Below are positions 1 to 64,000 of a stretch of DNA of 64,000 bases, piece by piece (within the stretch, counting starts at the first letter, position 1; every line of letters starts with the position of its first letter). The stretch spans positions 300,468 through 364,467 of the forward strand of contig JAGSHD010000001.1 of NCBI GenBank assembly GCA_023954715.1. Reading direction: 5' to 3'. Position numbers and translations under genes: made by a program. The notes under the pieces are model-generated. The model was not told the origin of the DNA. It ran no database searches and saw only the letters and a list, made by a program, of their open reading frames with translations. Source of the stretch: Candidatus Cloacimonadota bacterium. GTDB taxonomy: Bacteria; Muiribacteriota; UBA6191.

Positions 1-47
1 ATTACTAGTTCTACATCTTCCTCATTTTTCTTATTTTCTTCACTCAT
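1..47 (-). CDS. 5' fragment of an unknown protein. It starts at the ATG whose reverse complement lies at 45-47, its N-terminus reads MSEENKKNEEDVELV, and the gene continues beyond the window start.
   Basis: An ATG preceded by AAGGA with 7-nt spacing on the minus strand. Only 15 codons are visible. Confidence 0.3.
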   Translation of the reverse strand, partial: MSEENKKNEEDVELV

Positions 48-74
48 GATATTTCCTTATATTTTGATTTAATT

Positions 75-106
75 AATTAAATAAGCGGGGTGATTGACTC
101 ACCCCT
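75..106 (-). terminator. Putative rho-independent terminator downstream of fadB. The hairpin is GGGGTGA / TCACCCC (87-93 / 99-105) and a U-rich tract follows in minus-strand RNA.
   Basis: A 7-bp G+C-rich stem with a 5-nt loop lies immediately after the fadB stop (114-116). A UUAUUUAAUU run follows on the minus strand. Confidence 0.45.
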
Positions 107-113
107 CTTGGTT

Positions 114-2291
114 TTATAGGTCGTAAAACGACTTATTGTCTTTAGCTAAAGACTTTAATAGTTCACATGGCTCGAATCTCTTACCATATTTTTGAGCCAA
201 AACATTCATTTTTTCAACAACGTTTGTAACTCCTACACTATCAGCATATTTCAATAAGCCACCATGAAATGGAGGGAACCCTGTTCCGTAAATCATAGCT
301 AAATCTAAATATGCTGGCTTTTCGATAACTTTTTCTTCTAGACATCTAGCAGCTTCATTAACCATAGTAAATACAAAACGATCTACCATTTCTTCTTTGG
401 TTATTGAATTCGATTTTTTAGCAGGTAAAAACTTTTGTACGCCTTCGTTAAATGTTCGAGATTTTCCTTTATGGATATAAATCCCTTTACCCATTTTCTT
501 ACCAAGTAAGCCACCTTCAACGATTTTACCTAAAAACTCTGGTACTCTCATTCGATCACCATAAGCTTCTTCTAGCAACTTAGCTACCTTATATCCAACA
601 TCTAATCCAACTTCATCAGCTAAAGTAAAAGGACCCATTGGCATACCAAACTTGTAGATAGTCTTATCGATTTCTTCAAGATCGCAACCTTCTTCTAAAA
701 GATACATTCCTTCGTTCATTGAAGGGATTAAGATTCGGTTTACTAAAAACCCTGCACAATCTCCAACTACGATTGGTGTTTTACCTAATTTTTTAACTAA
801 AGATACAAGTTTAGCAACGGACTCATCACTTGTTTTTTCACCACGAATAACTTCAACCAACGGCATTCTGTTTACTGGGTTAAAAAAGTGCATTCCGATG
901 AATCTTTCTGGGTGTTTCATTACTGATTGCATTTCAGAAATAGACAATGCAGAAGTATTTGAACAGATTAATGCATCGTTAGATACTTCACCTTCAAGCT
1001 CTTGAAGCACAGTTTTTTTGATTCCCATGTTTTCAACAATAGCTTCAACAACAACATCTGAACTCTTGAATCCTGAATAATCTAACGCACCAGAAATCTT
1101 GTGCATTTTCATATTTACTTGTGTTGGCTTTAGTTTACGCTTTTTTTGTAATACTTTATAGATATCTTGCGCTGCTTCAAATCCTTTAGAAACACCATCC
1201 CAATTAACATCTTTTAAACGTACAGGGATATCTTTGTAAGAAAACAACCAAGCGATTCCTCCACCCATAACTCCTGCACCTAATACAGCAGAATGATTTA
1301 CAGCTGGCACTTTGTAGTCATCAGGCATTTTAACACCAATATCTTTTTTTACTGCATCATCAGTGAAAAAGATATGTACTAAAGACTTAACAACACTTTT
1401 GTGTGTAGTCACAAGTTTAATAAAAGCTTCTGTTTCTCGTTTTAGGCCGTCTTTTAAAGACATACCATAAGTATCTTGTAATAAATCTAAGATAGCTAAA
1501 GGAGCTGGGTAGTGTCCTTTACTAGCTTTCATTACACCTTCTCTAGCTTTACTAAAAACAACATTTTTACCAAGAGGGTTTCCTTCTAATAAAAAGTTTT
1601 GTGTTGCTCCCATAAAACCTTTTGTAGTATTTCTTTTAGATAAGATCTTTTTCTTCTTTTTATCATCTAAAATTGTATCTACAAACTCAGCAATTTTTTC
1701 ATCGATAAACTCTGCTGCGATAATTGCATCAGCAATCTTCAACTTAAAAGCTTTTTTAGCATCAATCTTTTTACCTGTTAAAATCAAAGGCATAGCATTA
1801 ACTAAACCAATCAATTTAGGAAGTCTCTGCGTACCACCCCAACCTGGTAAAATACCAAGCATTACCTCTGGTAATCCAAGTGAAGTTTTCTTGTGATCTG
1901 TAACAACTCTATATGTACAAGCTAAAGACATCTCTAGTCCCCCACCCATACATGCTCCGTTAATAACAGCTACAGTAGGAAAAGGAAGGTTTTCTAGCTC
2001 AGTAAAAGTATTTACTCCACGAGTAATCAAATCTCTTGCTTCTTGAGATTGATCTCCCTCTTTATTTAGCATCTCTTGAATTTCTCCAACATCTGCTCCT
2101 GCGATAAAGATACCTTCTTTAGCACTCATTACTAATAAGACTTTAATTGATGTATTCGATTTTAACTCAGCGATCTTCTCACCTAATTCGATCATTACAT
2201 CTTTTGAGAATTTATTTACTTTTTCACCTGGAAGATCAAAAATTAATTTCGCAACTCCATTGTCATTTACTTCTATTTTAAATGCTGACAT
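114..2291 (-). CDS. fadB: Fatty acid oxidation complex alpha subunit (enoyl-CoA hydratase/isomerase plus 3-hydroxyacyl-CoA dehydrogenase, FadB/FadJ type). The start is reassigned to the ATG at 2289-2291 (MSAFKIEV...).
   Basis: The N-terminus has the crotonase fold (AGADV..., GxGG) and the C-terminus has the NAD-binding 3HCDH region (VLGAGVMGGGIA). The length is about 725 aa. GGAGG lies 7 nt upstream of the internal ATG. A TAATG overlap couples it to the upstream thiolase. The choice between fadB and fadJ paralogue is ambiguous. Confidence 0.9.
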   Translation of the reverse strand: MSAFKIEVNDNGVAKLIFDLPGEKVNKFSKDVMIELGEKIAELKSNTSIKVLLVMSAKEGIFIAGADVGEIQEMLNKEGDQSQEARDLITRGVNTFTELENLPFPTVAVINGACMGGGLEMSLACTYRVVTDHKKTSLGLPEVMLGILPGWGGTQRLPKLIGLVNAMPLILTGKKIDAKKAFKLKIADAIIAAEFIDEKIAEFVDTILDDKKKKKILSKRNTTKGFMGATQNFLLEGNPLGKNVVFSKAREGVMKASKGHYPAPLAILDLLQDTYGMSLKDGLKRETEAFIKLVTTHKSVVKSLVHIFFTDDAVKKDIGVKMPDDYKVPAVNHSAVLGAGVMGGGIAWLFSYKDIPVRLKDVNWDGVSKGFEAAQDIYKVLQKKRKLKPTQVNMKMHKISGALDYSGFKSSDVVVEAIVENMGIKKTVLQELEGEVSNDALICSNTSALSISEMQSVMKHPERFIGMHFFNPVNRMPLVEVIRGEKTSDESVAKLVSLVKKLGKTPIVVGDCAGFLVNRILIPSMNEGMYLLEEGCDLEEIDKTIYKFGMPMGPFTLADEVGLDVGYKVAKLLEEAYGDRMRVPEFLGKIVEGGLLGKKMGKGIYIHKGKSRTFNEGVQKFLPAKKSNSITKEEMVDRFVFTMVNEAARCLEEKVIEKPAYLDLAMIYGTGFPPFHGGLLKYADSVGVTNVVEKMNVLAQKYGKRFEPCELLKSLAKDNKSFYDL

Positions 2292-3586
2292 TATTCTGCC
2301 TCCAAAGTTAGAGCTGTTCCTTGACCGCCACCGATACAAAGAGTAACTAAACCATGTTGCTTTTTTCTTCTCTTTAATTCTTTTAGAGTATGGATAATTA
2401 GACGTGTTCCTGTTGCTCCAACTGGATGTCCTAAAGATATAGCTCCACCATTCACGTTTAGCTTATCTCTATCAACAACACCAATAGCATCAGCTCTACC
2501 TAAATATTTTTGACAATATTCTTTGGAAGCCATAGCTCTTTCGCAACCGATTACTTGAGCAGCAAATGCCTCGTTAATTTCAATCAAATCGAAATCTCCA
2601 AGTTGCTTGCCTGTTCGCTCTAAAATTTGTGAAGTAGCATATACAGGTCCAAGTCCCATTCTATCAGGAGCTAACCCAGCATAAGCATAATCAGTTAAAT
2701 AACCAATTGGAGTTAATCCCATTGCTTTTGCTTTAGACTCTCTCATAATGATCAGTCCAGCTGCACCATCTGTAATTTGTGAACAATTTGCTGGAGTTAC
2801 AGTACCAGCTAAACGATCAAAACAAGGTCGTAATTTTTGAAGACCTTTTAAATCTGTTCCGTTTCTAATTCCGTCATCTTCTGTTTGAACCGCTGTATAC
2901 TTTGGTCCAACAGGAATCGGTACGATCTCATCTTCAAAGATTCCGTTAGCTCGAGCTGCTTCTGCTCTGTTTTGACTCATCATAGCAAACTCATCTTGCT
3001 CAAGTCTTGAGATAGAAAAGTCTTTTGAAATCAACTCTGCTGTTTGTCCCATTTGTAAACTACATAATGGATCTAACAAACCAGGAATAACTGGTGCTAG
3101 AAAAGCTGGTCTAAATTTAGAGATAACATCTAATTTTGCTGATAAAGATTTAGCTTTACCAAGTCCCATAAAAATATCGATCATCTTTTTACCAAACAAA
3201 ATCGGAACATTACTCATAGACTCGCATCCACCAGCTAAAATTACATCCGCATATCCTGCTAAAATTTTGTTCATACCAGTAGTAACAGACTCCATACCAG
3301 AGGCACAGTTTCTATTTACAGTATATGAAGGGATTCGCTCAGGAACTCCTGCTTTTACCGCTAATATTCTTGTAAGGTTTGTTGATTGAGGTGGTTGTAT
3401 AACGTTACCAAAGATGATTTCATCTAAATCGTTTGCGTCAAAACCGGTTTTTGCTAACAACTCTTTTACCACGTGGGCACCTAAATCATCTGCTTGCATC
3501 TCACCAAGTACACCGGGTACTTTTGGGTTCGTTGATTTGCAAAATGGAGTTCTTACTCCATCAATAATTGCAATTCGTTCTGCCAT
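2291..3586 (-). CDS. fadA: 3-ketoacyl-CoA thiolase (acetyl-CoA acyltransferase, FadA/FadI type). The start is set at MAERIAIIDGVRTPF.
   Basis: A conserved thiolase N-terminus, an active-site Cys region (NRNCASGM) and a C-terminal GHPVGATG / CIGGGQG are present. AGGAGA lies 7 nt upstream of the ATG at 3584-3586. The upstream TTG/ATG extension lacks SD spacing. Confidence 0.9.
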   Translation of the reverse strand: MAERIAIIDGVRTPFCKSTNPKVPGVLGEMQADDLGAHVVKELLAKTGFDANDLDEIIFGNVIQPPQSTNLTRILAVKAGVPERIPSYTVNRNCASGMESVTTGMNKILAGYADVILAGGCESMSNVPILFGKKMIDIFMGLGKAKSLSAKLDVISKFRPAFLAPVIPGLLDPLCSLQMGQTAELISKDFSISRLEQDEFAMMSQNRAEAARANGIFEDEIVPIPVGPKYTAVQTEDDGIRNGTDLKGLQKLRPCFDRLAGTVTPANCSQITDGAAGLIIMRESKAKAMGLTPIGYLTDYAYAGLAPDRMGLGPVYATSQILERTGKQLGDFDLIEINEAFAAQVIGCERAMASKEYCQKYLGRADAIGVVDRDKLNVNGGAISLGHPVGATGTRLIIHTLKELKRRKKQHGLVTLCIGGGQGTALTLEAE

Positions 3587-3652
3587 TTTCATTCTCCTGC
3601 TTAGTTGTGATCCAAATGTATCCACAAACATCAAAACCCAATTGGTTTAAAT

Positions 3653-5437
3653 CTAGTTTGGCTCTGAATACATTGATTCTATTAATTTATTATATTTTTC
3701 TTCTATTACAAATCTTTTAATTTTCATTGTGGGAGTTAACTCACCACTTTCTATGGTTAAAGGAGTAACCACTAATCGAAATTTTCTAATTTGTTCCCAA
3801 TGGGACAAACCTCTATTTATGTTTTCGATATATTGTTGAATTTTTGCTTTTAAGTACTTACTCGCCACAAACTCTTCAACTCCTAAATCCGTCATTTTCT
3901 TTTTTCGTTTTAACTTTTCGATTTCTGCTAAATCCATAAATAAAAGACAAGATGGAAACTTACGACCTTCTGCAACCAGCATCGCAGATTCGATGTATTT
4001 ACTCTTTGTTAAATGTCTTTCAATGGATATGGGAGCTATATATTTCCCATTAGAGGTTTTAAAAATCTCTTTAATCCGTCCGACGATTCTTAGAAAGCCA
4101 TCATTATCAATTACACCTTTATCACCAGTGCGTAACCACCCATCAGGTAAAATTACATCACTAGTAGCCTCTGGGTTTTTATGATACCCACGCATCACAC
4201 TGTCAGACTTAGTCAATACTTCGCCACGCTCACTCAGTTTAATCTCTGTACCCTCTATGGCTTTACCTACAAACCCAATCTTATTAGAGCGTGGAGATGA
4301 GCTTGTGATTACAGGTGAAGACTCGGTTAAACCATATCCTTGAAAAACTGGCACCCCAATTTTTATAAAAAAGCTACAAATCCTTGGATTTAAAGCTGCT
4401 CCACCCAATATCAATGCCTTTAACTCTCCGCCAAGAGCAGCTCTAAATTTTGAGTAAACTAACCGATCAAAAATAGGTAAACACAGATAATAAAAAGGAT
4501 TGATTCGGTGATACGCTAATAAAAAAGCGATTCTAGCTAATCTTGCTTTAAAGCCTTTTTGAGATCGTATTTTTTTCTCCATGGCCTCATAAATTTTTTC
4601 AAGTAATCTAGGAACCATAGTCATCATATCTGGCTTAATCTCTTTGGCGTAATCAGCAGTCTTTTTTACATCATCTGCTATATATACATGAATATTCATA
4701 GCCAAATAGAAATATATAATCATCCGCTCAAAAGTGTGTGCTACCGGTAAACAAGAGATTGCAGTCTTTAAAACCAGATCTTCATGAAGAAGTTTTGATA
4801 CTGCTTTTACTTGGTGCAAGAGATTTTTGTGACTTAGTTCTACACCTTTTGGTAAACCTGTTGAACCACTAGTATAAATAATCGTTAACAAATCCTCAGC
4901 ATTACCGTTTTCTAACAACTTAGAATAGGCTGTTGGATCTTGAGAAAGAGACCGCTCTCCAAGAGTCATAACTTCAGAATATGAATTAATATTTAAGCCA
5001 GATTGAGGCTTTGCTGACTCTAAAGTGATTAGATCAGTTAAAGTACAATTTTCTAATGTAAATTCTTCAAAAAAAGCTTCATCTTCTACGACTAAATGAG
5101 AAACTTCCGCATGCTCCATTTGATGCTCAAACACTTCTTGAGATACATTGACAAAGACTGGGATATTGATAGCACCAATAGATAACAGAGCTAGATCGAA
5201 AAATACCCAATGTGCCGAAGATGGTATTAATAAAGCAACCCTATCTCCTGAGTTTATACCAAGCTTTGCTAGACCACAACTTAGACGTGTAACTTCTTGT
5301 TCTACGTCTGCTGATGAGTATGTTTTCCATTTGTTGCCTTCTCTAGAAGAAATTAACCGATCTGTGCCATGTTTGAAAATTACTTGGTTTAGTAAATCTT
5401 TCATTGTATCGCAATTTTGAAGTCGGTCTTGTAGCAC
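3653..5437 (-). CDS. Long-chain-fatty-acid--CoA ligase (AMP-dependent synthetase, FadD-like), probably with a GTG start.
   Basis: It has the AMP-binding motif YTSGSTGLPKGV, a PVAHTFER-like region, and GYGLTE...GEV. The codon at 5435-5437 is GTG, preceded by AGGAT with 6-nt spacing. An alternative ATG lies at 5402-5404. Confidence 0.85.
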   Translation of the reverse strand: MLQDRLQNCDTMKDLLNQVIFKHGTDRLISSREGNKWKTYSSADVEQEVTRLSCGLAKLGINSGDRVALLIPSSAHWVFFDLALLSIGAINIPVFVNVSQEVFEHQMEHAEVSHLVVEDEAFFEEFTLENCTLTDLITLESAKPQSGLNINSYSEVMTLGERSLSQDPTAYSKLLENGNAEDLLTIIYTSGSTGLPKGVELSHKNLLHQVKAVSKLLHEDLVLKTAISCLPVAHTFERMIIYFYLAMNIHVYIADDVKKTADYAKEIKPDMMTMVPRLLEKIYEAMEKKIRSQKGFKARLARIAFLLAYHRINPFYYLCLPIFDRLVYSKFRAALGGELKALILGGAALNPRICSFFIKIGVPVFQGYGLTESSPVITSSSPRSNKIGFVGKAIEGTEIKLSERGEVLTKSDSVMRGYHKNPEATSDVILPDGWLRTGDKGVIDNDGFLRIVGRIKEIFKTSNGKYIAPISIERHLTKSKYIESAMLVAEGRKFPSCLLFMDLAEIEKLKRKKKMTDLGVEEFVASKYLKAKIQQYIENINRGLSHWEQIRKFRLVVTPLTIESGELTPTMKIKRFVIEEKYNKLIESMYSEPN

Positions 5438-5493
5438 TCAATATCCTATGGGTCTAAAACAATTTATACAATGTTGTTTCTAGTATAAATTAA

Positions 5494-5553
5494 GTTAATT
5501 AACTAATCAGTTACATAATAAGTAACTAAATAGTTAACGTCAAGGATTAATCC
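5494..5553. promoter_or_regulatory. Cluster of TTAA-core palindromes upstream of the fad operon. These are GTTAATTAAC (5494-5503), AGTTAC-n7-GTAACT (5509-5527), GTTAAC (5532-5537) and GGATTAATCC (5544-5553). It is a candidate operator array.
   Basis: Four perfect or near-perfect inverted repeats with related half-sites sit within 60 bp of the 5' region of the fadD-fadA-fadB transcription unit. Confidence 0.3.
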
Positions 5554-5651
5554 ATAGAAAACTCGGTTATTTTTGTTAGTGACTACCAACAAATGGTATT
5601 CATTACAAAAGTTTTAGATTTTGTACTAAGCGGAACCAAAATTTTATACTA

Positions 5652-5690
5652 CAAAAAAGTCTCCAACTGATTGGATAGAGACTTTTTAAT
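5652..5690. terminator. Bidirectional rho-independent terminator. The stem is AGTCTC+CCAA / TTGG+GAGACT, flanked by an A-tract and a T-tract.
   Basis: The hairpin at 5658-5683 is preceded by AAAAAA and followed by TTTTTAATT. It lies about 90 nt downstream of the minus-strand gene ending at 5772. Confidence 0.6.
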
Positions 5691-5771
5691 TACTTTACTT
5701 GTCTGTTTGAAATATTCACAAAAGCTAAACCAATGTAAATTCAATCCTATGAATGGTTCATAGCTGACAGC

Positions 5772-7055
5772 CTACTTTTTATACAAACTATTAAAGTTTT
5801 CTGTTTTACTGTTTAGAGAGTATGCAACTTGAAAAAACTCTTTAAACCAAGGTAAATGTCGAAAACCATAATGTCCTCCATCTTCTAACAGAATAATATC
5901 TTTTCCACGTTTAGCATAGGCATTCCATAAAGCATCTGCATTTAAAAAATCATCTTCACAATTGATTACTCGAAAATGATCATAACCTGATTTTTTAGCC
6001 TGATTGATCCAATACAGCAAGTCTCCGTACTTTCCAACCAATTTCACTTTAGTTTCTGGGGCATAAACATCAAAAAATTTATGAAAGTTCATAGATCTTT
6101 TCCACTTTTTATATTTAGGAGATAATGACCCTAAAACTCCTCCAGGAATTGAATTCAAATTATTTACTTTATCAAAAACTTTGATAGATTTAATCAATTC
6201 ACTATGAAACCCCTGATAGACTGTTAAGCCCTGAGCTGTCTCGTAATGTTTTTCAGTTAATTCATTTTTCTTTTCAGCCTTGCAAAAGCTTTTATATCTC
6301 AACAATACGGATACTAAACTCATTCCCATAAAAGGCTCTTTACTCTCTAAAACCACTTGGTCTAAGCGATCTAAGGTTCGTCCAAAATTAAATGGTGCTG
6401 ATAATATTGTTGAATCGTAAAAACCAATTGGAGAGTCATTTTTTGCATCTAATGCACTAATAATTGCTGTTAAAAAAGATCCTGCACTCACACCAGCAAT
6501 TCTGATTTTGCTATGATCTACTAAGCCATCTTTATCTAGTCTAGTAATTGCTTGACGAAATGCAGAATAAATTGATTTCGCCTCTTCTTCTACATCACCT
6601 AACATAGCCTTAGGTTTAAGACCAACATAGTCTGTCCCCCATGGGTTGGGAGGAGAGATAACGTGATAACCTAGTCGAGTTCCTTCATCCATCCACTGTC
6701 TAGACTGCCCATTTTTTAAATTAGAAAAAGCACCCGGTATATAAAATAATACTGGTGCTTTTATTTTGTTTCCTTGGTCATCTTGCTGAAGTCCTACTCT
6801 TAAAGGCAGAGGCCCGTTTAAAAGAGATTCTACAGGCATTTCCCATTGCTCCACAGGAACAATCATATTTTTTTCTTTTGTTTTTGGCTTGTTACAAATA
6901 CTGCTCAAAGTTGCCACAAAACCATTTTGAAATGGATGACTATATTTTTCAGAGTGATCAATGACCTCTTGTGACCATCCCGCTGAAAAATTAACTGTCG
7001 TAAATAATAGACTAATAGCACCGTATAAAAGTGGTTTTGAAAGAACTTTCATCAT
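5772..7055 (-). CDS. Secreted alpha/beta-hydrolase (putative esterase/lipase) with an N-terminal signal peptide.
   Basis: A signal peptide (MMKVLSKPLLYGAISLLFTTVNFSAG) and the nucleophile elbow GVSAG (GxSxG) are present. A GGAG RBS precedes the start. Confidence 0.7.
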   Translation of the reverse strand: MMKVLSKPLLYGAISLLFTTVNFSAGWSQEVIDHSEKYSHPFQNGFVATLSSICNKPKTKEKNMIVPVEQWEMPVESLLNGPLPLRVGLQQDDQGNKIKAPVLFYIPGAFSNLKNGQSRQWMDEGTRLGYHVISPPNPWGTDYVGLKPKAMLGDVEEEAKSIYSAFRQAITRLDKDGLVDHSKIRIAGVSAGSFLTAIISALDAKNDSPIGFYDSTILSAPFNFGRTLDRLDQVVLESKEPFMGMSLVSVLLRYKSFCKAEKKNELTEKHYETAQGLTVYQGFHSELIKSIKVFDKVNNLNSIPGGVLGSLSPKYKKWKRSMNFHKFFDVYAPETKVKLVGKYGDLLYWINQAKKSGYDHFRVINCEDDFLNADALWNAYAKRGKDIILLEDGGHYGFRHLPWFKEFFQVAYSLNSKTENFNSLYKK

Positions 7056-7150
7056 GTATACATCTCCAAAAGATTTATTTAATAATAATTTTATGAATTA
7101 ATCTGTGTTAAATTGGCTCTAGGTTAAAATAAGATAAAAAGTAGGCACAT

Positions 7151-8263
7151 ATGAACCCAATTTTACAGAATCTTCTAGTATTCTACTGCTTTAGTGGCTT
7201 TTGGCAAGTCTTTGCAGTAAATAATCCCATTACTGATTGGAAAACTGATTATTCAAAAGAAAATTCAAAGCGTTTTCAACAACTAGACCAATACGCATTT
7301 TCTAATGACGAACCTTTTCATACAGATAGTCTACTAGTTATACAAAACAAAAAAATCGTCTACCAAAAGTTTGCCAATGGCTACAAAGTTGATCAAAAAC
7401 ATCGTATCTGGTCTATATCTAAAAGCATCAGTGCTATGTTGATTGGTATAGCCATCAAAGAAAAACTATTGTCTTTAGATGATTTAGTCTCAAAGTACTA
7501 TCCTCAGGTACAAGCAAACTATGCTAAGCAATTGAAACTTAGACACCTTATGCACATGAGCTCGGGATTTAACTGGAGCGAAGGATACGAATCAAACCCT
7601 TTTAACTCAGATGTAATCAAAATGCTTTACATAGATCAACACAAAGATATGGCTGCATATACTGCAAGTCGTCCTTTTTTACATCCTCCCGGTAAGGTAT
7701 TTCATTACTCTAGTGGTGAAACAAACTTAATCATGGGTATCTTAAAAAAGACACTCACTAAAGCTCAATACGATGACTATCCATGGAGAAAACTTTTTGA
7801 TCCTTTAGATATAAAAACCGCAACTTGGCAACAAGATTTATCGGGAACCTTCATAGGCTCATCATACCTCTTTATGAGTCCTAAAGATTTAGCTAAAATA
7901 GGGACCCTTATTTTACAAAAAGGTTTGTGGAACAATAAAAGAGTATTATCAGAAGACTACGTAAATTATATGACAAGCCTATCTCCCTCCATGAAAGCTC
8001 TCAAGTCTTTTGAAGACGATGAAAATGACTCTTATGGTGCTCAGTGGTGGCTAAATCAAGATTTAGCTAATAAAAAAGACAGTAAAAAATACCCTTCTGC
8101 TCCTGACGATACTATTTTAGGTCTTGGTCATCATGGACAACTCTTAGTGATTATTCCTAGTAAAAATGTGGTAATGGTTCGATATGCTTCTGATACTGAG
8201 GGAGCAATGGACAGAGATAAAATCCTTGAATATCTGATGGGGGCAATTCATGATAAAAAATAA
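7151..8263 (+). CDS. Beta-lactamase/transpeptidase-fold serine hydrolase (esterase/PBP-like), secreted.
   Basis: An N-terminal hydrophobic leader and the SxxK motif (SISK) are present near the N-terminus. YSSGE and HHGQ regions lie downstream. The length is about 370 aa, typical of the family. Confidence 0.75.
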   Translation: MNPILQNLLVFYCFSGFWQVFAVNNPITDWKTDYSKENSKRFQQLDQYAFSNDEPFHTDSLLVIQNKKIVYQKFANGYKVDQKHRIWSISKSISAMLIGIAIKEKLLSLDDLVSKYYPQVQANYAKQLKLRHLMHMSSGFNWSEGYESNPFNSDVIKMLYIDQHKDMAAYTASRPFLHPPGKVFHYSSGETNLIMGILKKTLTKAQYDDYPWRKLFDPLDIKTATWQQDLSGTFIGSSYLFMSPKDLAKIGTLILQKGLWNNKRVLSEDYVNYMTSLSPSMKALKSFEDDENDSYGAQWWLNQDLANKKDSKKYPSAPDDTILGLGHHGQLLVIIPSKNVVMVRYASDTEGAMDRDKILEYLMGAIHDKK

Positions 8264-8564
8264 TAAATTCAAGCTTTTGTTTGCTGTAGTTTTAATCTTA
8301 TCCTACTTTGCTTGGGATGCGTATATCAATAGTACTTTTAAAAGAGTCATACCCGCATCTTTTGTCACCGAGTTTTGCTCCTGCTATTATGTTGAAAAAC
8401 AAAGTCAAAAACACTGTGAATGGTACTCATCACAAATCATCTCGGTAAGCGACTATCACATAGATGAAGATAAAAAAGCCATAACAGCACACGGACTCCA
8501 CGAAGAAGCCCTGGCAGTATTTAAAAATGATCGTTTGGGTTGTGTTTTGATGGAAGAAAAGTAG
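8250..8564 (+). CDS. Small hypothetical protein with an N-terminal hydrophobic segment and four Cys.
   Basis: The ORF overlaps the upstream gene by 14 nt, suggesting coupling, and is followed by a strong terminator. There is no family assignment. Confidence 0.4.
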   Translation: MIKNNKFKLLFAVVLILSYFAWDAYINSTFKRVIPASFVTEFCSCYYVEKQSQKHCEWYSSQIISVSDYHIDEDKKAITAHGLHEEALAVFKNDRLGCVLMEEK

Positions 8565-8581
8565 AGTCAAACCCTATAATC

Positions 8582-8620
8582 CAAAAAAAGACCACACCGC
8601 AAGGCATGGTCTTTTTTTTA
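8582..8620. terminator. Bidirectional rho-independent terminator with stem AAGACCA/TGGTCTT and an inner GCAA loop.
   Basis: The 7-bp stem at 8588-8594 / 8607-8613 is preceded by AAAAAAA and followed by TTTTTTTT. It lies between convergent genes. Confidence 0.65.
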
Positions 8621-8636
8621 GGTCGAAGATTTAATC

Positions 8637-9299
8637 TTATTTTTTGAATAATTCGTAGTTTTCTTCTTCGTCATTACCGTTACCATCGTAAGAGTATTCT
8701 GGTTTAGAGTCTTCACTTTCAATCTCTCCACCTCGTACAGATAATCTTACATAATAATCTTTAATATTACTTCTTACTTCAGAGACTACATGACGAAGTC
8801 TAATTTTTGTTTCAAATTTAGAGGCCCCTGCACCAAAGTAACCAGCACTTTGAGCTTGCTCCACTTTTGCCTTAACATCAACATAAAATGTTTGAATCAC
8901 ATCATCTGAAATCATATTGTCTTGCATTAACTCCAATTTGATCGGTACAGAAACACAAGAGCCTACTTCTTTGACCTCTGCGTAGTCTCCACCAGCTTCA
9001 GCAAGTTTACAATTCGATCCGACAGATCCACCTTTTGCCAAAGCTAATTTTGCTTTTACTGTACCACTAGTAACTAAAACAAAACCACCATCACCGGATC
9101 CTACTTCATAGAGTTTGTGAGAAATGTCACCAGACAAGCTATCTTTGTGAACGAAAGTATCTTTTGAACTTTGGTTTTTACTTTCTTTCCACGTGTAGTC
9201 TTCACTATTATCCCAATTTACATAGACATGATCCCCTGCTACTAATGGATTAATCAAGACGGATACTACTGCTAGAGATTTAAAAAATTTATTTAACAT
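8637..9299 (-). CDS. Hypothetical secreted protein.
   Basis: A signal peptide (MLNKFFKSLAVVSVLINPLVAG) and an acidic C-terminus are present. No recognisable catalytic motif was seen. Confidence 0.55.
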   Translation of the reverse strand: MLNKFFKSLAVVSVLINPLVAGDHVYVNWDNSEDYTWKESKNQSSKDTFVHKDSLSGDISHKLYEVGSGDGGFVLVTSGTVKAKLALAKGGSVGSNCKLAEAGGDYAEVKEVGSCVSVPIKLELMQDNMISDDVIQTFYVDVKAKVEQAQSAGYFGAGASKFETKIRLRHVVSEVRSNIKDYYVRLSVRGGEIESEDSKPEYSYDGNGNDEEENYELFKK

Positions 9300-9504
9300 T
9301 TTGGTCCTAAGTGTTAGCTATTACAAATATGTACATTTAAATTATAAGTATAATTATAATCTTGTCTAGTGCTTTTACTTTAAGTATTTACAAATTATCC
9401 TTAATCTAACGACTTGCCAAAATCCATATACTTACTATAATATTCTGATACATCCGTAATAATATAGTAAATTATTTATTCTCATCATTCTATTTAGGAC
9501 TTAT

Positions 9505-10530
9505 ATGCTTAAAATCTTTGTCTTTTCTACCTTTATTTTATCAATGATTAACACTGTCTTTTGTGAAAATATACAGTTTGGAGGTATAGAGATTTCATTT
9601 AGTGAATCCAAAGCTCCGCAAGACATTAATGAAACTCGCTTTTTATATAATCGTTTACTTGAATACGCAACAGCCTCTGAACTAGCCTATGAAGACGATG
9701 ATAAGATATTAGAAAAGTATCCCGATGCTGAGATTGGCCTTTTAGAAGATACTAACGTTAAATTTTTTGTTGTAAAAAACCACAAGAAAAAGACTCAATT
9801 TATTGCCTTTCGTGGAACAGCCGGTTTTACCAATATCTTGATTGATGCAACCTTTTGGCCTCATAAAGACGAAACTATCGGAGTCAATGTACATAAGGGC
9901 TTTTTTAAAGTTGCCAGAGAGTTTTTTAAAGAAGGAATCCAAAAACTAAATCCAAAGTATCAAACTACCTTAACTGGTCATTCTCTAGGTGCTGCTGTAG
10001 CAGCATTAGTCGGTATGAAACTTCAAAAAGCTTCTTATAAAGTACAAGAAGTAGTAACCTTTGGACAACCTCGCTTTACAGATATTAAAGGTGCAAAGTA
10101 TATTAGTGGTTTACCCGTTGTTCGAGTTGGAGAAATGAGAGATTTAATCACTTTCTTACCACCACTATGGATTACAGACTTTCAACATTTTGGTGATAAA
10201 TTAGAGTTTAGAGATGGTGAAGGTTATGAGTACATCAATAACAACCAAGAAAACACTATCGATAATATTGTCGCTCTACAAAAACCTGAGGTTTTGGCAT
10301 TATGGTTACAATTTCTTGATGAACATTCTCAAGAGCCAATAAAATCACCTGAATATATTGAGATTAAAAAATATCTGTCTACTGTTACTTTAGATCATGA
10401 ATTACTCGGTAATTGGACTCCCTTTCATCGTATAGCCAATTACATCAGTGAAATTAAACGATGGTTTATTGATTCAAAAACAAAAGAAGCCAAGAAAAAT
10501 AAGTTTTATAATAAATCATTAACAAACTAA
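9505..10530 (+). CDS. Secreted class-3 (fungal-type) triacylglycerol lipase family protein.
   Basis: A signal peptide and the GHSLGAAVA nucleophile elbow are embedded in a Lipase_3-like context (FRGT...TGHSLG...). Confidence 0.8.
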   Translation: MLKIFVFSTFILSMINTVFCENIQFGGIEISFSESKAPQDINETRFLYNRLLEYATASELAYEDDDKILEKYPDAEIGLLEDTNVKFFVVKNHKKKTQFIAFRGTAGFTNILIDATFWPHKDETIGVNVHKGFFKVAREFFKEGIQKLNPKYQTTLTGHSLGAAVAALVGMKLQKASYKVQEVVTFGQPRFTDIKGAKYISGLPVVRVGEMRDLITFLPPLWITDFQHFGDKLEFRDGEGYEYINNNQENTIDNIVALQKPEVLALWLQFLDEHSQEPIKSPEYIEIKKYLSTVTLDHELLGNWTPFHRIANYISEIKRWFIDSKTKEAKKNKFYNKSLTN

Positions 10531-10577
10531 AAAAAAATCCCCCACTGAAACATAAATTTCAGTGGGGGATTTTTTAA
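10531..10577. terminator. Bidirectional rho-independent terminator with a perfect 13-bp stem (TCCCCCACTGAAA / TTTCAGTGGGGGA).
   Basis: The stem spans 10538-10550 / 10557-10569 with loop CATAAA. It is flanked by A8 and T6 and lies between convergent genes. Confidence 0.75.
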
Positions 10578-13500
10578 TTAACTAAGCATCCCTTTTAAAG
10601 ACCTATAGTCAGTTTTACCTGTTCCTAACAATGGTATTTCTTCTACCTTGATAAACTTGTTGAGTCTACCAACATTAGAAAACCCTGCTTCTTTTAATAA
10701 GTTATTAGCTTCATCAAAGCTGATATCTAAAGTAGAGAACAAACACATAATGGGTCGTTCCCCATCAATTTCAAGTGCCTCAATAGCCACAAGTGGCCCT
10801 TCTTCACCTGCTGGCCATTGTTTTACAATTACAGACTCCATAGCTGGAATAGAAATCATCTCACCGGCAATTTTAACAAACCTCTTTAAACGACCAGCCA
10901 AAATTATATTGCCATTTTCGTCTAAAAACCCTAAATCACCTGTATTGTAATATGTTTGCCCTTCTACTTCTATAAATGGATTAGGTGGGTTTTCGCCGAT
11001 ATAGCCATTAAAGATATTATCCCCTTTTACTATAATTAGACCACGCTCGCCTTGAGATAAAATTGCTTTACTATCGATATCTACAATTTTTACTGTAACA
11101 GCATCAATAGGTTTACCCACGCCAGCTCTATCTATTCCAACTCGATTGGCACTAATGATTGGAGAGCATTCTGTGATTCCGTATCCTTCTATCAAAGATG
11201 AAGTTTCACAAGTATCTGATACTACTTTAAACAAAGCATCTGGTACTTTTTCTGCTCCAGCTACAATGTAACGGATACTTTGTAACTGCTCTCTTTCTCC
11301 AGCTTTATAAATTGCTGCTGCAAAAGATGGGGTTCCACAAATTATAGTGCTTTTCCAGGTGTTAATACCATAAGCCAATCTCTTAGCCTCCGTTGGATTT
11401 GCATAATACGATACTTTACATCCAGTGGTTAAAGGAAGGATCGTTGTAATGGTAAAGCCAAATGAATGAAATGGAGGTAAAAAACCATACATGGCATCAT
11501 CATGCTGAAACGGCATAATTTCAAAAGCACTAACAACATTTGACAATACATTTTTATGAGTAAGAGATACTCCTTTTGGCACAGTCTCTGACCCTGAAGT
11601 AAACAATACCACAGCTTCATCATCTTCATTAATCTCATCTAAATGATATTTAGCAATCAGACTTTTTGCCGGTTTTTTTGACTCTAATGCTGCTTTAATT
11701 TTTTCAAAAAGAGTAAACTCGTCTTTTCTTAGATCTTCTAAAAATACCAATCTATCTTCTAAGCAGCCTAAGTCTACTGAGCCAAGCTTATCAACAAACT
11801 TTAAGGATGAAATTACCACTTCGATTCCGGATACTTTTTGTACATGCTCTAGGTTTCTTGAACCCAAGGTCCAGTTTACCATTACAGGTACTTTACCTGC
11901 ATAATAACAAGCCATAGTTACTAATGCTGCCCCACAACTAGCAGGAAGCATCACACCAATACGTTTGTCTTCGATCTTTCTTAGATAAGATGCTATTAAT
12001 AATGCTGCCAACTTAGACTTTTTATTGGATAATACTCCAGAGTTGTCATCAGCCATACAAACATGAGAACCAAGTCGATCACAAGATAACATCATTGCTT
12101 CAGCCATGGTTTTAGCCAATGGTGGTAAAACATCAGGCCGCTTTTGAGTAGACTCCCAACCTTCTGGTGTTTTAGTTTCAAACTCTTCTTCTGACTCACC
12201 ACCAGTTGCTGCAATTACAACAACAGATGCCACCGTAGTAATGGTAGTCGCGTCAAAGTTATTTACTTCAAAAATGTCCTCAAGCCATATTAAAATCTCA
12301 GACCTATCCAATGAGTCTAATCCTAGATCATCATTAATATGATCATCTAAATTAATATCCTTTGGATCCTTATTTAACATTTTTGAAAATTCAAAGATGA
12401 CTTTTTCAACGATCTCTTGATCGATATTTGAAACATCAATCTCTTCTTTTTGTGCTTTTTCTAGAGTTTCTGGAAGCTCATTATACCACCTACAAAGAGA
12501 TACAGGCGCAATCTCTTGTCGAGTGCCTTGATTATAGTAATTTTCTAACCATTCATTTCTTTCATTTTTATCAGCATTATAAGGAAAGTCCGCTGGTGCT
12601 AGCTCCAAGTTAATATGAACAGGACGCTTAGGAACAAAAAATATTAAGTTTTTAGCCAAAATCTTAAGCACTCTTAAAAGCAATGGTCCAGGATCTGGTG
12701 TCACACCCGCTGTATGAGCAGTAGAGGATAATGATCCCCATAAACCAGTTGTCCTTGCTAAAACCACATTGATATTGGGATTAGACTTTAGAATAATATC
12801 TACTGCTGACGCCCCCTTCATATCCTCTACTCCGTTTCGCATTAAGCGACCGGCAGGATATAATAATACGTTTTCTCCATCCTCAAGACTTTGGGCAGTA
12901 TCACTAAAGACTTTATTCATTCTTTTTAATTTAAAATAGCTTGTGCCTTGATCCATGTCGGGTACGGGAATAGCATTTACAAAATTGAGTAATTGATTTA
13001 ACACCGGTAGAGTATAAAATGTCTCCGTAACTAAGGGGCGTATCTTAAAGTGTGATAATAAACCACTAGCCATAATCAAAGGATCTAACTCAGCTGGATG
13101 ATTTGGCATGATCAACATACCTTTTTTACCCTTTAAGTTTTCAAGACCACTAATACTCACTTTATAACGTAAATTAACGAGTTTTTTAATAATAAAAGCC
13201 AAAGCTCTAAGAGATAAATTATAACCCCTTTCACTATTAGGAAGAAGAGTGATTAAAGGTAAAATTGATGCGAAGATTACAGCTGCAATAAAGATAAATT
13301 GAGTTGTTTCATTCAATACTTGAAATTTTAATAAGCCGCCAATTACTAAACCAATAGAAAAACAAAAGAATGAAACCCAGGCACTTTGAAATGCTGCTCC
13401 AGTACCTTCTTTTTTCTCTTCTCCTACTAAGCGCAAATACTCGGAGTCAATCAAGTTTGCACATATACCAAATACAGCACCTAAAACTCCCATAAGTACA

Positions 13501-14450
13501 GCAGCAATGATGTATATATTATGGTTTTCTTCTAAAACTAAGGTAGGACCACATGCTTGTATAATAAATGGAAAAGCAAAAGTGATTGCAAAAAATATGA
13601 ATCCAGCCCCAAAAGCTGATACAAAACGTAAAGATTGAAATCTTGGAGCAAGTATTGACCCAATAATTATACCAATGGCTGCCCATAATGACATATATAC
13701 ACATTGTTCAGCCGTACCTAAATTTAATTTTTCACAATAAGCTGTAATAGCTAAACTAACTACACTTGAACAACCCCAAAGCATAGGTGCAGAAATCAAA
13801 TAGGCCCAATATCTAGTAAACAAATAAAAGGACTCTTCAACCAAAGTAGAAGAACTTTCTTTATACGATATTAAATCTTCATCTGGAAACTTTACCAATG
13901 AGCCAAAAATCCCTGCTAAAAGTAAAACTCCAGCCGCAATTTGAGCTCCTAATTCAGGATTGACTCTTTGATATTCTTCACCAAAGGTAACACCAGCAAT
14001 CATAGCCACAATCATTATTACTGTTAAGGTACTGTTTATTTGAATTGTAGACTTGTTACTAAATTTAGCTAGTAAAGGTACACTAGCCATTTTAGCTGAA
14101 TTATAAATTCCAATAAGTAATCCTACAAATCCTACGTAAAACCATGCTGTGAAAACCCACCCTGACAAATGCCCACCAAAAAACAAAATGGCAGACATTA
14201 ATCCAGTAGATAACATAATGATTCGTTTATTGGTTGATGCCGCTAAAGGTCCCGATACAAAAAATATTAGAGTGGGTCCTAAAGTAAAAATGGACGCTAC
14301 AAATTGAATAATCCATTCTTTCTCCGCAGCGATCTGCTCTGGTATTCCGTTACCAGCAACAAAGGCAATATGTCCTACAATGTAGAACTTGATAAAGCCC
14401 ATTCCAAAACTAGCAAAAAATGTAGCTAGTATTAAATAAAAAAACATCAT
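10578..14450 (-). CDS. Four-domain fusion protein of 1290 aa. The N-terminus is an LplT-like MFS lysophospholipid transporter. It is followed by a PlsC-type acyltransferase (2-acyl-GPE acyltransferase-like), an embedded acyl-carrier/PP-binding domain, and a C-terminal AMP-binding acyl-ACP/CoA synthetase (Aas-like).
   Basis: There are about 12 hydrophobic TM segments in the first ~400 aa. The HX4D motif NHPAELD lies at 13091-13111. The PP-binding motif DDLGLDSLDRSEIL lies at about 12300-12340. The adenylation motif FTSGSETVPKG lies at about 11565-11600, with YGITE and GDLG downstream. GGAG lies 8 nt upstream of ATGATG. Confidence 0.85.
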   Translation of the reverse strand: MMFFYLILATFFASFGMGFIKFYIVGHIAFVAGNGIPEQIAAEKEWIIQFVASIFTLGPTLIFFVSGPLAASTNKRIIMLSTGLMSAILFFGGHLSGWVFTAWFYVGFVGLLIGIYNSAKMASVPLLAKFSNKSTIQINSTLTVIMIVAMIAGVTFGEEYQRVNPELGAQIAAGVLLLAGIFGSLVKFPDEDLISYKESSSTLVEESFYLFTRYWAYLISAPMLWGCSSVVSLAITAYCEKLNLGTAEQCVYMSLWAAIGIIIGSILAPRFQSLRFVSAFGAGFIFFAITFAFPFIIQACGPTLVLEENHNIYIIAAVLMGVLGAVFGICANLIDSEYLRLVGEEKKEGTGAAFQSAWVSFFCFSIGLVIGGLLKFQVLNETTQFIFIAAVIFASILPLITLLPNSERGYNLSLRALAFIIKKLVNLRYKVSISGLENLKGKKGMLIMPNHPAELDPLIMASGLLSHFKIRPLVTETFYTLPVLNQLLNFVNAIPVPDMDQGTSYFKLKRMNKVFSDTAQSLEDGENVLLYPAGRLMRNGVEDMKGASAVDIILKSNPNINVVLARTTGLWGSLSSTAHTAGVTPDPGPLLLRVLKILAKNLIFFVPKRPVHINLELAPADFPYNADKNERNEWLENYYNQGTRQEIAPVSLCRWYNELPETLEKAQKEEIDVSNIDQEIVEKVIFEFSKMLNKDPKDINLDDHINDDLGLDSLDRSEILIWLEDIFEVNNFDATTITTVASVVVIAATGGESEEEFETKTPEGWESTQKRPDVLPPLAKTMAEAMMLSCDRLGSHVCMADDNSGVLSNKKSKLAALLIASYLRKIEDKRIGVMLPASCGAALVTMACYYAGKVPVMVNWTLGSRNLEHVQKVSGIEVVISSLKFVDKLGSVDLGCLEDRLVFLEDLRKDEFTLFEKIKAALESKKPAKSLIAKYHLDEINEDDEAVVLFTSGSETVPKGVSLTHKNVLSNVVSAFEIMPFQHDDAMYGFLPPFHSFGFTITTILPLTTGCKVSYYANPTEAKRLAYGINTWKSTIICGTPSFAAAIYKAGEREQLQSIRYIVAGAEKVPDALFKVVSDTCETSSLIEGYGITECSPIISANRVGIDRAGVGKPIDAVTVKIVDIDSKAILSQGERGLIIVKGDNIFNGYIGENPPNPFIEVEGQTYYNTGDLGFLDENGNIILAGRLKRFVKIAGEMISIPAMESVIVKQWPAGEEGPLVAIEALEIDGERPIMCLFSTLDISFDEANNLLKEAGFSNVGRLNKFIKVEEIPLLGTGKTDYRSLKGMLS

Positions 14451-14503
14451 ATATACTCCTATAAGGATATTGAGTATTAAGTACTCTAGTTCACTTTATT
14501 GTG

Positions 14504-15085
14504 TTATGACTGATCTTCTTTGATTCCGATCAATTCAAATAATAACTCCATCTGATTTTTTTGAAAACCATTGCTTGCCAAATAAGATATGGGAAGCAAT
14601 TGCATGATACCAAGACCTAGGCCCCAATGTACTAGTGCCCAAGATAAACTCTGCGCATTAGATTGAAAGTCGGATAATAGTTGCTCAAGTAGCTCAGCAA
14701 ATTTTTCAAAAGTGATCGATAACTGATGTTGGATCTGACTTGAGTTATTTTGAACTACCAATTTTTGCAATAACATAAACTCAGAACTCTTATCACTTGG
14801 AGTACAAGTAAAGTTTTTGGTTATGATTTGCAAGGCACATTTAGAGTCTTTAGTACTCTTTATCAAGTCTGACCATTTGGCTAATTGTTTTTCACGAGCT
14901 GATTCTATACAACTTAGTATAATATCTTCTTTTTTTTTGAAGCAACGATATAAAATCATCTCTTTAACATTAAGTTGTTGAGATAACTCTTTTGTCGTCA
15001 AAGCGGAAACTCCACCCAGAGCTATAATCTCAGTTGCTTTAGCTACAATTTGAATTTTTCTATCTGCTGTTTTTATTCTTGTCAT
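14504..15085 (-). CDS. TetR-family transcriptional regulator.
   Basis: An N-terminal HTH (ATEIIALGGVSALTTKELSQQLNVKEMILYRCFKKKEDI) is typical of the TetR/AcrR family. The length is about 190 aa. The gene is co-oriented with and lies 53 bp upstream of the lipid fusion gene. Confidence 0.75.
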   Translation of the reverse strand: MTRIKTADRKIQIVAKATEIIALGGVSALTTKELSQQLNVKEMILYRCFKKKEDIILSCIESAREKQLAKWSDLIKSTKDSKCALQIITKNFTCTPSDKSSEFMLLQKLVVQNNSSQIQHQLSITFEKFAELLEQLLSDFQSNAQSLSWALVHWGLGLGIMQLLPISYLASNGFQKNQMELLFELIGIKEDQS

Positions 15086-15091
15086 ATATAG

Positions 15092-15111
15092 ATGTTAGTA
15101 AGGACTAACAT
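15092..15111. promoter_or_regulatory. 20-bp palindrome ATGTTAGT-AAGG-ACTAACAT, 7 bp upstream of the tetR start codon. It is a candidate autoregulatory operator.
   Basis: Perfect 8-bp arms abut the TetR translation start, the classical position for TetR-family operators. Confidence 0.4.
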
Positions 15112-15338
15112 AATTGTCAATAGTGAATATCAAAAAATCTCATTCTTATATATGACTCTTTGTTAGTATCTACAGTAATATAGATACTTTTAGCCTAAAA
15201 AATATAATAAGACATTGCTAATACACAGAAGAAAACTGCATTTGGACTTCGTACAAGTTTCAGTTTATCTATCATCTTTTGTAATGATCGACAAGAAAGA
15301 AGTTTCTAATTATTCAAACGTAAGATTCAAACAGGTTT

Positions 15339-15839
15339 TTATATTTTTGGATTGGACTGAACTTGAAACTGCTTACTGAATCTTAAGTGATCCTCAGCAA
15401 GTTTTTGTTCGATGACTTTTGTAATCAAGGATTGAAAAAGTTTAGCAAACATGCCGTCTACCTGATACTCTACTTGAGTTTCTACAATGGATTTTTTATT
15501 AGCTTCGACGATAGTTGTACTAAAAGACCCCCGAATTCCTTTTAACGAAAACTCTCCCGAATGTTTGTCGCTATCATAGGAGTAGTCGATTTGCTCTTGT
15601 CGCTCTAAAAGACTTAAAACGCCTTGTCCTTGCTTAGACTTTTCATCAAATTTCAAAGATACAAAACCATCGATCAAGTTGTACTCTAAGGGTGGTTTAG
15701 CAATAAAGGTATTAACATTAACTTTGGATTGATCTATCTCTACACTAAGTACAAATTGATCTTTACCATCCATAAAATAAACCACAATCAATAAAACTAT
15801 AGATGCTGTTACTAAAATTGAAAATATTTTTTTTGCCAT
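15339..15839 (-). CDS. Hypothetical membrane-anchored protein, encoded 14 bp downstream of the patatin autotransporter gene.
   Basis: An N-terminal TM helix (ILVTASIVLLIVVYF) is followed by a soluble ~140-aa domain. There is no confident family assignment. A lipid-binding SRPBCC-like fold is a guess only. Confidence 0.5.
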   Translation of the reverse strand: MAKKIFSILVTASIVLLIVVYFMDGKDQFVLSVEIDQSKVNVNTFIAKPPLEYNLIDGFVSLKFDEKSKQGQGVLSLLERQEQIDYSYDSDKHSGEFSLKGIRGSFSTTIVEANKKSIVETQVEYQVDGMFAKLFQSLITKVIEQKLAEDHLRFSKQFQVQSNPKI

Positions 15840-15853
15840 AAAACTATACTCTT

Positions 15854-18025
15854 TTAAAATGAATATCCTATAGATACAAAACTACTCATATGATGACCGT
15901 TATGAAACACACTAAACTCAAGTGGACCAGCTTTAGTTAATTTAGCTAGAGTGATTCCACCAGATTTATTCATGGCAGAAAAAGAGTCTACATCAGCCTT
16001 AGTATAGCCTGTACTACCAACATTATACCTCAATAATACATAAGTGTTGGCTAATAGTTCATATTGAGCACCAACCATAGCACTTTGCAGGTAGTTTCCA
16101 CCATTAGAGTGTCTATCAAATCCATACAAAGTGGACATATCATAGAAGTTTCCGTATCCACCTTGAGCAAAAGCTGACTGTACACTCAGCTTCTTACCAT
16201 CTAAGTGCCCTCTCTTGTATGCAGTGAGAAGACTAAAACGGCTATTTAAAGGTGTTACTTTAAACAATGAGATTATCTTCTTAACATACTCTGAATCATT
16301 ATTTAAATCACTTGCTGCCCAACTAATTTCAAAATCATATTTCTCCCCTGATTTTGGAAAGTAGGTAGAATCTAAAGAGTCATAATTAACTGCACTATAC
16401 AATAAAGTTTCGTGTTCTTTTTTATTTAATTTTACAATTGCTTTGTTTTCATCTAGCCAATTATTTGCCAGTTTTAAACCAGAACGAATCGAAAAGTTAT
16501 TTTCTAAGATCGATCCTAGAGTAACATCCAATTGAAGTCTCTTATAATCTAACTCATTGATAGGCTTAGTAAGTTTGTCAAAATTAAAATATAGCTCTTC
16601 TTGGTATAATGCTTGTATTCGTAAAGCAGATAAGTGCTTTTTATGATTATTTAAATAAACGATACTTTGAGCTTTAAAGCTGTTTTTATTTCCTAGTTTC
16701 ATATCAAACAACAACTGTGAAATATTTTTTGAAAACTGATTTACCGTAGTATTGATTAAGGCCTCTGTTCTACCATGACGATCATATCTCAATCCAAAGT
16801 TAAATGATCCGCTGTCCTTTTCTTTAACTTTTACCACAAGAGTCTGACCATCGATCTGATAAGATACTAATTCAAAAAATAATGACCGATAGATTTTAGA
16901 GATGGCTGCTGAAATATCTTTTTCAGAAAACTCTGAGGGTAATTTTAATCCAGCTTCTCTTATCACAAATGAAGTAGGAACCTTTGCATTACCTTCTACC
17001 TTTATACTTATAATTTTAGCTTTCAAATCATGATCTGCTAAACATTTAGGTCTTCTTCTCAAGGAGACTTTAGCAGCTTTTAAAAGTGATTTAATTTCAG
17101 GGAGAGCTTTTCTAGCAGCATCTTCTCCCATTTTTATCCAATCCTCAATACGATCAAAGTTTTTAGCTGACATTTCAAGTACATTGGGTCGAATCAATAC
17201 ATCACAAAGAGCTCTTTGTTTATCATTATTTTTAGTATTGGTAAAACTTACCGTTTGATCCATAATAGCTACTAAATTATCAAGCTTTTCGGCCTTATGT
17301 AGCTTAGATCCAACGTCAACACCAATTACAATATCAGCACCCATTTCGATAACGTCTTTTACAGGAAAGTTCCGTACCATCATTCCATCAGCTAATAATT
17401 TGCCTTTATAACGTTTTGGTGTAAATGCATTTGGCAAGCCAATACTTGCTCTCATAGCCTCGGGTAGATTACCAGAAGTAATTGTTACCGCATCACCACT
17501 CTCAAGATCTGTTGTAATAGCAGCAAATGGTATTTTAAATTTAGAAAAGTCTCTTACATTATGATATGGCCATGCACTTGTTGCTAATACGGACTCCATT
17601 CGTTGTCCAGCTACTAAACCACTTGGTAAGTTTATATGCCCATCCCTAAAAGGAAGACTCACTACATACCTATCTAGCTGATCTTTTTGCTCCATAGAAA
17701 CAGCATTTCTTTTTGGTTTGTCATCTAATAAATAGTCCCAATTTTGCTTTAGAAGTTTCTCTTCAAGCTCCAATGCTGTACAACCTACTGAGTATAATCC
17801 CCCAATAACAGATCCCATGCTCGTTCCTGAGATAAGGTCCACTGGAATACCTTCTTCTTCAAAGACTTTTAAGACTCCAAGATGAGCGAACCCTTTAGCA
17901 GCACCACCACTTAAGGCTAAGCCAACTTTAATCGGATTTACTTTGTGGTAATCAACACTTGCTTCATTTTCTGAATAATTTAATTGTATTAAGCTAATAA
18001 ATAGAAAAACATAAAATATTTTCAA
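15854..18025 (-). CDS. Patatin-like phospholipase fused to a C-terminal outer-membrane beta-barrel (type Vd autotransporter, PlpD-like).
   Basis: A signal peptide, the oxyanion GGAAKG, the nucleophile GTSMG (GxSxG) and the Asp motif ADGMM are present. A ~400-aa C-terminal region has alternating amphipathic strands and ends in SIGYSF, an aromatic terminal residue typical of OM barrels. Confidence 0.8.
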   Translation of the reverse strand: MKIFYVFLFISLIQLNYSENEASVDYHKVNPIKVGLALSGGAAKGFAHLGVLKVFEEEGIPVDLISGTSMGSVIGGLYSVGCTALELEEKLLKQNWDYLLDDKPKRNAVSMEQKDQLDRYVVSLPFRDGHINLPSGLVAGQRMESVLATSAWPYHNVRDFSKFKIPFAAITTDLESGDAVTITSGNLPEAMRASIGLPNAFTPKRYKGKLLADGMMVRNFPVKDVIEMGADIVIGVDVGSKLHKAEKLDNLVAIMDQTVSFTNTKNNDKQRALCDVLIRPNVLEMSAKNFDRIEDWIKMGEDAARKALPEIKSLLKAAKVSLRRRPKCLADHDLKAKIISIKVEGNAKVPTSFVIREAGLKLPSEFSEKDISAAISKIYRSLFFELVSYQIDGQTLVVKVKEKDSGSFNFGLRYDRHGRTEALINTTVNQFSKNISQLLFDMKLGNKNSFKAQSIVYLNNHKKHLSALRIQALYQEELYFNFDKLTKPINELDYKRLQLDVTLGSILENNFSIRSGLKLANNWLDENKAIVKLNKKEHETLLYSAVNYDSLDSTYFPKSGEKYDFEISWAASDLNNDSEYVKKIISLFKVTPLNSRFSLLTAYKRGHLDGKKLSVQSAFAQGGYGNFYDMSTLYGFDRHSNGGNYLQSAMVGAQYELLANTYVLLRYNVGSTGYTKADVDSFSAMNKSGGITLAKLTKAGPLEFSVFHNGHHMSSFVSIGYSF

Positions 18026-18236
18026 CTTAATCCCCCATTATTATAGATTTTATTGAAATAATTATCAGTCATTTAGATTTTTACTAAACGCACAAAATGA
18101 AAATCGGTGTACCCACAACAATCTTATAGTTCAAAACTAAAAATTTTAACTGACAAAGCCGCTCACTATACTAAACAGACCTCATAATCCAAAATAGTGT
18201 GCTAAGTTAAGATAAATTTATAAAATATTGGGAGAC

Positions 18237-18791
18237 TTATTTTTCAGATTTTAGAAAAAATCCAAAGCAGGCACCACAAAATCCTCCAAGGATATGTGCA
18301 AATTGAGATACGTTGTCAGGTTTTAATGAATTTACGACTTCTTCACCAACATATAAAACTGCGATCAATAAAAAAGTTAAAGGAATCTCTCCATCTTTGA
18401 AATTAGATAAAGACCCCAGTAAAATCATCATAAATACAATTCCACTCGCACCATAAGCTCCTGTGTCCAATAGTGCTATATTTAAAATAGACGTAAAAAT
18501 AGCTGTAGCAAAAATCATTTGCCCTAAGGACCAAGAACCGTATTTTTCTTCTAACAGGGGGCCAATCAACAAAATTAATGAGAAATTTCCGATCAGATGA
18601 GCCCAATTTGCATGACCAAAAATATTAGAGATCATTCGAAAATAGTCTAATGGATCTGAAAAGTTCATTTGTCCACCAACTACAAAAAATGCCCTAGTGT
18701 AAATACCATTGGTAAAATGACTTAGGGCCATTACAGCAATACTTATAAAAGTAAAGGTCAACACGACCGGTGCATTATATTTTATTCTCAT
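18237..18791 (-). CDS. Rhomboid-family intramembrane serine protease.
   Basis: It has six TM segments. The HANWAHLIGN motif, the catalytic GASGIVF (GxSG) and the downstream FAHILGG His are present. Confidence 0.75.
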   Translation of the reverse strand: MRIKYNAPVVLTFTFISIAVMALSHFTNGIYTRAFFVVGGQMNFSDPLDYFRMISNIFGHANWAHLIGNFSLILLIGPLLEEKYGSWSLGQMIFATAIFTSILNIALLDTGAYGASGIVFMMILLGSLSNFKDGEIPLTFLLIAVLYVGEEVVNSLKPDNVSQFAHILGGFCGACFGFFLKSEK

Positions 18792-18801
18792 AATCGAAAC
18801 C

Positions 18802-19455
18802 TTATACTATTAATGATCCTAAATCCATATTAGCTACTTCATTAAAATTGCTTATAACTAATTTAGCTGCTGTTAGGTTTTGTTCTCCATTAACTCCATT
18901 TAAATAGGCTACACTATACATTCCTGCTTCATTTGCAGCATTAATGCCATGGGTAGAGTCTTCAAAAACGATACAATCTTTGGCTTCAACTTTTAATAAA
19001 TCTCTTGTGTAATTATAAATTGCTGGATCTGGTTTTCCTACACCATTAACATGATCTGCACTTACTATCTCTTGAAAGTACTCATCTAAGCCAAAACGTT
19101 TAACGACGATATCTATACACAACATAGGACTAGAAGAAGCCAAAGCAATTTTATGACCCTTAGATTTAAGATACTTTAGTAAATCCATAAATCCAGGCAT
19201 TAAGCCTACTTCTTTAGCATATATATCAACTGCCATTTCTTCATTCATGGATAAAAATGTATCTAATGGCATATCAAGACCAAAATCGTTTACTAAAGTT
19301 GAGTACATTTCAGGTACACTCATCCCTGTAATTTTACCATAATCTTTTATATCCCAGTTTTTGATATACTTACTAAGTAACTCGCCCTCATGCTCTAGCC
19401 ACTTCTCTTCACTATCTATAATTGTTCCGTCCATATCAAAAATAATTGTTTTCAT
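18802..19455 (-). CDS. HAD-superfamily hydrolase (subfamily IA, beta-phosphoglucomutase/phosphatase-like).
   Basis: The DMDGTIIDSE motif I is present, with conserved K and DD motifs downstream. The length is about 217 aa. Confidence 0.8.
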   Translation of the reverse strand: MKTIIFDMDGTIIDSEEKWLEHEGELLSKYIKNWDIKDYGKITGMSVPEMYSTLVNDFGLDMPLDTFLSMNEEMAVDIYAKEVGLMPGFMDLLKYLKSKGHKIALASSSPMLCIDIVVKRFGLDEYFQEIVSADHVNGVGKPDPAIYNYTRDLLKVEAKDCIVFEDSTHGINAANEAGMYSVAYLNGVNGEQNLTAAKLVISNFNEVANMDLGSLIV

Positions 19456-19920
19456 TTTGTCCCATCTATTTTTCTATCAATAAAGTCTATACCCAAATGC
19501 CAATGGCTTCACTATTTTTCCAAACAATATCACCACAAATTAATGGACTTTTTGCTTTTTACAATACTCATCCAGTTCAAATCATAGTTTTGATAAAGTA
19601 TCTCGCTTTTTCTTTTCGTACTACAGGCAAAGCAATTATGAATGGTTCTATATAATCCAGAAATATTGTAAAACTTTTTGTGAATTATTACAAAAGGTCC
19701 ACATAAATTGTTTATTATTGTTCTGAATTTAACCCTATCAGGTTTCAGTTTAACTTTTTTCTACACCTTCATTCCCTAATAACCGAAGGTTAAATGTATC
19801 CTAGAAAATAAATGAGCACACTCTTATCTACTTCAATGCTGCACTTATCTTATAAAGTATTGTACTCAGTTCTAGTTTTCATGTTACATAATAGCCTGTC
19901 TGGCTAAAATAGGAGAAATA

Positions 19921-20319
19921 ATGGCAGTTAAAGGTGCTGGCGGAACATCAGGTGGTCTCACTCACTTCTTTCTTGGCTTAGTTATGAGCCTAAGTGGAGC
20001 ATATCTGATTACAAATAATGTAAAAGTTAGTTCAAGCTATCTTGCAATGAGATACAATCTATTTGGCTCAACTTCAGTCTCTGCTTTTGGGGTTACTCTT
20101 ATCCCCCTAACTATAGGAATCTTCTATCTGTTTTTTAACGGGGATTCTAAAATTGGTTGGTTACTCACCGTAGGGAGCATTATAGCAATTTTTGTAGGAA
20201 TCGTAGCCAATTTACAAATATATTTTGCCACAACAAGCCTCTATATATTTGGCATGATGCTTACTCTATTATTCGGAGGATTAGGCCTTGTCGCTAGATC
20301 CTTAAAATCATTCGATTAG
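19921..20319 (+). CDS. Hypothetical small integral membrane protein.
   Basis: An AGGAG RBS lies 6 nt upstream. There are three or four hydrophobic helices and no family assignment. Confidence 0.55.
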   Translation: MAVKGAGGTSGGLTHFFLGLVMSLSGAYLITNNVKVSSSYLAMRYNLFGSTSVSAFGVTLIPLTIGIFYLFFNGDSKIGWLLTVGSIIAIFVGIVANLQIYFATTSLYIFGMMLTLLFGGLGLVARSLKSFD

Positions 20320-20355
20320 TCAAATTAAATTATCAACATATAACTGGAGATCACA

Positions 20356-20787
20356 ATGAACACATTGAAACAAGAGACAGTAACCCCAACTCTAATTCAA
20401 CCCCAAAAAGTAAGTAAAAAGACGATTCTAACTTTATCAAAAGAAAACAAAAACGAAGCTATTTCTAAAAGATATAAGCAAGATCAAATTCAAAATCAAA
20501 AAATTAGAGCACTAACGGAGCAAGTTGGTGGATTAATGAAAACCTTATCTGCTTACAAAGAAATTGAAAAGCAATCCAATCAACAAGAGAAGGTTATTAA
20601 CTCTCAATCAAAACAAATATCAGATCTTGAAATGAAGATTATTGAATTTTCAAAAGAAATGTATTCACATAAACTAGAAAATGATCAAAAAATTACTTTA
20701 ATACAGTCCCAAGTGAAAGAAAATACTTACAAAAGTAGTTTTTCTGGACTTGTAGAAACTATTAAACATTTTTTGTTTGGATATTAG
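20356..20787 (+). CDS. Hypothetical coiled-coil protein rich in Q, K and E.
   Basis: A GGAGA RBS lies 5 nt upstream. A heptad-like charged sequence is present. The gene lies immediately upstream of the AGCS transporter. Confidence 0.5.
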   Translation: MNTLKQETVTPTLIQPQKVSKKTILTLSKENKNEAISKRYKQDQIQNQKIRALTEQVGGLMKTLSAYKEIEKQSNQQEKVINSQSKQISDLEMKIIEFSKEMYSHKLENDQKITLIQSQVKENTYKSSFSGLVETIKHFLFGY

Positions 20788-20790
20788 TAT

Positions 20791-22410
20791 ATGAGTGCTC
20801 TTGATCCCATTATCACTGCAATTGAAAACCTTTTTAATTTTCCAAGTGAATTACCTATTTTTATAGTCTTACTCCTAGGAACCGGACTCTTTGTTACCCT
20901 AAAGTTTCATTTTATTCAATTTTTTCGTTTAAAGCACTCTTTTGAAATCGTTATGGGAAAATACGATGATCCAAACGATGTTGGAGACGTAAGTCACTTT
21001 CAGGCATTAACAGTAGCTCTATCTGCAACTGTTGGAGTTGGAAATATCGCTGGAGTAGCTCTAGCGATTCACTATGGTGGTCCTGGCGCAATCTTTTGGA
21101 TGTGGTTAACTGCATTTTTTGGTATGGCTCTCAAGTTTGTTGAATGTACTTTAGCATTAAAGTATCGAGTCATTGACGATATGGGAGAAGCTAGTGGTGG
21201 ACCTATGTACTACATAGAAAAAGGCCTCGGCAACAAATCCTTTGGTATTTTCTTTGCTGTTTGTGCAGTGCTTTGTTCATTTTGTACCGGCAATATGAAC
21301 CAATCCAATAGTATCGCTAGTGTCTTGAGTTCACGGTTCTTATTATTAGACAACGGTAAAATTGCTATCGGTATCATTTTAGCACTATTAGTAGGTAGTG
21401 TAATCTTAGGTGGAGTAAAAAGAATAGCCAAAGTTACTGAAAAACTAGCTCCTTCTATGGCGGCAGTATATTTCTTATCTGCCTTTGTGATCATAATATT
21501 AAACATGGAAAAACTCCCCGATATTGTATCAGCTATCTTTTCTCAAGCCTTTAATCCTCAATCTGCTTTTGGTGGTACTGCCGCTGGTACCTTAACTATG
21601 ACGATGTTAATCGGTATCAAGCGTGGTTTATTTTCCAATGAAGCTGGACAAGGATCTGCACCGATCGCTCATGCTTCTGCAAAGACCAACGAACCTGTCC
21701 GTGAAGGATTAGTTGCCATGATGGGGCCTTTTATCGATACTTTAGTTATCTGCTCCTTAACTGCTTTTGTTTTGTTAATCACAAGCACCTGGAATCAAAA
21801 ATTTGAAGTCCAAACCATGCTAACTGATGTAAAAATTGTTAAATCAATTGATCAGCACGCAAATACAGAGATGTTTGTAGGAAGTTTTCAAGTGACGGAA
21901 GGAATCGCTCGAGATGCACAATTTGTATACAATCATGCATTGGTTGAAAATGTAGTAATTTTTCAAAAGGACAAAAAGTTTTCAGGTACATTAACCATCG
22001 ATGAAAATAATAAGATTAATATTGAAGGATTATCCCTAAAAGGTAACTCTCTATTATCTGGGGCCCCTCTTACTTCTAAGGCCTTTAAGGTTGGTTTGTC
22101 GAGTATCTTTGCACATGGAGATGTCATCGTAGACCTATGTGTTATTTTGTTTGCTATCTCAACTATCATTTCATGGTGTTACTATGGAGATCGATCCTTC
22201 GTTTACTTGTTTGGTACAAAACAGTTGATCTTATATCGTCTAACTTATTTGTTTTTCGTATTTTTAGGGGCCATTTTACCTTTATACACAGTCTGGAGAA
22301 TAGGAGACGTTGCCCTCTCACTGATGGCCCTGCCAAACTTAATCGCCATACTATTTTTACATAAACAAGTAATGAGTGATGCCAAAGATTATTTCACTAA
22401 ATATTCGTAA
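20791..22410 (+). CDS. Sodium:alanine (amino acid) symporter, AGCS family.
   Basis: It has the AGCS signature region GNIAGVALAIHYGGPGAIFWMWLTAFFGMALKF and multiple TM helices. It carries an extra hydrophilic insertion of about 100 aa that makes it about 539 aa long. Confidence 0.85.
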   Translation: MSALDPIITAIENLFNFPSELPIFIVLLLGTGLFVTLKFHFIQFFRLKHSFEIVMGKYDDPNDVGDVSHFQALTVALSATVGVGNIAGVALAIHYGGPGAIFWMWLTAFFGMALKFVECTLALKYRVIDDMGEASGGPMYYIEKGLGNKSFGIFFAVCAVLCSFCTGNMNQSNSIASVLSSRFLLLDNGKIAIGIILALLVGSVILGGVKRIAKVTEKLAPSMAAVYFLSAFVIIILNMEKLPDIVSAIFSQAFNPQSAFGGTAAGTLTMTMLIGIKRGLFSNEAGQGSAPIAHASAKTNEPVREGLVAMMGPFIDTLVICSLTAFVLLITSTWNQKFEVQTMLTDVKIVKSIDQHANTEMFVGSFQVTEGIARDAQFVYNHALVENVVIFQKDKKFSGTLTIDENNKINIEGLSLKGNSLLSGAPLTSKAFKVGLSSIFAHGDVIVDLCVILFAISTIISWCYYGDRSFVYLFGTKQLILYRLTYLFFVFLGAILPLYTVWRIGDVALSLMALPNLIAILFLHKQVMSDAKDYFTKYS

Positions 22411-22454
22411 CATCCAAATTACATATTAAACACTTTAAGTAGTGTAAATAACAT

Positions 22455-22483
22455 AACCCAGACTTTATAGTCTGGGTTTTTTG
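22455..22483 (+). terminator. Rho-independent terminator with a 10-bp stem AACCCAGACT/AGTCTGGGTT.
   Basis: A perfect stem with loop TTAT is followed by TTTTTT. It lies 45 nt downstream of the AGCS stop. Confidence 0.7.
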
Positions 22484-22585
22484 CTTGGTGAGTCGAGACC
22501 ATAATATCAGAGTAGATTAAGCCGTAACTTCCAATCAATTTGATCAGAATACTAATTTATATGGATACTTGTTTCAACCTTCTAT

Positions 22586-23101
22586 ATGATACTGAGCCCT
22601 ATGAAATTGTTTGATAAATACTATAAACTATTTTTCGATCAGCCTGATCCTAAAGACATAAGATTTCTAACTCCTTTACCTCGAATTTTTGGTTTTTGGC
22701 CATTGACAGTATGTTTTATGTTTGTAATCATACGATTTGCGCTAGAAGATTTTGGTCTATTTACAATCGAGGTAATTCAAAACAGCCCTTGGCTTCTGTT
22801 ACCAATTATTTCTATATTCATTCTTCTAATATTCATTGCAATTCTCAACTTCCTAGTATTGGTATCAACTGTAAAATACAGATTAAAATTTCTTCAAGAA
22901 TGTCCAAGCGAGTTTTATCAAGTCACCTATACCGATCATGCTATTCATATTTTCTATCAGAAACTAACTATTCCTATCTTTGTTGTTTGCCAATTTGCCA
23001 TATTATTCTCAATACACGATATAGAAATATTCGTAGGCTTATTGTCTTATTGTGTATATAAACTATTACATGAAATGATACGATTTTATATCAGTAATTG
23101 A
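22586..23101 (+). CDS. Hypothetical membrane protein (orphan, flanked by terminators).
   Basis: It is a 171-aa ORF with four hydrophobic helices. It has no RBS and is very AT-rich, so coding status is uncertain. An alternative frame (22696-23061) looks non-coding. Confidence 0.35.
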   Translation: MILSPMKLFDKYYKLFFDQPDPKDIRFLTPLPRIFGFWPLTVCFMFVIIRFALEDFGLFTIEVIQNSPWLLLPIISIFILLIFIAILNFLVLVSTVKYRLKFLQECPSEFYQVTYTDHAIHIFYQKLTIPIFVVCQFAILFSIHDIEIFVGLLSYCVYKLLHEMIRFYISN

Positions 23102-23181
23102 AATCCATAACATCAACGATACTCTTATAGTTATTGTTTTATATATAATCAATAAGTTAAAGTCAAGATACCCTAATAACG

Positions 23182-23222
23182 TAAAAACCCCTAAATCAAT
23201 AAATTGATTTAGGGGCTTTTAA
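23182..23222. terminator. Bidirectional terminator with a perfect 13-bp stem (CCCCTAAATCAAT/ATTGATTTAGGGG).
   Basis: The stem at 23188-23200 / 23203-23215 is flanked by an A-run and a T-run. It lies between convergent genes. Confidence 0.7.
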
Positions 23223-23243
23223 GTTATATACCTTAGGTTTAAT

Positions 23244-26372
<3,129 letters not shown>

Positions 26373-26485
26373 TTATATAAAATAAACATTTTACCCATCA
26401 TTATTAAGGATAAGAATCCTGCAAGCTTTGTCAATAAAGTTTACAAAAGTTTATGAGATTATCTTAATTTTTTTTAAAGTTAGAT

Positions 26486-27964
26486 TTAGTTGGTTGCTTC
26501 ATTAGAAGAATAAAGATTATAGCCATTATCTTCAATCCACTTTAAAACTCTCTGTAAACGATCTCTACGGATATGGGGAGTATTTTCAGTACCAATATAC
26601 CAATCCGTCTGCATATCAGTTCCTTCATCCCATTGGATATTGTACTTTTCTGGTGTGCGACTGATCTCTGAACCTGCCATCAAAACACAGGCATTAACAG
26701 AAGTAAAACCACAAATACTCTCTCTATTTTTATCTAAAAACTCTAGAGTCTCCAAAAAATGTTGCTCTGTTTCACCTGGAAACCCTACGATTATATTGAG
26801 CTGCGTATTGATGCCTGCTTCAACAACTCGCCTAAGTCCATTTTCTGCTTGTTCTCGATTGAAGCCCTTTTTCATCATTCTCATGACATCGTTACTACCG
26901 GATTCAACCCCAAAGTTTAAAGTTTTTAAACCATTTCGAGCTAAGACTTCTAAGTCACTTGTTTTTAATTGCAAGTTAGGAGTAGCCAAGGCAATCCATG
27001 AGATTTTTCTATTTAGGCCTTCAAATTTTAAGCAAACTTCTACTAGTTCTTTCATGATCCCGTTAATCAATAAATCATTTAACCAAAAGTTACGAAACCC
27101 TTGTGAATAAAACTCATCCCAAATTTCAAAGATTCGCTCATAAGTTAGCTTTCTAAATTTTCCCATAGACTTATAATCTGCACAAAATCGACAATTAAAC
27201 AGGCATGATCTGGTAAAAATCATAGGCAATGATTTCATCTCATAGTTTTTTAATGTTAAATCAGAATAATCTGGTACACCATATCTACTCAGATCTTCAC
27301 TCATTCTAAAGGGTAAATCAAAACCTAACTCTTTGGTTTGATAGACAGACTCAGGTAAATCTAAGCCGGAGCCATCCAAATAACAAAGTAACTCTTTTAA
27401 ACTCTCTTCGCCTTCTCCAACTACAAAATAATCAATATCTGAGCGTAGTCTCTCTCTCTCTTCTTTAAAACAGAGACACGGTCCACCAACTACAATAATT
27501 TTTTCAGGAACTTTAAGTTTTATTCGTTCGATTAAATGGTTTGTAAAGTTTAAATTTGAAGACAATATAGAAAAACCAATAACTTTTTCTGGTCCATAGG
27601 CAAGATCATCACTGAATCTTTCTAAGATGTCATTCAGCAAAGGATAAATATTTTCTGCAAAAAGTTTAGGGTTCACCCAGTAATGAATTGAAGACTTATC
27701 CCAAAATTTTGGCTCTTGTAATAAGTGAAAGCACTCTACATTTAGATCACGAGTTGTAATCTCTATACCATGCTGCTGCATAGCCGTCTTTAGAGTACCT
27801 AGTACAATGGGTGGCATTTCAACCCCCCAACTTGGACATAGGCATAACATCATCCTACTATTTGATGTTTGTGACCCTACATTGAGTTCATATTGGATGG
27901 AGTCTTTAGCTGAATCTGGATCCTTAAAGGCTTTTGATATTTTTGTAACTAGATTAGAAAACAT
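26486..27964 (-). CDS. B12-binding-domain radical SAM protein.
   Basis: The CLFNCRFC motif (CxxxCxxC) sits in the radical-SAM core. An N-terminal B12-binding-like domain precedes it. The start is 5 nt after the tlyA stop. An alternative ATGATG at 27848-27853 has an AGGA directly abutting it (no spacer). Confidence 0.8.
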   Translation of the reverse strand: MFSNLVTKISKAFKDPDSAKDSIQYELNVGSQTSNSRMMLCLCPSWGVEMPPIVLGTLKTAMQQHGIEITTRDLNVECFHLLQEPKFWDKSSIHYWVNPKLFAENIYPLLNDILERFSDDLAYGPEKVIGFSILSSNLNFTNHLIERIKLKVPEKIIVVGGPCLCFKEERERLRSDIDYFVVGEGEESLKELLCYLDGSGLDLPESVYQTKELGFDLPFRMSEDLSRYGVPDYSDLTLKNYEMKSLPMIFTRSCLFNCRFCADYKSMGKFRKLTYERIFEIWDEFYSQGFRNFWLNDLLINGIMKELVEVCLKFEGLNRKISWIALATPNLQLKTSDLEVLARNGLKTLNFGVESGSNDVMRMMKKGFNREQAENGLRRVVEAGINTQLNIIVGFPGETEQHFLETLEFLDKNRESICGFTSVNACVLMAGSEISRTPEKYNIQWDEGTDMQTDWYIGTENTPHIRRDRLQRVLKWIEDNGYNLYSSNEATN

Positions 27965-27969
27965 AAGTC

Positions 27970-28764
27970 CTATTTTGAAAAATGTGCTTGTCGTGCTGTG
28001 ATTACTTGGTTGATCAAATCTCTATCCACTGAAGTTTGGTTCATTTCTGCATAGAAAAAATACTCCACATTACCTTTTGGCCCTGCTACTTTAGAAAAGT
28101 CTAATTTTTTAACTCCATATGAAAGGCTCTCTAAAGTGTCCCAAGTTTTTAATATGGATTGATAGATCGCTGTTTCATCTTTAACTACACCATGCTTTCC
28201 TACTGACTCTCTTCCTACTTCAAACTGTGGTTTCATCATAGGAACAATAAAGTGATTCGATCGTGCAAACTTTGGTAACAATGGTAAAACCGTTTGCAGA
28301 GAAATAAAAGACACATCGATAACAAATCCATCTACTGCATTACTAATTTGATCTACAGTTAATTTTTTAATATGAGTTTTTTCAATAGAATGAACTCTAT
28401 CATCATTTCGAAGTTTCCAGGCTAGTTGATTGGTCCCTACATCCACTGCATAAACAGAATGCGCCCCATTTTGAAGTAAAAAATCTGTAAAGCCACCCGT
28501 AGATGATCCAACATCCATAAATTTTAAGTTTTTAACCTCAAATTGAACCACTTTAAAGACACTTTCTAATTTATCCCCACCTCTTGATACATACTTTTGC
28601 TGGCTCTTAACTCGAATCGTCTGATCTTCTTTAATAGACATACCTGGCTTATCTATGACTTTATCGTCAATTAGTACTTGCCCCGCTAAAATCATGCGTT
28701 TCGCCTTTTCGCGTGAGTCAAAATAATTTAATTCAACAAGGAGTTGATCTAATCTTTTTTTCAT
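27970..28764 (-). CDS. tlyA: TlyA-family 16S/23S rRNA (cytidine-2'-O)-methyltransferase (haemolysin A-like).
   Basis: An N-terminal S4 RNA-binding domain (RLDQLLVELNYFDSREKAKRMILAGQV) is followed by an FtsJ-type MTase (VYAVDVGTNQL, DVSFIS). Confidence 0.85.
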   Translation of the reverse strand: MKKRLDQLLVELNYFDSREKAKRMILAGQVLIDDKVIDKPGMSIKEDQTIRVKSQQKYVSRGGDKLESVFKVVQFEVKNLKFMDVGSSTGGFTDFLLQNGAHSVYAVDVGTNQLAWKLRNDDRVHSIEKTHIKKLTVDQISNAVDGFVIDVSFISLQTVLPLLPKFARSNHFIVPMMKPQFEVGRESVGKHGVVKDETAIYQSILKTWDTLESLSYGVKKLDFSKVAGPKGNVEYFFYAEMNQTSVDRDLINQVITARQAHFSK

Positions 28765-28889
28765 TTATTTATCCTAATAGATCTGCCAAAGATCCCATAT
28801 AACATTACGAGTAAAAACAATTATACTCAATGTCTTCTATTTAAGCTACAGGGAAGAACACATAAATATCTATAAATTAAAGCTAGTCT

Positions 28890-28932
28890 CAAAAAAAAAT
28901 GGACAAAAAAAAATGGCCCCGAAGGACCATTT
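28890..28932 (-). terminator. Minus-strand rho-independent terminator after rpsI. The stem is GGUCC/GGGCC with a UUCG tetraloop.
   Basis: The hairpin pairs only in the minus-strand transcript, with a U-G wobble. UUUUUUUUGUCCAUUUUU follows it. It lies 15 nt after the rpsI stop. Confidence 0.55.
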
Positions 28933-28944
28933 TTTTTCGTGGAA

Positions 28945-29343
28945 TTAACGCTTTGAAAATTGTGGTTTTTTTCTAGCTTTCTTTAATCCAGGCTTCTTTC
29001 TTTCAACAATTCTTGAATCTCTTGTTAAAAGTCCAGCTTCTTTAAGAGCAGGACGAAGATTAGGGTTATACTTTAAAAGTGCTCTAGACAATCCTAAAGC
29101 TAAAGCTCCAGCTTGACCTCTTGGTCCTCCACCTTTTACAGTAGCCCAAACTTCGATACGATCCAAAGTTTCAGTTACAGCTAAAGGGAATCCAGCTTCT
29201 CTAATCCATAGTGGACCACATAAGTACTCGTCCACTGTTTTTTCATTTACAGTATATTTTGCTTCTGTTGCTGGTTTTACCCAAACTCTAGCGCTTGAAG
29301 ATTTTCTTCTACCTGTTCCGTAATATTTTTCTACTTTTGCCAT
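28945..29343 (-). CDS. rpsI: 30S ribosomal protein S9.
   Basis: It has the conserved C-terminus ...GLKKARKKPQFSKR. It is 132 aa and lies downstream of rplM. Confidence 0.95.
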   Translation of the reverse strand: MAKVEKYYGTGRRKSSSARVWVKPATEAKYTVNEKTVDEYLCGPLWIREAGFPLAVTETLDRIEVWATVKGGGPRGQAGALALGLSRALLKYNPNLRPALKEAGLLTRDSRIVERKKPGLKKARKKPQFSKR

Positions 29344-29353
29344 TTTCTGATCC

Positions 29354-29782
29354 TTAGCTTAATTTCAACTCTTGAGGTTTTTGAGCTGAGAAATCATGCT
29401 CACTACCAGCTACAACTTTTAATCTTCTGTACATATCTGCACCAATTCTACTCTTTGGTAACATACCTTTAATAGCATGCTCAAGGATTCTAGTTGGGTG
29501 TTCAGCTAATACATTCTTGTAAGTTCTACTCTTAAGTCTATGACCAGTGTGATGATGGTACATCTTAACTTCAGCTTTGTTACCAGTTACTGTAATTTGC
29601 TCTGCATTTATAACAATAATTGCATCTCCGCAAAGTTGGTTTGGTGTGAATTCTGGTTTATGCTTACCTTTTAATCGACTTGCTACTAATGAAGCTAGTC
29701 TTCCTAAGTTTTGACCTGCAGCGTCAATAACAAACCAATCTGGTGTTATTTCGCCGTATTTTGCCATATATGTTTTTTTCAT
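29354..29782 (-). CDS. rplM: 50S ribosomal protein L13.
   Basis: The N-terminus MKKTYMAKYGEITPDWFVIDAAGQNLGRLAS is diagnostic. It is 142 aa. Confidence 0.95.
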   Translation of the reverse strand: MKKTYMAKYGEITPDWFVIDAAGQNLGRLASLVASRLKGKHKPEFTPNQLCGDAIIVINAEQITVTGNKAEVKMYHHHTGHRLKSRTYKNVLAEHPTRILEHAIKGMLPKSRIGADMYRRLKVVAGSEHDFSAQKPQELKLS

Positions 29783-29986
29783 TTTTATACCTTTCCTACT
29801 GAAAAAATCCGAATTATATAATTAAATCGGGGTAGGATTTATTTGTTGTCTAATGACAACAGCCGACAATGTGAAAAGGATTATATCAAATGGATCCTAT
29901 TATGCAAGTCTTTTTTTTACTTAATCTATTGAGATAGAAAGGTTTTTACGATCAATCTAGGTAAATATCCAGTTTTTTATAGCAAT

Positions 29987-31564
29987 CTACATCTTATCCA
30001 GCATTTTAATAGAGTAGTTTTCAGCAAACACTTTTGCTTCTTTTGAAAAGCCGTTCACATTAAAGGCCACACACTTTGCTAAATCTTTTATCTTTGCTCC
30101 AGAAAGTAAGTTTTGAAGTTCAAGCTCGCCAATGGGTTTATTACTCTGATAAGCACTACAATAATATTTCTTTTTCTTTTTATCCTCTAAGACATAATTA
30201 AAAGTTTTTTCTACTTCAGTGCTAATGGACTCTACTACCGTAAATCCTTCTGACTTAAGTAGCTTTGACAATTTAATTTCAAATTGTTGAGCACTCATAT
30301 TTAAAAGTTTATCTAATTTAGACTCTTTTGCTTTTGGTGCCTTAACTCCACCTTGACCTAACTTGACTCTTGCATTGTTTTCACAATTATCAATATCGAT
30401 AGGAAATATCGTATAAAACTCTTTTGCTTGAAGTGTAGACTCAGGAGGAAAAACATCTAAAGGGGCAACTCGATTGTTTTTGTAAGCTATAGTAAACTCT
30501 TTGTATTTATGAGGTTTGTAACTCTTAACAAAACCATGCCAATAAGATACTTTTCTATAATCTGGGTCGATTTCAAGACAAAGCTGCCAATAGTTTAAAG
30601 TCTGTGTAAATTTTTCTGCTTTTACATCAGCAAAGAAATGTAAAAAACCAAGCTGTAATAAAATCTCTAAGTTTTGTTTTTTAGATAAAGTAACTTTTTT
30701 ATGTACATTTTCAAAGGTTTCAATCCAATACTCTATTTGTTCTGGCTCAAGTAATACTTGCTCGCTATAATAAATTTTACAAATATTTAGCAAGGCATCC
30801 ATAATCATAATACCCTGATCTTTATTAGCTTTTTGTAAAAAATAATAAAAAGCTTTTAACCTTTCGTCTATTTCTTCTAGTCCCGTACAAACTTTACCTA
30901 AAATATACCAATGTATTGCTTCTTCATGACGATCAGTAACTAACTCACGAATCATTTTTTTGGTCATATTAGGCTTATCTTGTCCTAGATAACACAACAC
31001 CAATCCATGTTTAGCATCCATGTATGTCATTTCTTTTTCAAGAATCTTTTTATACAAGTTTTCAGCAAACTCAAAACGCCCCTGTGAAGCATAAATAAAG
31101 GCGCATCGATTAACTACATCTGAGTCAAACTTAGATCCATGCATTAAAAGCAGAAAATTATCAAAAGCCTCCAGATACATCTTATTATCAAAACAAACTG
31201 ATGCAAGTTCAAAACGTACAGCGTGTTCTGTAATACCTTTTTCATTTTCCAAATCAAGCTCTAACAAAGAGTTATATACTTCTATCTCTTCTTCGATCAT
31301 ACGTTGAGCTTTATAGCACTGAGCTAAGTATTGGTGACTCGGAATGTGGTCATGGTGCTTTTTTAGGTGCTCTTCGAAGTTTCTTTGTGCTTTATCAAAT
31401 GTAGATCTACGAAATTCTTCTAAACCCAACTGAAAGTAATCTGTTTTAACTTTGGGGGCAACTACTACTAAATCTTTAGGACTTTGAGATTTTTCTCCAC
31501 CTAATAAAGTAGATACAAAAACTCCTAGTATGATAAGTAATATAACTACTAGAAAAATTAGCAT
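29987..31564 (-). CDS. Membrane-anchored TPR-repeat protein with a C-terminal Mrr-like (restriction endonuclease fold) domain.
   Basis: An N-terminal TM helix is followed by TPR-like helical repeats over about 350 aa. The C-terminal ~110 aa (QQFEIKLSKLLKSEGFTVVE...YYCSAYQSNKPIGELELQNLL...NVNGFSKEAKVFAENYSIKMLD) resembles the Mrr_cat consensus (FE..va.ll...Gy.v...vQcK...v....vre..g....gilvTt.FskeA..fa...i.lid). Confidence 0.65.
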   Translation of the reverse strand: MLIFLVVILLIILGVFVSTLLGGEKSQSPKDLVVVAPKVKTDYFQLGLEEFRRSTFDKAQRNFEEHLKKHHDHIPSHQYLAQCYKAQRMIEEEIEVYNSLLELDLENEKGITEHAVRFELASVCFDNKMYLEAFDNFLLLMHGSKFDSDVVNRCAFIYASQGRFEFAENLYKKILEKEMTYMDAKHGLVLCYLGQDKPNMTKKMIRELVTDRHEEAIHWYILGKVCTGLEEIDERLKAFYYFLQKANKDQGIMIMDALLNICKIYYSEQVLLEPEQIEYWIETFENVHKKVTLSKKQNLEILLQLGFLHFFADVKAEKFTQTLNYWQLCLEIDPDYRKVSYWHGFVKSYKPHKYKEFTIAYKNNRVAPLDVFPPESTLQAKEFYTIFPIDIDNCENNARVKLGQGGVKAPKAKESKLDKLLNMSAQQFEIKLSKLLKSEGFTVVESISTEVEKTFNYVLEDKKKKKYYCSAYQSNKPIGELELQNLLSGAKIKDLAKCVAFNVNGFSKEAKVFAENYSIKMLDKM

Positions 31565-31865
31565 TAAAAGTTATCCTCAAGTTAGACTCTAGCCCAGTAA
31601 AAATTAGAAATATCTTAAAGAGTTGTAGATCTATTTCAAATTTCACTTTTAAGACATTCTCAACAATATACTATTAGAAAAGTTTTCTATCAATATCTTT
31701 ATCAATGTCATTTATTAGAAATCACTTTACATTTTTGTAAATTCATACTATTTTTCCACAGATTTTCTATTTGATAATCGATTTAAATCTAAAAAAATAA
31801 CAATTTCTACTTATAGAGCTTCATACAAATTTACGCTTTATACCAATGCATAATCGGAACAAAAC

Positions 31866-33683
31866 ATGACTAAAAATATTAAAAACATTGCCATTGTAGC
31901 CCACGTTGATCATGGGAAAACTACTTTGATTGATAAAATCCTTGAGTATTGTAATACACTTGGTGAACGAACAGAAGTTGAAGAAAGATTTATGGACTCT
32001 GGAGACATCGAAAAAGAACGTGGTATCACTATCACATCTAAAAATGTCTCTGTAGAACATAAAGGTGTAAAAATCAACATCGTTGATACTCCAGGTCACG
32101 CTGATTTCGCCGGAGAAGTAGAAAGAGTTCTTTGTTTAGCTGACTCTGTTTTGCTTTTAGTTGATTCTGTTGAAGGACCAATGCCACAAACCCGATTTGT
32201 TTTGAAAAAAGCAATTGAAGCTGGACTTAAACCTCTAGTTATTGTAAACAAAATCGATAGACCTCATCAAAGAGCAAACGAAGTACATGATGAAGTATTA
32301 GATTTGTTTCTTGAATTAGATACTCCTGATGAATACTTAGAGTTTCCATATTTATACGCATCTGGCCGAGATGGGTTAATTCGTACAGAGCCAGAAGGAG
32401 AAAACTTAGATTTCGAAACCTTGTTAGACTTTATTCTAGAGCACTCTCCAAGTTGTAAAGGTGATAAGGATGCTCCTGGAGCCATCAGAGTAACTTCATT
32501 AGAGTATAATGACTACTTAGGTCAGCTGGCTATTGGTCGAGTTGAACAAGGAGCTCTTAAGAAAAACGAAATCGTTAGTGTTTTATGTCAAGATAATGAC
32601 GAAGTACGAAAAGCAACGATACGTGGATTATTTGTTTTCTCTGGTATTGAAAGAGTTGAAGTAGATGAAGTTACTCATGGTGATTTAGTTGCAGTACAAG
32701 GAATTAATGATGTACAAATTGGTCAAACTTATACGTTAGCAGATCCTCCTCTCAAATTAGCTCATGTACCTGTTGATGAACCAACTCTATCTATGGAGTT
32801 TTCTGTAAACAATGGCCCATTCGTTGGTAAAGACGGTAAGTTTGTCACAAGTACAAAAATTGCGTCTAGACTTTACAAAGAATTAGAAAGAAATGTTTCT
32901 TTAAAGATTGAAGATACTGATGATACGGATACTTGGTCTGTGTCAGGTAGAGGTTTACTACATTTATCCATTTTGATAGAAAGCATGAGACGAGAAGGCT
33001 ATGAGCTATGTGTATCTAGACCAAAAGTTATATACAAAGAAATAGACGGTAAAAAACATGAGCCATATTTAACTGTTTTGATTGAGGTTCCTGAGAGCTA
33101 TAGTGGTGGAATCATCGAATTGATGTCAAAAAACTGTGGTGAAATGACCAATATGCAGGTTAAACGTGAGTTATCATCTCTTGAGTTTTCTATTCCTGCT
33201 AGAGGTATGATCGGTATGAGAGGAAAACTCTTAACTGCATCTCGTGGTGAAGCCGTTATCAATTCATTGTTTGCTGATTACAAACCAGCTACAGCTAAAG
33301 TACCTGGTAGAACTACTGGTTCATTAATTTCTAATAGCCAAGCGGATACGACTGCTTACTCCTTAGAAACAGTACAAGGTAGAGGACGACTTTTTGTCGG
33401 AACTGGATTACCTGTTTATGAAGGAATGATCATTGGTGAAAATGCTAAATATCAAGATTTAACAGTTAATGTTGTTAAAGGTAAAAAGCACTCTAATGTT
33501 AGATCTTCTGGTACTGACAAGAAGATCGGTCTTGTTCCTCCAATCTTGTTCTCTCTTGAAGAAAACTTAGAGTTTTTAGCACATGATGAAATGTTAGAAG
33601 TCACTCCAAATCATATGAGACTAAGAAAGACCATCTTAACTGAAGATGGTAGAAAACAAGCTAGTAGAAGTGCTAGAGCTTAA
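31866..33683 (+). CDS. typA: Translational GTPase TypA/BipA.
   Basis: The N-terminus is NIAIVAHVDHGKTTLID, with DTPGHADF and NKID motifs. The length is 605 aa. Confidence 0.95.
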   Translation: MTKNIKNIAIVAHVDHGKTTLIDKILEYCNTLGERTEVEERFMDSGDIEKERGITITSKNVSVEHKGVKINIVDTPGHADFAGEVERVLCLADSVLLLVDSVEGPMPQTRFVLKKAIEAGLKPLVIVNKIDRPHQRANEVHDEVLDLFLELDTPDEYLEFPYLYASGRDGLIRTEPEGENLDFETLLDFILEHSPSCKGDKDAPGAIRVTSLEYNDYLGQLAIGRVEQGALKKNEIVSVLCQDNDEVRKATIRGLFVFSGIERVEVDEVTHGDLVAVQGINDVQIGQTYTLADPPLKLAHVPVDEPTLSMEFSVNNGPFVGKDGKFVTSTKIASRLYKELERNVSLKIEDTDDTDTWSVSGRGLLHLSILIESMRREGYELCVSRPKVIYKEIDGKKHEPYLTVLIEVPESYSGGIIELMSKNCGEMTNMQVKRELSSLEFSIPARGMIGMRGKLLTASRGEAVINSLFADYKPATAKVPGRTTGSLISNSQADTTAYSLETVQGRGRLFVGTGLPVYEGMIIGENAKYQDLTVNVVKGKKHSNVRSSGTDKKIGLVPPILFSLEENLEFLAHDEMLEVTPNHMRLRKTILTEDGRKQASRSARA

Positions 33684-33708
33684 TTAAATAAATTCACTGG
33701 CCCACAGT

Positions 33709-33750
33709 CAAAAACCCTCACAAATAAGCTTTGTGAGGGTTTTTTGTTTT
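33709..33750. terminator. Bidirectional terminator with a 12-14-bp stem (AACCCTCACAAA/TTTGTGAGGGTT).
   Basis: The perfect stem at 33713-33724 / 33731-33742 with loop TAAGCT is followed by TTTTTTG. It lies between convergent typA and the response-regulator gene. Confidence 0.75.
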
Positions 33751-33768
33751 TAATGAAAAAAGATTAAT

Positions 33769-34764
33769 TTAGCTTTTAACCACAAACACCTCTAAATCAC
33801 CCATACCTTTAACTTTTTTAAATCCTAGGGATTTAAATTTAAACTTATCAGCCACTAAAAACTGAGTGAATGAAGATATTGCAATGGTATTTACAGGAGC
33901 AACAGTTTCCATCCTAGATGCTAAGTTTACGGTATTACCCCAAATATCATATGAGATGCGAGTTTTACCAATGACTCCTGCCATGACAGACCCTGTATCT
34001 ACACCAATTCGTATATCAAAGTCTCTATTATCTTGATTAATAACAAAATCTCTTATCTCTAACGCAGCCTTTATACATTTTTCTGTATGATCCAATAGTG
34101 GACTAGATACTCCACCAGCATACATGTAGCCATCACCTATAGTTTTAAGTTTTTCTAAGCCATGCTTTTTGATAATATCATCAAACTGATCAAAGTACTT
34201 TTTTAGAGTCCCTACCAACTTTTGCGCACTCCAACCATTCGAGGCTTGAGTAAAACCAGCAAAATCAGTAAAAACAACGGTGGCACTATCAACATAAATT
34301 GGATCTGAATGGCCTATTTCTAAAATTTCTTTTGCAACTTTTTCTGGTAGAATATTCATCATCAATGCATCATGAATATCTCGATTTATTTTTGCTGCTA
34401 AGACAGAGTTTAGCCTAGCTTTCAAAACAACAGTTTGAATTGGCTTTGTCAAAAAGTCATTCGCTCCACCTTCTAACGACTCCTTCAAAAATGACTCATT
34501 TTGGTTTGCTGTGAGCATAATTACAGGTATTTGCTGATAAGCTTTATCATCTTTGAGAATCTTTAAAAGCTCTAAGCCTGTCATTTCAGGCATATTTATA
34601 TCACAAACAATTAAATGGACAATATTATGATCAATATAATCTAATGCTTCTTGTCCACTTGAAACATAGTGGCTAGAGTAACCAAAATGATCAAACATCA
34701 TACTCAATACTTCACCTATATATTCTTCGTCATCTACAATAAGTATTTTAATTTCTTGAAACAT
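33769..34764 (-). CDS. Response regulator with a receiver domain and a class III adenylate/guanylate cyclase output domain.
   Basis: The REC domain has ILIVDDEE, the phospho-acceptor D in VCDINMP, and a TKP motif. The cyclase homology domain has VVFTDFAGFT and KTIGDGYMYAGG. Confidence 0.8.
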   Translation of the reverse strand: MFQEIKILIVDDEEYIGEVLSMMFDHFGYSSHYVSSGQEALDYIDHNIVHLIVCDINMPEMTGLELLKILKDDKAYQQIPVIMLTANQNESFLKESLEGGANDFLTKPIQTVVLKARLNSVLAAKINRDIHDALMMNILPEKVAKEILEIGHSDPIYVDSATVVFTDFAGFTQASNGWSAQKLVGTLKKYFDQFDDIIKKHGLEKLKTIGDGYMYAGGVSSPLLDHTEKCIKAALEIRDFVINQDNRDFDIRIGVDTGSVMAGVIGKTRISYDIWGNTVNLASRMETVAPVNTIAISSFTQFLVADKFKFKSLGFKKVKGMGDLEVFVVKS

Positions 34765-34840
34765 AAACTGACAGCTACCTTGGTTTAACTAATAATTGAT
34801 ATATTGTTGTTATCGAACTATTTAAGAATAATTCCAAGCC

Positions 34841-35158
34841 TTACTCTAGAGTCCACCTTTTTTTATCTCGTAAATTATATTTATTGACCACTTCTTGTAG
34901 GCTTTCACCTAAATCAATATCCATTTGATTGGCTAAAACAATCAAAGTAAACAAGATATCACCCATCTCATCTTTAGATTTATCTCTTTGATCTTCACTA
35001 GCCTTTTTTTTCTTGGGCCCATAAGTGTGATTCATCTCTCTTGAAAGCTCGCCAACCTCTTCCACTAGGCGCGCTAAATTGTTCATTGGAGGGAAATACC
35101 CTTCTTTAAACTGTAAAATATATTCATCAACTATACTTTGTGCTTCTTTTAAATCCAT
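34841..35158 (-). CDS. MazG-like nucleotide pyrophosphohydrolase (small single-domain type).
   Basis: The EEVGELSRE...EMGDILFTLIVLAN motif pattern of the MazG/NTP-PPase family is present. It is 105 aa. Confidence 0.7.
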   Translation of the reverse strand: MDLKEAQSIVDEYILQFKEGYFPPMNNLARLVEEVGELSREMNHTYGPKKKKASEDQRDKSKDEMGDILFTLIVLANQMDIDLGESLQEVVNKYNLRDKKRWTLE

Positions 35159-35280
35159 GTAACCCTTCTTCTATCCTCAAATGAAAATGATTTATCTGTT
35201 TTTACTAAAAAGTAAAAAACCCATTTTAACACTAACAAATTAGCTTAAAATGGGCTTTTCTTAAGTTTTAATAGATAAAC

Positions 35281-36642
35281 TTATTTTGTTCTTTTAATCA
35301 AATGATAACCAAATGGAGTTTCTACTGGTTTTGCAGTGTAATCCCCAACTTTTAATAATGATGTAGCAGTTTCAAATGCTGGAACCATCATTTTAGGACC
35401 AAATGTACCAAGATCTCCGCCCTTAGCCTTATTTGAAACATCATCCGAGTGTTTCTTTGCTAAGTCTTCAAATGCATCACCCTTTTTCAAAGAAGCCACT
35501 AGCTCATTTGCTAACTTTAAAGCATCTTCTTTTGATCTAGTTTGAGAAGATCGAGTAGCTCCTTTGTACGCTAGTAAAATATGTTTTGCTCCATATTCAA
35601 TACCACTCTCTTGAGGTTTCTCTACTACTGGTAACTCTTTCTTTTTAATCAAGTCACTTCGTTTTTTAAGTAAAGATGTAGCCGAATACGCAGGTAAAGC
35701 AAAAGCCCAATCTGCCCATTGTTTGTTAAACAAGTTTACTTTATCTTGGATCTCTTTAGATCCATTCACATGGCTTAACTTTAAAGTTGACCAATGATGT
35801 GGATCTTGTCCAATTTTTTTACCAATTGTAAAGTTATAAACTAATCCATCGAAGGTTCTTACTTCAAAATTATCTACCACAGTTTGAGACTTAGTAACTT
35901 TTTCAGAACTTAACTTAGCAACACTAGCAAAAGAAAAGTTCTCTAATACTTTGGTAAACTGTGTCAACTCTTGGGTTTTAACCTCTTCTTCTGGCTCTAC
36001 TCCCTGTATTTCTAACTGATCCGTCGTACTAAGTCTTGTTAATGATACAGATTTCATACCATCTGCTTTAACTAACATAGCTTGAATCTCAGACTCTTTT
36101 ACAGAAGGTAGTTTTTTAGAAATCCAATCCTCAGAAGAAGTTTTCAAGGATACGGCATCTTTTAACAAGTAGATTACTTCATCATTTTGCGACCTCATGT
36201 ATTGTCCATTAGGAGAGCTCCCAAACATACCTGATTTAGACATACGATTGTCACCAAATACAGCTGAACTCATCACTTTTGAATCACCAGATTTAAACTC
36301 TAGTAAAGTGCCCGTTTCTAAACCAAATTTAGCAAAATGAGATTTACCAGAGCTCACTCGAACTCCTGTTTTTAGAGCTAAGGCTTTATTCAAAAAAGCA
36401 AATAAAACCTCTTCATCAGCTTTAAAGTTATCCAAGGAGGCTACGAGCCAACCCTCAGCACTTTTGCTTAGTGTAACCGTATTATCTTTAGATTGAATAG
36501 AAAACTCTTTCAAAGCGTCTGTATCTAATGATTCAAATACATATTTGTTTATGTTATTTGTAATTTTCTTTTCTGGAGAATTCATCATTAAAATGAGTCC
36601 ACCAATAGCTATAATTCCTACTAAAGCATTTTTAAGTGACAT
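35281..36642 (-). CDS. DUF4340-like periplasmic protein fused to a C-terminal parvulin-type peptidyl-prolyl cis-trans isomerase. It is the fourth gene of the GldA/F/G-like ABC operon.
   Basis: There is an N-terminal TM anchor. The position immediately after the GldG-like gene is typical for DUF4340. The C-terminal ~100 aa (GAKHILLAY...GGDLGTFGPKMMVPAFETA...GYHLIK) is a PpiC/parvulin rotamase domain. Confidence 0.7.
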   Translation of the reverse strand: MSLKNALVGIIAIGGLILMMNSPEKKITNNINKYVFESLDTDALKEFSIQSKDNTVTLSKSAEGWLVASLDNFKADEEVLFAFLNKALALKTGVRVSSGKSHFAKFGLETGTLLEFKSGDSKVMSSAVFGDNRMSKSGMFGSSPNGQYMRSQNDEVIYLLKDAVSLKTSSEDWISKKLPSVKESEIQAMLVKADGMKSVSLTRLSTTDQLEIQGVEPEEEVKTQELTQFTKVLENFSFASVAKLSSEKVTKSQTVVDNFEVRTFDGLVYNFTIGKKIGQDPHHWSTLKLSHVNGSKEIQDKVNLFNKQWADWAFALPAYSATSLLKKRSDLIKKKELPVVEKPQESGIEYGAKHILLAYKGATRSSQTRSKEDALKLANELVASLKKGDAFEDLAKKHSDDVSNKAKGGDLGTFGPKMMVPAFETATSLLKVGDYTAKPVETPFGYHLIKRTK

Positions 36643-38478
36643 TTATCTCCTCCCTTTTGCATAGTTTAAAACCCTCATCGCACCGTAAATTCCAACCAAA
36701 AATGGAACCAAAAAGACATTAGCAAAAGTCAGCTTCTGGCCCAATTTTTCAACATCTTCTCTTAAGTTTTTACGAATTTCTCTACGCTTTTTCTTGATTT
36801 GTCTTTCTTCGTCTCGAAATCTTTCAATTTCTTCGATTGCAGATCGTGATAAAACAAGTTTGTTTCCTTCTTTTTTCACGTTTTGACGTTGATTAATCTT
36901 AGCTTGTACTTCTTGTAAACGCTTAGTTTGCTCTTCTTCTTGAGTTTTATATCTAGCTTGTGCAGCTTTTTGCATATTTACAACTCTTTCAAAAGGTCTG
37001 CTGAACTTTCCTCGTGAACGAATAGAAATTAAATCTTTATCTCCACACATGAACTCTACAGTATTTGACACTAAACTAAAGTTATCATTTAATTTTTGAA
37101 GAATTGATTGCCCTAAAAAGTTCATTACCTGGACCGCATACTGATCTGCTAAAAAGTCAGTATCAGCAATTACAAAAATTGAACCATTATCAGAACTTGC
37201 CTTATGATCTGTTGGTAACGGATGGTCTTTCGGCTTTTCTGAGTAAGCTGATTGAAACTTTCCACTAAAAATCCCTGCAACTGACAACTTTTTATTAACA
37301 GCATTTAAACCCTTGGCAATAGACATAGGGTCTTGGCGATTAATTTGTCGTGACTGGATTTGCCCAGCATTAACACTCGTATCAATTAAGGAAGTATAAG
37401 TAACGTCTTTTACCTTTTCATTTAAAGATAAACTACCAGCTTCGATCATCATTAGAGTTTCTAGGTTTGATACAGCAATGTTATCTTTATTGGTATTTGG
37501 CTCCTTAAGTGTCATCCAAATTGGAAAATCAACAACGCCTTGAGCTGATCGAATTCTTGTAGAATTATCAACATCTCCTGTTACTAAATTTACGTTGTAT
37601 TGGATTCCCCATTTAACAAATAGTTTTCTTAAATCAGAAGACTTTGGTCCCTGTGGCATCCCCATTTGCTGCGTATTTGGCTCTGACTGAGAAGAAGGAT
37701 CAACCATAACAACCATGTTTCCACCGTTCATTACATATTGATCTACAGCATAACTAGTTTCATCTGACATTTGCTTTGGATGAATCAACATCAATAAATC
37801 AACATCAGGAATCGTCTTGGAATCAGCCTTTAGCTCAGATACATCATAAAGCTTTTGAAGTTCTTTGATAATCATCCAACCTTTTTTGGGAGGTGGTTGA
37901 TTTGGCATTTGAAATTGAAACTTTGATGGAAACATATCATAACTAGACAAAACAGCAATCTTCTTACGATTAGATTTTTGTGTTTTTGAAATTGCTTCTG
38001 TAATTTCATATTCCAAAAAGGTCTCTTTTTGAGGATTGAAAAATTCGATCACTTCTTCACCACTTCCCGAAAGAAATACTGCGCCCATTCGAAATGAATC
38101 ACCATTAGGTAAAGGAAGTCCTTTAATTCCGTATTTTCCTGCCCATTCTTCGTCCTCTGTATCCGCTTTTGGATCTAAAACTTCAAGAGTAATTTTACCC
38201 TTAGAATGGTCCTTATACTCTTGAAAAAGCTCGGCTATTCGTTGCCCATAACTTTTCAAGTATAACGGAATAGATTCAGAGTCTTTATTTACATAATATT
38301 TAATATGTAATTCACTTTCTAATTTTCCTAAGATTGTTTTTGTTCCTTCAGATAAGGAATATAGTTTTTCTTCGGTGATGTCAGCTTTTTGATAAAATTG
38401 ACTAGATACCAAATTTACAACGATTAACGCTACTAACAATATTCCTAAAGAACTCATTGAGTCAAAAAATCGATTCAT
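36643..38478 (-). CDS. GldG-like auxiliary component of an ABC-type transport system.
   Basis: It has N- and C-terminal TM anchors, a large periplasmic domain and a C-terminal coiled-coil. It lies directly downstream of the ABC-2 permease and ATPase in the GldA/GldF/GldG gene order. Confidence 0.7.
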   Translation of the reverse strand: MNRFFDSMSSLGILLVALIVVNLVSSQFYQKADITEEKLYSLSEGTKTILGKLESELHIKYYVNKDSESIPLYLKSYGQRIAELFQEYKDHSKGKITLEVLDPKADTEDEEWAGKYGIKGLPLPNGDSFRMGAVFLSGSGEEVIEFFNPQKETFLEYEITEAISKTQKSNRKKIAVLSSYDMFPSKFQFQMPNQPPPKKGWMIIKELQKLYDVSELKADSKTIPDVDLLMLIHPKQMSDETSYAVDQYVMNGGNMVVMVDPSSQSEPNTQQMGMPQGPKSSDLRKLFVKWGIQYNVNLVTGDVDNSTRIRSAQGVVDFPIWMTLKEPNTNKDNIAVSNLETLMMIEAGSLSLNEKVKDVTYTSLIDTSVNAGQIQSRQINRQDPMSIAKGLNAVNKKLSVAGIFSGKFQSAYSEKPKDHPLPTDHKASSDNGSIFVIADTDFLADQYAVQVMNFLGQSILQKLNDNFSLVSNTVEFMCGDKDLISIRSRGKFSRPFERVVNMQKAAQARYKTQEEEQTKRLQEVQAKINQRQNVKKEGNKLVLSRSAIEEIERFRDEERQIKKKRREIRKNLREDVEKLGQKLTFANVFLVPFLVGIYGAMRVLNYAKGRR

Positions 38479-38490
38479 TGTAATCCCCTG

Positions 38491-39225
38491 TTATTCGTGT
38501 TTTTTATGTTCAAGAATTAATACATTTGCAACTAACAAAGATGCGATCATACTTACAAAAAAGATGATGTCTCGTGAGTCAATTACCCCTCTTTGAAGAG
38601 AGTTGAAGTGAGTAGTGAAACTAAACATACTAATAAAGTCCGCTACAGCTACTGGCATATAATTAACAAGATGTTGAGTAAATACTCCAAGACCTGTTAA
38701 AACTAAGATAAAACAAATAATTACACTCATTACAAAGCTAATCACTTGATTTTTAGTTAAGGCACTTGTAACACAAGTTATAGCCATGTATGCACCTGCC
38801 ATTAAAAATGACCCTAAATAAGATGCTAAAATAATCCCGTTGTCTGGGCTACCAAGATAATTTACTGTAAAAACGATCGGAAAGGTTAGAATTAATGCAA
38901 CCCCAACAAATGACCATGCAGCAGTAAATTTTGCTAAGACAGCTTCGGTTACTGTAATTGGTAAAGTAAATAATAACTCAATAGAGCCACTCTTTCTTTC
39001 TTCTGCCCAGATTCTCATGCCGATGGCTGGAATTAGAAACAAGTATAACCAAGGATGCCACATAAAAAATGCCGACAAATCTGCTTGCATTCTTTCATAG
39101 AATGAACCTAAATAAAATGTACATCCCGCGGTAGCGATTAAAAAAGTTATAATAAAAACGTAAGCTACCGGAGAATTAAAGTACCCCTTGAGCTCTCTTT
39201 TATATACTGATTTGAAATTTTTCAT
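38491..39225 (-). CDS. ABC-2 type transporter permease (GldF-like).
   Basis: It has six hydrophobic helices. A 4-nt ATGA overlap couples it to the upstream ATPase gene. Confidence 0.7.
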   Translation of the reverse strand: MKNFKSVYKRELKGYFNSPVAYVFIITFLIATAGCTFYLGSFYERMQADLSAFFMWHPWLYLFLIPAIGMRIWAEERKSGSIELLFTLPITVTEAVLAKFTAAWSFVGVALILTFPIVFTVNYLGSPDNGIILASYLGSFLMAGAYMAITCVTSALTKNQVISFVMSVIICFILVLTGLGVFTQHLVNYMPVAVADFISMFSFTTHFNSLQRGVIDSRDIIFFVSMIASLLVANVLILEHKKHE

Positions 39226-40169
39226 TGAATATCTCCTTTATCAGTCAATTGTCTAAACACTGTATCTAGCTTAACTGCATCTAAAGATAAAGAGTCTAAT
39301 ACCCAAGACTCTGATTGAGCTAACTTTGATACATCAGACAAAATATTTAATTTAGAGCTAGGATAAACATAAAACTCTTTTAAACCATTATCATTTGTCG
39401 AAATTAGTTCTACCTTTTCTACGTTACTTAAGGCACTCAGTTTTTCGCTAACACCGAGCTCTTGAGCTTTGTGTACACTTAAATGGATTCGGTTGTAACT
39501 TTCTGAGTTTTTACGTAAATCATCAGGACTTCCGTCTGCTACTACTTTACCTTTAGCTATGACTATTACTCTAGAGCACACTTCGTCTACTTCTTCTAGG
39601 ATATGTGTAGATAAAATGATGCACTTTGTTTTACCCATTTCTCTGATTAATGTCCGCATTTCATGCTTTTGATTAGGATCTAAACCATCGGTAGGCTCAT
39701 CCAAAATTAAAATGGGAGGATCATGTAATATAGCCTGAGCAAATCCTACTCTTTGGCGATATCCTTTAGATAAAGTATCAATAGTTTGATGCTCTACTTC
39801 TACTAAATAACACTTTTTTACAGTATCACTTACAATATTGATTAGATTTGATCCCTCATAACCTCTTACTTCTGCAATAAATTCCAGAAAGTCACGTACT
39901 GTCATATCATGATAAGATGCTGATGTTTCTGGTAAATAGCCTATTAAAGATTTTGTATCTAGTGGGTGCTCTTTAACTGATTTTCCATCGATTAAAACAT
40001 CTCCCTCACTGGATGCTAAAAAACCTGTAATCATCTTCATGGTAGTCGATTTTCCGGCCCCGTTTGGTCCTAGAAATCCTAAAACCTCACCTTTTGACAC
40101 GTGAAAAGAAACATGATCAACTGCCCGATTTTCCCCAAAATCCTTTACTAGATTCTGTACTTCAATCAT
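39222..40169 (-). CDS. ABC transporter ATP-binding protein (GldA-like).
   Basis: It has the Walker A motif GPNGAGKST, the signature LSKGYRQR, the Walker B motif ILILDEPT and an H-loop. Confidence 0.85.
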   Translation of the reverse strand: MIEVQNLVKDFGENRAVDHVSFHVSKGEVLGFLGPNGAGKSTTMKMITGFLASSEGDVLIDGKSVKEHPLDTKSLIGYLPETSASYHDMTVRDFLEFIAEVRGYEGSNLINIVSDTVKKCYLVEVEHQTIDTLSKGYRQRVGFAQAILHDPPILILDEPTDGLDPNQKHEMRTLIREMGKTKCIILSTHILEEVDEVCSRVIVIAKGKVVADGSPDDLRKNSESYNRIHLSVHKAQELGVSEKLSALSNVEKVELISTNDNGLKEFYVYPSSKLNILSDVSKLAQSESWVLDSLSLDAVKLDTVFRQLTDKGDIQ

Positions 40170-40723
40170 AAAGTCTCCTTGCTTGTAATTTTAAAGTTTT
40201 TGAAAAGTTACTACTTATCTTCAAGTCTTTATAGTTTAAGATTTGAATTGTTTTAGCCTGCTTCTGAGATGTCACCAAAATACTGTTTACTGCATGCTAA
40301 AAGCTATTTGAGGGAGCAGTTTAATAAAAAAGATTAACAAATTCAAAGGTTTTTTTAAATTTTTGTATCCTGTTAGATTTGTTTCTAATATGTAAATCAA
40401 AATTGAAGATTAATTTTTGAATTTATGACATTTTTACAAAAATCATTACAAAGACTTTGCATTTGTCGATAACCCCTTTAAGCAAATTGAACATTTGTAT
40501 AATTTGCTAGTTTGATATTTGAAACCCATTTTTGCAGCAATATTCGAAGTATTTTAGATTCAAATCTCAGGCGTTAATAACAGGTCTTGCTTATGTAAGG
40601 CTTGTTTTTTTTTATCCTTTTCTCAAAACATAAAGTGTTCTCTAAAAAAAACAAAAGACAAATAATCTGCTATTGGGTATATTATAAACAAAATTTCATC
40701 ATTATAAAAAACTAATAAACCAC

Positions 40724-41362
40724 ATGAACAAAATATTTTCACTATACTTATTGATTCTCTCCACGTTCCTTTTAACAGGATGTTTTTCAAAGCCAGACCC
40801 ATCCATCAAACCCAAATTAAATCATGAAGATTCTAAGCCTGAAGCAAGTGTTTTTACTGCGCAAATTTTATACAAAGACTCAAAATTAGTTGAAAGCCTA
40901 CTAGAGATAGAGAAGTCCTTAAAACTTAACCCTAACGACTCTGAAGCAATATTTTTAAAAGCATTAATCTATTTTAAAACTAATAAGTACGCTGAAACTC
41001 ATAAATTATTATCCCAACTCAATGAAAATCAAAAGATGGAGTTAGCCGAATCTTGTATAGAGTTACAAGAGTTGAATAGTCCAAATACTAACAAAGAGTT
41101 AGTTAAAATCTCTAAGAGTTATTTTCCGGATTGTTTGGAGGACTTAGTTCAAAAAGATTATTTGAGTGACCCACTCGATAAGTTTACTAAACAACAAATT
41201 CTTAAACTAGGAAAACTCTATGATCAAGCTATTAGTAAAAGCGATGATGATAATGTCAAAAAAAAGATCGAAGATCAATTCATGAAACAGCACAATTTAA
41301 GCAACGAAGAGTTAAATCATATCACTTCAAATTATCTTGAAGTTTTAGCTGAAGAGCTATAA
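40724..41362 (+). CDS. Hypothetical lipoprotein (TPR-like helical).
   Basis: The signal peptide carries the lipobox LLTGC. Confidence 0.6.
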   Translation: MNKIFSLYLLILSTFLLTGCFSKPDPSIKPKLNHEDSKPEASVFTAQILYKDSKLVESLLEIEKSLKLNPNDSEAIFLKALIYFKTNKYAETHKLLSQLNENQKMELAESCIELQELNSPNTNKELVKISKSYFPDCLEDLVQKDYLSDPLDKFTKQQILKLGKLYDQAISKSDDDNVKKKIEDQFMKQHNLSNEELNHITSNYLEVLAEEL

Positions 41363-41565
41363 TATATAGCTTCTTAGACCTCTTGGTTTATACCAATATA
41401 AACTAAAAACATGATACGTCAGATTACAAGGTTATCTCTCGAAATTTGATAGTATTTAGCCCTAGTTATATCAATTAAAGACATAGCCTTTTAGGAGCTT
41501 TTGACTGCATTCAAGATGACGAAATTTTTTGGTGAAAGCATTATTATATACTGAATATATATAAA

Positions 41566-41596
41566 CCCAATGTTAGTGGGCTTTATATTTTTTATG
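41566..41596. terminator. Weak bidirectional terminator-like hairpin (CCCA..TGGG) with flanking T-runs and A-runs. It lies between convergent genes.
   Basis: A short stem is followed by TTTATATTTTTTA. It is the only candidate in the convergent gap. Confidence 0.3.
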
Positions 41597-41639
41597 ATTC
41601 CAAGCAAAGCGGAGGGATCTCACACAATCCAATGAACTT

Positions 41640-43568
41640 TTATCTCACGCTTTTTAATACTTTTAACAAGTCTTTAGCGTTTACCTTACCGTTGATCTCT
41701 TTTTTCTTAAGAAGCTTTCCTTTAGAATCGTAAAAGATAAAATATGGCATTGCTACACTTTTGTATTTATCTCTCTTAACTTTTGCACCTTTTGATTCTG
41801 CATCAGTACAATCGATATAAGCTACTGAAAAACGAGATAACTCATTTAAAACTTTTGGATCTTTTAAAACCTTTTTCTTGATAATTCTACAAGGAATACA
41901 CCACTTAGCACCAAAATACATGAAGGTAGGTTTTTTAGTCTTTTTAGCATATCTCTTAGCCCGATCATGATCTGTAAAGACCTTGATTTTTTTTGCTTTT
42001 ACGGCTGCTGGAGCACTAGCTACTGTACTAGTAGGAAACATAGCATTCGATTTTGCTAAAATAACAAGACCCCATGCAAACACAACTAATCCAATTGCTT
42101 TAGAAACCTTTTTCCACCATTCATCGTCCCATGATAATTGTACAAAAGCTCCCATCAGTGAACCAGCCACTACTAGATAGAATCCAGTGAACATATCGAT
42201 GGTATAGTCTGCTAAAAACACTTTTGCAAAATAAAATGCCATTCCGATCAATACATAACCCATTATCTGTTTAACTCGAATCATCCACATACCAGATCGC
42301 GGTAAAATGTTTTGAGAGAATACAGCAATAACAATAAACAGCGTACCCATACCCAAACCAAAAGATGCCATTAAGAAAAATCCAAAGATAGGACTATTAG
42401 GGTTTTGTATTAACCAGGTTATAATTGCACCTGCAAAAGGGCCAACACAAGGTGCAGCTACAAAACCCATGGCTGCTCCCATAAAAAATAAGGCTATATA
42501 ATTGTCACCTTCTACAGAGTTTAGTTTTTCTTTAACTGAATACGGTAGATCTAATTCAAAAAAGCCAAACATACTCAATGATAGAGCTAACATCAAAATG
42601 ACAATAGGCCAAACTACAATTGGTTTTGCCATCCATGAGCCTAAATCTTGACCCAACTTTGCAGTTAACAACCCTAATACGGCATAAACTAATACAATTC
42701 CTAATACATAAACTAATGCTTTACTAAATCGTTTGAATAAACTAGAGTTTTCTTCACCAGAAAACAATGAAACTGTAATTGGAATCATCGGGTACACACA
42801 GGGTGTTAATGAAGCCATCAACCCCCATAAAAAGGCCATTATAATCGCCCATAAACCACCTTTTTTTAAAACCTCAGAAAGCTTATCTTTGGACTTCTCT
42901 TTAGATTTACTTTGCTTTGTAACCTTGGGCGTTGTTTTGGTTTCAGAGCTCACTCCTTTTAATGCAGCATTTTGAGCTGGCATTGAGTTTTTAAGAATCC
43001 CTTTGAATGGTTTTTTTTGCAGTTTTTGAAGATGATCTCCGTATTTAATATCATATTCAAAGCTTTTGCTCGTTGGCATCATACAAGAGTCATTTGTACA
43101 AGGCTGATACTCTAGTTTTAATTTTAATTTAGCCTGATTTGATGTAGCCTTTAGCTTAACTACTAAAATGGATTCATTTAACAAAAAATAGCTGGTTAAA
43201 GTTTTTGTACCTATCTTAACCTCATGTTTTTTGGATGGTGATAGAATTTGTTCGATGATTTCAAAACCGGTGGAATCAAGAGTGGCCTTAGTGACTTTTC
43301 CAACTTTCTCTTCAGCCCCATAAATGTGCCATTGCTCATCCATATTAAACTGAAATGCTACATAGAACTCTCTGTTTTGCTCTATGCTAGTATGGCTAAT
43401 CGATGTACTAACCTTAACATATTCTTTTTTGGCGAATGGGGACTGAAATCCTCCAAACGAAATAGACTTACCTTTATCTGGCTGATCTAACTTTAATCCA
43501 ATGGAATAGTGAAATGGAGTAAATAGAGTTAAGAAGCTAATTAATAAGACAATATTTTTAAAGGTCAT
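41640..43568 (-). CDS. dsbD: Thiol:disulfide interchange protein DsbD.
   Basis: There is an N-terminal periplasmic alpha domain with a Cys pair (CTNDSC). The central TM domain has the conserved Cys (TPCVYP, AAPCVGP). The C-terminal thioredoxin fold has WCIPC. Confidence 0.85.
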   Translation of the reverse strand: MTFKNIVLLISFLTLFTPFHYSIGLKLDQPDKGKSISFGGFQSPFAKKEYVKVSTSISHTSIEQNREFYVAFQFNMDEQWHIYGAEEKVGKVTKATLDSTGFEIIEQILSPSKKHEVKIGTKTLTSYFLLNESILVVKLKATSNQAKLKLKLEYQPCTNDSCMMPTSKSFEYDIKYGDHLQKLQKKPFKGILKNSMPAQNAALKGVSSETKTTPKVTKQSKSKEKSKDKLSEVLKKGGLWAIIMAFLWGLMASLTPCVYPMIPITVSLFSGEENSSLFKRFSKALVYVLGIVLVYAVLGLLTAKLGQDLGSWMAKPIVVWPIVILMLALSLSMFGFFELDLPYSVKEKLNSVEGDNYIALFFMGAAMGFVAAPCVGPFAGAIITWLIQNPNSPIFGFFLMASFGLGMGTLFIVIAVFSQNILPRSGMWMIRVKQIMGYVLIGMAFYFAKVFLADYTIDMFTGFYLVVAGSLMGAFVQLSWDDEWWKKVSKAIGLVVFAWGLVILAKSNAMFPTSTVASAPAAVKAKKIKVFTDHDRAKRYAKKTKKPTFMYFGAKWCIPCRIIKKKVLKDPKVLNELSRFSVAYIDCTDAESKGAKVKRDKYKSVAMPYFIFYDSKGKLLKKKEINGKVNAKDLLKVLKSVR

Positions 43569-44011
43569 GAACTTATCCAGTTGTAGTTTGTTATTTTAGT
43601 AATGTATTTCTTAGTGTTAAAACAGTTTTGAAACTTACAAATTAATATTACTCCAAGTACATTCAATGAGCAATGGAATCTATGTGAAAAATATAGACAT
43701 TATAACCTCTGTTTCGCTATAGAACATCTTTGTTATTTGCTTCAAAATTAGCTAATCTTGCCGCTATTTCAAAAAAAGACGTCTAGAAATAGTACGGGTA
43801 TATTCCCAAATACAATAGATTTTACTGTATTTAGGCTCTATTCATCCAGTTCAAAACAATGTTTTGGTAAAAACATAAAAGTAATTGTGATTGAGTATAT
43901 ATTCGAAAGACATTTAATGTACTAAGTTTGCTAATTCTTATTTTCAGTCTTTGCTCTCGCTTCAGTACTTTTAAATATATAATTCATATTCTTATGAACA
44001 AAGAAGGTACT

Positions 44012-44974
44012 ATGTCTCACGCCTATGCTCAAAAGTTTGCAGAAAATCTGTCAAAGATACCAAATAAAGTAGTTCTTACATCTCATCTCAACCCAGACGG
44101 AGATGGCCTTGGAAGCATGTATGCTATGGGTGAAGCCTTAGAAAGCATAGGTAAAACAGTATTTTATATACTCCAAGAACCTGTTCAACCTTATTACAAC
44201 TTTTTAGAAATCCATAACAGACTACAGTACAGTTTAGATGAACTACCAGAAAACTACGGCATCATCTCTTTTGATTGTGGATCTATTGATCGATTGTCCT
44301 TACCAAAAGAAATTATAGATAATGCTAGTATTTTAATTAATTTGGATCATCATTTGAGCAATACAAACTTTGGCGATATAAACATTGTACAAATCGACGA
44401 AGTCTCATCAACATCTGTTGTTTTTCAATGTCTAAAAGCTGTAGATATCAAAGTTAGTAAAAATATGGCTTCTAACTTGTATCTTGGATTAGTTTTTGAT
44501 ACGGGTAGATTTTCGTACTCTCCATTACCTGAAACCTTTTCATTTGCATCGGAGCTCCTAGCTCTAGGCGCAGATCATTGGACTGTATATTCAGCACTAT
44601 ATCGACATAATGACTTTGACCACTATAAAACTGTCGCTGATGTTACTAAAAGCATGACTAATATGTATGACGGTCAATTGGTTATTTTAGATGTGGGTGA
44701 AGACAAAAAAGATCGAATCATCTTAGAAGAAGTAGAGGGATTGATTAATCGAATCTCTAACATCGCTGAACTTGAAATCGTTGTTGCTTTTATATATGAA
44801 AGCGCTACAGCAACAAAACTAAGTTTTCGATCTAGAGGGAATTTTAATGTATGTGATACAGCAACAGAATTTGGTGGAGGCGGTCACAAATGTGCATCCG
44901 GTGCCACAATACAATTACCCTATGACCAAGCCCGAGAAACAGTATTAGCATCCCTAGCTAAAAACTTTATATAA
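44012..44974 (+). CDS. nrnA: DHH-family phosphoesterase NrnA (bifunctional oligoribonuclease / pAp phosphatase).
   Basis: It has the DHH motifs HLNPDGDGLGS and NLDHH, and the DHHA1 motif GGGGH. The start is chosen at the ATG at 44012 after GAAGG. Upstream in-frame ATGs lack an SD. Confidence 0.8.
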   Translation: MSHAYAQKFAENLSKIPNKVVLTSHLNPDGDGLGSMYAMGEALESIGKTVFYILQEPVQPYYNFLEIHNRLQYSLDELPENYGIISFDCGSIDRLSLPKEIIDNASILINLDHHLSNTNFGDINIVQIDEVSSTSVVFQCLKAVDIKVSKNMASNLYLGLVFDTGRFSYSPLPETFSFASELLALGADHWTVYSALYRHNDFDHYKTVADVTKSMTNMYDGQLVILDVGEDKKDRIILEEVEGLINRISNIAELEIVVAFIYESATATKLSFRSRGNFNVCDTATEFGGGGHKCASGATIQLPYDQARETVLASLAKNFI

Positions 44975-45102
44975 AGTATCTTTTATTTTATCCATAAGTC
45001 TATTATAGATCCTACCAATCGGGGGAGCTATGGTTTTTCATTGAAACATTATATGTTAAAACACGTAATACAATATATACATATTTATTTTGAAAGCTGC
45101 CC

Positions 45103-45834
45103 ATGAAACTTCTCATTTTTCTCTTTTTATTTACAACGTCCTCAAACTTTTCTGAAGACAATTTTTTTGGAGATATTAATCAATATTCTGTTGCAAATGA
45201 AGTAGTTGAAAACCACAATATTGAAAAGCTTTTATATAAAGTTGATTTTTCAAAATACAAAGCTGGTAATGCTACAAAAACTTTAAAAAAACTTGGTTTC
45301 ATTTTTAAAATGGATGCCAAAAAGATGAACCCCACCTTCAAAAACTCTCGATTATATATTGGGGATGACACCGGTCATGTTGCATTTTATGTTAAAGAGT
45401 ATCTATACGGTAAGGCCACTCGCTTAAAAATCACTTGGGGTGTGGATCAATTTACAAGCAATGAAAGCTGGGAACAAGGTAAACAAAGTAACGCCATCGG
45501 TTTAGCTGTAAGTTTTGGACTCGAAAAAGTTTCTAGTGGAACCTGGTACGTTCCCAACATGCCTCGCTTTATCGGTTATTTTATTAGTAAAACAGCTAAA
45601 ATTAGAAAAACCTATGTTGGAGAGCATTTTAAATTAGGCGGAAAGCTTGTTTGTATCTCTAATAGTGCTCAAGAAGTAGAGTCCGATATAGACTTAGTAC
45701 AAGATTTTAACTGGCAGTTTCCAGATAAAGAGTATATGCCTGTCAGTGGTTTTTCCATTCAAGCCAATACCAAGGGTTCTAAAGCAACATCAGCGTATAT
45801 AAAGAGTATAGCTTTTTATGGCACCCAAGACTAA
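45103..45834 (+). CDS. Hypothetical secreted protein.
   Basis: A signal peptide (MKLLIFLFLFTTSS) is present. There is no family assignment. Confidence 0.5.
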   Translation: MKLLIFLFLFTTSSNFSEDNFFGDINQYSVANEVVENHNIEKLLYKVDFSKYKAGNATKTLKKLGFIFKMDAKKMNPTFKNSRLYIGDDTGHVAFYVKEYLYGKATRLKITWGVDQFTSNESWEQGKQSNAIGLAVSFGLEKVSSGTWYVPNMPRFIGYFISKTAKIRKTYVGEHFKLGGKLVCISNSAQEVESDIDLVQDFNWQFPDKEYMPVSGFSIQANTKGSKATSAYIKSIAFYGTQD

Positions 45835-46483
45835 AGATTTGAAACTATGCTTTATCCCTGGATACGCTTGTAGTGGGGATATATTTTCTGAAATTTCTCG
45901 ACTCTTCCCTAGCTCTTTTATTGTAGATTATCCATTATCATCCATGGGTAAAATAGATACTATGGATAAACTATGTGAGCTTGTTTTACAAAAGTATCAG
46001 GATCAACTTATTGATTGTGATGCCATCATTGGCCATAGTCTTGGTGGTGGCGTAGCCATGCAACTATCATTATCTCCCAAGTTTAAGCTTAAAAAAATTG
46101 TACTCTTAGATTATTTTTTGGACACTCCTCCACCATTTTTCAGAAACTATTGTTCAGATCAAACCTCAAGTCAAATCCACCAACAAGTTAAAACAATGCT
46201 AAGCTCTTTAAAACCTCATTTCAACATAGCTGTTACAAGCTCTGGAGATGACTACTCTTATGACTTTCTAAAAAGACGTCATCAGATAAATCAAGAAAAA
46301 TTAATTGCTATCTATGGTATGCGATCAGAAAAGGATCCTATGATAGTCAAAAAGCACTTAAACTACACTAATGATTTTGATCGTTTCATTGATTTTTATT
46401 TCATTGAACAATCTGCTCACTTTCCCATGTTAGAAAACCCTAGTGACTTACATAAACTATTGTTACAAACTCTTATCTGTTAA
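45818..46483 (+). CDS. Alpha/beta-hydrolase fold protein (esterase/thioesterase-like).
   Basis: The nucleophile elbow GHSLGGGVA is present. The C-terminal motifs ENPSD and H are consistent with a catalytic triad. The gene overlaps the upstream gene by 17 nt. Confidence 0.65.
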   Translation: MAPKTKDLKLCFIPGYACSGDIFSEISRLFPSSFIVDYPLSSMGKIDTMDKLCELVLQKYQDQLIDCDAIIGHSLGGGVAMQLSLSPKFKLKKIVLLDYFLDTPPPFFRNYCSDQTSSQIHQQVKTMLSSLKPHFNIAVTSSGDDYSYDFLKRRHQINQEKLIAIYGMRSEKDPMIVKKHLNYTNDFDRFIDFYFIEQSAHFPMLENPSDLHKLLLQTLIC

Positions 46484-46543
46484 CTATATTTCTATCTAAA
46501 TTTTATTTATAGTTACAAAAGTTTACTGTATGATGTTGACTAA

Positions 46544-47092
46544 ATGATCAAATATAGTTTTTTATTTATAGGGGTTTCTGTAGCTCTTTTTTGCCTATTT
46601 TTCATATCCAATATTTTAAATATAGGCCTTAGTTTCCTATTTGGTTTGGGATTTTTGTGTGGATGGCTTGCTGTCATACTTTTAGCAATAGTTTCTCAAC
46701 TTGGAGGAATCAGTGACAAGCTTTTTTCAACTAGCTTTTACATCATAATTTGGATAAGTGTTCTGAAGACTTTAGCATTGTATGTTGGAGCCTGTTTCTG
46801 GTCTGACTTAAAATATGACATAGAAACTCAATATACACCTGTTGTTAACGCTCTAGCCAAATATAGAAAAGAACATAAAACCCTTCCGAAAAATTTAAAT
46901 TTATTGGTTCCATCTCATTTAGACTATATACCCTCAATTCAAAACTCCCCATTTACAGAAGAGACGGCAACTCTACACTATAGTACATTCAAATTTGATG
47001 ACTCTTCACAAGAAGAGTTTACTTTAATGTATGAGTATGATGTAGATCGTTTTATTGAATACAACTCCTCTACCAACTATTGGTATCAGTAA
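46544..47092 (+). CDS. Hypothetical membrane protein.
   Basis: It has three N-terminal TM helices followed by a soluble C-terminal half. Confidence 0.45.
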   Translation: MIKYSFLFIGVSVALFCLFFISNILNIGLSFLFGLGFLCGWLAVILLAIVSQLGGISDKLFSTSFYIIIWISVLKTLALYVGACFWSDLKYDIETQYTPVVNALAKYRKEHKTLPKNLNLLVPSHLDYIPSIQNSPFTEETATLHYSTFKFDDSSQEEFTLMYEYDVDRFIEYNSSTNYWYQ

Positions 47093-47218
47093 ATCTAATT
47101 TGAAAGTTTTCTAATATAAATCTAGTCGCCCATTGAAATCTAAAAATGAGTCCTTTATTATCAAAATCATAATACCAGTCAAAATTAGACTTTTCTCACA
47201 CTTCAATAAGGACTTACC

Positions 47219-47851
47219 ATGATTCAAAATATTATTAAACTTCATTTGCTTTTTGCATTATTTCTTTTTAATGCTCAAGCTTCTCAACAAGTATTTTCAG
47301 AGGACTCTACTAAGATTACTCCTGTTTTACTAGGGCATCAAACAAGTAATTTGACGGCAGTAGATGAAAACAATGTAAACATCGATATTAGTAAATTAAC
47401 TTCAAAAAAACCTACTGTACTGGTTTTTTATCGAGGTGGTTGGTGTCCTTATTGCAATCGTCATCTAGGCGAACTCCAAAAAGTAAACAAAGAAGTTGAT
47501 AAACTAGGATTTCAAATTATCGCTGTAAGTCCCGATCAACCTTCTGTTGCTAAAAAACACAATGCAGAAAACAAACATAAATATCTTACCCTCTCTGACA
47601 GTAATTTAAATCTAGCCAAACAATTTGGTATCGTGTTTAAAGTTAACGATGCTTTATTTACGAAATACAAAAACCAATATGGAATCGACCTAGAAGCCAA
47701 CTCTGGACAAAAACATCATCTTTTACCTGTACCTTCAGTATTTTTGATCGATACAGATGGAAAGATAAAGTTTTCGTATGTAAATGTGGATTATAAAGTT
47801 AGATTGAATTCGACAGTCCTATTAAGCGCAATTGAGAGTCTTGCAAAGTAA
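47219..47851 (+). CDS. Secreted thioredoxin-fold redoxin (AhpC/TSA-peroxiredoxin-like), motif WCPYC.
   Basis: It has a signal peptide and the motif FYRGGWCPYCNRHLGEL. AAGGA lies 6 nt upstream. Confidence 0.75.
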   Translation: MIQNIIKLHLLFALFLFNAQASQQVFSEDSTKITPVLLGHQTSNLTAVDENNVNIDISKLTSKKPTVLVFYRGGWCPYCNRHLGELQKVNKEVDKLGFQIIAVSPDQPSVAKKHNAENKHKYLTLSDSNLNLAKQFGIVFKVNDALFTKYKNQYGIDLEANSGQKHHLLPVPSVFLIDTDGKIKFSYVNVDYKVRLNSTVLLSAIESLAK

Positions 47852-48082
47852 ATTACTAAGTCGTCAACTATTTGCTTTTAGCCCATAAAATATACGACTT
47901 AGATATCATTGTTACCACAATTCAAAATGTCAAAAAGCATTTGCATTTGAGTATAGAAATCTAAACTATATTACTATATAATAGACTAAATTTAACCCTA
48001 ATTTTGGCTCTGTTCTATTGAGCTAAACAAATATTTTACTTTAAAAAAATCAGTAAAATACTACGGACTAACTGGAGACTAT

Positions 48083-48967
48083 ATGAACCTAGAAACCCTA
48101 GAAGAGTCACTACTCGAACTGATTCGAGTCACCTCAAGTACATTGCCTGAAGATGTCGTTCGAGCTGTAAACAAACAACATGACGTAGAAGAAGAAGGTA
48201 GTAATGCTAAATATGCCCTTTCGGTAATTAAGCAAAATGTTGATTTAGCCAAAGAGAAATCTGCTCCTTTGTGTCAAGACACTGGGACTAACTTATATTT
48301 TATTAACTGTCCTCAAAGCTTTCCACAATTAGATTTCATTAAAGCCGCTGAAAGTGCAACTATCGAAGCAACAAAATTAGGTTATTTACGACAAAACTCT
48401 GTTAATAGTTTAACAGGTAAAAATACGGGTAATAATCTTGGTAAGGGTGCCCCTTGTTTCCATTTTCACGTATGGGAGCAAGAACACACAGAAGTCCGCT
48501 TTATGATGAAAGGTGGGGGATGCGAAAATGTTGGAGCACAATACTCGTTACCACACACTGGTTTAGATGCTGGTCGAGATTTAGAAGGTGTTAGAAAATG
48601 TATCCTAGATGCTGTAATTCAAGCTCAAGGTAAAGGATGTGGACCTGGTATTTTAGGTGTATGCATCGGAGGAGATAGAGGCTCTGGCTATATCAACTCT
48701 AAAGAGCAATTTCTTAGAAAACTCGATGATACCAATTCTGACGAGACACTAAAAGATCTTGAAGAAACAATCATGGATCAAGCCAATCAACTTGGCATAG
48801 GACCAATGGGATTTGGTGGAAAAACCACACTACTTGGTTGTAAGATCGATCATATCAATCGAGTTCCTGCTAGCTACTTTGTATCGGTATCTTATATGTG
48901 TTGGGCCTTTAGAAGACAAGGTATCAGTTTAGATATAGATAATAAAATAGATCAGTTTCTCTACTAA
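48083..48967 (+). CDS. Class I (Fe-S) fumarate hydratase / L(+)-tartrate dehydratase alpha subunit.
   Basis: It has the CQDTGT motif and the Cys ligands typical of the two-subunit Fe-S hydro-lyase alpha chain. GGAG is the RBS. Confidence 0.85.
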   Translation: MNLETLEESLLELIRVTSSTLPEDVVRAVNKQHDVEEEGSNAKYALSVIKQNVDLAKEKSAPLCQDTGTNLYFINCPQSFPQLDFIKAAESATIEATKLGYLRQNSVNSLTGKNTGNNLGKGAPCFHFHVWEQEHTEVRFMMKGGGCENVGAQYSLPHTGLDAGRDLEGVRKCILDAVIQAQGKGCGPGILGVCIGGDRGSGYINSKEQFLRKLDDTNSDETLKDLEETIMDQANQLGIGPMGFGGKTTLLGCKIDHINRVPASYFVSVSYMCWAFRRQGISLDIDNKIDQFLY

Positions 48968-48981
48968 TAAAGGACTAAATA

Positions 48982-49560
48982 ATGATTGAATTAACATACC
49001 CATATACAGAAGAAGAAGTCAGAAAACTCAAAGTTGGTGATACAGTGGAGTTAACTGGTTTGTTATATACCGGTAGAGATGCTGTGCACAAATACTTACA
49101 TGATGGTGGTAAACCTCCTGTAGACTTTACTGATGCCATAATTTATCACTGCGGGCCTGTAGTCGTAGAAGAAGACGGTAAATTTATTGTCAAAGCAGCT
49201 GGCCCTACTACGTCTATTAGAGAGGAGCCATACCAAGGCGATATCATGAAACAATATGGTATCCGTGGTGTGATTGGCAAAGGTGGAATGGGACCTAAAA
49301 CATTAGCAGCTTTAAAAGAAATCGGTGGATGCTACTTTCATGCTATCGGTGGAGCCGCTCAAGTATTAGCCCAACGAATAGACAATGTATCCAACGTATA
49401 TATGAAAGAAGAGTTAGGTTCACCAGAAGCCATCTGGGAAATGCATGTTGTAAAGTTTCCAGTAGTGGTAACGATGGACTCTCACGGCAATAGTCTACAC
49501 CAAAAAATCTCAGATCAATCCAAAGAAAACTTAAAAAACTTATGCAAGGATGATATCTAA
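48982..49560 (+). CDS. Class I fumarate hydratase / tartrate dehydratase beta subunit.
   Basis: It has the GKGGMG motif. The 192-aa size matches the beta chain, which corresponds to the C-terminal domain of single-chain FumA. Confidence 0.85.
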   Translation: MIELTYPYTEEEVRKLKVGDTVELTGLLYTGRDAVHKYLHDGGKPPVDFTDAIIYHCGPVVVEEDGKFIVKAAGPTTSIREEPYQGDIMKQYGIRGVIGKGGMGPKTLAALKEIGGCYFHAIGGAAQVLAQRIDNVSNVYMKEELGSPEAIWEMHVVKFPVVVTMDSHGNSLHQKISDQSKENLKNLCKDDI

Positions 49561-49814
49561 TGCATTACCAATGTTCTTGTAAAGACTACTGTTTATTTCA
49601 CGAGTTTGTTAGCTACCTACTCCACTACGAAATACCCTTCCATTTTTTGTATAACCATCATCTAAATCACGACAATATCCGTATGGACTATAATGGTAAA
49701 GATCTAGAGGTATCCATAGTACATCTAAGACGAAAACCCCACAGTATGTCCTGGAAAGAATACTTCTTAGTGCTCCTAAAAAAGCAAAGAGAAACAATAG
49801 TATTAAACTACTAA
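49560..49814 (+). CDS. Small His/Tyr-rich hypothetical protein (84 aa) overlapping the fumarase beta stop.
   Basis: A TAATG-type 1-nt overlap with the upstream stop is present, and the ORF is followed immediately by a strong terminator. There is no homology-based support. Confidence 0.3.
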   Translation: MHYQCSCKDYCLFHEFVSYLLHYEIPFHFLYNHHLNHDNIRMDYNGKDLEVSIVHLRRKPHSMSWKEYFLVLLKKQRETIVLNY

Positions 49815-49853
49815 ACTAAAGCCCCTTACAGTATCACTGTGAGGGGCTTTTAC
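49815..49853 (+). terminator. Rho-independent terminator with a long hairpin, AAAGCCCC TTACAGT atc ACTGTGA GGGGCTTT.
   Basis: It has a 15-bp stem with one U-G wobble, followed by TACTTT. Confidence 0.7.
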
Positions 49854-49859
49854 TTTGCC

Positions 49860-50399
49860 ATGCTTTTAAACAAAAAACTCATTCAACATCTTGAAGATCG
49901 ACCACCTAGTCGTTATCTTTCTACTTCTCTTGAAATGAACCATCTCATCATTACGATAAAAAGTGATCGAGGTGCGCCTCTTAGTGAAAGCTCTACTGGT
50001 TTAATTCTATTTGGAGCTATAATAGCTCTTATTGTATCAATAACAAATGACTTGAATATAGACCCTGTGTTTGTATCTTTTATATTCATTGTCTTTATTT
50101 TAAGCTTAAAACGATCACTCGAACCATATCATGAGTTGTTAAAAGTAAAACAAGATCATATTAGTCATGATTTGGGTAAGTTAGTCCCTACAGGTCCCCA
50201 TAGAAACCGTTTTCCATTTTACAGAAGAAAAGTAAACTCTAAGTTAAATGAGGTTAGCAATTTACAGTTAACAGATGGAAATATTATTTGTGATTTCAAA
50301 CACCACTCTCGAAATATAGCTAGGATGCTATCAGAAAAAGACAAGATTTGGATTTTTGAATGTCTCAATATCCTAGTTAAGACCCAAAACCAAAGTTAA
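49860..50399 (+). CDS. Hypothetical protein with one TM segment.
   Basis: The ORF begins inside or just after the terminator. An ATG lies at 49860 and there is no RBS. Coding status is uncertain. Confidence 0.3.
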   Translation: MLLNKKLIQHLEDRPPSRYLSTSLEMNHLIITIKSDRGAPLSESSTGLILFGAIIALIVSITNDLNIDPVFVSFIFIVFILSLKRSLEPYHELLKVKQDHISHDLGKLVPTGPHRNRFPFYRRKVNSKLNEVSNLQLTDGNIICDFKHHSRNIARMLSEKDKIWIFECLNILVKTQNQS

Positions 50400-50457
50400 A
50401 GCAAATTACCTTACAGCAATAAAAAAGTTACCCAAAAGTCAACTCTCAGAAAACCAA

Positions 50458-50638
50458 GAAATCCAAGATTTCTAACCAAGCCGACAAAGCAAGAAATCAA
50501 AGATTTCAAGCCAAAAAAAACCAAACCACCAGCAATTTTTAAAGTAATAAGCCCTTAAAAAATAATTTTTAAGGGCTTATTACTTTAAAAGAGCGACCAA
50601 AAAAAAATCCCAAAAAATCAAAGATTTTGAGGGATTTT
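50458..50638. repeat. Array of three 15-bp palindromes in an A/C-rich convergent intergenic region. They are GAAATCcAAGATTTC (50458-50472), GAAATCaAAGATTTC (50493-50507) and AAAATCaAAGATTTT (50614-50628). The third is nested in a 36-bp extended palindrome, 50603-50638.
   Basis: Read directly from the sequence. There is no obvious coding context. Confidence 0.5.
50547..50579. terminator. Perfect 14-bp hairpin TAAGCCCTTAAAAA / TTTTTAAGGGCTTA with loop ATAAT, in a convergent gap. It is probably a bidirectional terminator.
   Basis: The stem is perfect. U-rich flanks are modest on both strands. It lies about 150 nt from the plus-strand gene end and about 180 nt from the sucD stop. Confidence 0.5.
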
Positions 50639-50755
50639 CCAAAGGGTTTATATGATTAGTGTATTTTACATTTGCTTGATTTCGACTAGTACTAGTGTAC
50701 TAGAGAAATCAATGAAAAGTAAAAGACGCAATCAGATAAACCCGAAAGCACCGAA

Positions 50756-51679
50756 TTAGTAGACCATTGATAGCTCTGCCGGCCCACCAAATTTGGATTT
50801 ATCAGATGTACACTCTAAAGCATGCTTTACCGTTTTACCGATAGATGCTGGAGTTTCAGCAACAAATAATCCACATTTTTTCATCATTGCTAGTTTTGCG
50901 TCAGCAGTATCATCTCCACCAGAAACAATCGCACCAGCATGACCCATTCGTCGTCCTGGAGGCGCAGTTTTACCAGCGATAAAACCAATAACTGGCTTAG
51001 TCATATTATCTCGGATCCATTTAGCAGCATCAGTCTCTAGCTGTCCACCAATTTCACCGATTAAAACAACAGCATCTGTATCAGCATCTGCTTCGAATAA
51101 TTTTAATAAATCAATATAACCAGTACCGATGATTGGATCTCCACCAATACCGATACAAGTAGATTGTCCGATGTTTAACTCACTTAACTGATTTACAGCT
51201 TCGTAAGTTAATGTACCTGACTTAGAAATAACTCCTACTCTACCTTTTTGGTGAATAAAACCTGGCATAATACCGATTTTAGCCTCACCTGGAGTAATGA
51301 TACCAGGACAGTTTGGCCCGATCATTCTAGAGTCAGAGTTTTTTAACGCACTATTTACTTTAACCATATCATTTACAGGAATACCTTCTGTAATTGTTAC
51401 GATTAATTCTATTCCAGCTTCGATTGCTTCTAGAACGGCATCAGCAGCAAAAGCTGGTGGTACGAAAATTAAAGAAACATTACATCCAGTAGCAAGTCTT
51501 GCTTGTGCTACAGTATCAAATACCGGAACACCTTCAAATTCTTGTCCACCCTTACCAGGAGTAACTCCACCTACAAGGTTAGTACCATACTCCATACATT
51601 GCTTAGCGTGAAATCCGCCTTCTTTTCCTGTGATTCCTTGTACAATAACTTTAGAATCGTCTCCAACAAGTATACTCAT
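50756..51679 (-). CDS. sucD: Succinyl-CoA synthetase alpha subunit.
   Basis: It has the CoA-binding N-terminus (VQGITGKEG) and the phosphohistidine loop ([10 protein letters not shown]). Confidence 0.95.
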
Positions 51680-51697
51680 TTTAAATCCTCCTAAAGA

Positions 51698-52864
51698 TTA
51701 CTTAACAGTATCACAAACTTTTTGAGCTGCATCTTCTAAATTAGAAGCAGCAATAACACTAACACCAGACTCTTCAAGTAGTTTTTTAGCTTCAATGGCA
51801 TTTGTACCTGCTAAACGAACAACTAAAGGAAGCTCTAATTTCGATGTTTTCATAGCATCAACAACACCTTGAGCTACACGATCACATCGAACAATTCCAC
51901 CAAAAATATTGATTAAAATTGCCTTTACGTTTTTATCTTTTTGAAAAATTTTGAAAGCATTAGCAACTCGAGTAGCATCTGCTGTTCCACCAACATCTAA
52001 AAAGTTTGCTGGAGATCCACCATAAGCTTTAATGATATCCATAGTACCCATCGCTAATCCAGCACCGTTCACCATACATCCAACGTTTCCGTCTAACTTA
52101 ATATAGTTTAAACCATAGTTTTGGGCTTCAAGCTCTAAAGGCTCTTCTTCGTTAGCATCATGATATTTTAGGATTTCTTTTTGTCGATAAAAAGCACTAT
52201 CATCAATATTGATTTTACAATCTAGAGCAAACATTTCTTTTTGAGCAGTTACTACTAAAGGATTGATTTCAATTAAGCTACAATCTTTATCAACATAAAC
52301 ATTGTAAAGCGCCTTACAGAAATGTGAAAACTTCTTTTGAAGATCTTTATCAGTGAACTCCATTCCAGCAATTAGCTTTCTGATGTTAGAAGCTGTCAAA
52401 CCGTTAGCTGGGTCAACTCTTACTTTAATAATTTTATCAGGAGTTTCAGCTGAAACTTTTTCAATGTCCATTCCACCTTCTGTAGAACCAATCATTGTAA
52501 TTTTACCTGAGTCTCTATCTAGAGTAACACCTAAGTAATACTCATGCTCGATATCCATACCCTGCTCAATCAAAAGCTTTCGAACTTTTTGTCCTTCTGG
52601 ACCTGTTTGATGAGTCACCAATTGCATTCCTAAAATATCTTTAGCATGCTGTTCGGCTTCTTGAAGAGTTTTTGCTAATTTAACTCCTCCACCTTTTCCT
52701 CGTCCACCAGCGTGGATCTGTGCCTTAATTACAGACAATTTTGTAGGAAGTTTCTTAACTAATTTCTTTACATCGGATACTTTGTCCGTTACAAATCCAA
52801 CAGGAATTTGAATGTCATATTCCTTTAGAATCTCTTTGGCTTGGTACTCATGAATTTTCATCAC
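51698..52864 (-). CDS. sucC: Succinyl-CoA synthetase beta subunit.
   Basis: It has the ATP-grasp N-terminus MKIHEYQAKEILKEY. It is 388 aa and lies upstream of sucD. Confidence 0.95.
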   Translation of the reverse strand: MMKIHEYQAKEILKEYDIQIPVGFVTDKVSDVKKLVKKLPTKLSVIKAQIHAGGRGKGGGVKLAKTLQEAEQHAKDILGMQLVTHQTGPEGQKVRKLLIEQGMDIEHEYYLGVTLDRDSGKITMIGSTEGGMDIEKVSAETPDKIIKVRVDPANGLTASNIRKLIAGMEFTDKDLQKKFSHFCKALYNVYVDKDCSLIEINPLVVTAQKEMFALDCKINIDDSAFYRQKEILKYHDANEEEPLELEAQNYGLNYIKLDGNVGCMVNGAGLAMGTMDIIKAYGGSPANFLDVGGTADATRVANAFKIFQKDKNVKAILINIFGGIVRCDRVAQGVVDAMKTSKLELPLVVRLAGTNAIEAKKLLEESGVSVIAASNLEDAAQKVCDTVK

Positions 52865-52888
52865 TAACCCTCTAAATGTTACATGTGG

Positions 52889-55105
52889 TTACAAAAGCTT
52901 GTTACGCAAACGTTGTGCTAATAAGTTCGAAGGAAACTTCAATAAGTAGCTTTTTATTAAAGAAGCTTGTTTATCTTTCATCTTGTTTTCTTCATAAAAA
53001 TCGGACAACTGTTCAATTACCCATGAAGTATAATGCGCTTGAGGGAATTCTTCAAACATTTCTATGCTCGATTTCTCCCATTTTGCAAATAATTCACGTT
53101 TTTTGGCTAAATCAGTCTCAATTGATGCCTTAATCTTATTTTTTTGATTTGTAGAATACGCTAAAAATGGAGAAATTTTGAAAAACACCTTATCATCAGC
53201 AGTAATACTTTTAACTTCATCTATAGATTTTTGCAGTTTTTCAACCTCATTACTCATAATCATTCGATGAATATCTACCAAGTGTGGAAAAAATTCCTTC
53301 TCTAGATTTTCTGTGTGGTAAAGCAAAAATTCATACATATCAACCATTTGTGCATAATATGGATGCTTTAGTTCAATATACAAAAATGCTTTAGCTATAT
53401 TTTTTGCGTTTTCATAGTCATAAGTAAAAAATGATTTAAAGAAAAATAACACCTGTAGGTCAGATTTATCAAAGTGTGACTTTTCTTTTTCTAATAGTGT
53501 ATCTAGTTTTTTCCATTGTAATGTAGCTATCAGTGCAAAAGCCTCTATCTGCAAGAGAGCCTTACTATTTTTTCGTGCAAGTCTAACTGGAATAGAATTT
53601 CGGGTTTGAATAATTTTAAGCAGTCTAGTAGAGCTAATCACATTATTTTTTGAAAGCAATATTACTTTCTTCAATAGTTCTAAATTATCAGATTTAACTT
53701 CAACCAAAGGGTTTAAATAAATCCACGCTTTACTTAGTTTTCCGAGTTGATAATAAGAATTACCCAAAATGTATTGAACATCTTGATTACTTTTATCTTG
53801 CTTTTCCAACAAAAACAATACAGATTTAAATTTAGATATTTTATAAAAGTCATGAGCCAGACTAATAATATACTCTGAGGAGTGACCCCTTAAAAAGGGT
53901 GACAAGTTGATTGACATATCAACTTGTTTTTCTGCTAACATAGCGGCCATCTCTACTACAACTGGTCCAAACTTAGGATACATTTCTGCGAAGGTATCTA
54001 AAACCAAAACCCATTTATCCTCAGAGTATGAGTCTGCAATTTTTTGAGCTAGGTACTTTCCAGATACTCTCCCATAAGCATATACAACTTCATTTATAAA
54101 AGCCTTATGATCCATTCTCATAGAATAACTAAAAAGTAATACATTAGTCATATAAGACTTAAAGTTTAACTTTTTTCTATATTCAGCCACAAAACTCACC
54201 AATGACTCGAATTGATTATGGTCAATTAAAACTTGAGCCACATCTTTTGGATATTGAAAGGAGTTTCCCGTAGCTGCGAGATAATCAAACAGGAGTTTTT
54301 TACCTTGCTCTGCTTTATTATTAGTAAAATAAAAAGAAGCTAAGTTTCTTGTGTTATGAAAAACTCTTTTACCTTTTTTAATTTTCAATAAATATGCTTC
54401 TTCTAAAAGAGCCTTGTCATTGGTTCTATCTGCTATTTCAATCATTAATTCAGCAATAGCATTTGTTTTTAATCCTCTTATTTTTTGAAATCGATCTTTA
54501 GCTTGATCCAAATGTCCCTCTAACAAAAGTAATTGTATAAACTTAATTTTCATGGAACTAAGAGAAAATGTCTTAGATTTAGCTTGATCAAAAAAGTCTT
54601 TACTGGTGTTTAGCGCGGAGTGTGCATCATATACATATTGCATTACTAAAGCAGAACTATATTCCGTATTTTCTTTGATGATTTCTTCATAAAAACCATT
54701 TTCCAATTTACTTTTCAAAAAGAGTTCACGCCATTTAGACATTTTTAGTCGATCAGCTGGAATAGTAAATTTAATACTAGTTAGCTCTTCTCTATTAAGA
54801 CTGTTTTTCTTATAAAAATTGATTAGAGTATCTTCTAACAAAGTCTTTTTGTTATCACTCAAACTATCGTAAGTAGACAATACATTTTTAAGATGGTCCA
54901 AATCCCTATGAATCAAGTAGTTTAAAAGCTCTTTATAAAAGTCGGCATCGGGAGCCTGACTACGTTGTCTATTACTCGATAAGTAAAACAATGCTTGAGA
55001 GTAATTCCCAGAAACCATTAAAGTGTTTACCAAATTAAAGGATTGAGAAAAAGTAGAGACTACCAAGCTAAAACATAATACTAGAGTGATTACGAGTGTT
55101 TTCAT
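52889..55105 (-). CDS. Large secreted all-helical (TPR/Sel1-like) hypothetical protein, 738 aa.
   Basis: It has a signal peptide (MKTLVITLVLCFSLVVSTFSQ) and repetitive helical content. It stops 25 nt before the sucC start. Confidence 0.6.
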   Translation of the reverse strand: MKTLVITLVLCFSLVVSTFSQSFNLVNTLMVSGNYSQALFYLSSNRQRSQAPDADFYKELLNYLIHRDLDHLKNVLSTYDSLSDNKKTLLEDTLINFYKKNSLNREELTSIKFTIPADRLKMSKWRELFLKSKLENGFYEEIIKENTEYSSALVMQYVYDAHSALNTSKDFFDQAKSKTFSLSSMKIKFIQLLLLEGHLDQAKDRFQKIRGLKTNAIAELMIEIADRTNDKALLEEAYLLKIKKGKRVFHNTRNLASFYFTNNKAEQGKKLLFDYLAATGNSFQYPKDVAQVLIDHNQFESLVSFVAEYRKKLNFKSYMTNVLLFSYSMRMDHKAFINEVVYAYGRVSGKYLAQKIADSYSEDKWVLVLDTFAEMYPKFGPVVVEMAAMLAEKQVDMSINLSPFLRGHSSEYIISLAHDFYKISKFKSVLFLLEKQDKSNQDVQYILGNSYYQLGKLSKAWIYLNPLVEVKSDNLELLKKVILLSKNNVISSTRLLKIIQTRNSIPVRLARKNSKALLQIEAFALIATLQWKKLDTLLEKEKSHFDKSDLQVLFFFKSFFTYDYENAKNIAKAFLYIELKHPYYAQMVDMYEFLLYHTENLEKEFFPHLVDIHRMIMSNEVEKLQKSIDEVKSITADDKVFFKISPFLAYSTNQKNKIKASIETDLAKKRELFAKWEKSSIEMFEEFPQAHYTSWVIEQLSDFYEENKMKDKQASLIKSYLLKFPSNLLAQRLRNKLL

Positions 55106-55414
55106 ATTGTTCCTGTGTTAACGATAAGATATGGTTAAGTAAATCGTTTTGTATTTTTCTGTGAATTTCTATCTTTAGATAAAAAACTTAAGTTATTCCC
55201 TGTATTCTCCATAGACAGTCACTACTATAGTAGTTTTTACTTATTTTTTAAAGAGAATAGTTATTTTCAAAATGACCCATAAAAAAATCCTTTTGTTTCC
55301 TAAAGACTTTTAACTAATATTCATGTAATATTATGAGCATCAAAACAATGTCATGCTTAAAAATTACAATCATTCATGCTTAATAAATAAGAAGCACACC
55401 GTATCGGAGTATTT

Positions 55415-55903
55415 ATGTCACTAGGACGAAAATTTGAAACCTTTGAACCACTATATAAAGGTAAACTCATTCTTTCTGGAGTTTTTGGATTTATATTTCT
55501 AATATTCTTTTTATCCGGAGGACTTATCGGTAAAATATTTTTCGGACTATTACTCGCTGGTTGTGGCTATACTGCTTATGAAGCATTAGCTCTTAAAAAT
55601 AGTAGACTTTCTTTTTTTGAAAAAGGAATTCAAGTCAAAATGCCAAACTCGGTTCAGTTTGAAATTCCTAGAGATATGATAGAAGACTTTAGTTGGCAAG
55701 CTGATGAAATTACTGAGCAAGATGGATATTCATCTGATACGAAACATAAAATTACTTTTCTAATCTCCTATGAGACAGACTCTGGTGACTTTGAAGAAAT
55801 TAACTGGACTGAAGAGTTTGAACAAGGAAGCATTCAAAGACTCCAAAGAGCTATGGATCGTGAAATGGATGTTCAAGACGAAGACGATTATTACGACGAA
55901 TAA
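55415..55903 (+). CDS. Hypothetical membrane protein with an acidic C-terminus. It is the first gene of a three-gene unknown operon.
   Basis: GGAG lies 6 nt upstream. It has two TM helices and a DEDDYYDE tail. Confidence 0.5.
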   Translation: MSLGRKFETFEPLYKGKLILSGVFGFIFLIFFLSGGLIGKIFFGLLLAGCGYTAYEALALKNSRLSFFEKGIQVKMPNSVQFEIPRDMIEDFSWQADEITEQDGYSSDTKHKITFLISYETDSGDFEEINWTEEFEQGSIQRLQRAMDREMDVQDEDDYYDE

Positions 55904-55908
55904 AACTT

Positions 55909-57546
55909 ATGTCTGATGCAATATCAAAACAACAAATTGATCAATTAGATGCAGCCCTCTCAGAGATTTTAATTGGTAACTCCAAACGGGGTGACATTTA
56001 CTTTTTGCAAACCCTTTGTGACTTGCTACGAAATCAACCTCAAATACTTGATTATAGTCTCAAAGTAGAAAAGGGCTTAAAAACATCATTCATATTAATC
56101 ACCCTTGAAAAAATTTTTTCATATTGTCTTAGGTATTCTCACGCCATATATCAACCTTATTTTCCGCCTACTCCTACTGTATTAGAAAAGGTGTCTAAGG
56201 TGCTAAAACTCCACTTTCCGGAAAGCGAAAATGATATTATCAAAGTTTTTTTAAGCTTGACCAAAGAAAAGGTTCCTGAAATACATAAAGCAATTAAGGA
56301 CCTTTACAATATTGGTGAATCCAAGATAACTCAAGCCGTTTCATTAACCGCCAATAAAAATCACTGCTCAGTACCTAACTATAAAGATCCGGGAGTCTAT
56401 GCTACTGGTATTTCTGAACTATGGGACTCTAAACCTACCAAAGAGGTAGAGTGGGATCCTGAGTTTTTGAGTAATTTTCCAAGTTGGGCCAAAGGTGTTT
56501 TAAATGGAATGGTTCGAACTTTTGCCTTATATCAAATCATGCAAAAGTCTAAAGTTAATACAAGATTTTTAATCAATGATGTAAAACTTCAAGCGCAACA
56601 TAATTTAGTTAATCTACTAATCACTTGCGAGTACTTTTGGCTATACAATCGTAGAGAAGTAGATATGGATCGAGGTTTACCGCTCTCCCAAACCAGAATC
56701 ATCATGTATGGGCAAATTAATGCGATTTCCGATCAATTTATTCGCTTGTTACCAGAGAATCACCCATTTTTTGAATCTAACGATCGTCGAAATTGGGCCG
56801 CAGAAAGAGTGAGTGGCACTAAGGGGGCTCAAAAATTAGTTTTAAGATTTTTAAACTTTGAAGAAGAGTTAATGGTAGAGTGTACCGATGGATCAATATT
56901 TTTTCGTCCCACCAATCGTACCCTTGCTATTGATGCACCAAGTGGTGATGATGTTCCTACAACTAAGGTAATTAAATCAAAACAATACACAATAAAAAGC
57001 TACCAAGATATGGGAGTTCGTGAAGCAGCCATTGCCGAGTTGATGGCTGTCCAAAAGAGTGAATATTGTTGGCAACTAGAAAACTTTGCTAGATTTGATA
57101 CTTGGGCTATTGGAATTTTAAAATCCATGTTTCGTACTCAATCGTTAATGGGACGATTCATAGAAAGTAATGACTTATCCATCAAGACAGACCGTGGTCC
57201 AATTCAACCTGTCCACGTTGCTGTTAAGATTTTAATAGGCTGTGAATACTACTGGCAATTCAATATTCGAGAAGTACGTCTATCTAATGAAACAACATTT
57301 GAAGAAAAAAACAAAGTTCATCAAGATCAAATTTATACCATCTATGAAGAATTTTTAGAAGTCTATCCAATAGAACACCCATTCCATGAAGGCAAAGAAA
57401 AGGAAAGGGCTAGAAGATGGACTATACAACGAATAAAAGGTACAAATGGGGCGGCAAAAGTCTTTCTTCAATATAAAGGCTCTGAAGGAACATTTATGAT
57501 CGAAGCCACCGGAACCTCGGTGAGCATTAAAGAGGTAATCAAGTAA
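55909..57546 (+). CDS. Hypothetical protein of 545 aa with an internal tandem duplication of a ~170-aa domain.
   Basis: The halves align. WAKGVLNGMVRTFALYQIM...LITCEYFWLYNRREV...NHPFFESNDRRNWAAERVSGTKGAQKLVLRF pairs with WAIGILKSMFRTQSLMGRF...LIGCEYYWQFNIREV...EHPFHEGKEKERARRWTIQRIKGTNGAAKVFLQY. Confidence 0.6.
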   Translation: MSDAISKQQIDQLDAALSEILIGNSKRGDIYFLQTLCDLLRNQPQILDYSLKVEKGLKTSFILITLEKIFSYCLRYSHAIYQPYFPPTPTVLEKVSKVLKLHFPESENDIIKVFLSLTKEKVPEIHKAIKDLYNIGESKITQAVSLTANKNHCSVPNYKDPGVYATGISELWDSKPTKEVEWDPEFLSNFPSWAKGVLNGMVRTFALYQIMQKSKVNTRFLINDVKLQAQHNLVNLLITCEYFWLYNRREVDMDRGLPLSQTRIIMYGQINAISDQFIRLLPENHPFFESNDRRNWAAERVSGTKGAQKLVLRFLNFEEELMVECTDGSIFFRPTNRTLAIDAPSGDDVPTTKVIKSKQYTIKSYQDMGVREAAIAELMAVQKSEYCWQLENFARFDTWAIGILKSMFRTQSLMGRFIESNDLSIKTDRGPIQPVHVAVKILIGCEYYWQFNIREVRLSNETTFEEKNKVHQDQIYTIYEEFLEVYPIEHPFHEGKEKERARRWTIQRIKGTNGAAKVFLQYKGSEGTFMIEATGTSVSIKEVIK

Positions 57547-57649
57547 ACAAGGACCTTTGGAAACTTTTTTACGATGTTTTCGTATTATATATGACGATGT
57601 TAAATTAATTCAGTATTTGAATGAGTTTTATACCAATCTAAGGACCAAT

Positions 57650-58867
57650 ATGTTACGTCGATTTTTTATCTTGTTTTCAATTGCAATGCCGATTCTTTCT
57701 GCAAGTCCAACGATTGATGATATTAACCAAGGCCCTAAAAATCCAACTCCTCAAGTGCAAACTCAACAAAAAAGAGCGGATTGGGAGCACTCTATCCCTA
57801 CTTTAATTAAAGCTTTGGAGCTCATCGATCTACGATTGTATGATGAGTTTACTGCTGATTACAAAAAGAAGGATATGAGGGTAAAGCAACACTATAGTGT
57901 TCGCTCGATTCAAAATATTACTCCTAAAAAAGATAATCAATCAGATACTACAGCTGTGTTTTCAGTAAAGTTTAATTTACAACAATCTATCTCTAGTTTA
58001 GGTGGTACACGCTTTGAAGTACAAAGACTAATGAACAATCTTCAAAAAATGGGTGGTGCAGAAGTCGAAGAAGGACCATCTAAGGGTGAAAGCCAAAGTA
58101 GATCTTTAGAAAAAATCTATAAAATTAAGTTTTTGTCCCAACCAGCATATCAAGCGAATATGCCAATTCAAACTAAAATACAAAAAGTAGAGTCGCAAGA
58201 ATCCCCTGCTGTTGAGATGGATGAAAGCAATAAAAGATACGATGTATCTGATCATCAACCTAACTGGGAGCATTCTAAAGAAACCCTAGAAAAAGCACTT
58301 AATATGATGATTTCATATACCTCTAGAAAGTTTCCTGTTTATGCTGCAAAAGATGGCGTACAGTATCATCATAGTTTTACTTTTGACACCATTGAAAACC
58401 TTACACCAAGAGAGCTTAACGCTCCAGATAAAATGCCTCCTAGCAGAAGTTTTTATCAAGTACAGGGTGGCTTAAACGACTTAATGGCAGTGTTTTTGTT
58501 TAAAGTAGTTGTAACTCAAACTAAAGTGGGGCAAGCTTATCCAAACCCCTATGCTCAGCAACAACAACAAGAGAGTGATAATGATGAGCCTAAAGTTAAA
58601 AAATTGGATCGAATCTATTTAATTAGTTTTCCTAAACAACCTTTTCAACGAAAAAGCACCTCTCCTGTAGTTAACATGCTAAACGCAGGTATGAAAGCTG
58701 CAAACTTAGAAGGCGAAGAAGTTGAAATTTCTTATGCCGGTCTGAAAGCCCAGTTTCCTAGTAATAAAGTTAAAGTAAGAAGCATCAAATCAGAAGCTGA
58801 GCTAAAAGAAATTCTGAGCGGTAAAACCTCTGAAGAGGCAGATACAACAGTTGAAGAAACTGAATAA
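57650..58867 (+). CDS. Hypothetical secreted protein (about 405 aa) with two copies of a ~120-aa repeat.
   Basis: The start is set at the ATG at 57650 after AGGA, 5-nt spacing. The upstream extension begins with TTG and lacks an SD. It has a signal peptide. The repeat (D/N)WEHS...(L/T)L(I/E)KAL...NLTP(K/R) occurs twice. Confidence 0.6.
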   Translation: MLRRFFILFSIAMPILSASPTIDDINQGPKNPTPQVQTQQKRADWEHSIPTLIKALELIDLRLYDEFTADYKKKDMRVKQHYSVRSIQNITPKKDNQSDTTAVFSVKFNLQQSISSLGGTRFEVQRLMNNLQKMGGAEVEEGPSKGESQSRSLEKIYKIKFLSQPAYQANMPIQTKIQKVESQESPAVEMDESNKRYDVSDHQPNWEHSKETLEKALNMMISYTSRKFPVYAAKDGVQYHHSFTFDTIENLTPRELNAPDKMPPSRSFYQVQGGLNDLMAVFLFKVVVTQTKVGQAYPNPYAQQQQQESDNDEPKVKKLDRIYLISFPKQPFQRKSTSPVVNMLNAGMKAANLEGEEVEISYAGLKAQFPSNKVKVRSIKSEAELKEILSGKTSEEADTTVEETE

Positions 58868-59024
58868 ATAAGACCTTAACTCGTGAATGCTCCTAAATAA
58901 GACAGGACTCTATCTTTCAGATTTATTACTTTAAAAGTGATACTCTTATTAAACTCTATTCTAGCACTTTAACTAAGATAAGCTTTTAGAGCACTAACTG
59001 CTCTTTAAAGTAAATTTAACCTAT

Positions 59025-60179
59025 ATGAGCCAAAAAACTCGCTACTCTCTAGCATTCTTTATTTTATACCTGTCTTTTGGGCTATTGATTCCTTATTTTC
59101 CAGTACTCTTTCAAAATTTAGGCTATACTCCAAGTGAAATAGCAATATTATCATCACTTCAGCCCTTCTTTCTGATGATTTTTTCGCCTATTTCAGGTTA
59201 TTTGCTTAGTAAATATCAAAAGTCACCAAAGAAAATAGTAATTTTAACTGCAGGTTTAACTTTAGCTAGCTGTTTCTTTTTGTTTTTTAAACTCACCTTT
59301 ACCATGGCCATGATTGCCTTTGGACTTCATTTTTCATTTCGTGTAATCATTAACCCCCTTTTAGATTGCCTAGCAGTAGCCTTTACAAGCTCTAGAAATC
59401 TAGAGTACGGAAAAATTAGAATTTTTGGATCATTGGGGTTTTTACTTGCTTCGTATTTAGGTGGATATTTATTTATTGGAGATAACTCTTATTATTTTTT
59501 AGTCATTTATACAGTGCTCATCGCATTATGTATCCCTGTCTTTTCTTCTTTAAAAGAAGAAGGCCTCTTTGAGGTAGAGGGAGGCATGAAAACAGCCTCT
59601 TTAAGCTCTCGTCAAATTATCTTTTTAGGGGCTGCATTTTTTATGAATATCTCTCACTGCGCCTATTTTGTATATTATTCTATATTTTTAAAAGATCAAA
59701 TGGGAATCTCTTTTGAGAATATAGGGTTTTTTTGGGTTTTCGCCGTACTTTGCGAGATCATTCTCATGCAGTTTTACAGTAAATGGTTTAGTAAGTTTTC
59801 AAGTAATACAATCATTCTTTTTTCACTGCTGGTAGCTAGCTTTCGTTGGAGTATGGTAGCTTTTGTACCTGTAGTGTGGGGACAATTTTTACTTCAAGCT
59901 TGTCATGGATTCACATTTGCAACTTTTCACCTTGCTTCTATGAATAAAGTAAAAGAACTATTTTCACTAGAAGCACAGTCCTATGGTTTTACCTTATACA
60001 ACGCTGCATCATTTGGTTTAAGCGGAGTCATTGGTAATCTATTAATAGCTTACTTGTATAACTTTATCGGAATCAAAGGCCTATTTTTATTTTCAGCTTT
60101 AATGCCTTTACTAGGTATATTTTTGTATTTAAAGGAAACATATGACAGTAAAAAGGCTATCTTAAGCAACAATAGTTAA
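59025..60179 (+). CDS. MFS-superfamily transporter (12 TM).
   Basis: It has twelve hydrophobic helices in a 6+6 arrangement with a central loop. The substrate is unknown. Confidence 0.75.
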   Translation: MSQKTRYSLAFFILYLSFGLLIPYFPVLFQNLGYTPSEIAILSSLQPFFLMIFSPISGYLLSKYQKSPKKIVILTAGLTLASCFFLFFKLTFTMAMIAFGLHFSFRVIINPLLDCLAVAFTSSRNLEYGKIRIFGSLGFLLASYLGGYLFIGDNSYYFLVIYTVLIALCIPVFSSLKEEGLFEVEGGMKTASLSSRQIIFLGAAFFMNISHCAYFVYYSIFLKDQMGISFENIGFFWVFAVLCEIILMQFYSKWFSKFSSNTIILFSLLVASFRWSMVAFVPVVWGQFLLQACHGFTFATFHLASMNKVKELFSLEAQSYGFTLYNAASFGLSGVIGNLLIAYLYNFIGIKGLFLFSALMPLLGIFLYLKETYDSKKAILSNNS

Positions 60180-61435
60180 AATACTTTTTGTCCCTGATAA
60201 TAGGCGCTCACAATCAGCTCATTGAATGAATCTCTCGGTAGAGCTAAAATATCATCTAAGATATCTTTGGCATTTGATTTTTTAGCTGATGGTAGACAAA
60301 TAAAATCGGCAGAATACTCAGGATCTAAAGCCCCTTTTGATTTCATTCCTAGCATTTCTGTAGCATGCTTAGTCGATCTATATAGCGCCCTTACAGAGTC
60401 CGTATCTCTGCCAACAGCTGTGTGCTGATCTACAAAGCTTTTCATGACATCAAACATAGATATATAAGGTCCAGCACCAATATCTGAAGCTAATGCCCAA
60501 TCTATCCCTCTTTGATCCAACACGGTATAGTCTAAAAGGCCCGATCCTAATCCTCGCTCTTTGATAGGAGCATTCGATGTTGGACAATGGGCAATTTTAG
60601 CTTTACTAGACTCAAAAAGATCTAGCTCATGGTCAGTAAGGTGAATACAATGACCAAAGATAGCTTTTTCATGGACTAGTCCACAATCATCATACAAATC
60701 CATATAATCATATTGTTTATCTTTATATTGATCAAAGCTTTGGTAATAGTCACGAGTTATATTAATCTCATTTATTGTTTCTGAGAGATGAGTTTGCATA
60801 TAAAGGTCATGCTTTTTTGCAAAATCACCTAAAAAAGTCATAATCTTCGGGTTACAACTCAATGCAAAACGAGGTGTAACTACATAGTTTTTACCAAACT
60901 TTTGGTACATATTAGTCAATAAACCATCATAGTATGATAAATCTCGTTTTAAAAACTCTGGTGAATTATCTGTCATTACAACATTGCCAATTAAAAAGTC
61001 CCCTACAGATGAGTTAAATGCCTCTACAACAGAGTTATCATGTATAGAAGCATACATAGCACCATAAAAAGTACCCGAACGCTTTAACTTGTTAAAAAAG
61101 AACTCTGCTTTAGCTTTAGCATAATCTAAATCTTCAAATTTACGCTCTTCTGGAAAAACATATTGCTCTAACCATGCTAACAAGTTTTCTTTGTCCATGT
61201 CAGACACTGGATCTTGTACCCAGTGAAAATGTGTATCACAAAAGGCTGGCATGACCGTCAATAAACCATCTGAGTCTTGAAGCTTTACAATATCTTTAGT
61301 CTCACCTGTATAATTTGAATAGTCTACAATCTCTACGATTTTACTATCTTCAACTACAAGTAGAGAGTTTTCAAAATAATCTGCTTTTGTATCACTCTTT
61401 GGATTAATAAAATTGGCGTGATATATCTTTCTCAT
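60176..61435 (-). CDS. Amidohydrolase-superfamily deaminase (guanine/cytosine/MTA-deaminase-like subgroup).
   Basis: It has the N-terminal metal ligands CDTHFHW (HxH), the mid-protein HLSE motif, and the C-terminal HCPTSNA...ASDIGAG. A 4-nt overlap couples it to the upstream cdd. Confidence 0.75.
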   Translation of the reverse strand: MRKIYHANFINPKSDTKADYFENSLLVVEDSKIVEIVDYSNYTGETKDIVKLQDSDGLLTVMPAFCDTHFHWVQDPVSDMDKENLLAWLEQYVFPEERKFEDLDYAKAKAEFFFNKLKRSGTFYGAMYASIHDNSVVEAFNSSVGDFLIGNVVMTDNSPEFLKRDLSYYDGLLTNMYQKFGKNYVVTPRFALSCNPKIMTFLGDFAKKHDLYMQTHLSETINEINITRDYYQSFDQYKDKQYDYMDLYDDCGLVHEKAIFGHCIHLTDHELDLFESSKAKIAHCPTSNAPIKERGLGSGLLDYTVLDQRGIDWALASDIGAGPYISMFDVMKSFVDQHTAVGRDTDSVRALYRSTKHATEMLGMKSKGALDPEYSADFICLPSAKKSNAKDILDDILALPRDSFNELIVSAYYQGQKVF

Positions 61436-61845
61436 GCTTTTTCTTTTTCTGCATCAAGTAGTTTTGGACTAAATGGGTAAGGTAGGAGTTGGTCAAATCG
61501 AAAGCTCTTAATAATCCCAGTACGATTTGCTAAATGAATCTCAAAGTCCTCATCACAAAACTCAGCCATTACTTGTAAGCAAAATGCACATGGAGGTGCT
61601 GGTTCTTGTGTTTCAGTAGCTATAATGATATACGAGAAGTCTGTTGTACCTTCACTTACAGCCTTTAAAAATGCTGTTCTCTCAGCACAAACAGTACCAC
61701 CATAAGAAGCATTTTCTATGTTGCACCCTCCATACACTGTACCATCTTTACTATGTAAAGCGGCTCCAACGGAAAATTTTGAATAAGGGTTATAACAATA
61801 ATTTAACTGCTCAACGGATAGGTTCCATGCTTCTTGTAAATCCAT
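61432..61845 (-). CDS. cdd: Cytidine deaminase.
   Basis: It has the zinc-binding motifs CAERTA and PCAFCLQ. It is 137 aa. Confidence 0.85.
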   Translation of the reverse strand: MDLQEAWNLSVEQLNYCYNPYSKFSVGAALHSKDGTVYGGCNIENASYGGTVCAERTAFLKAVSEGTTDFSYIIIATETQEPAPPCAFCLQVMAEFCDEDFEIHLANRTGIIKSFRFDQLLPYPFSPKLLDAEKEKA

Positions 61846-62055
61846 ATATACTCATTTCTTGTAAGGCTATTTATATAAGTCATCGATCCAACAAACCATT
61901 GAACTTAAATCGCTGCTTTAGACTTGTCGAATTTTAGAACTCTGATAGTATACCTATAAAATCTTATGTTGAAAAGATTGACCAACACTTTAATTAATAA
62001 TCTGTAAAAAATGGCTCATTATTTACAAAGATCTATTTTTGAATATTCAAGTTTT

Positions 62056-63018
62056 TTACTCAATGCCTTTTAGCTTTTCTTTGGCTCCTGGCAATGACTT
62101 TATGTCTATATATTCAATTCGACTATCTTCTTTAAAAGTCATAAATTTACTTGGAAGTTTTTCTAATACTAAATCAAAGAAGTACGAGGGAGATTTTTCT
62201 ATAGCTTTAGCTAGATTTCTTTTAGCATTTTCTGTTTCTTTGATACGAGCGTAAAGATAGGCTAACCTATAGTGGTTTTCATAAGTATTACTCTGTCTAT
62301 GAGATAGCTTAGCTTCAAAAAACCAAATCAAATTTTTAAGACTCATTTTTTTATAGCCTGTCATTTCAAAGGGCGTAAACTTGTAAGCGTAATAACAAGA
62401 TAGTTTTGTCTCTTCATCTAATTGATGTTTATTGATTCTTGATTTACAGTTTTTGCCATATAGATTACCTAACTTTTCAAATTTTTCTACATTAGTAAAT
62501 ATATCTGGATAGTCTAGAGCAAAGTCATAAGCAAACTCATACTCTTCTAAAAACACAAAATAATCCATAAGTAGTTGAAGTAACAATTTATTTCTTGGAA
62601 AAAGTTTTAAAAGTTTTTCAAAGTTTTCTTCGTCCATAATCTTGCTTGATTCAAACTCATACCGAATCCTAAAGTATGGATATAAAGCTTCGTTACTTGA
62701 TTTTATATATGCAAGATGATCACTGCGAAAATCTGAATCTGGAAACTCATGAGCTAGTTTATAAGCACGATACTTATTTTTAGACTCCCAATTTAGCTTA
62801 ATATCTAAAGTTAAAACTTTAGGGCTATTGGGTAATTTTTTATGTAATACTTTGATCACTCTCGATGCTTTTTTATATCTTTTTTCTGCTATGAGTCCTT
62901 TTCCTAAATAATATAAAGCCTCTAAATTACCTGTTTTTCGGTACATGTTTTCTAGTTGAGCTAAGTTTTCACCATAGCAAAATTGTATGCTAAAAATAAA
63001 TAAAAGCAAAAGTTTCAT
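62056..63018 (-). CDS. Secreted TPR-like hypothetical protein.
   Basis: It has a signal peptide (MKLLLLFIFSIQFCYG) and helical repeats. It overlaps the upstream amidohydrolase gene by 4 nt. Confidence 0.55.
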   Translation of the reverse strand: MKLLLLFIFSIQFCYGENLAQLENMYRKTGNLEALYYLGKGLIAEKRYKKASRVIKVLHKKLPNSPKVLTLDIKLNWESKNKYRAYKLAHEFPDSDFRSDHLAYIKSSNEALYPYFRIRYEFESSKIMDEENFEKLLKLFPRNKLLLQLLMDYFVFLEEYEFAYDFALDYPDIFTNVEKFEKLGNLYGKNCKSRINKHQLDEETKLSCYYAYKFTPFEMTGYKKMSLKNLIWFFEAKLSHRQSNTYENHYRLAYLYARIKETENAKRNLAKAIEKSPSYFFDLVLEKLPSKFMTFKEDSRIEYIDIKSLPGAKEKLKGIE

Positions 63019-64000
63019 TCAAGATCCTTTATCACTGCCACGTAACTATCTTCGATAGCCTTCTTTTTAATATGTCTACCAGAAGAGACTTTTTTGACTC
63101 CTGATACATATACATCATCGATCAAACGAGGAGATGCATTAAAGATTATTTCATTAATTAGACTCGATTCATTTTTTAATCGAATACATGGGACTTCTGA
63201 ATTTAATACTATAAAATCAGCATAATACCCTTCTTTTAGTGCTCCTACGGGTAAACCAAGCGCTTTTGCTCCCCCTTTATTTGTTTGAGATATTAATGTT
63301 TCACCCACCAAGCCCTTTTGATCTTCATGAGCAATTCTGTTTCTTTTTAAATCCCTATATCTTTGAGAGTACTCTAACAAACGTAGCTCTTCTAGAGGAT
63401 CAACTCGAACATGAGAGTCTGATCCAATTGCAAAAGAACCACCCTGCTTAAGATAGCTCGTTAATGGAAAAATCCCATCTCCTAAATTTGCCTCTGTAAT
63501 AGGACAAATACCTACCGTACATCCTGACTCTGCCATGAGTGATACTTCTTTTTCGTTTACGTGGGTAGCGTGGACTAAACACCACTTATCATCTACACTA
63601 TAGTTTTCAAACAAATACTCCACAGGAGGTTTTCCGTAAGAGGTCTTTACTTGCTCTACCTCTGCTGGCTGCTCTGAAATATGAATATGAATTACACAAT
63701 CAATTGATTTTTGAAAATCTATCAGTTTATCCATATTTTCTTTATTCACAGCTCGCAATGAATGAATAGATACGCCCAAATGATTTCCTGGTTTTACTTT
63801 TAAAGAAAGCTCTTTACAATATTGAATCATTTCATCTGTTGAAAGATAAAATCTTTCTTGCTTAGGACCTAGCTGCTTATCTATCCCGCCTTGTTGATAT
63901 AAAACCGGAAACAAAGCGATTCGTATCCCAACTTTTGAAGCAGAGTCTAAAACAGACTCACCCAGTAATAGAGTAGAGTTTTTGTCTTTATGCAAATAGT
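63015..64000 (-). CDS. Amidohydrolase-superfamily deaminase (guanine deaminase/HutF-like). It is 5'-partial, and its N-terminus with the HxH motif lies beyond the window end.
   Basis: The HISE motif (CVIHIHISEQ) sits only about 100 residues into the visible ORF, but about 230 residues in in full-length family members. The C-terminus has GSDSHV. Confidence 0.7.
   Translation of the reverse strand, partial: YLHKDKNSTLLLGESVLDSASKVGIRIALFPVLYQQGGIDKQLGPKQERFYLSTDEMIQYCKELSLKVKPGNHLGVSIHSLRAVNKENMDKLIDFQKSIDCVIHIHISEQPAEVEQVKTSYGKPPVEYLFENYSVDDKWCLVHATHVNEKEVSLMAESGCTVGICPITEANLGDGIFPLTSYLKQGGSFAIGSDSHVRVDPLEELRLLEYSQRYRDLKRNRIAHEDQKGLVGETLISQTNKGGAKALGLPVGALKEGYYADFIVLNSEVPCIRLKNESSLINEIIFNASPRLIDDVYVSGVKKVSSGRHIKKKAIEDSYVAVIKDLE

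Follow-up and report, generated by a model that had tools for sequence, protein, structure and literature searches.

In Escherichia coli, Aas keeps acyl-ACP unreleased and forms a complex with LplT (PMC6167442; PMC11416262), and in the Chlamydiota lysophospholipid re-acylation is carried out by a split LpaT/AasC pair (PMC6167442). In the prototype PlpD, the patatin domain stays in the periplasm and its lipid targets are endogenous (PMC11116518). Our study analysed a 64 kb stretch of DNA (the window) in which predicted counterparts of these proteins lie within 19 kb (positions 114-19455), an interval that the first-pass annotation had read as a coherent lipid route. Each of the genes it named was found at its given coordinates and the gene identities hold, with intact catalytic motifs in the hydrolases, the acyltransferase and the carrier domain where these were checked. 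On balance, we favour the interpretation that at least eight transcription units lie side by side here in a lineage-specific arrangement, which has a functionally linked core but is not one module.

The unusual part of the locus, which goes beyond the first-pass annotation, is a predicted carrier-fused re-acylation enzyme of 1290 aa with an MFS-PlsC-ACP-AAS organization (10578-14450, minus strand; Pfam MFS, PlsC acyltransferase, PP-binding and AMP-binding). It had been described as a fusion of LplT, acyltransferase and acyl-activating parts; the MFS, PlsC and AMP-binding domains are indeed present, but the ACP domain was overlooked and the likeness to LplT is weak. The MFS domain (residues 1-400, 13251-14450; Pfam MFS_1, E 1.7e-5) holds 11 of the 12 TM-like segments found by a hydrophobicity scan, and its sequence resembles LplT weakly, this being its sole NCBIfam match (E 3e-4, 20 bits). 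In the PlsC-type domain (residues ~431-641, 12528-13160; Pfam Acyltransferase), the NHxxxxD motif (N450, H451 and D456) is invariant in alignments A1 and A2. The in-cis ACP domain (residues ~678-750, 12201-12419; Pfam PP-binding; TIGR00517 acyl_carrier, E 1e-9) carries the motif DLGLDSLD, in which Ser713 (codon 12312-12314) lies at the N-terminus of helix II; in the AF2 model this helix begins at Ser713 (model residue 297). The domain matches ACPs in the PDB (E 7e-7) in an alignment centred on the DSL serine, and this serine is invariant in all nine aligned four-domain members. Judged by sequence, the carrier belongs with type-II FAS ACPs and not with PCPs, and the in-cis ACP domain with its invariant DSL serine marks a predicted family of about 300 clusters (307 at E <= 1e-30). 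For the C-terminal adenylate-forming domain, of the acyl-ACP-synthetase type (residues ~780-1290, 10578-12113), the best NCBIfam matches are Aas/AasC models (PRK08633, 499 bits; PRK06334, 412; PRK08043, 249), compared to 184 bits for the best acyl-CoA ligase model, although all of these scores are under the equivalog cutoffs and the whole fusion reaches 499 bits against an LplT-Aas model with a cutoff of 1221.

The gene upstream of the fusion encodes a TetR-family regulator (14504-15085, minus strand; Pfam TetR_N) and the two are probably co-transcribed, being separated by 53 nt here and overlapping by 4 nt in NORP72, the closest relative (51-86% protein identity). The best matches of this regulator are fatty-acid-responsive TetRs, namely B. 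subtilis FadR in the PDB (3whb/1vi0, E 6e-7) and FadR-Bacillus (1.7e-7) and FasR (1e-5) in NCBIfam, although the FadR match is far under the family cutoff (31 vs 200 bits). A TetR gene also precedes the fusion in L001/L007 (NORP72), L015, L010 and L011, and the pairing recurs in four lineages. A candidate operator, the perfect 8-4-8 palindrome ATGTTAGT-aagg-ACTAACAT (15092-15111), overlaps the -10 element of the predicted tetR promoter (TTGACA-17-TAACAT). A second operator-like palindrome, TTGTTAGTgactACCAACAA (5573-5592), with one mismatch to the core, lies ~30 nt upstream of the -35 element of the predicted fadD promoter and not over the promoter itself. These are the only two sites in the 64 kb that match the core TGTTAGT-N4-ACTAACA with <=1 mismatch, where 0.04 would be expected per window; the regions preceding the genes for the alpha/beta-hydrolase, the beta-lactamase-fold protein, the lipase and the patatin protein gave no match to the operator. 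In NORP72, the tetR site keeps its half-sites with a different spacer and the aligned fadD-side site (L087, 9336-9353) has two mismatches; both palindromes occupy orthologous positions with diverged spacers, despite the fad operon lying on a different scaffold from the fusion. As the palindrome is shared by the tetR and fadD promoters and both sites are kept in NORP72, a FadR-like regulon is suggested, and the TetR adjoining the fusion seems also to control the fadD operon.

This operon, on the minus strand, begins with a fadD-like long-chain fatty acid-CoA ligase (3653-5437; Pfam AMP-binding and AMP-binding_C_3), which shares 100% identity with a 'Candidatus Cloacimonetes bacterium' MAG protein in NCBI (P0033). 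It is followed by a fadA/fadI-like 3-ketoacyl-CoA thiolase (2291-3634; Pfam Thiolase_N/C; TIGR01930, 449 bits, exceeding its cutoff of 240) and a multifunctional fadB/fadJ-like enoyl-CoA hydratase/3-hydroxyacyl-CoA dehydrogenase (114-2339; Pfam ECH_1, 3HCDH_N and 3HCDH; 730 bits against NCBIfam FadJ, under the cutoff of 869), the true start of which is probably the ATG near 2291. The operon had been called complete and the three genes are present, but it continues into a fourth, an acyl-CoA dehydrogenase (ACAD, fadE-like), of which only the N-terminal 15 codons (1-47) are seen before the gene runs off the window start. Read from the minus-strand ATG at 47-45, this N-terminus is MSEENKKNEEDVELV, and 13 of the 15 visible residues match a 647-aa ACAD located 3' of fadB in NORP72 (L087). 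A GC-rich hairpin in the fadB/ACAD gap (87-105), found by a terminator-like scan, may be an intercistronic stem-loop or a weak terminator.

Across the 19 kb, at least eight transcription units are predicted on both strands. Four of these roughly eight units are lipid-related, against a background of ~4%, itself a rough estimate, and lipid-gene enrichment in this genome therefore looks real. The claim that nearly all genes are on the minus strand applies to genes (11 of 14), but only six of the eight predicted units share this strand, and unit-level co-orientation is not significant. Gene scatter in relatives, which had been put forward as a check, was found to be partial. NORP72 is a MAG of 4.6 Mb recovered from an oxic aquifer below the seafloor, and it encodes flagellar proteins and a cytochrome c oxidase. 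It keeps much of the block (HAD-rhomboid-patatin/Omp85-166aa-TetR-fusion-...-beta-lactamase-fold-alpha/beta-hydrolase), but its fad operon is elsewhere and the class-3 lipase is absent from the locus; more distant fusion homologues have unrelated neighbours. Adjacency of patatin and fusion is confined to two sister genomes, and in 44 Chlamydia-type loci the homologue of the fusion lies amid housekeeping genes.

One alternative is a chance or historical juxtaposition, in which independent units share only a broad 'lipid' annotation and the second palindrome is coincidental. We regard this as unlikely, though deserving of serious attention. It is consistent with the fast decay of synteny, part of the block being kept in the sister genome only, with the lack of significant co-orientation, and with the unrelated neighbours of fusion homologues in nearly all of 80 further loci (exceptions were a TetR gene in three and a fad cluster in one). 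However, an extra site in the fadD promoter region, orthologous in NORP72, is not expected at the frequency calculated above; the TetR-fusion pairing in several lineages and an independent Aas-fad adjacency in L073, where a three-domain Aas homologue adjoins ACAD-ECH-FadD-FadA-FadB, also argue against coincidence and for a linked core.

The four hydrolases all have signal-peptide-like N-termini, based on a hydrophobicity check and inspection rather than a dedicated predictor; that of the beta-lactamase-fold protein has no positive n-region. The class-3 lipase (9505-10530, plus strand; Pfam Lipase_3, 74 bits), predicted to be exported, has a GHSLG motif with Ser160, and its Asp and His line up with those of Rhizopus/Rhizomucor lipases. 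It is not in L001/L007; NORP72 has an S41 peptidase at this variable position, and the lipase gene is best seen as accessory. The predicted exported alpha/beta-hydrolase (427 aa; 5772-7055, minus strand) has a GVSAG motif and a large helical insert, as indicated by alignment A5 and an AF2 model (pLDDT 88). It gave no match to Pfam; Ser190 of the GxSxG motif, Asp369 and His395 are invariant in alignment A5 and the best Foldseek matches are HSL-family esterases (E ~1e-9, TM ~0.4-0.6 according to the chain length used for normalisation). Transcribed divergently from it is a two-gene unit (7151-8564, plus strand) of an SxxK beta-lactamase-fold serine hydrolase (7151-8263; Pfam Beta-lactamase, E 1e-35; PDB 8rlj, E 2.5e-25; NylB, 1e-15) and an overlapping gene for a 104-aa membrane-anchored protein (8250-8564). 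This trio recurs in L001, L088/L089 and L090, distant genomes included, and on this gene order is an independent conserved module. The PlpD-like patatin-POTRA-Omp85 protein (15854-18025, minus strand; Pfam Patatin, POTRA and Omp85_2) has a GTS69MG and DG dyad, its passenger matches PlpD (5fqu, E 1.5e-61), and it forms a two-gene unit (15339-18025) with a 166-aa N-terminally anchored protein (15339-15839); the pair is kept in NORP72 (77% and 51% identity).

Beyond the genes of the first-pass annotation, the interval has a HAD gene and three small ORFs for exported or membrane proteins (104, 220 and 166 aa). The predicted exported 220-aa protein (8637-9299, minus strand) gave no family match and is not at the NORP72 locus. 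The HAD-family hydrolase (18802-19455, minus strand; beta-phosphoglucomutase/sugar-phosphatase-like) forms a two-gene unit (18237-19455), kept in NORP72, with a rhomboid intramembrane protease (18237-18791); nothing in this unit points to a lipid role, and it may be unrelated to the core.

It is decidedly improbable that the four exported hydrolases work together with the fusion and the fad operon as a single integrated and co-regulated module for harvesting and recycling prey or environmental lipid. Every gene family is found inside 19 kb, the exported enzymes have signal-like N-termini, a common operator joins two units, and there is a biochemically coherent path from phospholipase, through uptake of lysophospholipid and fatty acids, to either re-acylation or beta-oxidation. 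However, the units have their own promoter-like sites, the lipase included, and a strong bidirectional terminator with a 20-bp stem (10532-10575) separates the lipase gene from the fusion gene, which converges on it. None of the four hydrolase promoters carries the operator, the lipase and fad operon are unlinked to the fusion in NORP72, and the alpha/beta-hydrolase and beta-lactamase-fold pair is without flanking lipid genes in L088-L090. Furthermore, two of the four 'lipases' (the alpha/beta-hydrolase and the beta-lactamase-fold protein) are putative by fold or motif, and the periplasmic location and own-lipid action of the PlpD patatin speak for turnover of envelope lipids no less than for harvest. 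Nothing points to the predatory lifestyle that had been raised as possible, the nearest relative being an aquifer MAG with cytochrome c oxidase. What stands of the lipid route is a plausible biochemical chain and the tetR/fadD operator link, not a single co-inherited module.

Within the linked core, the PlpD-like protein would probably generate periplasmic lysophospholipid and fatty acid, either from lipid of the cell itself, during turnover or repair of its envelope, or from an outside source. The MFS domain of the fusion would flip lysophospholipid to the cytoplasmic face, the C-terminal domain would activate free fatty acid and load it onto the protein's own ACP domain, presumably phosphopantetheinylated at Ser713, and the PlsC domain (HX4D) would pass the acyl chain to lysophospholipid. 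The fadD-fadA-fadB-ACAD operon would dispose of surplus fatty acid by oxidation. The local FadR-like TetR would repress both tetR-fusion and the fad operon via TGTTAGT-N4-ACTAACA until released by acyl-CoA or fatty acid; with one repressor for both, re-use and catabolism of acyl chains would be coupled. It is most unlikely that the four-domain protein instead uses its carrier, as FAAL-ACP-acyltransferase systems do, to build or export another acylated product (an N-acyl amino acid, ornithine-type lipid or lipid-anchored molecule), since, although its MFS domain is scarcely LplT-like, its family scores are well under equivalog cutoffs, its PlsC-like region weakly matches the OlsF and GlsA lipid acyltransferases and tethered carriers are typical of biosynthetic assembly lines, its domain order and best family matches fit LplT-Aas (PRK08633, PRK06814 and PRK08043) and chlamydial AasC, its carrier belongs with type-II FAS ACPs, it is tied to a FadR-like regulator and fad operon, and its three-domain form is widespread in the Chlamydiota, where the split pair re-acylates (PMC6167442). 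The re-acylation cycle proposed here for the fusion follows the LplT/Aas scheme of E. coli but uses a carrier tethered in cis, by which acyl-ACP would be channelled and never released. Classic LplT-Aas fusions (1133-1157 aa) have no ACP domain, whereas the four-domain fusion has an ACP insert of ~170 aa.

Within the 19-kb interval (114-19455) that the first-pass annotation had read as one lipid-harvesting neighbourhood, our analysis best supports a functional core, made up of a TetR regulator, a carrier-tethered re-acylation enzyme and a beta-oxidation operon, set in a loosely assembled, lineage-specific neighbourhood. The proposal of a coherent lipid module is partly supported, as it stands for this linked core, but not for the whole 19 kb as a single cluster. 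The observation itself was confirmed, with all of the named genes located at the stated coordinates, and the interval also includes a gene for a sugar-phosphatase-like HAD protein as well as three further small ORFs that had not been listed. Prediction from gene spacing, promoter-like sites and terminator-like hairpins suggests at least eight transcription units: fadD-fadA-fadB, continuing into an acyl-CoA dehydrogenase (ACAD) gene; the alpha/beta-hydrolase as a single gene; the beta-lactamase-fold protein with a 104-aa ORF, divergent from the alpha/beta-hydrolase unit; a 220-aa ORF; the class-3 lipase; tetR with the re-acylation enzyme; the patatin/Omp85 protein with a 166-aa ORF; and HAD with rhomboid. 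A bidirectional terminator with a 20-bp stem (10532-10575) lies between the convergent lipase and re-acylation enzyme genes. Nearly all genes had been placed on the minus strand and 11 of the 14 are indeed found there, but this amounts to only six of the eight predicted units, a bias that is uninformative, and co-orientation was therefore dropped as operon evidence.

The wider setting is that of ordinary chromosome, with a GC content of ~34 % throughout the window and genes outside the interval for ribosomal proteins S9 and L13, BipA, fumarase, succinyl-CoA ligase, DsbD and ABC transporters. An Rfam scan of the whole window gave no matches. The only GC rise (0.41 compared to ~0.34) coincides with a 1032-aa ORF with collagen triple-helix repeats (23244-26342). 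Elsewhere, an operon of an ABC ATPase, an ABC-2 permease and a GldG-like ABC_transp_aux protein (36643-40169) resembles gldAFG-type gliding-associated transporters, and three adjacent large ORFs of 738, 545 and 436 aa (52889-58867) are without a Pfam match.

The re-acylation enzyme is a 1290-aa MFS-PlsC-ACP-AAS protein (10578-14450, minus strand; hereafter the fusion) with the Pfam domains MFS_1, Acyltransferase, PP-binding and AMP-binding. A hydrophobicity scan found 12 TM-like segments, 11 of which fall within residues 1-400. The MFS part scored 24 bits against Pfam MFS_1, under the cutoff of 33, and its sole NCBIfam match was the LplT model PRK11195, at 19.9 bits (E 3e-4) against a cutoff of 297. 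The acyltransferase domain exceeded its Pfam cutoff (38 bits against 23), and its PlsC-type HX4D motif (N450-H451-x4-D456) was invariant in all 13 aligned sequences, as were the core motifs of the adenylate-forming domain across the alignment. For this C-terminal domain the best NCBIfam matches were of the Aas/AasC type (499, 412, 335 and 249 bits), compared to 184 bits or less for acyl-CoA ligase models, and the curated equivalog cutoffs were missed (PRK08633, 499 against 1221 bits; PRK06814, 335 against 1349 bits).

Between the acyltransferase and adenylating domains is an insert of ~170 residues, and members of this family are 1276-1304 aa in length, compared to 1133-1157 aa for classic LplT-Aas fusions. 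The insert contains an ACP domain (residues ~678-750) that is missing from the four classic fusions in our alignment. This domain scored 24.5 bits against Pfam PP-binding, over the cutoff of 20.8, matched TIGR00517 at E 1e-9, and aligned with Thermus and mitochondrial ACP structures on DLGLDSLD with a best E of 7e-7 (about 1e-6). The serine of its DSL motif, Ser713, was invariant in nine of nine aligned four-domain members, and an AlphaFold model of residues 417-1290 (pLDDT 81) placed it at the very start (first residue) of helix II, the position it has in genuine ACPs. By these sequence and model comparisons the insert is a type-II-like ACP, for which phosphopantetheinylation of Ser713 is a prediction only. 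As the insert holds a complete ACP domain, the carrier of the fusion would be provided in cis and would not be a soluble ACP.

An exhaustive HMMER search with the PlsC and ACP part of the fusion (E ≤1e-30) returned 307 cluster representatives, clustered at 50 % identity. Among the top 150 representatives, ~25 have the four-domain form and most others are three-domain PlsC-ACP-AAS proteins of ~880-920 aa. Their hosts are environmental Chlamydiota, Lentisphaeria/Lentisphaerota, Verrucomicrobia/Verrucomicrobiota, Bdellovibrionota-labelled MAGs and several candidate phyla, and the nearest homologue among species-representative genomes belongs to the MAG NORP72 (79 % identity). In two loci from rumen/jejunum genomes (L017 and L046, 10001-15413) the region matching the fusion is 5.4 kb long, compared to 3.9 kb, which suggests a still larger variant or an inserted segment. 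A full-text literature search found no ACP-containing Aas or LplT-Aas, although absence from the searched literature is not proof of novelty.

The beta-oxidation operon is a tight, co-oriented run of genes for a FadB/J-like protein (114-2339), a thiolase (2291-3634) and a long-chain acyl-CoA-ligase-like protein (3653-5437). The first-pass annotation considered it complete within the interval; the fadD/fadA/fadB run stands, but the operon extends past fadB into the ACAD gene. An ORF beginning at an ATG at position 47 (47-1, minus strand) encodes MSEENKKNEEDVELV, which corresponds to the N-terminal end of the acyl-CoA dehydrogenase (647 aa) encoded after fadB in NORP72. FadD-, FadA/I-, FadB/J- and FadE-like proteins are encoded in one co-oriented run, in the same order as in NORP72, and none of the proteins reaches the FadJ, FadB or FadI equivalog cutoff. 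The NORP72 operon occupies a separate scaffold beside GmrSD and GH77 genes and consists of fadD (as two ORFs), fadA, fadB and ACAD. On this metagenome scaffold (L087, 9480-11263) fadD is split into ORFs of 127 and 420 aa, which is a frameshift, a pseudogene or an assembly error.

The regulator that would join the two parts of the core (14504-15085) passed Pfam TetR_N at 29 bits (cutoff 24). Its best structural and family matches were Bacillus subtilis FadR and mycobacterial FasR, with weak scores, and the FadR model, though the best match, gave 31 bits against a cutoff of 200, so that equivalog level was not reached. A perfect 8-4-8 palindrome, ATGTTAGT-N4-ACTAACAT (15092-15111), overlaps the -10 of the tetR promoter, and a second operator-like site (5573-5592) precedes the fadD promoter, ~30 nt upstream of its -35. 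Allowing one mismatch at most, we found the 14-base operator core at just these two places in the 64 kb, the second at 5574-5591, compared to 0.04 occurrences expected. In NORP72, the tetR site retains both half-sites with a different spacer, and the fadD leader carries the aligned TGTTGGT-N4-ACTCACA, its placement relative to a conserved -35 being unchanged; both sites are kept even though the tetR and fad operons are on different scaffolds. We infer that a FadR-like repressor probably controls both the tetR-fusion and fad operons through the predicted operator. Upstream of the patatin, lipase, alpha/beta-hydrolase, beta-lactamase-fold and HAD genes only three-mismatch matches were seen, and these were rejected because they are at chance level (6 expected). 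Among the other loci, operator matches were confined to the NORP72 copies. The fadD leader also contains a perfect 12-bp palindrome, AGTTAATTAACT (5493-5504), which may be a second regulatory site and of which the window holds no good second copy. The palindrome falls within a conserved block (5480-5515) that is near-identical in NORP72.

Conservation of a cluster of lipases, fusion and fad genes across relatives, as the single-neighbourhood reading implied, was not borne out, since NORP72 keeps part of it only and distant genomes have no such neighbours near their fusion homologues. The fusion locus of NORP72 (L001/L007) preserves, at 51-86 % identity, an order running from an alanine symporter through HAD, rhomboid, patatin/Omp85, a 169-aa ORF and TetR to the fusion, with genes for a 100-aa protein, the beta-lactamase-fold protein and a 426-aa protein further along, beyond the fusion. 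Between the fusion and the unit formed by the small ORF and the beta-lactamase-fold gene is a variable slot, occupied here (8637-10530) by an exported acidic 220-aa ORF and the class-3 lipase, and in NORP72 (L001, 14006-15502) by an S41 peptidase; the class-3 lipase is an accessory gene. After the alpha/beta-hydrolase gene, NORP72 has MauE and methyltransferase genes in place of fad genes. Around four-domain homologues with 37-49 % identity, the neighbouring genes are unrelated.

When all window proteins were compared by tblastn with 86 loci, just three features recurred: a TetR gene lying upstream of the fusion (loci L015, L010 and L011); a three-domain homologue in L073 with a complete ACAD-ECH-FadD-FadA-FadB cluster next to it; and a weak patatin match in one Parachlamydiaceae locus. 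Clustering the neighbours of 80 loci gave housekeeping genes (CysS, LysS, NUDIX, FabF, RsfS, BioY and PriA), and no lipases, as the recurrent neighbours in the many Chlamydia-type loci. An Lnb_N-domain gene was seen in L073 (5442-6455) between the three-domain homologue and the fad cluster. Lnb_N is the periplasmic domain of an alternative lipoprotein N-acyltransferase, which would generate lysophospholipid. Genes for intramembrane proteases were also observed near four-domain fusions: the rhomboid (18237-18791) is two units from the fusion both here and in NORP72, a 403-aa rhomboid (L003, 7633-8844) is 1.1 kb upstream of another, and in L010 (9302-9988) and L011 (9334-9978) an Rce1-like CAAX protease gene separates TetR from the fusion. 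Their occurrence in separate lineages may be due to chance.

Four secreted hydrolases of the interval had been described as lipases or esterases, and the exported proteins do have signal-peptide-like N-termini, as judged by a hydrophobicity check and inspection. Lipase activity is predicted from family matches for the Lipase_3 and PlpD-type proteins, and the 427-aa and beta-lactamase-fold proteins are putative hydrolases assigned by fold or motif. The class-3 lipase scored 73.9 bits against Pfam Lipase_3 (cutoff 22), and its GHSLG sequence aligns with Rhizopus and Rhizomucor lipases (1lgy) across Ser, Asp and His; it thus shares both the domain and the aligned triad with fungal and bacterial class-3 lipases. 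The 427-aa alpha/beta-hydrolase with the GVSAG motif (5772-7055, minus strand) had no Pfam match, and its sequence retrieved nothing significant from the PDB, so its fold was obtained by modelling. The AlphaFold model (pLDDT 88.3) matched HSL-family esterases at the fold level in Foldseek (E ~1e-9), and Ser190 (in GxSxG), Asp369 and His395 were kept in 15 homologues. A large helical insert kept the TM-scores low (~0.4 when normalised by the query and 0.4-0.6 by the target). The family shares the alpha/beta-hydrolase fold and triad of HSL-family (family IV) esterases, but differs from them in this insert and in being without a Pfam model. The 370-aa beta-lactamase-fold hydrolase (7151-8263, plus strand) has the SxxK serine-hydrolase fold of family VIII/NylB-like hydrolases; among solved structures it comes closest to a serine hydrolase related to class C beta-lactamases and to NylB, which hydrolyses nylon oligomers.

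Unlike known esterases and hydrolases of their folds, the latter two proteins form a separate conserved module. The alpha/beta-hydrolase is always divergent from the beta-lactamase-fold hydrolase and a membrane ORF of 92-115 aa (5772-8564 here; 15532-18292 in L001; 6480-9290 in L088; 6584-9239 in L090), and the divergent trio recurs at 53 % and 37 % identity with unrelated flanks and no lipid genes nearby, which argues for an independent three-gene module. These two supposed lipases thus behave separately in evolution.

The patatin-POTRA-Omp85 protein is encoded next to the core. Its patatin motifs GGAAKG, GTS69MG and LLADG can be read directly in the sequence and supply the Ser-Asp dyad and glycine-rich oxyanion loop; it scored 93 bits against Pfam Patatin, its passenger matched the PlpD crystal structure sequence 5fqu at E 1.5e-61, Pfam POTRA, Omp85_2 and Omp85 were all over their cutoffs, and the N-terminus is signal-like. 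It therefore shares with Pseudomonas aeruginosa PlpD and Fusobacterium FplA (type Vd) the signal peptide, the patatin GxSxG and DG dyad, one POTRA domain and the Omp85 barrel. Unlike PlpD and FplA, it is followed by a conserved, membrane-anchored 166-aa ORF and adjoins the TetR-fusion operon in two sister genomes. We regard it as a plausible source of lysophospholipid and fatty acid. PlpD, the prototype, has its patatin domain in the periplasm, and this domain affects endogenous lipids (PMC11116518), so that envelope turnover or repair is at least as likely as the harvest of foreign lipid. The further idea of prey-lipid recycling is speculation that found no support. No evidence of a predatory lifestyle was seen, and the window and NORP72 speak neither for nor against predation. 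The NORP72 genome, 4.6 Mb in size and obtained from an oxic subseafloor aquifer, has flagellar genes, cytochrome c oxidase and nitrate reductase, and its authors suspected that it represents another class or even another phylum (bioRxiv 10.1101/2021.10.08.463351).

We tentatively propose, as a possibility that we rate somewhat below even, that the 1290-aa protein is the founding example of an undescribed family of ~300 clusters, in MFS-PlsC-ACP-AAS and PlsC-ACP-AAS forms, made up of self-contained lysophospholipid re-acylation machines whose built-in carrier domain would keep the acyl chain on the polypeptide throughout. On the same reading, re-acylation and beta-oxidation in this lineage would be two arms of one FadR-like TetR regulon, choosing between membrane re-use and the burning of scavenged acyl chains. 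The lipase neighbourhood as such is ordinary genome annotation, and the novelty lies only in the predicted shared operator and in a form of the LplT-Aas architecture that includes an ACP. A carrier built into a natural LplT-Aas-like enzyme would offer a clean system for the coupling of activation, carrier shuttling and lysophospholipid acylation at the membrane. Environmental chlamydiae and other PVC bacteria, in which scavenging of host or environmental lipid is of interest, commonly encode three-domain relatives, and the predicted operator provides a directly testable tie between membrane re-acylation and beta-oxidation.

Comparison with known regulators places the TetR protein beside B. subtilis FadR/YsiA and P. 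aeruginosa PsrA: it would be a small repressor of the TetR family, its gene adjoins lipid genes, and palindromic operators are predicted both in its own promoter and in that of a fad operon. It differs from them in its weak similarity, its distinct operator sequence and its other predicted target, which is an Aas-type re-acylation enzyme rather than fad genes alone. The fusion has the same domain order of MFS, PlsC-type (HX4D) and acyl-ACP-synthetase-type domains as Escherichia coli LplT/Aas and the single-ORF LplT-Aas fusions (PRK08633/PRK06814), whose models are its best family matches, and by sequence it would be expected to share their chemistry, the ATP-dependent re-acylation of imported lysophospholipid via channelled acyl-ACP. 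Identity with the classic fusions, which have been termed uncharacterised (PMC11416262), is only 30-32 % over ~40 % of the length, and the fusion differs from LplT/Aas in its in-cis ACP, its barely LplT-like MFS part and its TetR gene partner. Acyl-ACP is not released by E. coli Aas, but is released by the split chlamydial AasC (PMC6167442). In Chlamydia trachomatis the LpaT (CT775) and AasC (CT776) activities are on separate proteins and AasC gives acyl-ACP to the cell (PMC6167442). The adenylating domain of the fusion scores 412 bits against PRK06334, an AasC-type model, and its three-domain relatives are abundant in environmental Chlamydiota. In contrast to the C. trachomatis pair, the fusion would combine all activities and the carrier on one polypeptide, which implies strict channelling.

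Follow-up and report, generated by a model that had tools for sequence, protein, structure and literature searches.

The locus analyzed here raises the question whether lysophospholipid uptake, fatty acid activation and re-acylation could be carried out by a single polypeptide that brings along its own acyl carrier. To our knowledge, Gram-negative envelopes have no dedicated route of lysophospholipid repair other than the LplT/Aas system. This system protects against host PLA2 and T6SS lipase effectors. A preliminary description of the window (the whole stretch of DNA analyzed, 64,000 nucleotides) had placed an LplT-like transporter and an Aas-like enzyme in one 1290-aa ORF.

Gene structure and origin of the fusion

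The gene product has four domains in the order MFS, PlsC, ACP and adenylation. Pfam and NCBIfam searches both recovered this order, as proposed earlier. The gene, its domains and the flanking elements are located in the window as follows.

10578..14450, minus strand: four-domain fusion gene, a complete ORF (1290 aa and a stop codon) whose single product carries MFS, PlsC, ACP and adenylation domains
13236..14450, minus strand: MFS transporter domain, residues 1-405, with 12 TM helices (6+6) and a central loop at 187-217; distantly LplT-like
12531..13208, minus strand: PlsC-family acyltransferase domain, residues 415-640; its C-terminal extension is specific to the family
13083-13103, minus strand: HX4D motif NHPAELD of the PlsC domain, residues 450-456
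12426..12530, minus strand: linker 1 between PlsC and ACP, residues 641-675, a predicted coil (core residues 226-263 lack secondary structure in the AF2 model)
12201..12425, minus strand: acyl carrier domain, residues 676-750 (PF00550, TIGR00517)
12312-12314, minus strand: codon of the predicted phosphopantetheine attachment residue Ser713, within DDLGLDSLDRSEIL (residues 707-720)
12114..12200, minus strand: linker 2 between ACP and the adenylation domain, residues 751-779, a coil at core residues 336-367 of the model
10581..12113, minus strand: Aas/AasC-type adenylate-forming (acyl-ACP synthetase-like) domain, residues 780-1290
14456..14460, minus strand: Shine-Dalgarno sequence AGGAG, read from the sequence 6 nt 5' of the ATG of the fusion gene
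10532..10575, minus strand: intrinsic terminator-like hairpin, a 20-bp stem and then a T tract, immediately 3' of the stop codon
14504..15085, minus strand: TetR-family regulator (PF00440), adjoining the fusion gene upstream and co-directional with it
15092..15120, minus strand: sigma-70-like promoter TTGACA-17-TAACAT, 5' of the TetR gene; the best match, on weak evidence

The ORF call at 10578-14450 on the minus strand gave one frame of 1290 aa without interruption, and the fused state reported at the outset recurs: full-length orthologs with all four domains came from 13 independent genome assemblies, and more were present among metagenome proteins. Fused relatives share 92% (P0001) and 79% (P0002/L001) identity with the query, and others come from 12 further genome assemblies of several phyla. 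In a census of 1.84 billion proteins, the full-length four-domain form had at least 21 representatives. In principle, a frameshift introduced during sequencing or assembly could have merged adjacent MFS and PlsC-ACP-A genes, as close relatives do have two overlapping genes and the L010 locus has two overlapping ORFs. Such an artefact is extremely improbable given the recurrence of the fusion across independent assemblies and in the protein census, the gap-free alignment of fused members in the junction region, and an ORF with a Shine-Dalgarno sequence and a terminator of its own. The single-ORF fusion is genuine and does not result from misassembly.

The TetR gene is kept upstream of both fused and unfused orthologs (L001, L004, L005 and L010; L082-L084), and its product is the probable regulator of the fusion gene. 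Promoter-like sites around the fusion gene were no more numerous than expected from shuffled sequences. The GC content is uniform over the four domains (0.33-0.37). The terminator-like hairpin separates the fusion gene from a convergent lipase gene. The neighborhood is lipid-related and includes this lipase_3 gene, a patatin-Omp85 phospholipase and a beta-oxidation gene set; in the loci compared, conservation of the lipase and patatin neighbors stops at the closest relative of the fusion gene.

Transporter domain

The N-terminal domain contains 12 TM helices arranged as two 6-helix bundles and has the MFS fold according to a structure search. The predicted topology places the C-terminal enzymes on the cytoplasmic side. 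The proposed check with PF07690 (MFS_1) gave a divided result, since the model matched residues 7-370 but scored 24.3 bits, below the gathering cut-off of 33.4.

The earlier designation of this domain as LplT-like holds for homology but not for close kinship. Among 18,950 NCBIfam models LplT was its sole match (19.9 bits, E = 3e-4), and profile-profile alignment with hhalign put it in register with LplT and with the MFS domains of classical LplT-Aas fusions at 95% probability. The pairwise comparison with Escherichia coli LplT gave E = 0.02. The LplT family cut-off is 297 bits (PRK11195), and the score of 19.9 bits rules out membership in this equivalog. By these profile comparisons the domain is a distant LplT relative. 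Its structural neighbors include exporters and lipid transporters alike, the fold search being blind to substrate class. The coupling of the transporter to an Aas-type enzyme is in cis here and takes the form of an adjoining gene with a 4-bp overlap in L082-L084.

Acyltransferase and adenylation domains

The remaining HMM checks all gave matches above the cut-off or strong ones. The PF01553 match covers residues 431-541 with 38.1 bits (cut-off 23), and the AMP-binding PF00501 match covers residues 815-1150 with 198 bits. The motifs quoted earlier (HX4D, DDLGLDSLDRSEIL, TSGSETVPKG, YGITE and GDLG) are all present.

Residues H451 and D456 of the PlsC domain are invariant in sets of 11 and 69 sequences. 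Taken alone, the PlsC part matches PRK08633 at positions 415-564 (E = 1e-16). It is 25% identical to the transferase domain of E. coli Aas (E = 1e-5), has weak NCBIfam matches to the lipid acyltransferases OlsF and GlsA (E about 1e-3), and carries a family-specific C-terminal extension of ~100 residues. Given this low identity and the weak OlsF and GlsA matches, any assignment of the acceptor lipid is tentative.

The adenylation domain contains the motifs A3 (TSGSETVPKG, 951-960), A5 (YGITE, 1090-1094), A7 (GDLG, 1171-1174), A8 (GRLKRFVKIAGEMIS) and A10 (GTGKTDY, with K1279). All core motifs of the ANL superfamily are present and conserved, and a Foldseek search retrieved ANL structures at E = 3e-33. 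The modeled domain superposes best on structures in the thioester-forming state, and its neighbors include the thiolation-state structures EntE-EntB, PltF-PigG and LgrA. It is 31% identical to residues 204-708 of E. coli Aas (E = 6e-63).

At the level of the whole protein, the best curated match is PRK08633 with 499 bits (equivalog cut-off 1221), followed by the chlamydial AasC-type model PRK06334 with 412 bits; PRK06814 scored 335 bits (cut-off 1349) and PRK08043, the model of E. coli Aas, 249 bits (cut-off 886). As judged from these models, the best curated matches of all three soluble parts are Aas-type families, and the protein falls outside every curated equivalog. BLASTP against E. coli Aas aligned the PlsC and adenylation domains in the same order, with ~160 extra residues at the Aas-T/Aas-S junction. 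As in Aas-type enzymes, PlsC precedes the adenylation domain within one chain; Aas-type enzymes use soluble ACP in trans and have no carrier domain, whereas a carrier domain is present here.

Embedded acyl carrier domain

The motif noticed earlier between HX4D and the AMP-binding domain belongs to a full ACP domain. The TIGR00517 model matches it at positions 2-70 of 77 (E = 8e-11), and the PP-binding PF00550 model matches residues 684-730 with 24.5 bits, above the gathering cut-off of 20.8. The TIGR00517 match is near full length, yet its score of 41.7 bits is below the cut-off of 70.45 for stand-alone AcpP equivalogs, so we classify the carrier as an ACP-type domain and not as an AcpP equivalog. 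It shares 33% identity with E. coli AcpP.

The alignment proposed as a check showed that the DSL serine, Ser713, is invariant across the family: a DS[L/I/V] serine and the carrier domain are kept in 80/80 related genome loci and 126/126 database relatives. In the AF2 model of the core, which is confident (pLDDT 88.9, pTM 0.86), helix II (core 299-313) begins at Ser713, and helices I and IV are present. Residue W765 of linker 2 is invariant in the family alignment. On sequence grounds, the carrier is a complete domain, AcpP-like rather than PCP-like, and its motif is not due to chance. No ACP match was found in E. coli Aas even at E <= 10, nor at this threshold in classical LplT-Aas fusions (0/9 full-length sequences).

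Distribution and gene states of the family

The clade defined by the inserted carrier is, by database census, widespread, with at least 310 clusters at 50% identity, mainly from environmental Chlamydiota, Lentisphaerota and Bdellovibrionota. The four-domain form is a minority; the three-domain PlsC-ACP-A protein is more widespread. These proteins have about 870-950 aa and bear the automatic names 'AMP-binding protein' or 'Bifunctional protein Aas'. They share 39-52% identity with the query over 98-100% of its 876-aa core, including the ACP insert and its serine. Unlike the query they have no MFS domain, although in some lineages an overlapping MFS gene adjoins them.

In the closest three-domain relatives (L082-L084), a TetR gene is followed by a separate MFS gene and then by the gene for PlsC-ACP-A, the latter two overlapping by 4 bp (ATGA). 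These adjoining, overlapping genes bear out the earlier reading of the fusion as a 'Rosetta stone'. Since unfused relatives keep the transporter and the core as translationally coupled neighbors behind the same TetR gene, both likely belong to one pathway. In the related loci examined, about 80% of the family members have no MFS partner in the same locus, and most chlamydial loci have no homologous MFS gene near the core gene. Hence, the core may work without a dedicated transporter.

Proposed mechanism and alternatives

We propose that the gene product is probably a self-contained machine for lysophospholipid uptake and re-acylation, a variant of LplT/Aas with a covalent ACP, a reading based on domain assignments and structural models. 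The phosphopantetheinyl transferase of the cell would convert the embedded ACP into its holo form at Ser713. The Aas/AasC-like domain would use ATP to turn a free long-chain fatty acid, its likely substrate, into acyl-AMP, and would then thioesterify the acyl group onto the tethered phosphopantetheine arm. The ACP, flanked by coil linkers about 30 and 35 residues long, could swing to the PlsC domain, where the H451/D456 dyad of HX4D would use the acyl chain to acylate a lysophospholipid at its free hydroxyl. The 12-helix MFS domain is predicted to act inward, flipping lysophospholipid of the outer leaflet or periplasm over to the cytoplasmic face, beside the acyltransferase. The expected outcome is strict channeling, by which scavenged fatty acids would enter lysolipid re-acylation only, neither drawing on the soluble AcpP of fatty acid synthesis nor mixing with this pool.

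The embedded ACP might instead be a structural or docking remnant, such as a spacer or a decoy recruiting partners, with soluble AcpP serving in trans. E. coli Aas and Chlamydia trachomatis AasC indeed use soluble ACP (PMC6167442), the PP-binding Pfam score is modest, and a precomputed PF00550 call is missing for many relatives. We nevertheless consider this quite improbable: the serine in its D-x-x-x-D-S-L context persists in every related locus and protein down to 31-40% overall identity, and a spacer with a purely structural role could do without it. Moreover, the carrier matches AcpP models end to end, and in the structural model its serine has the canonical helix-II geometry and the domain lies between flexible linkers, like swinging carriers.

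A somewhat stronger, though still unlikely, competitor concerns the product. The enzyme could make or remodel another lipid, such as an N- or O-acyl amino-acid lipid, one with an acylated head group such as acyl-PG, or one derived from another lysolipid-like acceptor, while the MFS domain exports the product or imports a different precursor. The divergence of PlsC with its family-specific extension, its OlsF and GlsA matches, the distance of the MFS domain from bona fide LplT and the mixed structural neighbors of this domain are consistent with such a role, as are reversed-order A-ACP-PlsC carrier-tethered proteins in other phyla. Against it, every catalytic part matches Aas-type families best among curated models, the domain order is identical to that of known LplT-Aas fusions, and LplT is the only curated match of the transporter domain. 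We thus favor lysophospholipid re-acylation.

With an in-cis carrier, the channeling long known for E. coli Aas would be made covalent in the carrier-containing clade. The protein could serve as a single-chain, cofactor-complete system for studying how a carrier shuttles from an adenylation site to an acyltransferase at the membrane surface beside the exit of a flippase. Classical fusions without ACP, the ACP fusion, the split operon, the MFS-less core and the chlamydial LpaT/AasC pair form an evolutionary series in which coupling can be tested. The annotation of hundreds of genomes, among them those of most environmental Chlamydiota, would be revised, as the carrier has been overlooked so far under the current names 'AMP-binding protein', 'MFS transporter' and 'Bifunctional protein Aas'. 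If the carrier is private, these organisms would scavenge fatty acids in isolation from FASII, with a bearing on the interplay of FASII inhibitors and exogenous lipids in chlamydia-like organisms.

We tentatively speculate that the PlsC-ACP-A core could be an ancient branch of its own within lysophospholipid recycling, typical of the PVC group and Bdellovibrionota, a closed 'private carrier' circuit wholly independent of the FASII AcpP pool, and that the split LpaT/AasC state of Chlamydiaceae arose from it by carrier loss; we regard this scenario as possible rather than probable. If true, the repeated fusion and fission of the MFS domain would provide a natural series for dissecting the coupling of flippase, carrier and acyltransferase.

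Comparison with known systems

Whether this architecture had been described before was left undecided in the preliminary description. The LplT-Aas fusion in a single ORF has already been noted (PMC11416262) and is covered by the NCBIfam models PRK08633 and PRK06814, and FAAL-like fusions with lysophospholipid acyltransferases get a passing mention (PMC8460268). The embedded carrier is the unusual element and appears to be undescribed.

The E. coli system has the same components in an equivalent logical order: an MFS lysolipid flippase, a PlsC-type transferase and an Aas-type adenylation domain, with 31% (adenylation) and 25% (PlsC) identity to the query and MFS domains homologous at the profile level. 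LplT and Aas form a physical complex via the transferase domain (PMC11416262). Aas retains acyl-ACP and channels this intermediate to the transferase domain of the same protein (PMC6167442, PMC5693948); this intermediate that is not released (PMC6167442) resembles the channeling proposed here. In E. coli, however, two proteins are encoded by adjoining, unfused genes, as stated earlier, in the order aas, lplT, whereas the query is one chain; and the E. coli ACP is separate and soluble, whereas the query has an ACP-containing insertion of ~160 residues at the transferase/synthetase junction.

Classical LplT-Aas fusions (PRK08633/PRK06814) share with the query the MFS-PlsC-A order in one polypeptide. 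An example is PA3267 of Pseudomonas aeruginosa, which protects against phospholipase attack by T6SS lipase effectors (PMC12663445). These proteins have about 1135-1157 aa and no ACP, compared to 1290 aa with ACP in the query, and they align only to its C-terminal ~40%, at 29-32% identity.

In C. trachomatis, LpaT (CT775) and AasC (CT776) serve lysophospholipid re-acylation and fatty acid scavenging (PMC6167442, PMC5693948), and by analogy a similar role may be assigned to the query, whose adenylation domain matches the AasC-type model PRK06334 (412 bits). LpaT and AasC are separate proteins, and soluble acyl-ACP is both used and released into FASII and to other acyltransferases. In the query, such release should be prevented by the tethering of the carrier.

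NRPS A-T didomains and FAAL-ACP loading modules follow the same chemical logic, in which an ANL domain loads an in-cis carrier that passes its cargo to a transferase. The carrier is also tethered in the reversed-order A-ACP-PlsC proteins (P0026, P0028, P0029 and P0031), which have the opposite domain order and share just 27-29% identity over 20-23% of the query. From these carrier-tethered systems the query differs by its transferase-carrier-adenylation order, with an AcpP-like carrier located N-terminal to an Aas-type adenylation domain.

A single reading frame with four domains

The gene at 10578-14450 on the reverse strand is one open ORF without interruption and encodes a fusion protein of 1290 residues, with an MFS-type transporter, a PlsC acyltransferase, an acyl carrier protein (ACP) domain and an adenylation (A) domain in this order. 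The preliminary description had placed a transporter and an Aas-like enzyme in a single ORF; the intact frame confirms this, and all the motifs quoted there are found in the translation where expected. The Pfam models match AMP-binding at residues 815-1150 (198 bits), Acyltransferase at residues 431-541 (38 bits) and PP-binding at residues 684-730 (24.5 bits, above the gathering score of 20.8), in agreement with the proposed domains. The LplT-like character of the transporter is upheld only in part: the domain is of the MFS type, with an MFS_1 match at residues 7-370 of 24.3 bits, under the 33.4 cut-off, but its likeness to LplT is distant. Pairwise BLASTP against E. coli LplT reaches just E = 0.02, and the kinship shows in a profile-profile comparison (95% probability). 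The predicted topology of 12 transmembrane segments places the PlsC, ACP and A domains all in the cytoplasm. Base composition varies little from domain to domain (GC 0.33-0.37).

Features of the fusion gene (10578-14450, reverse strand) and its product
Residues 450-456: HX4D motif (NHPAELD), PlsC domain
Residues 707-720: carrier motif DDLGLDSLDRSEIL, including Ser713
Residues 951-960: TSGSETVPKG, A domain
Residues 1090-1094: YGITE, A domain
Residues 1171-1174: GDLG, A domain
K1279: A10 lysine, A domain
6 nt 5' of the ATG: Shine-Dalgarno sequence AGGAG
10532-10575: terminator hairpin with a 20-bp stem, immediately 3' of the stop codon

The embedded carrier domain

Scanned alone, the carrier region aligns with positions 2-70 of the 77 in TIGR00517, the model for type II FAS ACPs (E = 8e-11), and matches a dozen further ACP models; over 69 residues it shares 33% identity with E. 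coli AcpP. The AlphaFold2 model of the core (residues 415-1290, PlsC-ACP-A without the MFS domain), with a 69-sequence alignment as input, is confident (pLDDT 88.9, pTM 0.86). Helices I, II and IV are seen in the modelled ACP, Ser713 is the first residue of helix II, and the domain has a coil linker on either side (about 30 and 35 residues).

Residues D708, D712 and S713, together with H451 and D456 of the PlsC domain, are invariant in an alignment of 11 full-length relatives (31-92% identity). A scan of GTDB with one genome per species yielded at least 586 relatives; the best 80 loci were examined, and every one has an ACP-HMM match (35-106 bits) and the D-S-[L/I] motif. Likewise, a carrier domain with DS[L/I/V] is present in all 126 database members of the family. 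No carrier match is seen, even at E <= 10, in E. coli Aas or in nine classical fusions, the LplT-Aas single-ORF proteins of ~1135 aa. Because the carrier is kept throughout both sets and absent from these proteins, it is, judged by sequence conservation, a selected and clade-defining feature.

Relation to Aas

The top NCBIfam match of the fusion protein is PRK08633, a model of 1147-aa MFS-PlsC-A fusions (499 bits), followed by PRK06334 of the chlamydial AasC type (412 bits), PRK06814 (335 bits) and PRK08043, E. coli Aas (249 bits); all four scores are well under the equivalog cut-offs. By BLASTP, the A domain (780-1286) is 31% identical to residues 204-708 of E. coli Aas (E = 6e-63), and the PlsC domain (422-540) is 25% identical to residues 7-112 (E = 1e-5). 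In comparison with E. coli Aas, about 160 extra residues are found at the junction of transferase and adenylation domains, the site of the ACP. The Foldseek matches of the core model in the PDB are ANL enzymes; they are dominated by the A domain and have no bearing on the placement of PlsC and ACP. The tightest superpositions are with thioester-forming-state DltA (3e7w), PltF-PigG (7thq) and a MenE ternary complex, and adenylate-state structures superpose far worse.

Distribution of the family and the state of the transporter

An exhaustive search of 1.84 billion representatives with the family-specific PlsC-ACP segment found 310 clusters at the 50% identity level (E <= 1e-30). Most members have the three-domain form, PlsC-ACP-A without an MFS domain, in about 870-950 aa; their main sources are environmental Chlamydiota (Waddlia, Parachlamydia, Rhabdochlamydia, Anoxychlamydiales), Lentisphaeria and Bdellovibrionota. 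The four-domain form with MFS is found at 13 of the 80 genome loci examined, in 21 of the 126 family proteins from databases and in no fewer than 24 of the 150 best census matches. The four-domain loci are in MAGs with the labels Cloacimonadota, Opitutia, Victivallales, UBP17, UBP3 and Bdellovibrionota, and in rumen bacteria.

The nearest three-domain relatives, database proteins P0036 and P0037 (about 51% identity), are encoded in an operon of TetR, MFS (402 aa) and PlsC-ACP-A (886 aa) genes, in which the MFS stop and the core start overlap (ATGA). The stand-alone MFS protein is 40% identical to residues 1-389 of the fusion protein (E = 4e-90). The operon is seen in three independent assemblies; it is direct Rosetta-stone evidence, as had been proposed, and excludes an assembly artefact. 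A frameshift or assembly error, which would make two genes of the one, was also rejected because fused orthologues are numerous and independent; the ORF itself is open.

A TetR gene also lies upstream of fused forms, at 14504-15085 in the window and in four related loci (L001, L004, L005, L010), and it is the only neighbour kept across the family in the loci compared. In a rough neighbor-joining tree, without bootstrap, the four-domain forms are scattered on basal branches and interspersed with three-domain forms, and a large chlamydial clade is entirely three-domain. This scatter implies that the MFS partner was repeatedly fused, split off or lost; the tree sets no polarity.

Several loci show further arrangements. 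In L010, a relative with 51% identity, TetR (4123-4746) precedes overlapping MFS (4802-6034) and PlsC-ACP-A (5959-8415) ORFs, which is either a genuine split as in locus L082 or a frameshift in the L010 assembly. Two rumen/gut MAGs have a separate 555-aa AasC-like adenylation ORF directly after the four-domain gene and overlapping its end (L012, 11770-13434; L041, 11771-13435). An uncultured Chlamydiae contig (L022) carries tandem PlsC-ACP-A paralogues at 7968-10415 and 10589-13360. Proteins of a separate family (P0026, P0028, P0029 and P0031; about 810-860 aa) have the reversed order of adenylation, carrier (LDELGLSSLDR) and PlsC domains, which suggests that carrier-tethered acyl activation and acyl transfer arose independently.

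Genomic neighborhood

Lipid-related genes within 18 kb include a lipase_3 gene, a patatin-POTRA-Omp85 phospholipase, an esterase-like protein of the beta-lactamase fold and a FadB/FadA/FadD-like set. Such surroundings are in keeping with lipid scavenging or repair.

Lipid-related neighborhood of the fusion gene
114-2339 (-): FadB-like enoyl-CoA hydratase/3-hydroxyacyl-CoA dehydrogenase
2291-3634 (-): thiolase
3653-5437 (-): acyl-CoA synthetase
5772-7055 (-): 427-aa ORF with no Pfam match
9505-10530 (+): class 3 lipase with GHSLG serine motif and N-terminal hydrophobic leader
15854-18025 (-): patatin-like phospholipase with POTRA and Omp85, 723 aa, a PlpD-like outer-membrane autotransporter lipase

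The beta-oxidation-type set (114-7055, reverse strand) is located just downstream of the lipase and fusion region and, with the genes at 7151-18025, makes up this neighborhood of about 18 kb. The lipase gene and the fusion gene are convergent and have the terminator hairpin in common; the patatin-POTRA-Omp85 gene is two genes upstream of the fusion gene. Both were rejected as conserved partners: none of the related loci compared has a counterpart of the lipase, and one of the patatin-Omp85 protein is present only in the closest relative, L001 (77% identity), besides a partial patatin-domain match in L034.

Rfam and tRNA scans of the window gave no hit of taxonomic use. Elsewhere in the window, a stretch of raised GC (0.41 vs about 0.34 for the window) holds an ORF of 1032 aa with repeats of the collagen triple-helix type (23244-26342, reverse strand), which contains a 292-aa ORF on the opposite strand (25252-26130). 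A 331-aa fusion of a response-regulator receiver and an adenylate/guanylate cyclase catalytic domain is encoded at 33769-34764 (reverse strand). Two adjacent large ORFs of 545 and 436 aa (55909-58867, forward strand) match none of the Pfam models at E <= 1e-3.

Proposed mechanism

We propose that phosphopantetheine is added to Ser713, and that a long-chain fatty acid would be adenylated by the Aas-like domain and then loaded on the tethered arm. The linkers could let the ACP swing to the PlsC site (H451/D456), where the acyl chain would be transferred to a lysophospholipid supplied by the MFS domain through flipping to the cytoplasmic leaflet. Such a tethered carrier predicts strict channelling, independent of the soluble AcpP pool.

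Alternatively, the ACP may have lost its function and be a mere remnant, but the invariance of S713 argues against this. Another possibility is that the product is a different lipid or that the MFS domain works as an exporter, given how far both the PlsC and the MFS domain have diverged and given weak NCBIfam matches of PlsC to OlsF and GlsA. The fusion protein is a clear and testable example of carrier capture by a lipid-repair enzyme rather than a new principle.

Comparison with known systems

Full-text literature searches, of incomplete coverage and thus not proof of absence, turned up no account of a built-in carrier in any Aas or LplT-Aas protein; one paper briefly notes FAAL-like fusions to lysophospholipid acyltransferases (PMC8460268). 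Public databases name the relatives automatically ('AMP-binding protein', 'Bifunctional protein Aas', 'MFS transporter'); a few composite names from JGI contain 'acyl carrier protein'. The MFS-PlsC-ACP-A architecture is visible in databases and has been left uninterpreted.

In some bacteria lplT and aas form one ORF, and such proteins were called uncharacterised (PMC11416262); one classical fusion, PA3267 of P. aeruginosa, helps to resist T6SS lipase attack (PMC12663445). The acyl-ACP of E. coli Aas is channelled solely to its own transferase domain, and in C. trachomatis LpaT and AasC are separate proteins, with acyl-ACP released to FASII (PMC6167442, PMC5693948). A MAG named 'Chlamydia trachomatis' (L079, CAMAVL010000025.1) has a three-domain ACP-containing form; it probably comes from an environmental chlamydia and carries the wrong taxonomic label. 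The tethered-carrier family bears on chlamydial lipid metabolism. The transporter-Aas fusion is already known; the distinctive feature here is the in-cis ACP of a large, mostly MFS-less family.
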